DNA of 64,000 nt from Paragordius varius. Its lineage: Eukaryota > Animalia > Nematomorpha. The notes under the pieces are model-generated. The model ran no database searches and was not told the DNA's origin. It saw only the letters and a program-made list of their open reading frames with translations. Location of the stretch: assembly GCA_964247055.1 (NCBI GenBank), contig OZ176054.1, positions 2,976,001-3,040,000 on the forward strand, in the 5' to 3' direction. Below, one piece after another: positions 1 through 64,000 of the stretch; the stretch's first letter is position 1; each line of letters begins with the position of its first letter. The translations under genes were made by a program, and so were the position numbers.

Positions 1-947
1 AAAATCCACGAATTCTGTCCAACATTTTTGACGAACTAAAAAATCTTGTTATTACGATTCAATGTCACAGTGAAGGAAATCTGGCGTCACAACAATTATT
101 CTGAATAGATATAATGTGATAAATATTGAACCAACATCCGATGACATTTTTGAGGCTTACTCCTCTTTTAAAAAGTTTTATCAAATCTCACTTAATTTTC
201 ATATTAAAAAGGTTCGCAAATTTAGCCCACGTTATGTTAAATTTAATTTTTGGCAAAGGTCGAAAACTTAAATCAAATCTCTTTATTTAAATATATATTA
301 TGAATTTTATTTGAATGATTAGTTATTTTATAGGGAGGACCAAAAACCGTTTAAAGTCATGTTAGAAATAATTAGTCCTTTATATAAACACAAAAAGCCA
401 ACAATGCGCCATGGTAATTATATACTTGATTGCGATAAAATCAATTTTAAAAGCGTACATTTTAAATTATGTTAAGGCATTTTACCGCACCAAAACGGTG
501 TGAAACACTTTTTTAAATTAGATTGCTCAAAATCTCTTTAGATAGATTAAATTTTTTAATAAGTATTTCGGTTAATCCACACAATTGGATACAAGCGAAA
601 AGCTACTATAGCTTTGGGGCAGATTTTGGGAAAACTAGGCCATTTCGACTTTATTGATGGTTATTTATAATTGTTTACGCATGTTTTTTTTGAATAAGCT
701 GCTAGATTTGGCTTGCTCATAATCAAAAGGCAAAATTGATTATCTTACAAAAAAATTCTTTAAGAATCCTAACCATTAATACCCAAGATAAAGGTTGATT
801 TACAGATTTATAAGGCAGAATGCGTGCGAAAATAATTTTCCAAAAGTCACTTTCCAGAAAATTATGAAAACCTTACTCGTGATTGCGATCTGGGTGTCTG
901 ATATAAATATATCTAACATTGAACAAATTATGTTAAAAATTTATTAA
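1..947 (+). CDS. 3' exons of an unidentified multi-exon protein-coding gene (5' end outside window)
   Basis: Phase-consistent exon chain: <1-85, 109-258, 334-413, 477-497, 564-659, 699-729 (GC donor), 815-947 (TAA). It reads ...NPRILSNIFDELKNLVITIQCHSEGNLA|YNVINIEPTSDDIFEAY...FWQR|EDQKPFKVMLEIISPLYKHKKPTMRHG|ILPHQN|VFRLIHTIGYKRKATIALGQILGKLGHFDFID|AARFGLLIIKR|QNACENNFPKVTFQKIMK... No family recognised; last exon boundary uncertain. Confidence 0.55.
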
Positions 948-1258
948 TAGATAAATGCACGGAGATACATTTGATAAAATGCCTTTGAGATTATCTTTAT
1001 ATTAAATGAATGTATATAAATGTTTTTTCACATAAAGGAGGGGCAATATCAATTTTAACTAGATAAATATATCAAGTAATAGATAAACCAAACCAAATTG
1101 TCATATCTTGACAACGAATATGTAATTAAAATACTTTTTTATATGTTAAAAATCAGTTAAAAACAATTCTTAACCATTCTTTATGTAATATTAATTATCA
1201 CGTTTTCCAAATTTTTTGAGAATCATTAAATGTTAGTGTCCTTAGTAAATTGGAAAGA

Positions 1259-4068
<2,810 letters not shown>

Positions 4069-4903
4069 TTCCGATATTTTTATTTAAAAATTTGATTTTA
4101 AAATAAAAATATTTAGTTTAAAAATACCGGTTTAATGTTTTTGTGAATGCTACTGTTGAGTGTCGAAAATTCATACCTGAAAATATTCGGGATATAGATA
4201 AATAAATAATGATTTAATTATATTACCAGTAAGTTTCAAACTTTACGACCTTTTAAGGTTGCTTTATATCACGAAGCGATGTGAAAATATATCTACTTAA
4301 AAAGTAATAGTATTATACTAATTTGAATATTTTTCTTAAGCCGCTAGGGCAAAATCCAAAAATCAAGAAATATAAAATTTTAAAAAAAACTATTAAAAAA
4401 AATTATGACGCCATTTTTTGTTTTTTTAGATCGCTAATGCAACAGGCAATGAATTTATATTATTGTCACTAATTAACTTTAAAAAGCTTTCTAGTTACAG
4501 ACATTTGTTGATTTTTATATCAGCTGTTTAGTTCAATCATATTAGAAGCTGTCCCATTACGCTCATAACAATTGTTAATAATATCAAAAGTCTATTTACA
4601 AGATTGAGCTCTGGGATAATCATTATATATGACATCGCGGACAAAAAAAAGAGATGATAATAGAGACTTAATTACTAACTTTACTTGATAATTAAAATCT
4701 AAAGCAGATGTCCATGTGTTCATATATTAATGACTGTCCTTTATTGAATGAAAAGTTTAGGGTCCTCAGCTAATTATATCATTAATTACTACGTATAAAT
4801 GTAGCCGTGATAGAAATATTTCACCAAAAAAGACAGGAATAACTAACGCGACTTTATATTGCTTGATATCAAAACAAATCAGCAGTCGTCATTTTAAACA
4901 AAA

Positions 4904-5374
4904 TTAACACTTGGATACAATACATTCATTTTAGTCCTGCGATTCAAATTGGAGTTAGTACCCCAGGCCTCTTTAAAGTTGAATATTTCAAAAAATATAG
5001 AATGAATTGAGACCTTGGCAAAAATTTATTTAGTCAACATGACATGTAAGCAAAATTTTAAAAAAATACAAATTAAACCACTTTTTATGTTTCTATTAAT
5101 GTTAAATGTGATTTATATGAAAAATATGCTTAAATCTTGGATGTAAAATTAAATAAACACGATATTTCAAATATGTTGCAAAATATAAATGCCGCCGATC
5201 TAGTTTGATGTGAAACTTTTTTTTCATAATTTTTTTTAAGAATTTTGGTATTTATATTTTTATTAGGATAGAACCATAAATTTAAATTGGTACCGTTTTT
5301 TTCAGTAATTTTATAAAAATGTTAACTTAAATATCTGGGGAATTTAGATACCTCAATTTGAATCGAGGTGTTAA
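4904..5374 (+). mobile_element. MITE family A copy 1 (TTAA-flanked, piggyBac-like non-autonomous element)
   Basis: Starts TTAA-CACTTGGATACAA...CGATTCAAATTGG and ends ...CAATTTGAATCGAGGTG-TTAA; same consensus as six other copies in the window. Confidence 0.85.
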
Positions 5375-6733
5375 TGTTAAATTAAAATGTTTTTTCTCAA
5401 TGATGTTAAATTATATATTTTAAATTTATATATCAAAGATCATGTAAGACCCTCAATGGGCTAGTTATTTTTAAATACCTGTAAAAAGGATGAGTTGCGT
5501 GGTAAAACTTATATAATAAATGCTTCCTGATTATGTAAAGAGTTGGCTTGAAATATGCGTATTTGGTTTATAACTTTTTAATTTTTTATCCTAGTTTATC
5601 TTTTGGGTAGTTTATCCCAAAGCCCAAATTTTTAATTAATACAGTTTTGAAAGAGGTGTCTTTTTAAGATTGGTACAGTTCCAAATTACGATTGAAACCA
5701 GCTGATATAAAAATCAAAAATATATCAAGATTTTGCTATGTAGCCTAAAAATTTTTTAAATTAATCATTTACATTTTTTAACCATATTAAAGATTTATTT
5801 GGCTGCTAAATTAGCGATTTAAAAAACGGAAAAAGTTTGAGATGAGGATTTTTTGATTTTACTATTTTTTAAAAAAATTCGCCCTAAACTATAAAAAAGC
5901 ATATTTTTAATTCGGCATACCTTAAATAATTCCAATATTGCTCTGTAAAACAACCTTAGAAGGTGATAGATTAAAATCAGTTTATTGGCGAAATAATGTC
6001 GTATTTTATCTTATATGTTAAAAACAATATAAAAATCCATAAAAAAATAGATAAACAGTTTTCTCTATAATTTGATTATGATGAATATTACTATTATTAT
6101 TTTTGTAAGAATGGGAGCTCTTAATCCTAGTATTAATAAGCAACTTAAATTCTTATTCTAGTCTAATGGAATCATATTGGTATTTTATTAGATTTTGTGT
6201 AATTTAACAAATTATTACCTTTTGTCGTATTTTTTTTACTCCATAGCGATTTTATTCAATTTATAAAAATGGGCTCAAAGGTTGTGCATATGTCGAAAAA
6301 AATGCTTCTAACACTTTCTTTTTATTGCACCGCCAATTAAGACAAAATAAAAGAGTACGGTAAATAACCAAAGGAAATTTTTAAATACTTTGTAACTGAG
6401 AATTTTTATGTAAATTTACAGGTGCAAAAAATATAATACTATATGAATATGATTATGATCCAATATGGGTACTATTGATAAATATATTTTCAAAACAATT
6501 TTGAAAGCACTCGGTCGCAACATCCCATAATGTAATAGTCGGCAAAAAAACTATCAAGTTTTATTGTTAGTATTTGGCAGAAATTATTTATTAATCGATT
6601 TGCGAAATTTTTTTTAGAATGTAATTACCTCTATATATTGTATTGAGAACTCCAATAAAAAAGTATACTTTTTAAGCTTTTAATTTATGACATATGCAAT
6701 ATGTATGAAAATGCATTTACGCTTTAATTCCAT

Positions 6734-9700
6734 ATGAAGCTAATAAAAAGCACGCTGCAAATTCGATGGGGCAAGTTTTATTCACAACTTGCCACTCGAA
6801 TGAAGGATTATGATTTTCAGGTATTTTTTAGCTATAAAAAAGACCAATCATAATAACATGGAATCATTGGTCAAAGAACTTAAGGCCAAAACACAAATAA
6901 ATATAGAAGGTTTCATGCACATTAATTATATTCAGGAAACAAAAAACTCCATGCATATCATCAATCCAAAGGGAAATTGCTTGTTCGAGAAAGGATAGAT
7001 GCCTTATTAGATACTGATTCTTTATTTTTGGAAACATCTTGTCTAGCAGCTTACAATATGTACGAAGGTGACATATATGGAGCTGGATTGGTCACTGGGC
7101 TAGGGACGATTAATAAGTATAAATATATATATCTAACTCTAAAAAAATTGAACATAAAATCTCTAATATTTTTATCATTTCATATATGTATAATATAACT
7201 TGTTTACATAAGATAAACATTTTACGTGAATAATTCAATATATTAACTATTGGGTAAAGATTTTAATATATTTTAAGTTAAGATACTGATATGATTAAAT
7301 TAAAATTTCACCTGTGTTTAATAAGGTCATTTGAAACTCATTTTAATAAATACGAACATTATACAATTAATTAAATAAATAATTATTTCAATTAATTTTC
7401 TTTTTGCGTAATTTTTTTATAATATTCAGTACGCGATGTATGATTATAGCAAACGATGCCACAGTCAAGGGTGGAACTTATTATCCTATGACAGTTAAAA
7501 AGCATTTGAGAGCGCAAGAAATTGCGAAACAAAATCGTTTACCTTGCATTTATTTAGGTAATTCAAATAATAGTTCTAACAATAAGTTATATTTTAATAA
7601 TTTCTTTTGTGCGTTAAGTTTATTTTAAACCCCCTTCCCCCTTTGTTTGAAAAATTATAACTGTTTTGTAGTAATTACTGATACTTATGTATTCATATTG
7701 AGACAAATAAAGATTTTAATCATTTTTTCCCAAACCATAATAGTAAATCAAAATTGTTGAAATGAAATACTTTTTATGTAATAATATGACGGACGGTAAA
7801 AAATGGGGTAAATGAGATTAATATATCATCATCCATTTATTTGCCCTACTGGAGTTACGGCTTGTTTAGTTTTATGCGACAAGATTTTTCTGTACTCATC
7901 CCAATTCATGTATGCCATCTCAACTTTATCATGGGTTTTATTATCATTACCTATTTTTGTAGCCCATCTATTTCAGGGATTTCCTTTCCTGTGTTTTCCG
8001 CTGAGATACCATTCTAGCCTTGTGGTGTGCCTATGTGCCCCCATAAAAACGTAATCTACTTTGGGATAGCGTCTTTTGTAATAGAGGTATTTCCATTTTA
8101 TTTTGCAGTTTTTCGGCGTTACTGTTTTTCTTTCGCTATACATATTATAAATCTATCCTCCCCATCCTTGGTTATATCTGATTGTTATCTCATATAAAAA
8201 TGTCCTTGTATATCCCTGTTTATTTTTCGTTTGATTGCCAAATCAAAGCTCTCATTTAATCAAATAATGAAAATTTAATATACCATTTACCATTCAAATT
8301 TACCCTTAAACAATTCAAAGTCACCTCAAAAAATTATATGTTTTTTAAGATTATCTATATTTTTTAAAAAATAAAAAGATATTGTTTTACATTAAAATAA
8401 TACTGAAAAAATAATAAACTATGCCACAAAGATATATTTTATATTTATAAGGAGTTATATTAGTTCGAAAACACATAATTTATTTTTAGGGGGAATTTGA
8501 ATTATTTTAACTGTAAATGGTATATTATCGCTTAACTTATAGGCGAAAATTGGGTGCAAATATTTATTATATTATTTTTGTACCCGTTATCTGGATGAAA
8601 GTCATCATTTTATTTTTTATGCATATCCTGGAATTTATAATAATTATATGCTAACGAAAGAAAATCTTTTACATTTTACAAACAAAATTTTATGTGGAAA
8701 ATTTTAACTCCTTAACAGATTGAGATTTTGTTTTGCTAATAATTCTTAAAATTTTTTCACTAAATATAACCATCGTGGCCAATTAATAAAAATAAAAATT
8801 ACCCTTATTATATTTCACAAACAAAATTTTAATATAGCAACCTAAATTAGATATAAAACATTGTAGAAAACATTTCCTTACTTATCTTGGTTCATTTATG
8901 TACTATTTCGCGTATATCAATGGGCACAACGTTAACAAAACTCAAGAAAGGTTGTTCGCAATACTGCGAAATAAGGTGGAAATATTCTTATTAAAGAATA
9001 ACGCTATTATATCAAATTAGATTATGTTTTTTATCGGCAAATGCTAGAAAAAAATTGGAAAAGAGGAAGATTGCAAAAATCAAAATACAAAATTGTTAAA
9101 AGCATAATAATAAAACTTTTAATATATCACATCCATGGCATACATGAACCCGAAATGAGTTTAAAACATATTTAGATTAAAATGTGTAGAATATGCGAAG
9201 TAAAAAAAGTTTTAAAGATTGTTGATATAATGTTTGTTTACCACAGTATGTTTTGATGCTATAATTTATTGTGATAAAATGCATTTATATTTAATACAGG
9301 CATTCGATTCAAAAAATTTAATTTTTTATATAATTTAGTGTGATATAAGTGTATCTCTATACTATATCATCGATATTAGTTAATAGGTCATTGATGAATA
9401 GCTTACATTTTTAGGTTTTTAATAAGGATGAAATGGATTAGAATGTTTTATCCCCCATATATGGGTTTATCGTAATCAATAAATTAATTTTACTGTTTTT
9501 TTATAGATTAAATAAATAGGTTTACTCTTAACTATAGACTATATTTGTATAAATTTGTATTTTATAGACATTTATATGCAATGATTCTCTTTCATTTTTT
9601 TTTTTTCATAACGAGAATTTTCACATAATTTTAGTTTACATGACTAAAAACGGAATTATATAGTCATGATTAGTATAAGCATGTTTTTGAAGGATAAAAT

Positions 9701-12700
9701 TACCAATTAATTTATTTCTTAATTATAAAGTTGATTCCGGTGGCGCCAATCTTCCTCGTCAATCAGATGTTTTTCCCGACAAAGAACATTTTGGGCGCAT
9801 TTTTTACAATCAAGCTCGTATGTCGGCACAAAATATCCCTCAAGTAGAACTTTATTTTAATTCCGAAAAATATGTAATAAAATTGATTTCAAGAATTTAT
9901 TTAATATCTATAAAATATTTAGACAAAATTTGGCTAAATTTTTATTGGTATATAAATATTTAGCTTTTATAGTTATAAAGTTGTCATTTTTTAATAACAG
10001 TACTAATTAAAAGGAAACACTAATATTTTCTAAATGCTAAAATATAATTTGATTTAGGTCTAAGCTATATGAATACAATTTCAAAATATAAAATAAATTA
10101 CACTAGACAACAAATTTTAACTTTTTTTAACTGCCATTCTTGTAAATTTAAAATTAATTTCATTAAAGTACATAATTAGTATATCTGAAAAGAAAATTGG
10201 TCTAGCATGGAATATTTTTTTATATTAGAGTTTATCGATAATTTTTGGCCCCGATTCAACATTAAACTCGAAATTTCAAAAATTAAAAGTTTTAGATATG
10301 AAGCCAAGTATTTTATATCATTCGAAAGAGCGCAAAAAACTGAATCTTTTAAATGGTACATTTAAATCAATCGGATGTAAAAGTTATTTGGATTTAAATG
10401 GTCGAAATTTTCAATCCTTAAATAAGTCAAGAATTTTCACTTTCAAACTAATTTGAAAATCATATAAATTATTTTAATATAATTATTAGGGTTATATTAG
10501 TATTTAATTTAAAAAAAATGTTTGAAAAAGCTTTTGGCTTGCTTTTTTAATAAAAATTATTATTATCATAAATATTTTACCTAGTGGATACTAAAATGCA
10601 TAGTCTAACTGTAAATTTATTACATAATGGCTATAAAAGATCAAAAATACCTTAAACTTTGTTTTTGTCTTTAAAATTTCGAAATTATCAGCATTATAAA
10701 GATAATAAATTTATATTGATGAGATGGTAGTTTTTAAAAAACAAAAAACTTAAAAATGGCTGTTTTGAGTGACATAAAAGCAATAAAAAAATGTTTTAAT
10801 CAAAGAAACTTTCTTGTGTTATCTTTTTCATCAGCATCTAAACAAAGTTTGAGCCATTTTCATCCATTAGTTTTAAAAATATAATAATTAAAAAAATGCT
10901 CTCGCTTCGCGAGTTTGTCGCTCTTTGTGTCCAATATTAACTGTCGATGTAATACATATTATTATGCATTTTATAGAGTTTTTATTACTCTTTCGAATGA
11001 TATATTACAAATGGGCATTACTTGTATATTTCCAAAGAAAAGTATTTTTTAGTAAAATTTTGATAAAGAGGGCGCATAATCAAAAAAATCAAATTATACA
11101 AAATTCTTCCAACGAGTTTTAATTTTAATTTCAGATTTACTGTTAAAATGATACTAAATATCAGAAAATTCAAAAAACTCGAATGGCAGAAAAATTTGTT
11201 GTCCAGTGTTATATTATCAATTTACACATTCAATACTTTTTTCGGAAACCAAAACCTTAAGATATATCGAAGAAGCTGTCAAAATTAAGGTTTCTTATTA
11301 TCATATTTTGTTTCTTTCATTATAGTTTTAAGTTTTACTCAAAAATTTCAAGAAAAACATATAAAAATATTAATTTATTATTTAAATATTTTGAATGAAG
11401 TTTCATATTTTATTATCATTTGTTCGTACTATATTTATCTTTTGTCTTTTTAATATAAATTTTTACTGCAAAACTGAAAAAAAAAATTAAAAAAACTTTG
11501 CATTTATCCTTTTTAATTTTGATAGATAGCTGTGGTTATGGGAAGTTGTACAGCAGGGGGCGCTTATATGCCCGCCATGGCTGATCAAAGTATTCAAGTT
11601 AGGAATCAAGGAACTATCTTTTTGGGTGGCCCACCTCTAGTATACTATAGATATGATAATTAAATTAAAATATTAATACATCGTTATTCATGAGATATAA
11701 TTAAAAATTGTAATTTGTTAAGACTATTTTTCAATTTTAGAATTTAATTAAAAGAAAGAAACTAATAATTACATTTGAATATATATTATGCCTTTTTCTT
11801 TAATAAAGATATATTAAAATGTTGTATTATTGTGTATAAATTATTATAAACAGCTAAACCAATTTAAAAATGTTAAAAGACTTTTAAGGATCTAAGTAAC
11901 CTTTTTATACCACCCATGCTTTAAAGGCTTATTAGTTTGATATCTAATTCATTTTTAAAATTTTAAACAATTTATATTTCTAATCATGTTTATATATATA
12001 CTCAGATTTTTTTAAACAGTTTCTCTTCTACTAAAATTTTTTATAAAACAATTTGGTATTTAATTTTTTTTTTCATTTGTGTGTTAGGTTAAAGCAGCCA
12101 CCGGAGAAAGTGTAAGTGCCGAGGACTTGGGAGGCGCTGATTTACATTGCAAGTTTGCCATTAATCTTTAATTAATTATTATCGCACAGAAAGAGTGGAG
12201 TATCAGATTATTATGCAGAAAATGATTATCATGCTTTGGGTATGGCGAGGGATATTGTCAAAAATTTAAATTGTCACCAGATGAGGCAAAATTTTAGCAA
12301 TAACAAGAAAGATTTTACAGTATGTTTATGGCTATATATTTTTCACAAATGTTTAATTTCCCTTGATATTCGAAAGATATATATAAAAATTGGCAATAAA
12401 AATTATTACATAAATACTTTTATCTACCAAGATTTTAATAAAATATGTCGAACTTTAACGATAAGAGATTTTGGATTTTTAGTCTCCAATCTTAAAATGT
12501 AATTAAAGGAAAACGCAAATTATTGTAACTTTTGCTGTTTAAAATCTGAAAAAGCGCTTATGGACTAGAACTTTTCACAACTACATTTATTAAACCATAT
12601 AAAGCAATTACCAATATTTATATATCTGAGCTCATGAAAGCAATAATTTATATACCTAAATTTTTTAAGGAACCTAGCCTAGATCCAAATGAGATCTATG

Positions 12701-14689
12701 GGATAGTTGGGGACAATTTGAAAAAGGTTTATGATATACGTGAGGTTTTAATTATTTTATTTTACAATTTCAGTATTTTATAAAAAAAAACATTGAATTT
12801 CCATTTCATATTATTTGTGTATAAATTTTTGAAGATATACATAATATTTAAATATTAATAGATAATTTGGCGCCTTACAGATAATAGCGAATTTTCTGAG
12901 TTCAAAGAATTATATGGACAAACTATCGTGACGGGTATTAATTTATTTTATTAGTTGTCACCATACTATTTATATTTTTTCAAAACGATTATTATTTCAA
13001 AAATATATTTTTAGGTTTTGCCAAAATCCATGGTATGACAGTGGGTATTATTGGCAACAACGGTGTTTTATTCTCGGAATCAGCGTTAAAAGTAAATTTT
13101 ACTGTATTTTTATATATTATCATTTATTGAACAGTTTATTTATTAGTTTCTTTATGAAAGTCTACATTAAAATAACTATTATTTAACCAGCACTTAAATA
13201 ATAAAAAATATCTATTATATAGTTTCTTTTGCAATTCAAAAAATTATTTGTGTTAGTTAATAATATTTTGTAACATACCCCAATAAAATAGTTGTATTAG
13301 CATAGCATCTAAATAAATATTTAGGCAGCGCATTTTATTCAACTTTGTGATCGGAGAAACATTCCCCTCATATTTCTTCAAAACATCACAGGTTAATTAC
13401 ATAATTTAGCGTGAAAAATTGATAATTTTATCCTATCAAATAATAAAATTGACCCTTACATCTCTTTTATATAAAATTATTATATAATATATTTTTATGA
13501 ACTTTCAAACATATTTGATTTATAAATAAAATTTAATATTGTAATGGTAATGAACGGATTGGTTATGTTTTGTAATAACAGTTGTTAAAATCCGTATATA
13601 ATGATAACGGATAATTAAATACAATTAAATGAAATTATAAATAGAAATTATAAACGATATGTGAAACCCTTCGTCAATAGTAATCGCAGACTAGTTTCGT
13701 GCTTGTTAGCACTCATCAGTACGACACAACTATTTGACTTGGAGTTTCACATATCGATTTCGTATATATATCCAACTTTGCAATTTTGGTATAAATGCAG
13801 TTGGTTATACGAATTTAAATTAAATTTAATGTAATTTATGAAAATTATAAATTAAATTTAATGTAATTTATGAAAATTAAACTGAAAAAAATTGCAAAGT
13901 TGGATATATATACGAAATCGATATGTGAAACTCCAAGTCAAATAGTTGTGTCGTACTGATGAGTGCTAACAAGCACGAAACTAGTCTGCGATTACTATTG
14001 ACGAAGGGTTTCACATATCGTTTATAATTTCTATTTATAATTTCATTTAATTGTATTTAATTATCCGTTATCATTATATACGGATTTTAACAACTGTTAA
14101 AATTTAATATTGTTGATGCTACTAATACGAGAGTGAACGATCGATTGTTAAAAATATCAATCAAACAATCAATCAATAAATTTTCCACTTTTTAAATTTT
14201 GTGATAAAATTTTCGCTTCAGAACCGTCTGAAATTAGCTTTTTATGAATTACATTCAACTAGGTTTTATGGTTGGTCAAAGGGCCGAACAAGAGGGCATA
14301 GCCAAACACGGAGCCAAAATGGTCACCGCTGTAAGTTGTGCGCGTGTGCCCAAAATTACAGTTATAGTTGGTGGTTCATACGGTGCTGGAAACTATGGAA
14401 TGTGTGGTCGGGCATTTAAGTAAATCCGGAAAAATATTGGATTTTGTTACAAAGTTTAAAGTTTTTTTACACAATAAAAAAAAGTTAGCTTGCTATATTA
14501 TTATTTAATGTAATAACTAGAACCTAATGCACATTTGTTGTGCAAGGGACTGAACCTAAAATTTTTAACAAACCGAAACCGTTTTTTGGGAATTACACAT
14601 ATAGGTTTATAAAAGGGCTGGTTTTGTCTAAATTTGGTCCAGTTTCGTTGTTTAATCTGTTTTATTTATAAAACTGATAGCCTATGTAG

Positions 14690-14720
<31 letters not shown>

Positions 14721-16576
14721 ATTGTAAAAATGTGTTTAAAAATCTAATATGCTTTATATCAAACTAAACCAATTTACAAAATAAGCTTTACTTGTAAATA
14801 AATTTATAAAAACTTAAAATTTTTGTTGAACCCGTCAAGAGCCGCAGTTTTGGTCATAAAAACGGTTTCGGAATTAGAATTTTGGTCCAACGTTTCAAAA
14901 AATGGAGAAAAAACATGGTTTACAAAAAGCGTTGCAAACATATTCGATTTTCAAAAATTCAATCAATATTGTTCCGTTTTTAACTATAAATAATTAGAAT
15001 TAAAAAAGTCATTTTTAAAATACTAAAAATGGGCCAACACTCAATAAAATACCGCATAAAGTTTGATTATCACCTCCTTTTTGCCCAAATTTTTTTCCCA
15101 CAATCGCATATATTATACCATTTACACTTCAAGAGTGTCCTTGAACAATTCAAGTTGGTCCTTTAACTTTTTTGTTTTGTTTTTAACTTTTATCAATTAA
15201 ATCGAAAATAATTCGTCTATTTTATTGTTTTTAACCTATTTTCTATTATTTAACATAAATTTTAAATAGATATCAACTTTTAATCTTTGAGAAACCGTAT
15301 ATCTTTATTAATTTCTTGAAATAATTTTGGATATTTATAAGATTTTAGCACGAAATGAAACAATATATAAGTTTTCTAGGTTATTAATTAAAATTTTTCA
15401 TTAAAAACATTTATAAGTCAAAAATTTGTTCAATTGAAAAAAAATAGTTTGAAACAAAAAAAAGGTTTTTCAATAAAATTTTTTATTTTTAAATGAATAA
15501 ATATATAATAAATAAAGAAAATTAGGTTAATAATAATTAAATAAAAAAATAAATGCAAAAATTATGGTTAAATCAAATATAAATTTTAAGGACCAACTTG
15601 AACTGTTCAAGGACCAACTTGAATTGTTCAAGGACCAACTTGAATTGTTCAAGGACCAACTTGAATTGTTCAAGGACACTCTTGAAGTGTAAATGGTATA
15701 TAAAATATGTACCAATTACCCCTTAAACAATTCAAATTTACCCTAAAATAAATTATGTGTTTTGTAAAGTTAAAAATCAACTATATTTTATTTATATATT
15801 TAAAAATAAAATTTTGTTTAAAATTAATATAATAAATACTGAAAAATAATACATTATGCCATGAGAATATATTTTATATTACATAATTATAAGTTATATT
15901 AGCCCGAAAACAGATACTTTATTTTTAGGCTGAATTTAAAATGTTAAGGGTAAATTTGAATCGTAAATATATAATTTACAAAAAGCGTTAAATATTTAGC
16001 ACAGATTAGAAATTAAACCGTGTAAATACTACAATTTTTACTCGATCATCTTTTATAATAATATGGCATAATTTTGAATTTATATCGTAAAAACTTTTTT
16101 TTGGTTATGTAGTCCAAAATTTCTATTTATGTGGCCCAACGCCCGTATATCAGTTATGGGTGGCGAACAGGCCGCTTCTGTGTTAACTCAAATAGCTGTG
16201 GATAAAGCCATTAGATCAGGAAAAACTAATTTAAGTCCTGAGGAACAAAATGAGATACGAAAACCATTGTTGGAACAATTTGAGTCTGAAGGAAGTCCTT
16301 ACTACTCCACTGCAAGGTATACATACGTATAATACAGTATGAGTAAATAAAATTTGTCAAATTTTGCGTGTCTAGCTAGTTACGGTAAATTAAATATTTT
16401 ATATAATATTTTTATGATTTTATATGGTGTAAAGAATTTGGGATGATGGAATAATAGATCCTCTGGATACGAGAACCGTATTAGCTTTGTGCTTAAACGT
16501 CTGCTTGAAAAACTCCGAAAAAGATGAAATTTCAGAAAGCCAAACTCATACATCCTATGGAATTTTTAGAATGTAA
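6734..16576 (+). CDS. MCCC2: Methylcrotonoyl-CoA carboxylase beta chain, mitochondrial; 15 exons, 559 aa
   Basis: Exons 6734-6820, 6843-6909, 6936-7116, 7430-7557, 9731-9843, 11526-11639, 12088-12152, 12190-12319, 12670-12744, 12862-12934, 13015-13091, 13325-13391, 14263-14419, 16113-16316, 16435-16576 (1680 nt). Motifs: [86 protein letters not shown]-terminal YGIFRM. Basic N-terminal presequence [17 protein letters not shown]. Confidence 0.96.
7800..8235 (-). mobile_element. Decayed 3' fragment of an RTE-like non-LTR retrotransposon (MCCC2 intron 4)
   Basis: Minus-strand translation ...[34 protein letters not shown]...[10 protein letters not shown] resembles the RTE ORF2 C-terminus (GH..R..W...R.RGRP..RW.D.I...W..DR..WR); contains stops. 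Confidence 0.5.
8279..8524. mobile_element. MITE family C (TATACCATTT termini)
   Basis: TATACCATTTAC...GTAAATGGTATA inverted termini with AATT(C/T)ACCCTT/AACAATTCAAA subterminal motifs shared with other copies. Confidence 0.75.
8880..9290 (+). mobile_element. Possible highly decayed piggyBac transposase C-terminal remnant
   Basis: Frame-broken peptides RWKYSY*RITLLYQ... and MCRICEVKK...[10 protein letters not shown] loosely fit the piggyBac cysteine-rich domain; weak. Confidence 0.25.
13676..13733 (-). ncRNA. Minimal type I hammerhead ribozyme (mirror copy)
   Basis: Exact reverse-complement copy of 13942-13999 in the left arm of the inverted repeat. Confidence 0.88.
13942..13999 (+). ncRNA. 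Minimal type I hammerhead ribozyme
   Basis: Stem I strand UCGUA, core CUGAUGA (13956-13962), stem II GUGCU-AACA-AGCAC, GAAA (13977-13980), palindromic ACUAGU stem III, GUC cleavage triplet (13984-13986), then UGCGA pairing with UCGUA, plus distal AUAGU/ACUAU pairing. Confidence 0.88.
15114..15700. mobile_element. MITE family C variant with ~50-bp TIR and 21-bp subterminal tandem repeats
   Basis: TATACCATTTACACTTCAAGAGTGTCCTTGAACAATTCAAGTTGGTCCTT at left, its reverse complement at right preceded by ~4 copies of GGACCAACTTGAATTGTTCAA. Confidence 0.85.
15709..15975. mobile_element. MITE family C, degenerate adjacent copy
   Basis: TACCAATTACCCCTTAAACAATTCAAATTTACCC...GGGTAAATTTGAATCGTAAAT; internal sequence homologous to 8279-8524. 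Confidence 0.65.
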
Positions 16577-16751
16577 TTCGGAATAAAATTTATAGTATTA
16601 AATACATGAATATAAAAAATATTTATTAAAAGTTTACTAATAAATTATACTAGATTCATATTTCTATAATGTTATAAAAAATATATATTTATAATTATTA
16701 CAAAAAATGTTACGTCTTTAATAAAAATTCCCTAATCAGGCATTATATTAA

Positions 16752-17369
16752 CTAATATAACCGTTTAACCATCCAATAAACAGATTTGTTATACAGCTTA
16801 AGAGGAATATTTGATTGAGTATTCTTTAGTAATTTTTGGTCCTCGGGATTAACTGAATTTTTCTTATAACTAGTTGGCATTTGTGTGAACGAATAACCAC
16901 ATTTTAAATAAAATTGTTGCTTATCAACAGTTGTAAGGTACATTACATTGTAGCCAAGTCGTTTGATATAATTCTCTGCATGTTGAACTAACATGGTCCC
17001 TAATCCATTATTTCGATAATTAATATTTACAACTAAGGATTCTAATAAGCACCCATCAACGATAAGCAGGTGAGATATTTTGACGTATCCAATTACTTTA
17101 TGCAATATGTTATCAATTAAAATAAGTGACGTAGGCAAATTATCAATATTCAGAGCTCTTTCAATTGATATTTTACGTGCATTGTAGCTTCTTTTCCACT
17201 CTGAATTCAAAAGAAAAATTGTTTCATCCAAAAAATCCAAATTCTGGCCAAGCGCTTTAATTGAGTATTTTTGAATGAGTCCAGACAGCGTAAAATTGCA
17301 ATATGATAAAATAAAAGGTGTGATTAATACTGTAATCGCATAAACATAAATTTTGTTACTTAAAACCAT
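16752..17369 (-). CDS. NAA80: N-alpha-acetyltransferase 80-like (actin N-terminal acetyltransferase, GNAT), intronless, 205 aa
   Basis: Motifs LNSEWKRSYNAR, PTSLIL, VIGYVKIS, LLESLVV, YRNNGLGTMLV (acetyl-CoA motif A), YLTTVDKQQFYLKCGY and terminal YWMVKRL align in order with NAA80/NAT6. Start codon and N-terminal extension uncertain. Confidence 0.82.
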   Translation of the reverse strand: MVLSNKIYVYAITVLITPFILSYCNFTLSGLIQKYSIKALGQNLDFLDETIFLLNSEWKRSYNARKISIERALNIDNLPTSLILIDNILHKVIGYVKISHLLIVDGCLLESLVVNINYRNNGLGTMLVQHAENYIKRLGYNVMYLTTVDKQQFYLKCGYSFTQMPTSYKKNSVNPEDQKLLKNTQSNIPLKLYNKSVYWMVKRLY

Positions 17370-17458
17370 TTCTTAAATCTTAATTTTTCTTAAATAAATT
17401 ATTTTATTACAATTGTAAATACATCGATTGTGTAACTATACATTAGTATTTGATAATA

Positions 17459-17463
17459 CATAT

Positions 17464-17512
<49 letters not shown>
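17459..17512. repeat. (TA)n microsatellite
   Basis: Interrupted TA run just upstream of NAA80, next to the left boundary of the large palindrome. Confidence 0.9.
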
Positions 17513-17515
<3 letters not shown>

Positions 17516-17873
17516 TGTCCTAGTATACATATTGGGGGTATATCCCAGAGCTCAATAATGTTAATAAACCACTGTTTTGAAAATAATTAATAGTTTTATG
17601 ATTTTGATTTATTAATTTAAAAAACCCATATATAATTTTTAGCACTTGGTTAATATATTTTATTTTAAACTTTGTTTGAAAGTATGTCCTGTTTCAAGTG
17701 TTGTTCAGAGCTTTTTCGTACCGATTCTCATAACGCGTTTGGGTAACCTATGGATGGATACTACCCTTAATTATATTCCCTGTTATTTGGATCAAAGAAA
17801 GCTATAAAAGATCCTAAGCCTTATTTATACAATAATTTCGCATTTTTGCCACATCATTGGGTGCGATGTGCGA

Positions 17874-18162
17874 TATACCACTTAAACTCAAATTCACCCT
17901 TCAACACTTTATATTATTTACGCTCCTTTCAGATTTTTGTAAATCAAAAATTAATTTTTAATTAAAATTAAAATAAAACAGAAAACGATAGACTATGCCA
18001 TAAAGACATATTTATATTAATAATGGTCAGGTTAGCTCAAACACACATAATTTATTTTTAGGATAAATTTGAAATGTTCGAAGGTGATGTAATGTTCAAG
18101 GGTGAAATTAAGATATTTGAGAGTGAATTTACTTAAATTAAATTTAATATGTAAATGTTATA
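17874..18162. mobile_element. MITE family C copy (left arm; mirror of 46414-46672)
   Basis: TATACCAC...GTAAATGTTATA ends; same intronic position in both arms. Confidence 0.7.
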
Positions 18163-18619
18163 TAATGGTTTTTCCAGGGTCCCATTTGTACTTTTGCAAA
18201 AAATTAAATTTTTGTAAAACTCGTTTAACGATTTTGTATAAAAAATTTATTTTTTTCCAAAGTAGAACTTGCAATTGGATCATTGTATTTAGTTTTTTTT
18301 TTAAAATACAAAAATCTTAATAAACTTTTCTCTTTTTTGATTTGCAAATATTAGTTAACATAAAAATGCACAAAAATCTCAGATAAATTTGGCTCATCTG
18401 TAAAGTGAGCAAACCTATGGTTAGCATGTCGCCACCGAATTATATTAAATTTAATTAAGGAAACTAGATAAACTAAACAAAAAGACTATAATAAAAGGCT
18501 GATTTTATAATGCCAATATATTGTAAAAATAAATTTAAAATTATTTAGGTTTTTAATTTAAGAGTTTTAAAAAAAATTTTGCCATGTCATGATTTAAATG
18601 TAATATGGTGCGAAAATGA

Positions 18620-19194
18620 ATAGCACTTGGATACAACACATTCATTTTAGTCCTTCGATTCAAAGTGGGGTAGTTTACCCCAGGCCTGTTTAAATTAAAT
18701 TCTTTAAAAAATATGGAATGAATTGAAATCATGGCAAAATTTTGCCTTTATATAACATTAATAAACCAAAATATATAAAATTTTTACAAATATACAGGAT
18801 ATAATTTATTTTAAGCTAAAACCGAAAGGTAAAAATTAAGTCAACGTAACATGTGTGCATTGATAAAATTGAAAAATAATACAAAATAAACCGCTTTTTA
18901 TATTTCTATCAATGTTAGATGTAATTTAAATAAAAAATTGGCTTTAATTTTACCCTCAAAATTAAATGAAGGCGATATTTTGCAAAAAGTTAGTAAAAGG
19001 GGCGACGAAGTAGTTTGACATGGAACTTTTTTCTCAAAACAAAATTTTATTTAGATATTTTGGCATAATATAATGTTTATCAGGATAGAAGTATAAATTT
19101 AAATTAAGACCGTTTCCTCTAATAGTTTTTTAAAAATCCTATCCTAAATTTAGTCTGGGGTATTTAGATACCCCAATTTGAATTGAAGTGTTAA
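18620..19194 (+). mobile_element. MITE family A copy 2
   Basis: CACTTGGATACAACAC...CCCCAATTTGAATTGAAGTG-TTAA; left TTAA degenerate; absent from the mirror arm. Confidence 0.85.
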
Positions 19195-20559
19195 TATGAT
19201 TGGTTATATAATATTTGACTCATATTCTCTTTCGACTAGGTTGTAAAATATTTTTTAATACTTTACACACATATGCAATTATTTATAGGAAATTATGCAA
19301 AGGCTTTTTTTTGATAGCTTGTTAAACATTCATTTCCTTTTATTGGTTTATTAAACCCAATAAGTTTTAAATCAAAATTTGCCATCATAGCTATTCAAGT
19401 AATATCAGTTTTTCTATCATTTAAAAATTAACCTTTAATAGGATCTGTTTATAGATTTTCGCAGATCTCATACTGTTGTTTCCTGAACCCTAAGGTTAGT
19501 TTTTAATATGGTCCTCTAGTTCACGAAAGCAGCGTATTATTTTCCCCAAAAATATTTTAGGCGTTTTTTTAGTTCAACCATGCTTGGCTGAACGCGGACG
19601 GAACTTTTTTAATTTTTTTAACATTAGGAAACTAGATTAATATAATTCGTAATGTATTCCTAATGTGGAAAAACATTCGAATAAGTTAGGGTATATATGT
19701 TAGCTATTTGCCCGTTGTAAGGTGTCAATAAAGTCTTATGACAAAAAATTTCGTATCCAACCCGATTTTATTAACCAATATCGTGTGTTTTCACTATTAT
19801 TATAAGTTCCATTTCCACTCACCATTATCTATTTACAACGGCTAAAAAACATCAATGGGACCGATATATAAAGATATATTCTTTCCCACATACTCCTATC
19901 GGAATATAAGATTATTTAATGAATATGTATAATTGATATTAGAGACTAGATTTAATATTCTCATAGTCTGGAATCTTAGGTATATAAAACTATTACGCAG
20001 AATCACGATTGCCCCAAATCAGCAATACCTATGACTCAGGGTTTCATTCTTATGCCTAATGTCGGATTGTCGGTTAAATCGACATCAAAAAATAATATCG
20101 CAGATTATTTTCTTTGTCTTTCTCTCCGAATTTAACCTATTCTTAGAGAGATATTTAAATTTGTGCTTAGTCGACTGCGCGTTGGCCCTCTAATACGGAA
20201 GTCTCGAAACCAACTGCCAAATCAAATATATAAATATGTATATTAAATTTGTATTCGGCGGTTTTATGTACATATTATTCAGATCTCCTTTTATCCACAA
20301 ACTAAATAACATCCAGTTAAACCATAATTTTTCTCCTAGAATAATATAATTTATTCTACTACTTCTTTTCTGCCCCTGCAACGCTCTCGCATCCGGCTAG
20401 TATTTCGGAATCCCTAATTAAAATTGAATATATTTTTTCCTATACAATATTAAAATACCCTGGTTTCTCTTAACATTTTGAATTTTAAAAAGTAGGCTTT
20501 ATGTATATCGAATTGTAACGTATTAATTTTTTAATAATTTTATACTGAAAACATGGTAC

Positions 20560-20605
<46 letters not shown>

Positions 20606-21315
20606 AAACATGGATCGCTTTATCAACAATCATTTATAGTTTTTAATATTTCAAGCTTTTATAAAATTCAAAAATTATTGAAAATTACAATTGATCTTAC
20701 AAAAATGTTTAACCCTCATCTTTGATAACAAACAAATAGTATCCTCATTCTAAATCAATGGTACTCTAACTGTGGGCCACGGACTACATTAGACCCTAAA
20801 AATGCTTTCATACGGAACTAATTATCCACTAAAGGTTGATTTCATTGTTCAATGATCGCTTAAAAATAAAATGGGTGGTAAAATTTAATTTATTTTCTTA
20901 TTTTATAATTTAGAAATATCGGAAATGTTTTTTTTTGTAATTTTCTATTTTTATTCTATATGAATTTATTTGAGAACATTTTCAGTTTTTTCATTAAAGT
21001 TATTTACAAGACACAACACATATTGAAAAAATGAATAGAAAAAACACAAACCCTTTATCGAGAAATCCTAATTATTAATGGTTGCAATTATTAATTTATG
21101 AATTTAATCAAGATCTAATCATAGATCAGTTAAAAACTGCAGTTTGTTAATTCATTATGATTTGGACGCATTAAATACATGTTAAAATTTATCGTTATCA
21201 TTATATTGATGCCTTTAAGAAGTTGCAATATTATTGTATAGTTATTGATTTTATAACTTTATACTACAGTAAATACTATCATAATTTTGTTATGACAACT
21301 AACGAATATCTAAAA

Positions 21316-21569
21316 CAGGGGTGTCCAACACAAATGGCTTCGCGGCCGCATTTTTGGACAAAAAAATCTGGTGAGCCGAATTCACAAAATATATGGATAT
21401 CAGCAATATATTAAATATAAACAAAAGATTATTAAAACTACTATTTATTTTAATAATTGTTGTTAGTTTTTTACCAAATTAGGAAGTAATTTGTTTAAAA
21501 AAATTAACTTTACTTAGATTTCGTATTTCTCGAAAGGGCCTCATGCGGGCCGCGTTTTGGCCACCCCTG
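21316..21569. mobile_element. hAT-type MITE (family E), left arm
   Basis: CAGGGGTGTCCAAC...GGCCACCCCTG with 8-bp TSD ATCTAAAA/ATCTAATA. Confidence 0.85.
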
Positions 21570-22657
21570 ATCTAATATTACCAATAATAAATACAACACA
21601 TAATAAATATTTTTTTAGAATATAATTGTATATTTTTGAAATATTTTGTCCCTATTTATACGGATGGTTGTCTATCTTATATTGGAATCACTAATAGACT
21701 TACCTTTTTTATAAAAATTATCTGCGAAACCTTTTGTCCTTTTATTGTATAGAAACATAGTTGCGTGCCTTTAATATGAGTTCAATTCGGTAATTGAAAC
21801 GGTTGATGACATTAACGTCAATCGGTTAGAGAATTTAAACATCGTATCAAAATCTAAAATAAATTATATAAGTATTACTAAGGCAATAAATTTAATACAA
21901 ATCTTCCAGTTAACAAAACAACATTAATCATATATTTTCGCGAGAAAAATTAATATTAAAAGGAAATTTTATTTATTCATTAATTTTCCATTTAAACGAC
22001 TCATGAAGAATATATTGAAATCACTATAATAATAGGTAATTTTCATGCAAGGTGCTCACAAAAAAATATTCTGAAACATATTTATTGAGATAGGAAAATG
22101 AAGCAGGAATATCATGGGGCTTTTGGTTTTGGCTCTTACGAGTGATATATGAAAGTTATTTCCACTTTTGTGGTAACTTGTTCCATATCAGAAAATAATT
22201 TGGGCACACTTTGTTAAATTTTTTGGGTTAAAGCTAAATTCTACATTCCAAAAAATATCACTAAAATATATAAGAAACCACATACACAAAGAAAAACAAT
22301 TTTTTATAAATTTTTAATTTTTATATGTGGGCCGAAAGTCCCAAATTTTTAAACTCGTTCAAAATGTGCGAATTCTTTTAAAATAAAAACAAATTCCCAA
22401 GATTGTGCGGTAAAAATTTTAAATATATGCTAAATTTTGACATCAAAAAGGTTTTTCCGAAAAAATGGATTATTTGCTTAAAAATCTAATTTATAGCAAA
22501 ATTTTGTCAAAGCGTACTTCATACTATCTTGAGGTATGGTGGAAACGGTATAAAAAGGATTTAAAATATTATAAAAGCACTTATTCCATATAATTTGATG
22601 ATGTCGAACATTTCTATCACCTCAGAAATATGATTAAAAAATATTTCAAAATTATTG

Positions 22658-23217
22658 TTAACACTTGGATACAGCACACTCATTTTAGTCCTTCGATTCA
22701 AATTGGGGTAGTTGGATACCCCAGGCCTTAAAATCAAATATTTTATAAAGTATGGAAGAAATCGAAACCATGGCAAAACTGTACACTATAACATTAATAA
22801 ACCGAAATAAAAAAAATTATTCAAAAATACTTGTTATTACTTATTTTAAAACCAAAAGGTAATTTCGTCAACCAGACATGGGTGAAATGGTAATATTAAA
22901 TAATACAAAATAAACCGCTTTTTCCTTTTCTATCAATGTGAGATGTAATTTAAATAAAAAATTAGCTTAAATTTTACCCTTAAAATTAAGATTATATTTT
23001 GCAAAAATTTTGTAAACTAACAATGGCGTCGAAGTAGTTTGACATGGACCTTTTTTTTCAAAACAAAATAAAGATATTTTGGCATTATTTATATATTTTT
23101 TATCAGGAGATAAGCATAAATTTAAATTGGAACCGTTGCCTTTAGTAGTTTTTTAAAAATATTAGTTTAAATTTAGTCTGGGGTATTTAGATACCCCAAT
23201 TTGAATCAAAGTGTTAA
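22658..23217 (+). mobile_element. MITE family A copy 3
   Basis: TTAA at both ends and full consensus termini; sits at the apex of a local tail-to-tail palindrome. Confidence 0.9.
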
Positions 23218-26039
23218 ATAAAATTGTTTTTTTTAACTCAAATTAAGCAAACGAACCTTTAGATCAAAACACAAAAGAGATTGAAATGTTCGGCATCATC
23301 ACTGATATTTTAAAGCGTTTTTATACCGTTTCCATGAAAAGGAAACACTTTTAATATATTTTTAGTTTATGTTAATGTTGGCATATAATTAACATTCTTG
23401 TCGCGCATCGGCATTTTTGCGTTATATTAAGAGAACTAGCCTATTTTGGAATAGGGAAATAGTTTGGGTCTTCCCAATCTAAAAATTTAAATTTTACAAA
23501 AATATTGTTTTGCTTCTTATATGTGATTGATATATTTTGATATTTTTTGGAATTAAGCATTTAACTATAATCTAAAAACTTTATTTTTGTCATATTCTGA
23601 TATGGAGCAGATGGCACAAAAGTGTAAATAACTTTCTCCGATCGTTTCTAAGGGCCATAACCAAAAACCCCATAACAATCCTGATACATTTTCTCATCAC
23701 AATATACAAATTTCATCATATATTTTGTATATGTAAAGATACAGCCAACGAAATGTATAATCAACCATACAACTTTTTCTTAAATTTTGCGGTGTAAGGG
23801 GTAGAGTTGAATAATTGATTATGCTGAATATTTTGATTGACTTAACCCTTTTTTGATGGTGTTTTACAATAAAACATCAAGTGATGCTCACCAAATTGAT
23901 TTGACGGGCCATTGATATATTTTTAAGGGCCGTACGCCACATTATTTCAAAATTGTATGGTTTTTTCCAGGCATGCATATATTTTTACACTAAATCAGTA
24001 TGAGATTTTCTGAGGTTCGCATATTCTTCATAGCTAAAATGCTTCTTGTCCTATAAAGTTTGAATAATATAAATATTTTGATTGTAAAATTTATTATTAA
24101 TCATGTAATTGGATATATTTAAATATAAACTATTATAATTAAACTATTAAGTCTAATCACTACATGCATAACTTAATACGTCATTTATACGGACTATCAA
24201 GCGATCTTAAATGGAATTTCGTTTATGAATGCGCTAAGTCGTATGTTTAAGTTGAGGAAAAATAAAAATAACTTTCCCACTTAAACGACTCATGAAGAAA
24301 ATATGAAAGTTACTGATGGAATCAACCCAATATTAATGATTTGTATCTGACGAAATAAAACTTAGAATTCAGGATTTATGAAATAACGTTGAAAATTCAT
24401 GGCTAATGAACATACCAAATATGAAGCAACATGTGCAATTCGTTGATTATATCGATTTCAAAAATTATTTTAATTTGTATGCTATATAGTAACCGAAAAA
24501 CAAATGGTATTTCGAGTTTTGGCAGGATGCGAAATAAATGTGTAAATGTAATATAATAGTATCAAGGTATTCTTGCTCTTTTACCAGAACCCACACCTGC
24601 TAATCGGCCCATTCATAAACGAATTTCCATTAAAAAATCGCTTGATAGACCATATGAAGACAAGATTGATTTGTCATATATGATATGAGATTGGTTATTT
24701 ATACATTTAACTAATGGCACCAAAAGACCATTATCTGGAAAATAATGCGACCTTTAAAAAATCTATTGATTTAGTGTATGAATATCTCGGTGTTAGACAA
24801 AGAGCTATGCAATTTCTGGAATTATGCGGTGCACGGCCCTAAGATAATAAAATATATTAGTTAGCTTTAAAATAATTTGGTGACCACTGATGTAGGTTAT
24901 GTTGTAAATCAGCATAAAAAAGTGGTTTAACACACTAAGCATTAATCAACCATTCAACTTTGCTCCTTATATCGAAAAATTTGACCAGCAGAAGTTGAAT
25001 GGTTATTTGGTGATAAAATCAATTTGTTATCTCATTAAAATTTGTAGAGTAACAACTTTAATTATATTGAATATTAATTAAAAATTAAATTAAAGGAAAC
25101 TAGTCAATTTACCGATACTATTGATCGCATAATTTATTGGTATAAGGAGTAAAGTTGAATGGCTGATTAATGATGAACTCAATTTGCTATCTGTTCAAAC
25201 AAAGCATTGAAAACAGTAATCAAAGGAATGTTATTATATTGAGCATCGCTAACTATTAAGTTAAATAAATTCGATTGATGCAGATTCTCTTGACCGCCAC
25301 AATTTCTCGGAGAAAAGAATGGTTGATTTACGCTGAATATGTTAACTGTTTGAACCCCTTTTTAATGCTGTTTTACAAACATAATTTACATCTGGCGCTC
25401 ACCACATTATTTCAATTAAATATTTCTTGTCTTAGGGGTGTACCAGATAATCTCCAAATTCCCTAGGTCTTTTTTAAGCGCGTAGTACGCCGAAATCTTT
25501 TGATTTTCGCATATATTTTATCAGGTAAAATGTCTCTTTTGCCATTTAGTTTGATAAATATAAATATTTTGATTTTATTATCAAACACACCTATTCTAGT
25601 ATTAAACCTTATTATTAAACCAGCTTGGTTTAACATCATGACAAGCCAATCTTAATCAAAATCCATATCGGGTTTCATAAGCTCTAAGTAGAATTCCTTT
25701 ATGAATATGCCTACTCGCATGCGTGAATTGAAGGAAAACAGTAGAAATAACTCTATTCATGAATTCTCACTTAAAATTACTCATGAAAAAAATATAGAAA
25801 ATAATGGAATTGACCCAATACTAGGAATTTATGAAATGGAATTTAGAATCCAGGATTTAAGAAATAACTTTAAAATTCATGGCTCATATACATGCCAAAT
25901 ATGATAACAAGTGCAATCGCCTTTATCTATGGATATCTTGTTAAAAAATTCATCGATCTGAAAATATTTTAATTTTGAATTTTATAAAACCGCTAACAAG
26001 AATGGTGTATTGAGTTTTGGCAAGATAAGTCAAATAAAT

Positions 26040-27025
26040 ATGAAAACATATGTTATTTCTATTGTTTTCCGTCAATTTCCACATGCAAGTCGGCATATTT
26101 ATGAATGAATTTCCATTTAGAGATCGCCCAATACCCCATATAAATGACCTATTAAGATTAGACTGAGAGGATGTTAAATCATGTTATAGCTAATAAATCT
26201 TAAAATTAAAATATTTATATTTATCAATTTAAACGACACAAGACACATTTTAACTGTGAATTATATTCAATCCTCAAATTCCGGTGTACTCATATCTTAA
26301 ATATCTGCGTGCTTGACAGAGTTATCGAATTATGCGATGCACGGCCCTAAAAATAAAAAATATTTTAGTGGGCCCGTTGAATTAATTTGGTGAGCACCAC
26401 TGAGCTAAACTATGTTATATTATAAGGCATAAAAAAGGGGTGTAATTATTTAAAATCAGCATTATCAACCATTCAACTTTACCTCTTATACCAAGAAATT
26501 GGGGTGTTCAACAGTATTATCGAGTTTCCTTCAACTTGATTGTCAATGATATTCAATACAATTACACTCAACCTTGTGATTTTAAGGCTGCTTCCGAAAT
26601 CGGGATGTATAAATATCCTAATGAAATATTATTCTAATAGGAAAATTTATCAAGATATAATGTGGCATTTGGTTTGGGCACTTACAAGTTAGGAAGTTTT
26701 TTACACTTTAAGGTAAGTACGCCATATCAAAAAATGGCGGCGCACATGTTCATTAATGCTTCATTCCATAAAATATCACTAAAATATATTATGAATTACA
26801 TATAAAGAGCAAAACAATACTTTTGTAAAATTTTAATACTTTTAGATTTGGGCTCCAAAAGTCCCAAATTTTTTGCCATTCTAACATGGGCCAGTGCTTC
26901 ATTGAACGCAAAAATGCCGACCGAGATTATGCGATAATTTTATATATACTGGCATCAAAAAAAAGTTTTTATCGAAAAAATGAATTATTTGCCAAAATAT
27001 TAGCAAACTTTTGTTAAGGCATACC
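26040..27025 (+). pseudogene. Representative copy of the unidentified array gene (micro-intron gene, disabled)
   Basis: Peptide motifs conserved across copies: MNEFPFRDR (26101-26127), ELCDARP (~26333), INHSTL, YNVAFGLGTY, ERKNADRDYA (26904-); GT-AG segment of 21 nt at 26825-26845; stops and frameshifts present. Confidence 0.6.
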
Positions 27026-27289
27026 TAAGGTGACCAGACGTCCCGCTTTTTCACACTTTGTCCCGCGTCCCGCTACGTTTTTATAATGTCCCGCTTTTTC
27101 ACGATTATTTTAAAAAAAAATTTTTTAATACAAATAAATATCCGTTTAAATTTTTTATCATTAAATATCTTTAAAATCTATTGAATTTTAAATTAAAACT
27201 TTTTATTTTTAAATTAAAAATATTTATTTCGAATTTATATCATATGATTATACACTTTGCTTCCTACTATTATTGTCATCATTATCAAA

Positions 27290-27575
27290 AAGCCAAGTTA
27301 ATACCACAAATCTCTAGATTTAAAGACAAATTAATACCACAAATCGGTAGCTTAAAAGACAAATTGATACCACAAATCGGTACCTTACACGTTTATTTCA
27401 GAAATTTAAGGTAATATAATATTTATTATACTAATATTTTAGTTTATTACTTGCCAACATTATTAAAAAGCTAAATTAATACCACAAATCAGTAGCTTAA
27501 AAGACAAATTGATACCACAAATCGGTACCTTACACGTTTATTCCAGAAAATTAAGGTAATATAATATTTATTATA
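27290..27575. repeat. 33-bp subterminal tandem repeats inside the hAT element
   Basis: AAATT(A/G)ATACCACAAATC(G/A)GTAGCTTAAAAGAC units in two clusters produced by a larger local duplication. Confidence 0.8.
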
Positions 27576-29469
27576 CTAATAGTAGTTTATAATATGAGCA
27601 CAAAAAGAGGTTGTAAATTCAACGATGAATTAATGAAAGATTTTCCTTTTATCAAAAAAAACGAAGAATGAATCATCTGTTAAATGTCTTATATGCGAGG
27701 GGGAATTCACCCTAGCACATGGCGGCAAGCATGATATTCCAAAGCATATGGAAACACAGAAACATAAAAAATGTTTAGATATGGCGGAATGATCTTACAA
27801 AATGAGCGATTTTTTTCGAAAAACCGCTTTTGGAGAGGAAGAAAAGAATTTGGCACTAGCTGAGGGAGTGTTATCTTTTCACGCCGTTAATCACAATCAT
27901 TCCTTTAGATCTATGGACTGTACCTCACAGGTTATTCGCACGTTATTCCATAAAAAATTTACATGTGCCCGTACAAAGGCTGAAGCCATTGTGTGGAATG
28001 TCCTTTCGCCACATTTATTTTTCGAAATACAAATAGATTTGCTGAAAATTAATTTCTTATCCCTATACTCTGATGCATCAAATCACCATGAAACAAAATT
28101 ATTTCACACTTTAATAAGATATTTTGATTCAGAAATTGGAGTAAAAATTAAAACTTTATATTTAATTTCTCTACCCCGTGAAAATTCCGAAATAAAATTT
28201 ACATCAATAATGCATATTCTAGAAAAAAATAATTTAAAAGACAAAATTATCGCATATTGCGCTGACAACACCAATACGAACTTTGGTGGAAAAGCAAGGA
28301 GGGGAACAAAAAATATTTTTCATAAATTAACAGATATTCTTAATCAAAACATTATTGGCGTTGCGCATATAATACACAACGCTATTCAAACAGCTGCTGA
28401 TTTGTAACCCCTAGATGTGGAAATGTAGTTGTTAAAATATATTCCTAATTTATATACACGGTACGTGTTGAAACGCTAGAATTCTGTGAAAATGCAGAAG
28501 TTCAATATCAAAAAATGCTTGGATATTGTAAAACTCGTTGGTTAGCTTTTATGCCAGCCATCGAAAGAATTTTAAAAATGTATGATCCTTTAAAATCTTT
28601 TTTTATTAAAGGACAAATGTCCTACAACTTTTAATAAGTTTTTGAAAGCGGTTCTTCAAAAATAAGGTTGAGTTCCTTCATAATCAAGCTTCTCTCTTTC
28701 AAAATGTAATTAAATTGATAGAAGGTGACAAAATTTCGGCAATCGAAATAGCCAATGAAGTTAGTAACCTAAAATTCCAATGTCAAGAAAGGTTAGAAAA
28801 TAATTTTATACCATTAACCATCCGTAATATTATAAATAATTTAGAAAAACAAGGCTTAATAAATCGCCAAGATATCCTGTACCATATAAAAATGTTTTAT
28901 ACAAACTGTAAAGATTATTTGGAAGACTGGACGACGCAATTTAATGAAATTGATCATTTTCATTGGATAACATTAAAATCAGAATTTAATTGGTGCGATG
29001 TTTAAAAATTTGATATCTGCTCCCAAAAAATTCTCAAAAAGTAATCTTTCAGAAAATGATCTTTTGTCTGAAGTATCATTAGTTAAAAGATATAATAATA
29101 ATGAAAAACTTAAATTATGGACAAAAAAATATACAGTAGAAAAGAATGGTTGGAAATATTTCATCATTTTGAAGCCAACTATATTACATACAATAAATAA
29201 TATAAAATTGTGGAATTCGCACTATCTTTACCTGGAACCAACGCTGCTACTGAGCGCGTTTTTTCCACAGTAAATCAGGTGTGGACATCGGAAAAATCAA
29301 ATTTAAATGTTGAAACTTTAAAGGCTGTTTTATCCGTCAAATATAATTTGACAAATTCTTGTGAAGACTTCTACAATATAATGATGACAATCTGCTAAAA
29401 CGCATTCACTCAAACAAAAATATACCAAAGAATAAAATATTTTCTTATATTTATAAAAAAAAACAAAAA

Positions 29470-30284
29470 TACTTATAATATTGTATACTTCATAATTTGT
29501 CAAATTATATTTGAACACATAAAATGGTTTTTATTCAACATTTAAATTTGATTCCGTGTCCTTACTTAATTTACTGTGGAAAAACGCGTTCAATAGCAGT
29601 GGTGCAGGTAAAGATAATGCAAATTCTACAATTAAAATATTATTGTATGGAACATAATTTGTTTAAAAATGATTATTTTAACCATTTCTATCCTACGTAT
29701 TTTTCTATTGTCCATAATATAAGTTTTTATTCAATATATTCATTTAATAATGAGACTTCATAAAAAAGTGTCATTGTGCACCGTCTTGTCTTCCAAATAA
29801 TCGTTTCTGTTTGTATAAAACATTTTTATATTCTGGCTATTCATTGAGCCTTGTTTTTCTGGATGCTTTATAATATTGCGATTAGGTTATGGTATAAAAT
29901 TATTTTCTAACCTTTTTTGACTTGGAATTATGACCTTTGTCCTGTGATAAAAAATAGGATTCTAGGAGATCACATTTTTATAAATATTTCAATCGCTGGC
30001 AAAAGAGCTACAACAGTTCTACAATATCCAAGCATTTTAACATCTATATTTTCAACATCTAGGGGTAACAAATCAGTACCTGTTTGAATAGCGTTGAGTA
30101 TCTGCCAATAATGTTTTGATTAAGATTATTCGCTAAATTGTTAAAAATATTTTTTGTGCCGCTTCTTGCATCACCCAGCGCACTTTGTGACGATTTCGTC
30201 TTTATTATCTTTTTCTAGAATATTAAAATCACTTCACCTTTTGTTCGTGCACTAAATTTATTGAATTAGGTACAAACAACCTGT
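29470..30284 (-). mobile_element. Inverted, deletion-condensed copy of the same hAT transposase inside the element
   Basis: The reverse complement matches, in order, forward segments ~27925-27990, 28217-28250, 28310-28420, 28515-28590, 28785-28935 and 29060-29390 (e.g. ATCTTTACCTG..GCGTTTTT..CCACAGTAAAT, CAAATATAATTTGACAAATT). Confidence 0.85.
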
Positions 30285-33200
30285 AAGGTACAAATTTTTT
30301 TATATTTATAATGTATTTGTGTTAAAAATAAATAAATATTACAATAATTTTTTGTATAAAAATTTTTGGTTGTACCCCCCAATGACCCCCCCCCTTCTCA
30401 GATTTGTCCCGCTTTTTCCTTCAAAAAATCTGGTCACCTTAGGCATACCTCACACTATCTTACGGCATGATGGAAACTATATAAAAGATTTAAATATTAT
30501 AAAAATATTTTTTTAATATTTTAGTGATGCCGAACATTCAATCACCTCATTTATGTGAAATAAAATTGTTGTTTTTTTAACCCAAATTTAAAAGCAAACG
30601 AATCTTAAATTAAAATTCTGAAGAGAAAATGTTCGGCATCATCAAATAAATAAAAAAGTATTTTTATGATATTGAATCCCTTTTTATATAATTTCCATAA
30701 TGGGTTAAGCTAGTTCCAGGTATGTAATCTATTTTTTTAAAAAAATTTTTAATGCCAGTTTATATAAAATTATCGCATAATCTCGGTCGGCATTTTTGCG
30801 TTTAGTGAAACACTTGCACATGTTAAAAGGGCAAAAAAAATTGGGACTTTCGGAGCCCACATCTAAAAGTATTAAAATTTTATTACAAGTATTATTTTGC
30901 TCTTTATATTTGTGATATATTTTAGTGATATTTTATGTAATGAATAGTCACGAAAACAATTTATTGAACAAATGTGCGGAAATGTCGCCATTTTTTGATA
31001 TGGCGCAGTTACCATAAAAGTGTAAAAAACTTCCTAAATAACTTGTAAGTGCCAAAACAAAAAACACCATTATATCTTGATACATTTTTCTTTGAATAAT
31101 GTTTCATTAGGATACTTATACATCCAGATTTTGGACGCAGCATAAAAATCACGAGGATGAGTGTAATTGTATTGAATATCATTGACAATCAAGTTGAAGG
31201 AAACTCGACAATACTGTTCACCCCAATTTCTTGGTATAAGAGGTAAAATTGAATGGTGGTTAATGCTGATTATGTTAAATAATTAAACCCCTTTTTTATG
31301 CCTTATAATACATAATTTAGATCAGGGGTGCTTACCGAATTTCAACGGGCTAACTAAAATATTTTTTGTCTTTAGGGCCGCGCACAGCATAAATTCAAAA
31401 ATTGGATAATTCTTTGACAAGCACGCAGAAATTTAAGATTAAATTAGTACAACGGAATTTGATGGTTGAATATAATTCAGAACTATGTGTCTTCTTGTGT
31501 TGTTTAGTAATATATTTTCAGATCGATGAATTTTTCAACAAGATATCCATAGATAAAAGCGATTTGCACAGGTTGCATCATATTTGGCATGTATATAAGC
31601 CATGAATTTTAACATTTTATCTTAAATCCTGGATTCTTATAAAAAATTTCCTTTGGGTTCATTCCATTATTGATTTCCATATTTTCTTCACGAGTAGTTT
31701 TAAGTGAAAATTTATGATTAAAGTTATTTTTACTGTTTTCCCTCAGTTTACGCATGCGAGTCGGCATATTCATAAAATTCCATTTAGAGATCGCTTGATA
31801 CCCGATATAGATTTCGATATTGGCTTTTTGATGTTAAACCAGTCTGGTTTAATAATAAGGTTTGATATTAGAATATGTCCTGCTGTATGTTTGATAATAG
31901 ATATTATAATTGAAATGTTTATATTTATCAAACTAAATGGCAAAAGAGACATTTTACCTGATATAATATATGCGACACTCAAAAAATTTTGGTGTACTAC
32001 GCGCTTAACAAAGACCTAGGGAATTTGGAGGTTATCTGGTACGCCCCTAAGACAAAACATATTTAAAGTGAAATAATGTGGTGAGCGCCAGATCTAAATT
32101 ATATTGTAAAACAGCATTAAAAAGGGGTTCAAACAGTTAACATATTCAGCGTAAATCAACCATTCTTTTCTCCGAGAAATTGTGGCGGTCACGAGTATCT
32201 GAATCATTCAAATTTATTCAACTTAATAGTTAGCGTTGCTCAATATGATAACAGTCCTACCTATTAAATGCTTTGTTTGTACAACTTGCAAATTGAGTCC
32301 ATCATTAATCAGACATTCAACTTTACTCCTTATACCAATAAATTATGGCGAAAATGTTGGGTTTTCTTTAATTTAATTGTTAATGGTATACATACAATAC
32401 AATTAAAGTTCTTACCCTATGTTATGTTAACTTAGACGCCCTGCAAATTTTAATCGACAGATAACAAATTGATTTTATCTCCAAATAACCAAGCAACTGT
32501 CAAATTTTTCGGTATAAGGAGCATGAATGGTTGATTAATACTTAGTGTGTTAAACCACTTTTTTATGCTGATTTACAACATAACCTACATCAGTGGTCAC
32601 CAAATTATTTTAAAGCTAACTAATATATTTTATTGTCTTAAGGGCCGTGCACCGCATAATTCCAGAAATTGCATAGCTCTTTGTCTAACACCAAGATATT
32701 CATACACTAAATCAGGACAATAGATTTTTTAAAGGTCGCATATATTTTGCAGATAATGTCTTTTGGTGCCATTAGTTATATGTATCAAAAACCAATCTCA
32801 TATCACATATGATAGGTCAATCTTGTCATCTATATGGGCTATCAAGCGATTCTAAATGGAAATTCGTTTATGAATGCGCCGATTCGCAGGTGTGAGTTGA
32901 GGTAAACAGCATATACATTGATATTATTATTTTACATTTACACATTTATTTCACATTCTGCCAAAACTCGAAATACCATTTGTTTTTTGGTTACTATATG
33001 GCTTCTAAATTGAAATAATTTTTTCGATATGATCAAAACCGAATTAATATTTTGTATGTACATATGCCATAAATTTTCAATGTTATTTCATACTTGAATT
33101 CTAAGTTTCTTTTCGTTAGATAAAAACTATCTAATATTGGGCTGATTCCATTAGTAATTTCCATATTTTCTTCATGTTTTAAGTGGGAATAAGTTATTTT

Positions 33201-33752
33201 TATTTTCCCTAAACTTAAACATACGACTTAGCGCATTCATAAACAAATTTCCATTTAAGATCGCTTGATAGTCCGTATAAACGACGTATTAAGTTATGCA
33301 TGTAGTGATGACTTAATAATTAATAAATTTAATAGTTTATTTAAATATATCCAATTACATGATTAATAATAAATTTTATAATCAAAATATTTATATTATT
33401 AAAAGTTTATAGGACAAGAGGCATTTTAGCTATGAAGAATATGCGAACCTCAGAAAATCTCATACTGATTTAGTGTATAAATATCTGCATGCCTGGAAAA
33501 AGCCATACAATTTTGAAATCATGTGGTGCACGGCCCTTAAAAAGTATTTTGGTTGGCCCCTCAAACCAATTTGGTGAGCACCACTCGATGTTTTATTGTA
33601 AAACACTATCAGAAAAGGGTTTAATCAATCAACATATTCAACATAATCAGTCATTCAACTTTACCCCTTATACCGCAAAATTTAAGGAAAAGTTGTATGG
33701 TTAATTAATAAAATCATTTTGTTGGCTGTATCTTAACATAGTGTCCACAAAA

Positions 33753-36442
33753 TATACCATTTCCCAGTCAATCGAAACATTTTTTCCCAGTCAATAAAAA
33801 TTTCCCAATCAATAAAAAGGTTTTCCGAGTCAATAAAAACGGTTTAATCTCAAAACATGACATAAAAATAACTTTTAACCATTATCAGCGACATTTCCAA
33901 TTATATTCCAGTACAATCTTTAATGACTTATTTTTTAAAAGTTATTTGGAGTTTGAGATATTTTAAGATAATATTTTTATTTTATCGATGGTTCGCATTA
34001 ATATTTCCCGCTAAATCTATAGTTAGGGATGAATATAAGTTAGGTAAAATTTATGTTTAAGATCCAATATGAAGTGTTAAATGACTTGAGATAAAAATGG
34101 TATATTTTTCTAAATTTTATTATATCATCCGTAACTATAGATTATATAAGTTAGCCGAAAATATTAATGCGAACCATCTATAAAATAAAAATATACCATT
34201 TCCCAGTCAAAATAAACGTTTTCTCAGTCAATCGAAACGTTTTCTCAGTCAATCAAAACGTATTCCCAGTCAATCAAAACGTATTCCCAGTAAATCGTTT
34301 TCCCAGTCAATCGAAACGTTCCTGTCAATCGAAATATTTTCCCAGTCAATAAAAACATCCCAATCAATAAAAACGTTTTCTCAGTCAAAAAACGGTTTTA
34401 TTTTTGACGATAAATATTAAAACATGACATAAAAATAACTTTTAACCATTATCAGAGTAATATTAGGATATTATTTTATCACAATTATTGAACGACAATA
34501 TCTCCTATATATTCTAATAGACAATCATTAATAATTATTCTTTGAATGCTATTTTATCAACTGGATGAATATTTTATGGTTTTTAAGAATTTTAAGAAAA
34601 TATTTAGTAATAATTTTTTTATTTTATCGATGGTTCGCATTAATATTCAAGGCTAACTTATAAAGTTTATAGTTACAGATAAAATTTATAATCTAAAATT
34701 CGTAATTTAACGCTTATTGGATCTTAAACAAAATTTCACCCTAATTTATATAATATTTATCATTTGGTCCAGGAGTGGACAAGCGAAAAATTGAGAAATC
34801 CATATGCAAAAATATGCCCACAAATTAGTAAAATTCATATTTCTCAAGCATTTATTCTGAATGAGTCTATTAAATTGGCAAGGAAATAAAAATAATGTTA
34901 TATTGTGTTTGTACTTTACAGTCGTATGTCTAAAATCGAATAAATTATTTATGAATGCCCGTACATATTTCGAATGCGAAACGCCGTGCTTTTTGAGTTA
35001 AAAATGCGGCCCGCGAAGCCATTTTGTTAGAATAACCTTTTTTTTGAAATATTTTTAAATCAAAAACATTTTTATTTAAAAAACATGTTTTGTTTAGTTA
35101 TTTTTTTCCGACAGTATTTTTATCCACAATTCGAGATGTTTAAAATCCAATATGAAGCGTTAAATGACCAATTTGAAATGAAATGGTATATTTTTATAAA
35201 TTTTATCTGTAACTATAGACTTTATAAGTTAGCCTTGAATATTATTGCGAACCATCGATAAAATAAAAAAATTATTAAATATTTTCTTAAAATTCTTAAA
35301 AACCATAAAATATTCTTCCAGTTGTTAAAATATAGCATTTAAAGAATAATTCATTAATGATTGTGCATTAAAATATATAGGAAATATTGTCATTCAATAT
35401 TTCTGATTTTATAATAAATAATATCCTAATATTACGCTGATAATGGTTAAAAGTTATTTTTATGTCATGTTTTGATATTTATCATCAAAATAAAACCGTT
35501 TTTATTGACTGGGAAAATGTTTCAATGGGAAAACGTTTCGATTGAGGAAAATGTTTTAATATTGGGAAAATGTTTTGATTGACTGGGAAAACGTTTTTTA
35601 GACTGGGAAATGGCATATTATTTTAAAAATATCTCAAATTCCAAAAAATATAACTTTTAAAGAGAATAAATTATTAATTGATGGTGCACTGGAATATAAT
35701 TGGAAAAATTGTCATTCAATAATTGTCTTTTTATAAAAAATATCCTAATATTACGCTGATAATGGTTAAAAGTTATTTTTATCTTGTTTTGATATTTATC
35801 ATAAAAAATAAAATCGTTTTTATTTACTTAGAAAACGATTTTATTGATTGGGAAAATGTTTTTTTTTATTGATTGGGAAAATGTTTATATTGACTTGGAA
35901 AATGTTTCGATTGACTGGAGAACTTTCGATTGACTGGGAAAACGTTTCAATTGATTGGGAAAATGTTTCGATTGACTGAAAAAACGTTTCGGTTGACTGG
36001 GAAAATGTTTCGATTGACTGGGAAAACGTTTTTTTTGATTGGGAAATGGTGTATTTTTATAAATTTTATTATTTCATCCACTATAAGTTTTTTAAGTTAG
36101 CCCCAAGTATTAAAGCGAACCATCTATTATATAATTTAATTATTTCTTACTCAAATTCCATAAAATATAACTTTTAAAGAATAAATCATTAATTATTGTG
36201 CATTGGAATATAATTGGAAAAATTGTCATAATTGTCTTTTTATAAAAAATATCCTAATATTACGCGGATAATAATTAAAAGTTATTTTTATATTTTGTTA
36301 TTTCATCAAAAAAACCGTTTTTGTTTACTTGGAGAACGTTTTTATTGACTGGTCTTCGATTGACTGGGAAAATGTTTCAACTGATTGTGAAAATGTTTCG
36401 ATTGACTGGGAAAATGTTTCGATTGACTGGGAAAGAGTATAT
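33753..36442. mobile_element. Modular foldback-type element (family D) with TATACCATTTCCCAGTCAAT termini
   Basis: Two forward modules (33753, 34192) and three reverse modules (ending ~35617, ~36053, ~36442), each with arrays of ~20-nt TTCCCAGTCAATCGAAACGTT repeats. Inserted at TA(TA) in the right arm only; the left arm is uninterrupted at ~23720. Confidence 0.8.
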
Positions 36443-36879
36443 ATATAACTCTTGATAAAATATGTATATTGTGATGGGAAAATATATTAGGATTATCATG
36501 GGGCTTTTGCTTATGTCCCTTTGGAACGACTGGAGTTATTTACCCTTTTGTGGCATGTGCTCTAATATGACAAAATTTGCTCACATTTTTTTAATAAACC
36601 TTTTTGGTAATGGCTAAATGCTTAATTCCAACAAATATCACTAAAATTAATCATGAACTACACATAAGAAGCAAAACAATATTTTTATAAAATTTAAATT
36701 TTTAGATGTGGGCTCCGAAAGCCCCAAAATATTTCACTATTTCAAAATGGGCTAATTCTCTTATTATGAACGCAAAAACGCCGATGACAAGAATGTTAAA
36801 TATATGCCAACCTTAACATAAACTAAAAATATAAAAAAATGTTTCTTTTTTTCAAAAATTTAATATTAAAAAAAATTTT

Positions 36880-38905
36880 GCTAAAGAATAAAGTTGGTGA
36901 GTAATGCATTATGTCTAATACCGTTTAACCCGAACCTTCCGTTAGTGTTGGAAACAGGCACATCGAATGACGAATTCGGAGCAGTCTTATCACATATGAC
37001 AAGTGAGGGGAAACGGCCGATAGCTTTTGTGTCTCGAAAATGTGCGAAGGCAGAACAAAATTTCTCGGTGATTGAAAAAGAAGCAAGGGCATTTTTATAT
37101 ACGCTAGAAAAATTTAAAATGTTTGTCTATGCAGAAAGTTCGTACTATTAACCGATCATAAACCCCTAATCAAGTTGTTTGGCTTTAAGAGAGCTAAGTA
37201 ATATTAACAATAGTAGATTAGTAAGATGGATACTCAGAACAGCCGATTATAATTTTAATATATAATATATTAATGGTTCAGAAAATTTAGCGGATTGGTT
37301 ATCTCGTCTACCGTATGAAGAACCGACTGAGGAGGTTGAAGAGCAAGCACCCAGGCAAATCAACTTTTTAACAACAGACAACTTAAACGTACAGCGAATT
37401 AAAGAAAATACATTACGGGATGAGTTTTGATGTTAAAAGCGGCTCTACATCATAATGATTGGTCAGCTCCAATTTTAAATTCGATACTGAGTATAAGAAA
37501 CGAAATACAAGAATCATATGGTTTGTTGTATTGGGGCGATCGTCTGTTTATTCCCAGGGCGTTGCGAAATGAAACGTTAAAATTTTTGCATGTTGGACGT
37601 TCGGGGGCTAATGTAATGAAAGAGTCTGCCAAGGCAAGGGTTTATTGACCATGTATAAACCAAGACATCGAAAGTTATGTGAGATCTTGTATGGGGTGTC
37701 AGTTAAACCGAAGTAACATAAAAAGCAATCCCACGTACAAATTGAATTTTAATACGGGTATCTGGGAAAGGATACATCTTGATATTGCCGGTCCTATTGA
37801 TGGGTTTTATTGGTTAGAGCTATCGATAGTAGATCCAGATGGGTTGAAGTCGAATTGCTAAAAACTGTTAATTCTACAAACATATTACATTTGTTAGAAA
37901 TTTGGTGTGTAAGATACGGGTTTCCCTGAATATAGTTACCGATAATGCATCATATTTTGCATCGAGATTTTAAAGATATCTTGCACCGAGCAAACATCAA
38001 ACATGTCACTAGTGCAATCACCCACGAACAAATGGGCTAATGGAACGTGTCATTTACACTTAAAGCACACTATAAATCGTTAACGGATTCTAAGCTGACT
38101 CCTGACAAAAAAATAAACCAAGTATTATGGGGTTATCGCTCCGCCGTACATAGCGCCACAGGGGAGTGCCCGTATAACTTATTTCTGAAAAAAAATATTA
38201 ATACCCCCTTTTCTTGGGTTAGGGAAACACCCTCACAACAATTAGAAGTCGACATAATACCCAATCAAGTTTTTAGACCGAACGAAGAAGTGTGCATAAA
38301 GAATGAAATCACTTCAGGGTGGAGAAAATGTTCAATTTTGGAGAGAACAGGGGTACTCTCGTACACGGTTAAAGATGGAAATCGAACACTTCGCAAGCAT
38401 GCTGATCAATTACGGCCGACCGGAGTCGAGAATGGCGGAGAGGAGGATGATAATTTAACGATAACCAAACAGATGAAGGGATTACAACCAATAATCGGGA
38501 GGTGGGGGAGGAACCAAGAAAAGAAAAAGAAAACGATAAAGACACCCAGGTTGAAATAAGAATAGAAAAAACAACTGAGAAAGAACCTGAAAGGAGATAT
38601 CCTCTTAGGGAGAGAAAAGCACCAGATCGGCTCGGATTTGGATAAGGAGATATGATAGATTAGAATACATCAAGTTAGCTAACCTTAGACGAGACCAATT
38701 TATATATTAGATTTGAATACATTTTTGATGACCTTTTATATTTGAGTTAAACTATTGTATCAATTTTGAATTTAACTTGCACATGTTATTTTACCTTGGT
38801 TTAACATGTAAATATTATATTCACAAAAAGTATATAAACGTCGCAAACTTTATATAGTTTAGTGTATGTATTTTATATTGTTTTACGGTTTCTCTATTTA
38901 CTACA
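36880..38905 (+). mobile_element. 5'-truncated Ty3/gypsy LTR retrotransposon (RNase H, integrase, 3' LTR), decayed
   Basis: PFNPNLPLVLETGTSNDEFGAVLSH..RPIAFVSR..AEQNFSVIEKEA (RNase H); LLTDHKPL; integrase WERIHLDIAGP; YPLRERKAPDRL tail; purine tract ~38640-38650; putative LTR ~38651-38905 ending in CA; many stops and frameshifts. Confidence 0.9.
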
Positions 38906-39146
38906 TTAATAAAATATATTTTAGGTGATTTCGATACAATGTCTAAATTCTCTAACCGGTACTAAAATGAACTCATATTAAAAGCGCGACACTATGTTTT
39001 GAAAACAATGAAAGGATAGAAATTTTTGTAGATTATATTTTTTATTGAAAAAATAAGTCTATTATTGATTCCAATTTACCATTTGCATAAATAGGGACCA
39101 ATTATATCAAATATAGTGGTATTTTTCATTGGTAATAATTTTAGAT

Positions 39147-39384
39147 CAGGGGTGGCCACGTGGCCCGCATATACAAAATTTTATGATCAAAGTAAGTTAT
39201 TCTTTTATAACATATTTTCTTAATTATTTCCAAATTTGGCAAAAAAACTAGCAAAAAATATTAAAATTAATAGTAATTTTTACAATCTTATGGTTAAATT
39301 TAATAAAATATTTGTAAACTCAAATATTTTGTTAGTGCGGCCCACCAAATGCCACCGCGAAGCCATTTGTGTTGGACACCTCTG
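39147..39384. mobile_element. hAT-type MITE (family E), right arm, mirror of 21316-21569
   Basis: CAGGGGTGGCC...GGACACCTCTG with perfect 8-bp TSD TTTTAGAT. Confidence 0.88.
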
Positions 39385-39799
39385 TTTTAGATACTCGTTA
39401 ATTGTCATTACGAAATCTGAATAGTTTTTACTGTGGTATGAAATTATGAAATCAATAACTATACAAAAATATTGCAGTTAAAAGTGATAATATACTGAAA
39501 CGATAAATTTTGCCATGTGTTTAATGCATTCAGGTCATGTTAAATTAGTAAGCCAAAGTTTTTAACTGATCAATGATTTTATCTTGATTATTGAATTCAT
39601 AAATTACAAATTGGAACCAATCTATTCATTTTTTAATATGTGTTGTGTATTATAAAAAACTTTGATGAAAAAACGGAAAAATGTTCTCAAATAAATTCAT
39701 AAAGTGTAAAAATATTACCAACCGATATTACTAAAACATTAAATAATAAATCATGGAAATCAATTAGTTTTTACCACCCATTTGTATTTTTAAGCAACC

Positions 39800-41425
39800 A
39801 TTGAACAATGAAATCAACCTTTAGTGGATATTTCGGGCAATTCGAAAGCACTTTTAGGGCGGCATGTGGTCCATCGTGGTTTGAGTACCATTGATTTTGA
39901 TTGAGAATATACATTTTGTCTAATTCTTTTCTTTATCAAATATGAAGTGTCAACGTTTTTGTTTATATTAAATTGTAATTTTAAGTAATTTTTGAATTTT
40001 GTAAAAGATTAAAAGCATTAAAAACTGTAAATGATTGTTGGTAAAGCGATTCTATATTTATTTATCTATTATGTATATAGAGATGTGGTAAATAAGATGC
40101 ACCATGTTATTAATATAAAATTATTAAAATAAAACCTACGCTTCAAATTTCAAAACTTATAGAAAAGAGGCTATTTTAATAATGAATAAGAAAATTTACT
40201 ATTTAGAATTTTAGTAAATAGGGATACCAAAATACCAGCCGGAGCATTGCAGAGGTAGGAAAATGGTGGACTATTTAATTTGCATTAGAAAAATATAAAA
40301 TATTTTTTTCTGGTAAAAAATTTGTGGTTTAACTGGAAATCTTAATTTAGCTTGTGGCTATAAAGGAAATCGAATAATATGTGTAGTATACCGCCGATTA
40401 TAATAATATACATTTATAGATTTGAAAACTTTGGCAGTTTGTTTCGAGTTCGTATTAAGGGGCAAGCGCGCAGTTGTCGACTAAGCACAAATTTAAAATA
40501 TCTGTCTAAGAATAGGTTAAATACGAAGAGAAAAAATTACTCCTAGATATGATTTTTTGATGTCGATTAAAGCGACATAAAGGATGGTCGCTCCTCTTTT
40601 ATCGGATATTAGGCAAAAGAATTAAACTCTGAATCGTGTGGATTGGCTAAATTGGGGCAACATGTTATTAATGTCATGGATTTGCGCAATCACAGTTTTG
40701 CATACCGAACATTCCAGGTTATGAAAAAATTATGTTAAATCCAGAGGCTTAGCTTGCATTTCTAGCGCCCGGAGCATGAAACCGTGATGGGGCTCCCTCC
40801 ACTCCATGCGACCCCTTGCATTTTAAAAAATAAACAAATTTAAACAGTGGTCATGGCTGCTCATATATGGATGATTTTTTTATGTATTATTTAAAATAAT
40901 AACTTTTAAATACCTATTTTTTAAAATAAAATTAAAAAATGCATCCCTTTCCCTCTCTACGCCCCTGGTTAAATCTTGTCTATATTCGGAAAGGGGGTAT
41001 ATGGAGAAGAACAAAACTTTAAGTCCATTGATGTTTTTTGCTTGGCCGTTGTCGATATTAGATACATGTGAGTAGAAGTGAAACTGATGCTATTACTCAA
41101 TTGGATAATAGTTGCCTTCAATACGGATTTCCTTGCATATTGCATAAAATGCAAATTTTACAAAGACTTTAAGGATACCACACAACTGCCAATACTAAAC
41201 ATGTCCAACATTCGCAAACAAATGGGTTATTCGAACATTTTTTCACCTTCATATTATAAATTGCTATCTGATTTAAGTTACCTACGGCTAAAACAATTAA
41301 ACAAGTCCTTTATTGTTCAGGCTAGCATAGTGCCATCAAAGAATGACCATCTAAAATATTTTTGCCGAAAAATATTAATTTGTTCCTTTCACGGGCAGGA
41401 CCACATACTTGCAACCAATCGATAA
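39800..41425 (+). other. Candidate exons of an unidentified gene or pseudogene (mirror remnant at ~19490-20900, minus strand)
   Basis: GC-richer blocks conserved between arms with splice-like borders (tttatag|40419, CAG|gttatg ~40717, |gtgagt at ~41068 in both arms) and a 115-codon ORF at 41078-41425. Frames cannot be joined unambiguously. Confidence 0.3.
40742..40967. mobile_element. hAT-type MITE (family F), right arm only
   Basis: CAGAGGC...GCCCCTG termini with perfect 8-bp TSD GTTAAATC; absent from the left arm. Confidence 0.85.
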
Positions 41426-42206
41426 CGACAGTAAAATTCTAAATTCGAATGAAAATGTATACGTTCGGAATTGTCTGGACCAGAACTATCACACACCAGG
41501 AGCCAAGCAATCAAAAAACCAATCAAACCCAGACAGATATCTTAATATTGATTATATTTATTCAATGAAATAGTAGTTTTTATGTTATATTTATACAACT
41601 ATATCAACATAAATCAGTCAAACTTTAACCACTAATTTATTAAGGCCATAATCAAGTAGAAATATGGAACTTGTAATTGTTTTTCAAGCCGCTAATAGGT
41701 TCTTATACTATATTATATTTATATGTATTCATTTTTAATTTACCTTATGAAGTTTGATGCCTACTATTATACATGAGTTTATTAAAAATATTCCGAAAAA
41801 GCTGTAGCCATAAAGCAGTGACACTCAACCGCGGCACTAAAAGACCTTTTTTATGACCTTAATTTCTCCAAACTTTATTTAATTTTTTTATTGCTAAATT
41901 TTATTGATTTCGATATTTTTTTATATTATTCAAAAAATAAACGGCTTTGATATTTTTTAATTATAGTAAATTACTATTGATCCCATTAAAAGATATTGAT
42001 TTTTTAAAAAGAATTACCGGCTATCTACGAAAGTTATACATAGCACTCCTTAAACTTACACACGCGGGCTGCATAAAACATGAAATATGTTAAAAATATT
42101 TATAGAAATCGCTTGAAACATTTCCATATGGGCGACATATTTAAATTGAGTATCATGATGCTGAACCAGATTCAACAACAATTGTTGGAAATTTCATACC
42201 AGCATT

Positions 42207-42604
42207 TATACCGTTTACATTGAACGAATCAAATTCACCCTTAAACAATTCAAATTCATCCTTCAATTCAAATTCATCCTGGAACAATTCAAATTCACCT
42301 AAAAGTAAATTATGTGTTTTCGGGCAGCTAATATAACTCATTATTAATATGAAATATAACTTTATGGAATAGTTTATTGTTTTTTCAGCATTATATTAAT
42401 TTTAAAACAGAATATTTTAAAAATATTATAATATAAAGGTAATTTTTAATCTTAAAAAATACATAATTTATTTTAGGGTGAATTTGAATTGTTTTGAGGG
42501 TGAAATTGAATTGTTCAAGGGTGAATTTTAATTGTTCCAGGGTGAATTCGAATTGTTTAAGGGTGAATTTGAATTGTTCGAGGGTGAATTTGAACTGATG
42601 GTAT
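42207..42604. mobile_element. MITE family C copy with expanded subterminal repeats
   Basis: TATACCGTTTAC...GATGGTATA; tandem GGGTGAATTTGAATTGTTC units. Confidence 0.78.
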
Positions 42605-43665
42605 ATATACGGCCCGAATCTCGGTGTACTAATTTGGGTATATATATCTGCATATGTTTAAAAGAGCTGTATGTTATTATGCGCGGCCCTTAAGACAAAG
42701 AAATTATTTATTCGGCCTGTCAAACTTTTTTGGTGAGTATCACTGCCATAGATGGTCCAACACACAGCTAATGGACGTTTAAACATAATACGAAAAAAAG
42801 TTAATTTCGTTCATAATTATTTTAAGTAATTAATACAATAATTATCAGCACTCTTAAGTATAAAAGTGGAATCTTTTAATGTTTTTCGCTGGCTCATAGG
42901 TACCTCCTATAATTTAATAATATTATATATCATTATTTATGTATAGGAATTGCTAATCATCACAGTGATTGAGTTTTGTGTAGTGTGTGGGTGTATTTAG
43001 ATAATATATAATATTATAGATTAGGTGAGAAAACTACTGTCACAATGAATATATAAAAAGTGGTTTTTTCAAAAAAGGATGCCTTCTAACATTAACTTTC
43101 CACCATTTTAAATCGGTTTGGCAGAGTGTTGTTATTAATTAACAAATATTTGATTGCGTGTATATAAACTATAGTGATAGACTGACTAGTCGTGTGATGA
43201 TGACACCTGCAAAAATTTAATGTAAAGCGTTTGTTTTAACATAAGTCATTCACATGATTAATAAAACGGAAAAGGAAAAAACTACCCTAATAAAAAATAT
43301 AAAAATAAAAATGAATGAAAAAGCGTATAAACAATACTGTACTTTGTTGTGTAACTATCCAAACAATAAGTTTGGTTTAAATCAATTATGATATACATGA
43401 TTTTGAATTGTCCCAAGTTTGACACACAATTTAAAAAATATAAGTCAAAAATTTGAGCAAACCAACCCAAGAATAATAACTTAACAAGTGTGCTTGCGTA
43501 TTTAATATTTTTAAATATGGATAGTAGAGAATTATAAAATCATTGCATTATCTCTTGATTGAGTATGACATTATTTGCTATTAAACTTAACATTTTTCAA
43601 ATGTGTCTGTTTATACCATTTTTATCAACTGCTAACGGCATTCGAAATACAAGATTAATACAGTA

Positions 43666-46600
43666 TCAACTTTTGTGATTTAGCGAATGTAGGGAACCAT
43701 CTATAAACCTTAAAGAAGCTATTTCTAAACCACTCGTGAAAACATCATCGATACCATCAATAAAATTTGCCGACGGTACATTTTGCAATTCTTTAACATG
43801 CTCAGGAACAATAGATGTTACGACAATTTGATTATTGTTTGACGATTCAGCATTTTCAATCCTATTCTGGTGTCCACGTTTTTCAGATGTTAAATTATCT
43901 TCAAACTTTTCAACACCCGTTTGGTCAAAGCCTTCTGTTTCATCAATCTTTTTACACAATGGTAATTCATTACAGTCCTCTCTTGAGCCAGGTATAAACG
44001 TCATAGAAACTTCTGGATCCTGAAGCGATTTTTCGGTTTTCAAACTGTAATTGCTAGAAATATTGCCATTAAGATTGTAGGGAGTAAAGAGGGGTGGTAG
44101 ACCACGCATAAACCAAATCTTAACACGGTCAACCATATCTTGAAGTGAGGTAGCCAAGTTGTGTAAATGTCGGGTGGATAGGGATCTCGGAATTTCCGTT
44201 GCAGTTTTATAAAGCGATCGTTTCTTATTATTGATATTTTTCGTGCTATTGTTATGATCAGCCAAAGTTGAATTTATATTATGATCACTATTGTTGTGAT
44301 TAAGAGAGTTTGATAAGTAATTTTTACCTTCACCATAAATTAGTGAAGATGGATGGTTATTGCGCTCTTTACCATTCATCAGGAGTCTGTAGAAAAGAGT
44401 ATTATTATTATTATTTCTATGAGCATTAGTACCAATCTTATTCACGGACGAGATTGCATGGCCATAATTATTTTGATTATGGCTAACGTTGAAAGATTTT
44501 GGGGTATTTAATTTGAAGGGGAGCAAAGGTTCTCCGCTACTTTTTCGCCGTCCATCAAACACGGGTCCTTTTTTAGCACGCAATGTCAAAAAATAATTTA
44601 GTGGCCAAATCGTGCGATTTTGCGGGCTAGGTTTCGGAGAAGCTTTATAAGAATTGTTAGAAGAGAATGAGATACAGTTATTATCACTCTTGTGAAGCAA
44701 AGTACTTCTTTCATATTTTCCAGTTACGTCGTAATCAACATTATTACAAACGCCATGGCTAGTCTCGTCAGATAGTTTCACCGCATTAAAACCCAAATCT
44801 TCCTCGATGGAATCGAGTTTAGGTCGATGATTTGGAATATAATTGACTAGAATATTATTATTATTATTATTGTTATCGACAAAGTTGCCGGCGGCAGCAG
44901 CAGGATTTACAGTTTCACTAAAACTATTTCCATTTCCAGCTGTCGCAGTCCCGATAACCCACGACCCGCCAATTATATCAAAGAGACCGGCCGTTTGTTT
45001 AGCCGCTGCAAAAGCATTGGCTATTGAGGAGAGGGGCGTTAAAATGGATGAACGGTTTGAACCTATGCTCCGATGATGCAGACGATTCCTTCGCCAAATA
45101 TTGTATTGAGCGTATATGGCTTCACGTACCTAATGAGCAAAGTGTAAGATTTTAGCAAAACTCAAATCTCAGGTTATATTAGTGAAAAAAATAAGGCTTT
45201 AAAAAGAGTTAAAACTTACATCGGGATTCAGGAAACAACAGTAGAGCGATATGCAAAAGCCCTATAAGAAAAATAGATGATTATGATTAGTATAATGAAA
45301 AATAAGGATTGAAACCGAACGCTTTTTGTTTCATTTTAAAACTCTGATAATTTTACACTTTGTGAATAAATAAAAAATGGGAGTAATGACATTCGAATTT
45401 ACATATACTTATTTCGAACCACAAAAATATATAATGTTTTTTTGAAACTATATAATTCGAAAAAGTGAGTTTGGTTAACCGATTCCAGTAATTCTCGTTC
45501 CACAAAAACTGTTTCTGTGTGAAAAAATAATGATATTTACATACTTGAGTAGCTATGATGGCGCATTGTATAATTTGAAACGTTCTATTGGGTTTAATAT
45601 ACCAATAATGGAATATGCCCAACAGGCTGATAAGAAAGAAAAAGCCTTTGCACGATTTTCTATAAATAATTGTATATGTGTATAAAGTATTGAAAAATTT
45701 AAAATATTTTACAACCTAGTTTAAAAAGCATATCTGTACCATATTAATATAAATATATAGGTAAAATAATTCAATTATACATCTAAATCTAAAACCAGCA
45801 TCATCTTAAATAAAGCAATCATTATCACAATATCAAATTGACAAACAAACCAAATTAAACAACTTTTATCATTTTTTTCAATAAGTATTCTCCTTTTGTC
45901 GCTTGATTGTAAAAATATTTTAACCATAATACTTAATATTATTCATCATAATGTAATTACGAAAGCTTATTTGTTTAATATGTACCCTAATTTCCTTTAC
46001 CATAAATTGGTTTTATATAGAAATGAAGTCAAGTTAATATGTTGTGAAAAAATATTTACCGTCCAGTGGCGACATGAGAACAATATGTTTGCACAACTTT
46101 ACATATAACAGCTATCATAACAGCCAAATTTATCTATAATATATAAAAAATATTCAATAATCTTGATAAAAATATTTATACATTCTTTATTGTTATCAAA
46201 AATTTGCAATTTAAAAAAAGAGAAAAATTTATATCAAGATTTTCGTATTCAAAAGAGTAATAGCTAAAAAATACCCCAACAATAATCATCCATATGATTG
46301 CCAATTCCACGTTGACAAAGATAACTTTTCTATACAAAAAATCGTGAAAAAATGTTTTACAAAAATTTATTTATTTATTTACAAAAGTATAAAGGAACCT
46401 TGGAGAACCATTATATACCATTTATACCTTAAATTCACTATTGAATACTTTCACCCTTGAACATTACATCACCTTTGAACATTTCAAATTCACCCAAAAA
46501 ATAAATTATGTGTATTTAAGCTAATCTAACCATTAATAATAAAAATAATAGCATAATTTATCGTTTTCTTCTATATTAGGTTAAACATTTCAAATTTTTG

Positions 46601-49600
46601 ATATACAAAAATTAAAATGTTTAAGGGTAAATTTAAAATGTTAAAGGGTGAATTTGAGGTGTAAATGGTATATCGCACCCAATTATGTGGTATAAAAAGC
46701 GTATTAATTATTTAATATAAATAAGGCTTATACGATCTTTTATATCCTTCTTTAATGATCCAATTAATGGTAAATCCACCGACTATAATAAAGGGTAGAA
46801 TCCATCCAATAGTTACCCAAACGCGTAATGGGTATCGGTGAGAAAAGGCTCTGAACAATACTTGAAACAAGAGCAAGCTTTCACACAGCATCCAAAAGTA
46901 AATGGACGTGTTAAAGTAGTAATAGGCAATAGAAAATATATTGTCCAGATACTAAAAAAGACAATATAAAAAAAGGAGTTATATATGGGTATATTTTCAA
47001 AGCAAAACCATAAAATTAAGGAAACAGCCATATGATTTTTTATTACCATTGTGTGATTACAATCGTTAATATATAATAATTGAAATAGTAAAATGAAGTT
47101 CTAAAGCGTTTTAGTTTTCACGTTTTGTTATTATAATTCCAATTTTCACTTTATAAATTCATCTTAATCTTTTTGAATAAACATTTTATGATGGATTCAA
47201 AAATGGTTACTAGTAAAATACTATGAAATTATCTTTGTGGATTAGAAAAACAACATATATATACGTATAAAATTGAAAATCGGGGTATCTCCTCGTGAAG
47301 TTTTTTGTACAGTATCTCGTATTTCAACTTTTTAAAAGTGTTTTGAGCCTCCAAAATCGATTTGGTGTCATTGGTATAATTAATTTGTAGAGTTTGATTA
47401 TGGATAGTAGTTGAAACATTTTCAGTAGTTGCAAAGCTAGTATTATTTTTAAAAATGCTATTATTCGCCTGATATGGCTTCTGAAATTGTAAGGAGGATT
47501 GTTGTTGAGTCATCTTTATCTGATCCTTGATGGCTAAAATTTTGTCCATGTTAAGTTTGGTGTGATTTTGTCGCAAAGTTTTTATGTGTTGCAAAGATAA
47601 CCAGACCACAATGTAAAAAATAAAGGATAGAATGAGATGGCAATGAATAGTGTTCCGTAAACATTTGAGCGTCCTACATTAATTATTATTACATGGAAGA
47701 AATGACAAATACATTTTACACCTTATATTCACACAAAAATAAATTAAACGTTTTAAAGATTAAAAATTACTTACCTATATTTTTGATATTGTTAAATATG
47801 AAATTTTGTTTAACACTTGGATACAACACATTCATTTTAGTCCTTCGATTCAACGGTAGTTAAATACCCCAGACGTGTTTAAAATTAAATTATTAAAAAA
47901 ATATGGAAGGAATCAAAACCATGGCAAAATTTTGCATTTATATGACATTAATAAACCGAAATATATACTTGATATTACTTATTTTAAGCTAAAACACAAA
48001 GGTAAAAATTTAGTTAACGTAACATGTGTGCAATGGTAATTGAAAAATAATACAAAATAACCCGCTTTTTCTATTTCTATCAATGTTAGATGTAATTTAT
48101 ATAAAAAATTAGCTTTAGTTTTACCCTAAAAATTAAATAAAGACGATATTTTGCAAAAATTTTGTAAAATAAAAATAGCGTCGAAGTAGTTTGAGATGGA
48201 ACTTTTTTTTCAAAAAAAATTTTATTAAGATATTTTGGCATATATCTATAATATTTATCAGGATAGAAGCATCAATTTAAATTGGGACCGTTTCCTTCAG
48301 TAGTTTTTTAAAAATATAAATTTAAATTTAATCTGGGGTATTTAGATACCCCAATTTGAATCGAAGTGTTAAACTTAAATAATACGGAAAAAATAATAAA
48401 TTATGCCATAAAGAAAAAATTCATATTGATGATGAGTTATGTTAGCCTGAAAACACATAATTTATTGTTAGGGTTAATTGTTCAAGGGTAAATTTTACAT
48501 GTAAAAGCTAAAAATAAATTTGTTTTCAATGATATGCACTACACAAGTAGGAAAAGAGGGCATTTCCCCCCACTACACCAAAAAAATGGCAAACGCCCAC
48601 GATTTTAAGATTAAGAAACATGAATTATCTATCTAATATTGTATAAAAAATTCAAAAAATTCTCTTAAGGGATTAAATACCATGTAAAAACGTAATCTTC
48701 AAATAAAAATCATGTATGCCAGTGATTAATGCATCAAAACTATAAAAAACTTCAAGATTGATAATGTATATTAAACATAATATATGATACAGCCGCAAAA
48801 TGTTTGAAAAAAATTTCCAATATACTTTTTTGCATGCAACTTATTTCAATACGTTGCGTAACATTTAAGCACTATTAGCTACGTTTTAAATCCTAATTAC
48901 ATTACATTAGTTAATGGTTAAAACAGTAATTTCTATAAGTTTAAAATATAACTAATTTACCGTAGATTTTTTAGCAGCAAATAAGCTATGATAAGGGATA
49001 CCAAGGAGAGGCTAAATCCAATTCGATATGTCAACACATACTAAATTTAGATATGCAAATTAAAAATATATGATTCAATAAAAAAGTTTATTCACATGTG
49101 GATTCAGAAATTAATATAAAGGATATTTTGCCAAAATTTGGTTCCGATTTCATATTTTTGGTCACAAAAAATTATATTAAAATAATGATAATACAAAGAT
49201 ACATAACAATAGAAAATGTTTGTATGCTATTTTTCTTTAAAAATTTTAAAATGTATAGAATTAGGAACAATTTCAAATCTTACTGACCTTTTCTCTTTCC
49301 GAATTGGATTATTATATAACAGAGCTTAATCTTGTAAATAAAGTATTATTTTGAAGGTTTTTCTAGTTAAAATTTAATTATCTAGATTCTTTTCCTGTAT
49401 TAGAATAAAAAGCTTATATTTTTACAGTTTTGCGACTTCTAGATCTTAAATTAGGACAACTCTATAATACGATTAAACTATAATCAATAAATATCAAGTT
49501 TAAAATGTAAACCTTAAAGCCTAGTAAAGTTAATTATTTACCTTTTATAACCATAATATACATTTATATACCTGTTACAATAGCGATTCAAAAAAAATTA

Positions 49601-52600
49601 AAGAAAAAAATCGCGAAGAAAATCTTTGAGAAATGAGGATTTTTTTACAATTTTATATATTTTTTAAAAAATTGCATAATGCGCCTAAAAGGCTAAATAA
49701 AATGTATTTAATTTGGCTTAAATACTTTTTAAGATGTTTATTTAAATCGCTCTGGGATGTAAAACTACAACAAAAGGTAATTGAGTGTTTAGGGTATTTT
49801 TTAATTAGTGAATAGAGAAAATTTAAATGTTAAATAAAAAAATCCATACTTTCTCATGTCCTTAAAAAAAAAATTTTTATTTAGCAAAAAAGCTTATTTA
49901 TATATTAATTGACACGAAAACGGGAAATACTCATAAAAATTAGATAATAGGAGTTAGGAATTTTGTAATTGACTATTCGTTTTTTTAGATTTTAATTCCG
50001 TCAAATTAAAATGGTTAGGATACACATACATTTACCCAGAAAGCTAACAGAGAGTCAATAAACTTTCAGGAAATTACTTTATAAAATTTAGCTTAAATAG
50101 TATAATTAAAAATTTGTTGTCTAGCGTAATTATGTATATTGTATGTTGTAACTGTAAAACAGATTTTTTTATTTATGACATTATTAATTATTAATATTTT
50201 GGATCGCTCTCGCTGGAAAAAAATTAATTGACGTAAATATGAATTTTTTATGATATATATATATATATATATATAAACAGTATATAAAATATACTTTATT
50301 TTTTATGCCAATTAATCGCTCCAGAGATGCAGAAAAAATATTTTAGCCGGGATTAATTTTATATTAATATTTTATAACAAATAACCGTTTTTTTGTTTAA
50401 ACAATTCAACAGAATTATTTAATATAATATTATCGTTTCACCGTTGTATGTTAAATTATTTATGGGTGGGAAAAAAATCGTGCACATTATTTAATTTACT
50501 GACTAAAATATTTTTCAATATTTTACAAAAAACCAAAAATTAAAAACCATATTATTTTAGGATGGTTTATGAGGTCCAAATAGAGAAAAAAATGCAAACA
50601 AAAAATAATCTTTGCCAATTAAATTACTTTTAGAGCTAATTATATTCTCTTTACCTCAAAATAAAAATCATAGTTTCTATTCCCAAATTAAGGGAGTTAT
50701 TGAATGAGCAGACGTTTTAATCATGACTTTATTTAAAGTATTTCTATTTAAAACATAAAGAGGTAACAATGGCTCACTGAAAAAATTAGTCCCCGCAAAA
50801 TGATCGTTTATATAAATTGTAATTATTTAACACTTGGATACAACACATTCATTTTAGTCCTTCGATTCAAATTGGGGTAGTTGGATACCCCAGGCCTGTT
50901 TAAAATTAAATAATTTAAAAATTATGAAAGGCATAGAAACCAGGGCAAAATATTGCACTTATATAACATTAATAACCCGGAATATATAAAAAACTTTTTT
51001 CAAAAATACTTGATATTACTTATTTTAAGGTAAAACCCAAAGGTAAATTCACCGTGACATATGTGCATTCATTGGTTTTGAAAAATAATACAAAATAAAC
51101 CACTTTTTTTATTTAATCAATGTTAGATGTGATTTAAATGAGCAATTAGCTTTTATTTTAGCTTTAAAATTAAATAAGCATAATATTTTGCGAAAATGGT
51201 GTAAAATAAAAATGGCGTCGAAGTAGTTTGATATGGAACTTTTTTTAAAACTAAAATTTATTTAGATATTTCGGCTTATGTATATAATTTACATTAGAAT
51301 AGAAATATATATTTAAATTGGGACTATTTCTTTCAGTATTTTTTTAAAAATATCAAATTAAAAATAGTCTGGGGTATTTAGATACCCCAATTTGAATCGA
51401 AGTGTTAAATAATAAAATTTATTAAGCCAAAAAAAGTTTTAGCATTACAAAGGTTTAACAAATTACTAACCTCATAATTTGTTTCGGGATCTTTCACAAG
51501 ATTTTTTGGTATTTTGGTCGGCGAAAATGCTAAAGAAAAATTTTTCATAGCTAATTTAGATTGTCGTTTTACAGTGGTGGTTTTGTTGTAAGTTAAGCTT
51601 GACTGGGAGGTAGATTCAAATCTAATTTTGTCGGTATAATTGTTTGCTGTTTTGTTGCTATTTAACAATGGAGGAGCAGAAATATTTGTTGATAATGATA
51701 ATAAAGGCGGCCGTAGATCTTCATCAATAATATTTTCACTGTTAACAACAAAATTTGAAAATACTGGTAAGGCTTGGGGATCAAAATTATTTTTAACATT
51801 CCTTCCATACCTGGAACCCCCCGATGTATTCCTGGTCGAATCATTCAAGTTACGTTTGTAAAGATGATTCATTAATTTAGAGTTTTGTAAGTAAGTAGGA
51901 TTATTTATCCGTACAGAAGGAGGGGGGACTAAGGAAAGATTTACCCTGTTATCCATGTCCTTTGTAGTTGACATATTCTTTTGTGCTGCTAGTTTTAAAT
52001 GCAATGTAGAGCTGCCATTCTCATATTGATTACGGTTTATATTTCCAAAAACGAATCTGTCATGGCCAGTATCATTACTTATTAGATTATTTAAGCCATA
52101 CAGTGTGCTGTTTCCCACATAAGATGGTTCAATCGAGCTGAATGGGGCCAAAGAACTAAGTGAAAGATTTTGGGGAATCATACTTTTAAGCGAAGTTAAA
52201 AGTTTTTAGTGGTGATACATACGTCATATTTTGTCTAATAAAAAATATTTGAGAGTATATAAAGGGCTCCAAAATTAATCGTAAAATTACGGATATCTAA
52301 AATACAAACCTAACAACAACATACATAAAAAATGGTATTTAAAAATTACATATATAGGTAATTAGCAGATTAGGATGTATAAAAAGTAAAAAGCAAAGGC
52401 TATATACATACATATCATGTATTATGAAAAAAAATTCTAAATTTAGATTATTTTCAAAGATTTACACAAAAACAACAGGTAAAACAACATTACTATTTCA
52501 TACAATGAAAAAACACTTAATATTTTTAAAAACATGCATGTTTAGGTATAAAAAATATATATATATAAACTCCAACAAAATATAACCCATTTATATATGC

Positions 52601-53189
52601 AAAAAATTATATATTTATATATATATATATATATATATACGATAGTTAATAAATATAATTATTCAGTTATTAGATTACAATGACAATAAATTAATCAAAA
52701 TTTTGCTTAAAACCAAATTTGGCATGTACGTACCAGACAGAAAATAAAACAATAAATAAAGTACAAATTTCAAAAATAAATTAATTACATTTAAAAATTT
52801 GTACAGCTAACCAATTTTGATTGGGAAAGGGGGGCGAAATTTCACTCTAAAAAATGTTGTACAAAAAATCACTCGTTTAAAATCTAAAAATAGAGGAAAA
52901 ACAAAAAACGAAATTATAAAAACTAATATTATCCATTAATGTTTAAGTTCATAGAACTACCATCATATATTAATAATGATAAGCTATAGTAAGTGTAATA
53001 ATGTATTGTAGATTTTATATTTTTTGAAATGTTCAACAAGTTTTTTTAAAAAATGATATAATTACTTAATTAGCAAAGTTAAAAGTTTACCTGGTACAGA
53101 GCATAAAAAGTACAAAAAAGAATAAGTAATAAGGATGCAATCGAAATCAGGTTTATATAATGTTGAAATTGAGCATTCGTTCGTTTCAT
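43666..53189 (-). CDS. Divergent class B1 (secretin-family) GPCR, CRF/DH44-receptor-like, ~1,112 aa
   Basis: Phase-consistent model: 53189-53091 (signal), 52846-52812 (tentative), 52182-51471, 49461-49426, 49040-48961 (TM1 IGFSLSLVSLIIAY), 47673-47265 (TLKCLRNTIHCHLILSFI), 46951-46734 (YFWMLCES, IGWILP), 46329-46275, 46133-46060 (INLAVM), 45659-45545 (KGFFFLISLLG), 45261-45220 (42-nt GFCISLYCCFLNPD), 45129-43666 (VREAI helix 8 plus tail); total 3339 nt. 7TM exons are firm; N-terminal exons are less certain. Confidence 0.85.
46414..46672. mobile_element. MITE family C copy in GPCR intron
   Basis: TATACCATTTA...GTAAATGGTATA. Confidence 0.8.
47810..48372 (+). mobile_element. MITE family A copy 4 (GPCR intron)
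   Basis: TTAA-CACTTGGATAC...GAATCGAAGTG-TTAA. Confidence 0.9.
50827..51408 (+). mobile_element. MITE family A copy 5 (GPCR intron)
   Basis: Full consensus with TTAA at both ends; the 51405 ORF stop lies in its TSD. Confidence 0.9.
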
Positions 53190-54419
53190 TTGATAAAATT
53201 AGTCATAAAATATTTATTTGCCTTTGAAAATATTTATGTTGATTATTATATTGATTGACCGCAAATTAGAAAGCTAATTAATTAATTGATAAATTATTGC
53301 ATTAATAAAAAGTCAAAATTAACTAACGGCAAAGAAACAGGTATGTACGTAAAAGCATCGATATATATATATATATAAAAATAAGTGTCTAAAAAATCTA
53401 AAACTGTGCATAAATATCAAATAAATTTTTTTTGTATTTTCTTATGAACCTCTTCACATTCCTAAAAATGGTTTTTTAACTGTAAAGTGCGCCAGCTAGT
53501 ATGTTAAAAAAATGGAACGTTTTTGTGGGAATGTTTTAATTTTTATATGAATTATCCAAAAATATTGGATAAAAATAAAAAAATATATGAGCTTTGTCTG
53601 CAATAAATTTTTCAATGCAAATCTTAGCCTACATTTGTAGTTTGTGCGGAATCTAAAAATTGCAAATCACAATAATTGACTATCCCAGGCCTATTTTTAA
53701 AAAAACGACAACAATTATAAATGTTCTAAAAAGCTTTAATACGATTGCTCGAAAACTAAATAAAATTTAATTAAATAAAAAAGCTTTATAACAAAAACTG
53801 TTTTGCGGTATTAAAGTTTTATTCAAACTTTTAGTAAAGTTTCTAATATATGGCTAATTTAGGTCATAAACTTTTTATAATGGCAAAAAACATAAATAAT
53901 TTTTATAATTAACTATTGATTTAAGTGGTCAAAATTTTGCCAGCAGGTGAACCACAAAAAAATTACTTATGGATTTTAATAATTCTTATTTAGCGCAATA
54001 TTATATTAGTAAAAGAAATCATTATTGAAACAGGCATGGGATAATCTATCGAAAAAGAAAGAATTGGGAGTGACGTCATATAAAAGAAATAAATGCCAAA
54101 AAGAAGCACGTTAAACAGCTGACTCGCAATACTTTTGCTTGTAACATTTTTAGTTATGCAAGATGGTGGCTATTCATGGACAAAACATACAAAAATACTT
54201 TTACAAATGGTGTGAAATTTATGTACAATATGTTTGCCCATGTAATATCATATACCTAAACACCCTACCAAACTGACATAATGTTAGCAATAATCTGGCC
54301 TGAAAATGTTTACAATAAAAATTTGTAAATTCAATCATGATTTTACGATTATTTAGTAAAAACTATATCGGCTAAAATTGGGTCTTAAAGTAAAAAACCA
54401 AAAATATCAAAGCAGCCCG

Positions 54420-54619
54420 CAGAGGCGTAGCTAGAGTGAGAAAAATAGTTGAAAGGGCGCTGGATTATTTTAAAAAATTTAAATTTATTCAAAAGTTATT
54501 GTTTCAAATAATACATAAAATAATCACCCCATTATGTCCACGGTTGTTTGAATTCGTTATTATTTAAAATGCAAGGGGTTGGATAGAGGGGGGCGCCAGG
54601 AATGCAAGGTATGCCTCTG
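54420..54619. mobile_element. hAT-type MITE (family F) copy
   Basis: CAGAGGCGTAGC...GCCTCTG termini, homologous to 40742-40967; TSD imperfect. Confidence 0.65.
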
Positions 54620-55553
54620 GCGCCCGCGAAGAAATTAGTGTTTAGAAGCGATTAATAGCATAAGTAATTCAAATACTCTTAAATATTAAATGGTTAACAA
54701 TCAATCGTGTTGAATGGAAAAATATATTTTATCAAACAATTTGATTTAAACGGGCTTAAAAATAAAATATACAGTTTTTTTCCTTTTTTTAAAAAAAAAG
54801 GACTTAAATTGTATCCGGAAAGGCTTTTAACACTCGCCTGCCCAGGGCTGACAGTGATGGTGTAGATAGATCAATTAATAGAAGCATATATCCTGAATAA
54901 GCTCAATAAAATATATTTATAGCGCTTAAAACGAAAAAATAAATTTTTTATTTTTTAAATTATTAGAAAATGTTGATATATATATTTAATATCAAAAAAA
55001 TATGTTTCTTCTTATTCACCAATCAATATTTTAAATGATCAAACTTAAATACTGACTGAGAAAAAATATTATTTAAACATAAATTGACCAAAGTATATTT
55101 TATGTGAAACTTTTAAAAAACCATACATTTTTAATTATATTGTAGTAGAAGCAATTTCCATTAAAAGTTTTTATTTTTAAGATACTGTCACGCAAGGATG
55201 GAATTAATTTAAAGAAAAATTAAATTTTATAAGAAATGTTTTATTATTAAACAGGCTAATAGATTTAGCTAGCATATGTGACTAGTCGCATGGTAAAAAC
55301 CCGTTTTTAAACAATAAGTTGAAGATTTAAACGCTAAACGTAATATAAAGACGAAAAATAAAAAAAAAATGTATAAATTTAAATAATAATATCATCAACT
55401 CTTAAAATTACAAAATTTTATCAAAAAAAGAATCATAATTTTAACTTATTTACATAAAAAATGGAACAAGCATTTTTTCGTTTCGAAGTTCAGGGTTGAA
55501 TATAGTATAGTATTAATCTACTTGGAAAAAATTTATTATCCTAATTTGCACAT

Positions 55554-56119
55554 TTAACACTTGCATACAACACATTCATTTAAATCCTTCGATTCAAATT
55601 AAGGGATACCCCAAGCCTGTTTAAAATTGAATTCTTTAAAAAACGGGGAAGGAATTGAAACCATGGCAAAATTTTGAACTTATATAACATTAATAAACCG
55701 AAATATATAAAAAATTTTACTCAAAAATACTTCATAATATCTATTTTATGCTAAAACCGAAAGGTAAAAATTTAGTCAACGTGACATGTGTGCAATGGTA
55801 AAATTGAAAAATAATACAAAATAAACCGCTTTTTCTATTTTTATCAATGTTAGATGTAATTTAAATAAAAAATTAGCTATAATTTTACCCTTAAAATTAA
55901 AATGATGACGATATTTTGCAAAATTGTGTAAAATAAAAATGGCGTAATTTGACGTAGAACTTTTTTTCAAAATAAAATTTTTAAGTATTTTGGCATATTT
56001 CTATAATTTTTATTAGGATAGAAGCATAAATTTAAATTGGCGTTTCCTTCCGCAGATTTTTAAAAATCCTAACTTAAATCTACTCTGGGATAATATCCCA
56101 ATTTGAATCGAAGTGTTAA
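55554..56119 (+). mobile_element. MITE family A copy 6
   Basis: TTAA-CACTTGCATACAAC...AATCGAAGTG-TTAA. Confidence 0.88.
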
Positions 56120-57156
56120 AATGCACCGCTACAACATTATAAATATTTGACATCAGTTAGAGAAGATATTATTGCAGCATAAAGAATAAAAAAAATCCGG
56201 AATTTATGAAATAATTAAACCCCTATCTCATCAATTGTCTCAAACTTAAATGGATGGGCACATTGCAAAAGTTAAAAATTTATATGTCAAGTAGGTAATG
56301 ACAGGTATATAAAAATTCAAAGCTAGCTGCAAAATACAATAAATAAAATATTTCATAGAAATATATTACTTGCAGCCAATATTGGCGAAAATGAATCTAT
56401 CAAATAGCTAAGATAAAATATTTCCGTAAAGTATGTTCCCCATTCAAAGTTAATAAAAAACCAAAGTTTGATTTACAAATATGCAGAATGTTAAAAAGCC
56501 ATTTACTTGAATTAGCCGGTGATTCTATGGCCATTTAGCAGCATGAGGGTTTTATAAAAAAGGTACAAATAAGTATAAGAGGGCAGATTTTACAATCAAT
56601 AATAGGTATTTGTATGTCATTATTCGGCCTTTATATTTAAATTTTTGAATGCAAATTTATATAAAAATGGGCTCTTTCAGAAAAAAGTTGGTATTACTAA
56701 AAACCCCTCATATAAAATTATAATTTATATTCATTCAGAAATAAGCCAATCATCACATGACTTCCGCCCCAGCCTAAAATCAGGGATAAAAAATTTGATT
56801 CCATATATTAAGTGTACAAGGGCCGATACCCTAACGGTTAGGATTATCATTGTTCTTACACACTAATTTATATGATATTTTAAAATTATGTCCTGATTAC
56901 TGATCATTTTATGAGTGCCAATTATTTCTTTATTGCAGAAAAATATGAATTTTACAACCAAATCTTCATTTCTATTAAGCACTATCATTTAAAATAAAAA
57001 GGGACAAAAAAGAAAACAAATTAAAATAATAAATCGTGAAAAAATTAAAGAAAATAATAATCTAGGTTGGATTGAAAAAATTCGTCTTAAGTAATTATAA
57101 AACGGTAACAGAGCTGACAAACATATATGTAAAATCTGTCGTACAAAAATGCAGAC

Positions 57157-57189
57157 CACTCATCAATACGATACAATTATATGACTTGA
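57157..57189 (-). ncRNA. Degenerate remnant related to the hammerhead/pLTR sequence
   Basis: CCACTCATCAATACGATACAATTATATGACTTG matches 13710-13742 at about 28 of 33 positions; core reads UUGAUGA and stem II/GAAA are lost, so it is presumably inactive. Confidence 0.4.
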
Positions 57190-60100
57190 TTTTTAGTTAA
57201 ATTTTATAAAAATTTAATTTCGTTTATTTTTAACCCTTATACACGGAATGTGATATACATAAATGTCAGCTAATGAATAAATTATATATATATATATATA
57301 TATAAATTATATATATAAATTTAAAAATTAAAATAATGTTAGAGTATAATAGGGAAAAAAAGTTTAACGCTTTATTGGCTTTTAGAGTGTTTTAGTAACC
57401 CTAAGCATTTTATATTTAGATAATTTCGAAAATTTATAAGAAATTGGATTATCTATCCAAAAAAATATTTTACAAATGTAAAATGGTTTATGGTTGTGAC
57501 ATGAAAGCTTTAAAAAATCAGTCATTAGTGCACAAGAGAACATATTCAATTAATGACCAAGTAAAGGACAACCCTGTAAAAAACAAATCGATCAACAATT
57601 AAAATATGTTTTGACCAGTTAAATTGACACATATATATCTTAATTACTACAAAAAAAATATGCAATGTTTTTATTTATAATTTTCACTAATAACTTAAAT
57701 TTATTTATTTATTTAGATGTGTAAAAATATTTGTAACTTTTACGTTGTTTTTAATAAATTTGACTTTTAGATGCCAATAAATATCTAAACTAACTAATAT
57801 AAGTAGAAACATAAATTAGTAAGTGATTAAGAATAACAAACATATTTTTGATTACAGTAACGTATGGTAACTAACAACAAACGGTTGAAATTAAACATTT
57901 TTCTCCAATTTAACATTCATTTTGTCAAGTTAACTATGGCCAAACTTTTTTATGTGTCATACGATATTGTAAAAAAGGACAACAAAAAAGCATATTGATA
58001 AAATTTACAATTAATATATATGTGTAATTAGAGAAATTAGTTAGCCTTTTTAATATTTTGAAAGCATCCGATGTACTATAAACATTTTTTTATTAAATAA
58101 TGTATATTGTGGTCGCGTCGCAATATCAAATTAAATAACATTTTATGTTAAGTGTATCGCTTTCCAAAAAAATATTTCATAATAAATATCGAATAATAAT
58201 AATAATAATAATTTAATTGTAAACAAGTTAAAAAGTCAACACTTTATAAAAATTAATTGAATATTGGAATTGGAAAATGGATACAAACAGAAACACATAA
58301 AAATACTATAAATGCTAAAAACAATTTCTGGTGACCTATTATCAGTCCACTTATATTTATTAAAACTAAAGTAATTTCAACAATTTAAACACTAAAGTAT
58401 GTAATATGATATCAGATTCTCTACTTAATTTAAAATAATTGTGGGATAATACTTATATGTTTATATGAAGCTAAAATTGTAAAACTTGCAGAAAGTTAAA
58501 ATGTGCAGAATTTTACATTATACTAATTATAAGGCTAAATTCCATCCATTCATATGCACAATGGAAAAAAAATATAAACACAAAAATTTAAAAGAATAAC
58601 TTTAAGCCGTGAATTAAACGAGAAAATCACTGAATGCAGAAATGTTCAAAAATATCGCCAATAACCGAATATTTTAGAAAAAGTAATTTTATAATTATTA
58701 TCGGATAAAATAAATATAATTTAAGTTTGAAAATATTAAAATGAATAATAAAACAAGTAATGAATTTCTAAGGCGCCTAACCAAGTCTACCTTGTGTAAG
58801 CAAATTTTTCAATTTTTTTAGTTAATTTTAGATACATAATTTGATACATATAATATTCATGGCGCCTACATTATTGAATATAGAAGAAAAAAAACAGCAG
58901 TATTTAGCAATTAAATATGGCTGGTTTTTAGAAAAATGTATGTTAAGGGGAGGATGATTTAAGCAAAAATATGTGTATAAAAAACCACAAAGATGCTTGC
59001 TTGTTACAAATTTTTTATTTCTCTCACTCCACAAATTTAAGCAAAATATGGCTTTAAGGGTTTTTCATTTAATAATAATCGGCCCTATGAAAAAAAAGTA
59101 ATAAAAATATTGTAAATAAAAATTACAGAAAAATGGTTAGTTAAGAGCAGCATTAAAACTAATTAAAAATAATGTTTAAGCGTTTTTTAGGATAGTAGTA
59201 ATAATAACGTATAGCAAAATTTTTAATAGGTGAAAATAATGATGCAACAAAAATTTTATGGAAAAACAGATGTGTTGTGTGTAAAATACAATGTTACTAA
59301 AATTTTGGAAAAAGACAAAATATCGATAGAAAGCAGAAAAGACATTAGTGGTTTTTGTTTTTTTGTATGATATGCACATTTATTACATTATTATTTATAT
59401 TATAATAAAACCCAAAAGACATCTGTTAATAATATGCGTAAAATGTTTATCCAAAACCACGTTTTTCCCAATTTTGTAATATTATTGATATATTAAAAAG
59501 CAACAATTTTATATTGTATTACAGTTAAATGTATAGTGATTTAAAATTTGGGCATCTTGAATCTATCACAAAGTTGTAATCAATTAAAACATTGTTAGCG
59601 AAAAATAAATTTGGCAAATTTAGGACCCAAAAAGTTTATTCCAAAAAAACGCACGATGAAAACAACAACAATCAATATAAATAATTTGTGATTATATATG
59701 TATGTATTATAAACAAAATATACCTGATTTTACGAGGCGGAATGATGTGAATGATATTTAAATATATGTTAGATAGATAATTAAAACGTGGAAATTTTAA
59801 TTTTGCTTTATATACTGTGTTACAAAAATTTAAAAATAGTAGCATTATTTTATGATAATGTTAGTTAGATATTTAAGATAGATGGATATATCAAACAATC
59901 AACATGTACCTAACTACATTTTGTAAAATTTGGTATAAGGAGGCGAAAAACAAATATAACAAATTTAAGAATAAAAAAGAAGAGTGCGTATGTGTACATG
60001 TATGCATATACACTATCTTACATGAATTTGTATAGTTTTTTGCGATAGGGCAAATTAAAAAGAAAGGATTTATGTATGAAAAAAATCATTTTGCCATTTT

Positions 60101-61569
60101 TTCTGGGAATTGGATAAAAATAGATTTTACGATTAAACGTATAAACATACATATTACAAAAATAGAATGGTAGAAAGCCTCTCTCCCCCAATGGACAAAT
60201 TTACCCCTAACACTTTATAAATTTATGTGTAAGGCAGAACAAAAATGTTTTAACCATCCATAAATAAAGTAACGTAAGTCCTTATTGGTCATTTCGATAT
60301 TTTAAATGGTTAAAACGGTGATTAATTTACATATCTGTTGGCATTATATACAAGACTTTATATTTTTATTAATTACATATTAAAAATTGAAATTGTGAAG
60401 AAAAAAATACATAATATGTAAACAATAATGTTAATGTAACTGATAAAAACGAAAATTTAATTCACATTAACAGACATGCAAATTTAACTCTCTTTTAGCC
60501 AATTAAAATTGCAAAATGTCCAACAATAGCTCTCATTACTATAGCAAAAATTTACCTCATTATAAATGGCTAAACGTCGCATTGGGATTATTACTTTATT
60601 TTGTGTCAATATTAGTTATGGTGGGATGACTGCTAAAAAATTTATAAAATATTACGTAAATTTTGGTAATTTCATTGTATTCAATCTCACAATATAAATT
60701 ATTGAGGGAAAAATAAATGTTGATAACATTTTTTATATAAGATATTTCATACAAAAATTAATTAAACGAATAATATCCAGATTAATATTGATAAGAGCGT
60801 TCAATTTTATTTTTTATTATTATTTGTTAATATTATTCTACAAATTTCGAAAAAAATCGAAGATAAATATAAAAAACTTGTTATATAAACGTGCGCCGAA
60901 TACTTTAAGCGAAATATTCGACATAAAATAAAAATATTATATATCGTTGATACTTTCAAATACTGAGGTCATATAAACACGTGGTCGATCATTGGTCTCC
61001 TTATTATTGACTTTAATAATATTAACCAACTATTTTCCTCATTTACATTCAGAGAGAGCTCAATTTATATTTATGATTAATATATCCAAAAATAGCTAAT
61101 ATATAGCTTTTCTAATAAAATATTTGTTTGCCCAAGTCTGCCTCTGTTTTGTAATGCATTAATATTTTTGTAAGTTCAGTATCCACTATGTTGGCCAATT
61201 GGCAGTACAATAGTGTATAGTAAAAAGCATATTTTGCCATAATTAAATATACAAATTAAATGTTGTAATCACCATTTGTTGTTTTTTACTCACACCTTAC
61301 TGTATTGTCGATTGACCAAAATAATGTGAAGTCGTCAACAATCAAGTGGATATTGTAAATAATTTTGGGTTTCAAGTAATTCAAGTTCTTTAGTTTGTAC
61401 GAAAATTGCATTCATACACTCTTTCCCTTTAGCCAATTTATTTATTTATTTATACAACAAATCTTATTGGTTTATATGGTTCTTTAATTTAGCGCATAAA
61501 AGTACATTACTTGATGTTAACAGGTATAAAGTATTTAAGCAAGAAAAAACAAAATTTATAGTCATTTCG

Positions 61570-61990
61570 TTGGTTAAATGGTTATTCCCATGACAAATCG
61601 ACTTTTTGAATATAGTCTGCACACTGTTAACTTACATTTCCTTCTATCTTTTACCGCTATATTCGAATCTTTCAATGTCATCTTAGTTTGATCTTTTATC
61701 TTGTCTAGCCACCTCATCGGTGGTCTGGTCGGCTTCATTTTCTTTTCCCTTTTACCTTTCCAAACATTATGTCTTTTTCTCAAAGGAATTTCTGACTAAT
61801 AAAGATAGATTTTTTGTAAATTATCTTTAAAATATTTGTTTCGTCATTAATTCTATCTATCCGTGTATATCCAAGCAGCCTAGAACAGCCTTTATCAAAA
61901 ATCATTAAATTTTCCTTGATTCTTTTTTTAGAATCCAGCAAATACTTATTAATTCCCTATTCACCAATCGAAGGCTATTAAAATATGAAT
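61570..61990 (-). mobile_element. RTE/BovB-like LINE 3' fragment
   Basis: ...PTRPPMRWLDKIKDQTKMTLKDSNIAVKDRRKCKL resembles the BovB-type RTE C-terminus (RMRWLD.I.D...SL..L...V.DR..W). Confidence 0.6.
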
Positions 61991-63308
61991 CTTTATGATT
62001 ATTATCTTTGCTAAAATTATTATAAAAAGAACTGGTTGACCATTTTACTATGGATATAAAATTTGGGAATATGGAAAATGTATTTGATTACACTAATCAA
62101 AAAATTAAAATGATAATTGATTCGATAGTGTTGATAGTTAAATGCAAAAAGCTATAGTATTTATTTTGTAACTGAAAGTTAAACCGAGTAACTGTATTAA
62201 AATTTTCTTAAATAAAATTATCACAAGAGTGTCCGCCAGCTTAATGAACCACACAATTGGATTATCAGTAATATTTTTCGAAAAATCCTTGTCCGTGTTC
62301 TATAACCTCTACTTTGAAAAGAGCTTGGCCAAGTTGACAATTGTTTTAATGAATTTAATACATTTATTATAATAATTTTTAATTGTACCACTACGTCCGA
62401 AATCGGGGTGAATACAAAAATATCCTGATGAAAATTATATATATTTATCATAACTACCGAAATTGCTAATTTTTTTAATTTATTTATTGCGTTGCCAAAA
62501 TCTGGAAACTCATATTTACCTATATAATATAAAAATAAAGAGCTTAAATTATTAAATTTTTTGATGGATAAAACAGGTAAAGATGAACTTTTAGAAATAT
62601 CCAATTTAAGGATATTATTTATTATGAATTAATATTTAAGGGTCTTAAAACTCTACAACACCTAACATTCAATAGTTAATAAATCTAGACTCTAATATTA
62701 AAAAATAAATGATAAGAAAAATGATAAATATTTGATAATTTCGCTTAGATTTAATATATAATATATTTTTTAAAATTTTAAAAGTCATATTTATATGAAT
62801 TTACGAAAATTATACTAACCCGCGAACTGAACATTGGGCACCCCTGTTTAAATATTTATATAGCCAATAATTAATCGAAACAAATGACAGCTTTAAAATT
62901 TAATTAAATTTTCTGCCGGACAATTATTTTTTAATGTTTAAATTCTAGTATACGCGAGTTTGTCCAACCTAGAATTATTTTGACGTCAAAAATTATTTTT
63001 ATAATATTACATCTAATTCGGATATCGGTTTATATACTATATATAATTGCTTTGAAATAAACATTTACTACAAAAGGTAATGAATGCAGTGTTTGATAAC
63101 AGACAATTACAATTTAAAATTAAACCATTTTATGTTTTAGTAAAGCTTAAAAATTAATCATGACATTGGGCCAAATTTTAAAATTTAGATTCCGAGGCCT
63201 TTTAAGCGCATTAAAAAGTATTTAAAAAAATTAAATTAATGCTCAACTTAACCTTTTTAGCCCATTTACTTGATTAGGGTTGTGTATAGCCGTGGTCCCC
63301 AACCTTAT

Positions 63309-63640
63309 GTAACACTTGGATACAACACATTCATTTAGTCCTTCGATTCAAATTGGTGTAGTTAGATACCCCAGGCCTGTTTAAAATTAAATTCTTTGAA
63401 AAATATGGAAGGAATCGAAACCATGGCAAAATTTTGCACTTATATAACCTTAATAAACCGAAATATATAAAAAAATTCATTCAAAAATACTTGATATTAG
63501 TTATTTTAAGCTAAAACCGAAGGTAAAAATTTACTCAACGTGACATGTGTGCAATGGTAAAATTGAAAAATAATACAAAAAAACCGCTTTTTCTATTTCT
63601 ATCGATGTTAGATGTAATCCAATTTGAATCGAAATGTTAA
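63309..63640 (+). mobile_element. MITE family A copy 7, internally deleted
   Basis: Left half intact, joined directly to CCAATTTGAATCGAAATG-TTAA. Confidence 0.85.
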
Positions 63641-64000
63641 TTCAGGCTACCATTTGAAAATAAAAATTCTTGCCCCCTCACCTACTCCCAAAAAATCCAA
63701 GATAAACAAGTAAAATTTATTATATAATTTTAAAAATCCCAATCATGAGATCCTTGCTGAAATATATTTTCATATCGGTGACAAATCTTGATAGTCTGCA
63801 CCTGAGATCCTCATTAATCTTCAATTTTTATTTTTAAATTAAATTTTCCAAATTTTTCGCGCCTCCCCTTAATTTTTATACGTCCTTGGGCGGAGCTTTG
63901 CCTCCTTTTGGGACCCACTAAGCATAATTAAGTATTAAATAATATGCATTTAATCATATTTTGACCGCAATATTCTTTTATTAAGATCAGTTGTTTCATT

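What the first reader, a model, noticed from the sequence alone, without database searches (positions are those of the whole stretch)
17550..47060. A ~29.5-kb nested palindrome: mirrors within mirrors
Seen: an outer inverted duplication contains an inner array whose every junction is itself a local symmetry axis (~22.9, 24.4, 25.1, 25.9, 27.0/30.6, 31.6, 32.4, 33.05 kb). Inference: repeated fold-back events (a head-to-head pair duplicated, then the whole block mirrored) of the kind produced by template-switch inverted amplification, breakage-fusion-bridge or rolling-hairpin-like replication. Any read-through transcript would form kb-long dsRNA, so the locus is a candidate hairpin/siRNA source or a gene-conversion-maintained amplicon.
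Basis: partly seen in the sequence, partly recalled or inferred. Interest (0 to 1): 0.85.

Follow-up and report, generated by a model that had tools for sequence, protein, structure and literature searches.

The report
Fold-back duplication centred on a hairpin transposon
A real 29-kb mirror-image stretch of non-coding DNA in a very AT-rich animal genome is most simply explained by two rounds of fold-back copying that started at a hairpin-shaped transposon, with more transposons landing in it later; it is a clear natural example of a known kind of DNA rearrangement, not a new system.

Summary
Mirror homology runs collinearly from 17657 to 46903.

1. The "3.7-kb spacer" is a later hAT transposon insertion (27026-30441, perfect 8-bp target duplication). 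Without it the arms meet at about 30575-30584.
2. That axis is the centre of an ordinary ~1.1-kb foldback transposon (V3-loop-V4). A second copy (V1-loop-V2) lies at 22.1-23.7 kb with the same asymmetric loop.
3. The arms have two ages: mismatch rate 0.187 outside 21.8 kb and 0.089 inside 23.3 kb, with one sharp step.
4. The inner array is eight copies of a low-copy, non-coding ~650-bp unit. A tree gives the order: inverted pair, then tandem duplication of the pair, then mirroring.

The right arm contains exons of a class B GPCR gene. The left arm holds a decayed copy of one exon, so the left arm carries the decayed copy and is probably derived.

Best explanation: two hairpin-primed fold-back duplications nucleated on foldback transposons. 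The arms differ by 8-19%, so they are not maintained by conversion. No RNA data were available. This is a new member of a known kind, of moderate interest. The scan had noted foldback transposons in this genome before, but not this mechanism at this scale.

The parts
17657..21870 (+). Left outer arm (older age class): blocks O1 17657-18377, O2 19204-19413, O3 19506-19919, O4 19953-21870. It is low copy in the genome.
   Evidence: Searches give the collinear mirror matches. One search gives a summed contig depth of 540-1300 against a single-contig depth of 230-510. Searches give a mismatch rate of about 0.18-0.19.
17680..17832 (+). Decayed pseudo-exon copy of the GPCR TM3-TM4 exon, with two in-frame stops and 9-nt and 3-nt deletions. 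The mirror homology begins inside this exon.
   Evidence: alignment and translation; the right-arm original matches Pfam 7tm_2.
18617..19194 (+). MITE 'D' copy, present in the left arm only (later insertion).
22064..23726 (+). TE1: foldback transposon V1(+)-loop-V2(-). A MITE D (22662-23213) is nested at a TTAA in its centre (TTAA at 22658-22661 and 23214-23217).
   Evidence: One search shows V depth of 35,000-200,000 and D depth of 1.4-2.5 million, with sharp D ends at 22658 and 23217.
23764..26569 (.). Left U array: a1(+) 23764-24383, a2(-) 24386-25003, b1(+) 25226-25897, b2(-) 25900-26569. It is non-coding and low copy.
   Evidence: tree; no codon periodicity; depth 620-4500.
26611..27025 (+). 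V3, the left arm of foldback transposon TE2, interrupted by the hAT. It resumes at 30450-30574.
27026..30441 (+). hAT transposon remnant, a later insertion into V3. It has an 8-bp TSD GGCATACC (27018-27025 and 30442-30449), TIR TAAGGTGACCAGA matching 13/15, broken transposase ORFs and an internal fold-back with axis about 29415.
   Evidence: TSD, TIR, and the empty site in the right arm; ZBED5/DUF4371-like features; Dimer_Tnp_hAT, E=9.6e-6.
30450..31106 (.). Rest of V3 (30450-30574), the asymmetric loop and true symmetry axis (about 30538-30625, axis about 30575-30584), and V4(-) to 31106.
   Evidence: One search shows the loop motif GCAAACGAA only at 23247 and 30594, both on the + strand, and a hairpin z-score of -6.4.
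31159..33701 (.). Right U array: b2x(+) 31159-31575 (about 250 bp deleted), b1x(-) 31585-32255, a2x(+) 32492-33083, a1x(-) 33093-33701.
33757..36437 (.). Foldback (FB-like) transposon with 21-bp arrays TTTCCCAGTCAATCAAAACGT in both orientations and termini CCATTTCCCAGTC / CTCTTTCCCAGTC at a TA-rich target. It is a later insertion in the right arm only.
   Evidence: the empty site is preserved in the left arm near 23714.
36439..36890 (+). V5, the mirror partner of V2 and the outer end of the younger inner mirror.
36885..38913 (+). Right-arm-only segment: a 5'-truncated LTR-retrotransposon pol fragment (RNase H, integrase), without LTRs detected. It sits exactly at the step between the two age classes.
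38913..41406 (-). Right outer arm, blocks O4' and O3'.
41407..45524 (.). Right-arm-only 4.1 kb: a small foldback element (42196-42604) and the long last-exon piece of the GPCR gene (43669-45129, minus strand).
45525..46903 (-). Right outer arm, blocks O2' (45525-45752) and O1' (46172-46903). It lies inside the GPCR gene and includes most of the intact TM3-TM4 exon (46715-46951, minus strand).
   Evidence: (7tm_2, E=1.6e-7).

Best explanation
The locus records two successive hairpin-primed (fold-back) inverted duplications, nucleated on copies of a ~1.1-kb foldback transposon family (V-loop-V), followed by ordinary transposon insertions.

Starting material: an old non-coding array of four ~650-bp units (alpha> <beta, alpha> <beta). 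It arose by an inverted duplication and then a tandem duplication of the pair, and it was flanked by two V-V elements, TE1 and TE2, in the same orientation.

Older event: about 4-8 kb from the GPCR side, including part of the gene's TM3-TM4 exon, was copied in inverted orientation to the far side, giving the outer arms.

Younger event: single-stranded DNA exposed at a break folded back on the two arms of TE2. The 3' end was extended along the neighbouring array up to the centre of TE1. The new strand was joined to the other broken end, where a truncated retrotransposon fragment now sits. The TE2 loop stayed single-copy at the axis.

Two sub-models fit.
- Sub-model A: both events used the TE2 axis, and the inner right arm was re-copied later.
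- Sub-model B: the first fold-back paired V1 with V4 (a large loop), and the second paired V3 with V4 (a small loop). B needs no extra deletion.

Later insertions: a hAT element landed 135 bp from the axis and created the apparent spacer; an FB element landed in the right arm; MITEs landed in the left arm.

Shown: the anatomy, the insertion signatures, the position of the axis on TE2, the two age classes, and the left arm as the decayed, probably derived copy. Inferred: hairpin priming itself and the break positions.
For: (1) Removing the hAT, which has a perfect 8-bp TSD, 13/15 TIR and an empty site in the other arm, gives a continuous self-inverted alignment of 1215 bp at 88% through the centre.
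(2) TE2 (V3-loop-V4) aligns with TE1 (V1-loop-V2) better in direct than in inverted orientation (323 against 262 overall; centre 82.7% against 71.9%). The loop motif GCAAACGAA occurs only twice in 64 kb, right of centre in each element and on the same strand. So TE2 is a normal family member, not a by-product of the mirroring.
(3) V is a dispersed family (about 75-450 times single-copy depth), while the U units and outer blocks are low copy.
(4) TE2's arms are 87% alike, like the inner arms. TE1's arms are only 73% alike.
(5) There is a single change point in mismatch rate, 0.187 against 0.089 (delta logL 39), placed at TE1 in the left arm and at the pol fragment in the right arm.
(6) The right arm has no V1 partner.
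(7) A pseudo-exon of the GPCR lies at the left outer end.
(8) Both V-V centres fold as strong hairpins (z = -6.4 and -9.4).
(9) The mechanism is established elsewhere: fold-back with a single-copy spacer flanked by short inverted sequences in humans (PMC3907307), and long-stem hairpins giving foldback inversions even when distal to the break in yeast (PMC7467729).
Against: No intermediate, pre-duplication allele or outgroup locus was seen, so hairpin priming is inferred from the end product only. Sub-models A and B cannot be separated. The V pairs are somewhat more diverged (0.12) than the U units (0.08, p=0.02), which neither sub-model predicts exactly. The preference for direct over inverted alignment of TE1 and TE2 is moderate outside the central ~220 nt. 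The pol fragment could be a decayed ordinary insertion rather than filler at a repair joint. No reads were laid across the central axis.
Confidence: 0.68

Rival explanations
1. One inverted duplication only. Later, long-tract arm-to-arm gene conversion homogenised the inner 3.7 kb, with no second break-and-fold-back event, and the absence of V1' in the right arm is an unrelated deletion.
For: Two age classes with a sharp step where arm homology is interrupted. Conversion between palindrome arms is well known (for example PMC3723533, listed; I read only the start of its abstract), and earlier notes report it for this genome.
Against: It needs an extra ~0.9-kb deletion plus the pol fragment exactly at the tract end. 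It is hard to separate from sub-model A of the best explanation, with which it largely overlaps.
Confidence: 0.15
2. A replication-based template switch (FoSTeS/MMBIR or origin-dependent inverted-repeat amplification) at stalled forks, without fold-back of a broken end. The foldback transposons act only as fork barriers and switch sites.
For: The structure is interstitial and needs two junctions. Inverted repeats are used as switch points in the ODIRA model (PMC4689423). The product would look much the same.
Against: As described in the abstract of PMC4689423, ODIRA yields interstitial inverted triplications, whereas only two copies are present here. The product does not discriminate between these mechanisms otherwise.
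Confidence: 0.1
3. The inner array is a family of about 9 protein-coding micro-intron genes in alternating orientation (earlier first-stage note s1-285149), and the palindrome is a head-to-head gene cluster.
For: Conserved blocks exist among the ~60-65% identical units. Short open pieces exist in some copies.
Against: There is no 3-base periodicity of substitutions between arms (lag-3 ratio 0.50) or among deep paralogs (p=0.8). Only 25% of indels are multiples of 3. The longest ORF (101 aa, 31714-32019) is broken in its 88%-identical partner. There is no Pfam hit. Recent changes are not depleted in conserved columns.
Confidence: 0.03
4. The whole 29.5 kb, or the inner 13 kb, is one giant foldback or composite transposon with very long terminal inverted repeats.
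For: This genome is rich in foldback transposons. V elements sit at the arm ends.
Against: The arms are low copy. The outer end lies inside a host exon with no TSD or family terminus. The sharp V termini face the array, so V1-V2 and V3-V4 are the mobile units.
Confidence: 0.03
5. Aberrant hAT transposition (sister-chromatid or reversed-ends transposition, or an unopened donor hairpin) made the inverted duplication.
For: A hAT element lies almost at the centre and itself carries an internal fold-back.
Against: The hAT has a perfect 8-bp TSD and both TIRs, which marks a simple insertion. It lies 135 bp off the axis, is in one arm only, and the other arm keeps the empty site.
Confidence: 0.02

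Closest known systems
Fold-back inverted duplications with a single-copy spacer (human constitutional inv-dup rearrangements, Hermetz et al. 2014, PMC3907307; yeast foldback inversions, Li et al. 2020, PMC7467729)
   Same: Two inverted arms flank a short single-copy loop that is bounded by inverted sequences able to pair within one strand. A second junction stabilises the product. A long-stem hairpin-forming sequence acts as the nucleation site.
   Different: Here the product is interstitial, fixed in a germline genome, old (8-19% arm divergence) and apparently two-staged. The nucleating hairpin is a ~1.1-kb foldback transposon rather than a few bases of microhomology. There is no terminal deletion or dicentric history to be seen.
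Foldback transposons (Drosophila FB, Galileo) as agents of rearrangement (PMC2775673, PMC3573991)
   Same: Long-armed hairpin-shaped DNA transposons sit at rearrangement breakpoints. Several such families are present in this locus.
   Different: From the title and the start of the abstract listed (PMC2775673, not read in full), Galileo generates inversions by ectopic recombination between copies. Here the element's own two arms appear to have primed a duplication, and the result is a palindrome, not an inversion.
Large sex-chromosome palindromes maintained by arm-to-arm gene conversion (human Y P1-P8, X palindromes; PMC3723533, PMC8327919)
   Same: Kilobase-scale inverted arms around a short spacer, with evidence here for one episode in which the inner arms were made alike again.
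   Different: Arm identity here is 81-92%, not above 99.9%. No intact gene is duplicated in the arms, sex linkage is unknown, and there is no sign of continuing conversion.
Inverted-duplication hairpin RNA loci (plant proto-MIRNA genes, endo-siRNA hairpins; PMC3237417)
   Same: An inverted duplication of part of a gene (the GPCR exon copy) could in principle give RNA complementary to the parent gene.
   Different: No transcript or small RNA was seen. The exon copy is 29 kb from its parent, decayed, and in an orientation in which its + strand reads sense, not antisense, to the GPCR.

Membership tests
Fold-back (hairpin-primed) inverted duplication | Two collinear arms in inverted orientation, specific to the locus | tested here: met
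   Searches show the collinear mirror blocks. One search shows the outer blocks and U units are low copy.
Fold-back (hairpin-primed) inverted duplication | A short single-copy loop at the axis, bounded by sequences that can pair within one strand | tested here: met
   An ~88-nt asymmetric loop (about 30538-30625) lies between GATGCCGAACATT and its complement, inside a pre-existing V-V foldback element.
Fold-back (hairpin-primed) inverted duplication | A second junction joining the end of the copied tract to unrelated DNA | tested here: inconclusive
   The outer homology ends inside the GPCR exon copy at about 17650-17680, next to the GNAT upstream region and an (AT)31 run. The inner step ends at a pol fragment. 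Without an ancestral allele the joints cannot be read base by base.
Fold-back (hairpin-primed) inverted duplication | A broken-end or hairpin intermediate | not testable with these tools
   Only the old end product is available.
Breakage-fusion-bridge amplification | Stepwise copy-number ladder, repeated spacer-less inverted junctions, terminal deletion | tested here: not met
   There are two copies only, the structure is interstitial between intact genes (GNAT at 16752-17369 and the GPCR), and there is one axis per age class.
Conversion-maintained ampliconic palindrome | Near-identical arms (above 99%) kept alike by continuing gene conversion | tested here: not met
   The mismatch rate is 0.08-0.19, with many arm-specific indels and insertions.
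Giant foldback or composite transposon | Family termini and a target-site duplication at the outer ends, with several genomic copies of the whole unit | tested here: not met
   The outer end lies inside a host exon copy and no TSD is present. The arms are low copy.
Alternating protein-coding gene family | A conserved reading frame and codon-patterned substitutions | tested here: not met
   Searches show no periodicity, frame-breaking indels and ORFs that are not conserved between 88-90% identical partners. One search gives no Pfam hit.
Hairpin RNA / siRNA source locus | A transcript spanning both arms and 20-30-nt small RNAs from both strands | not testable with these tools
   No RNA run holds the stretch, and the single read-laying run was used on DNA contigs.
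hAT superfamily transposon (central insertion 27026-30441) | An 8-bp target-site duplication, short TIRs and a transposase with the hAT C-terminal dimerisation domain | tested here: met
   The TSD is GGCATACC and the TIR matches 13/15. Dimer_Tnp_hAT scores E=9.6e-6, above the gathering score. The ORF has ZBED5/DUF4371-like features. The ORFs are broken, so the copy is dead.
FB-like foldback family of this genome (TA|CCATTT termini, 21-bp arrays) | A CCATTT terminus at a TA target and subterminal arrays of 21-bp units in inverted orientation | tested here: met
   This applies to 33757-36437. One end is CCATTTCCCAGTC, the other is CTCTTTCCCAGTC, the target is TA-rich, and there are 21-bp arrays on both sides. 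The family definition comes from earlier unchecked notes.

The most novel reading that the evidence does not exclude
The locus is one symptom of a lineage-wide tendency of this (probably hairworm) genome to turn hairpin-forming DNA into fold-back duplications at every scale. The other symptoms would be perfect coding palindromes in the mitochondrial genes (published for the phylum, PMC6649704), hAT and Tc1 elements that carry inverted copies of their own genes (earlier notes), and kilobase nested palindromes such as this one. A weakened or lost hairpin-processing pathway (Mre11-Rad50/Sae2-CtIP-type activities, which suppress small-loop foldback inversions in yeast, PMC7467729) could be the cause. 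If so, foldback transposons would be a main engine of segmental duplication in this phylum.
Probability: 0.15. Interest if true: 0.75.

Novelty: new member of a known kind. Interest (0 to 1): 0.4.

Why it matters
Fold-back inverted duplications are mostly known from patients, tumours and yeast assays, where the nucleating inverted sequence is only a few bases long or was engineered. Here a fixed germline example keeps its whole history legible. The nucleating element is a natural foldback transposon whose family-specific asymmetric loop survives at the axis. A second copy of the element marks the edge of the younger tract. A host gene fragment caught at the outer end identifies the left arm as the decayed, probably derived copy. 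This gives natural support for the idea that hairpin-shaped transposons seed palindromic segmental duplications. It also offers a template for asking how common this is in a genome that earlier notes describe as full of such elements. The result also corrects two attractive over-readings: the locus is not a conversion-maintained amplicon, and the array is not a hidden gene family.

Tried and rejected
1. Chance or composition artefact. Rejected: block-wise dinucleotide shuffles give at most 64 bits, against 85-700 bits observed.
2. Gene family. Rejected by the periodicity, indel, ORF-conservation and constraint tests.
3. Known RNA genes in the arms. None found at the gathering score or at E<=1.
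4. The divergence difference as an alignment artefact. Rejected: it persists at sites at least 8 nt from any gap in ungapped blocks of at least 30 nt, and at both G/C and A/T sites.
5. Selection on U as the cause of its low divergence. No support.
6. hAT-mediated origin. Rejected because the TSD is intact and the other arm keeps the empty site.
7. Copy number from raw reads. Not possible, because only Logan contigs were served. Summed contig depth was used as a rough guide only.
8. Looking up the neighbouring GNAT protein in public assemblies to get the organism and other copies of the locus. Not on record.
9. Searching earlier findings by sequence for U, V and D. Blank.
10. A first folding script timed out. 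It was repeated on 400-nt centres with RNA energy parameters, not DNA parameters.

Full report
**Context.** The window is very AT-rich (23-33% G+C). Earlier notes of this scan describe it as an animal genome with 22-28-nt micro-introns and many foldback transposons, probably a horsehair worm. I did not verify the species. A look-up of the neighbouring GNAT protein found nothing on record.

**Observation.**
- An exact-seed repeat search and a sensitive self-BLAST show mirror homology that is collinear from 17657 to 46903, in seven blocks.
- Ten shuffles that preserve local dinucleotide content never gave more than 64 bits. The local palindromes score 85-700 bits and the main arms 670-2179 bits.
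- The nested symmetry is therefore real.

**The inner array.**
- nhmmer with half-units finds eight copies of one ~620-670-bp unit U in strict alternation. On the left are a1+ 23764-24383, a2- 24386-25003, b1+ 25226-25897 and b2- 25900-26569. On the right are b2x+ 31159-31575, b1x- 31585-32255, a2x+ 32492-33083 and a1x- 33093-33701.
- Mirror partners are 80-90% identical. All other pairs are 60-66% identical.
- A maximum-likelihood tree groups (a1,a1x) with (b1,b1x) and (a2,a2x) with (b2,b2x). Support is 92/95 for the deep split and 100/100 for the partner pairs. Pre-mirror branches are about 0.18 long, and most terminal branches are about 0.04-0.08, with b2x at 0.14.
- The order of events is therefore: U was duplicated in inverted orientation (alpha> <beta), the pair was soon duplicated in tandem, and much later the block was mirrored.

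**The array is not a gene family.** An earlier first-stage note reads it as a micro-intron gene family. My tests do not support this.
- Substitutions between arms show no period of three (lag-3 to other ratio 0.50).
- Only 19 of 76 indels are multiples of three, and most are 1-2 nt.
- Conservation among the deep paralogs has no period-3 power (p=0.8).
- ORF-piece matches occur on both strands and in several frames. The longest ORF (101 aa) is split in its 88%-identical partner.
- Pfam and Rfam find nothing.

**Which parts are mobile.**
- Only assembled contigs of public runs were available, so depth is a rough guide.
- With single contigs at depth 230-510 in run X1, the summed depth at 80% likeness was as follows:

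| Segment | Summed depth |
|---|---|
| Outer block | 540-1,300 |
| U | 620-4,500 |
| V1/V2 | 35,000-200,000 |
| D | 1.4-2.5 million |

- Hundreds of contigs end exactly at 22658 and 23217.
- D is a ~552-bp MITE with TTAA duplications (TTAA|CACTTGG...CGAAGTG|TTAA).
- V is a ~480-570-bp dispersed family present five times here: V1+ 22064-22657, V2- 23218-23726, V3+ 26611-27025 plus 30450-30574, V4- 30575-31106 and V5+ 36439-36890.
- U and the outer blocks are essentially specific to this locus. This rules out a chance arrangement of dispersed repeats for the large mirror.

**The centre.**
- A search for terminal inverted repeats with 8-bp duplications found one outstanding candidate at 27026-30441. 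It has the TSD GGCATACC on both sides and the termini TAAGGTGACCAGA (13 of 15 matching).
- Its ORFs look like ZBED5/DUF4371-type hAT transposase and include the hAT dimerisation domain (E=9.6e-6). They are broken, and the element carries its own internal fold-back (axis about 29415).
- The right arm preserves the uninterrupted site.
- Deleting the element and one TSD copy in silico joins the arms into one self-inverted alignment of 1215 bp at 88%, with the axis at about 30575-30584.
- The "3.7-kb spacer" is thus a later insertion into the left arm, 135 bp from the axis.

**The axis lies on a foldback transposon.**
- With D removed from V1...V2 (TE1) and the hAT removed from V3...V4 (TE2), the two elements align over about 1030 bp. 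The direct alignment is better than the inverted one (score 323 against 262). The difference is clearest over the central 220 nt (82.7% against 71.9%).
- The centre is asymmetric in both. The motif GCAAACGAA occurs only twice in the 64-kb window, at 23247 and 30594. Each lies just right of the element's centre, both are on the + strand, and there is none on the - strand.
- TE2 is therefore an ordinary copy of the family, with its family-typical loop. If V4 had been produced by mirroring V3, the right side of the centre would mirror the left side instead.
- Both centres fold as strong single-strand hairpins (z = -6.4 and -9.4, RNA parameters).
- TE2's arms are 87% alike, like the surrounding inner arms. 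TE1's arms are 73% alike. This is expected if one TE2 arm was partly re-synthesised or corrected when the hairpin primed copying.

**Two age classes.**
- K2P distances between partners are 0.16-0.26 for the outer blocks, 0.14 for the V pairs and 0.08-0.12 for the U units.
- At strictly well-aligned sites the rates are 0.183, 0.120 and 0.082 (outer against U, p=3e-13). The difference holds at both G/C and A/T sites.
- A likelihood scan finds one step, 0.187 against 0.089 (delta logL 39). It lies between 21.8 and 23.3 kb, that is, at TE1.
- Recent changes in U are not depleted in columns conserved among deep paralogs, so selection on U is not the cause.
- In the right arm the step coincides with a 2-kb segment absent from the left arm: a 5'-truncated retrotransposon pol fragment (RT_RNaseH_2 E=1.7e-20; integrase zinc domain). 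The right arm has no partner of V1.

**Direction.**
- The minus-strand piece 46715-46951 matches the secretin-family 7TM profile (E=1.6e-7, above the gathering score). The piece 47232-47678 matches weakly.
- So the right outer arm lies inside a class B GPCR gene, as another first-stage note had suggested.
- The mirror homology starts inside that exon. The left arm carries a copy at about 17680-17832 with two in-frame stops and two small deletions.
- The right arm therefore keeps the intact gene and the left outer arm holds the truncated, decayed copy. This makes the left arm the probable derived copy, although it does not by itself prove which arm was newly synthesised.
- The 4.1 kb holding the gene's long last-exon piece (43669-45129) has no counterpart in the left arm.

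**Other arm-specific insertions.**
- The 2.7-kb element at 33757-36437 has CCATTTCCCAGTC / CTCTTTCCCAGTC termini at a TA-rich target and 21-bp arrays in both orientations. The left arm keeps the empty site. It belongs to the foldback family described in earlier notes.
- A D copy at about 18617-19194 is present only in the left arm.

**Mechanism.**
- The end product has the hallmarks of fold-back inverted duplication: inverted arms around a short single-copy loop bounded by sequences that can pair within one strand (PMC3907307). Long-stem hairpin-forming sequences can do this even when far from the break (PMC7467729).
- I infer that the younger event was a fold-back on TE2, with synthesis running through the U array to the centre of TE1.
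- The older event was either a fold-back on the same axis whose inner half was later re-copied (sub-model A), or a large-loop fold-back pairing V1 with V4 (sub-model B). B explains the missing V1 partner without a deletion.
- These steps are inference. The anatomy, the insertion signatures and the age step are shown.

**What is not supported.**
- Breakage-fusion-bridge or rolling-hairpin amplification: there are only two copies and the structure is interstitial.
- A conversion-maintained amplicon: arm divergence is 8-19%.
- hAT-mediated origin: the insertion is intact and off-axis.
- A giant transposon: the arms are low copy and the outer end lies in an exon.
- An assembly artefact: the arms are diverged, the insertions are arm-specific, and X1 contigs match exactly across 21490-22148, 23306-23873 and 24789-25161. 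X1 may be the source sample, and the axis itself was not covered.
- The dsRNA/siRNA idea remains untested, because no RNA run holds the stretch.

**Verdict.** The locus is real and well resolved, and it is explained by known processes. The notable points are that a natural foldback transposon sits exactly at the axis with its loop intact, and that a second copy bounds the younger tract. In the papers I searched I found mitochondrial palindromes described for hairworms (PMC6649704), but nothing on nuclear fold-back duplications in the phylum.

Noticed in passing
window 13576-14099: A perfect 212-bp inverted repeat (100% complementary) with a 100-nt loop. This is far cleaner than anything in the studied locus. 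An earlier first-stage note calls it a pair of mirror hammerhead ribozymes, but Rfam found no family at the gathering score anywhere in the window.
   Followed up: no
window 4904-5409, 18617-19194, 22662-23213, 47810-48372, 50827-51408, 55554-56119, 63305-63618: All seven copies of the TTAA-flanked MITE 'D' in the window lie on the + strand, although they are independent insertions with different flanks. Summed contig depth suggests thousands of copies genome-wide. The orientation bias is unexplained.
   Followed up: partly
window 21301-21500 (partner 39222-39416): A ~200-bp segment inside the otherwise low-copy outer block has about 150 times the single-copy contig depth. It is a short high-copy element that was already present when the outer arms were duplicated.
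   Followed up: partly
window 42196-42604 and 15107-15709: Small foldback elements built from 21-bp units (AGGGTGAATTTGAATTGTTCA and AAGGACCAACTTGAATTGTTC) in both orientations. They are further flavours of the 21-bp-array foldback family.
   Followed up: no
window 19501-25500 in runs X3 (organism B) and X5 (organism C): Runs filed under two other organism labels hold short contigs identical to this locus at depth 2-5. This would fit the animal being present inside another sampled organism (for example a host), or mislabelling.
   Followed up: no
window 19501-25500 in run X4 (same species label, other sample): Contigs of a second sample with the same species label match this locus only at about 88-95% with many gaps. 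This suggests deep population divergence or a cryptic species, unless they are the other arm's copies.
   Followed up: no
window 27919-30300: The dead hAT element carries an inverted, condensed copy of its own transposase region (axis about 29415; matching blocks 28214-28438 with 30223-30034, 28773-28938 with 29929-29777, and 29055-29775 self-inverted). Earlier notes report the same architecture for other hAT copies in this genome.
   Followed up: partly
window 43669-53189, minus strand: The class B GPCR gene next to and inside the right arm has very long low-complexity N-rich open pieces (487 aa and 266 aa) with no Pfam match. I did not locate TM5-TM7 among pieces of at least 28 aa between 45.1 and 46.7 kb.
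   Followed up: partly
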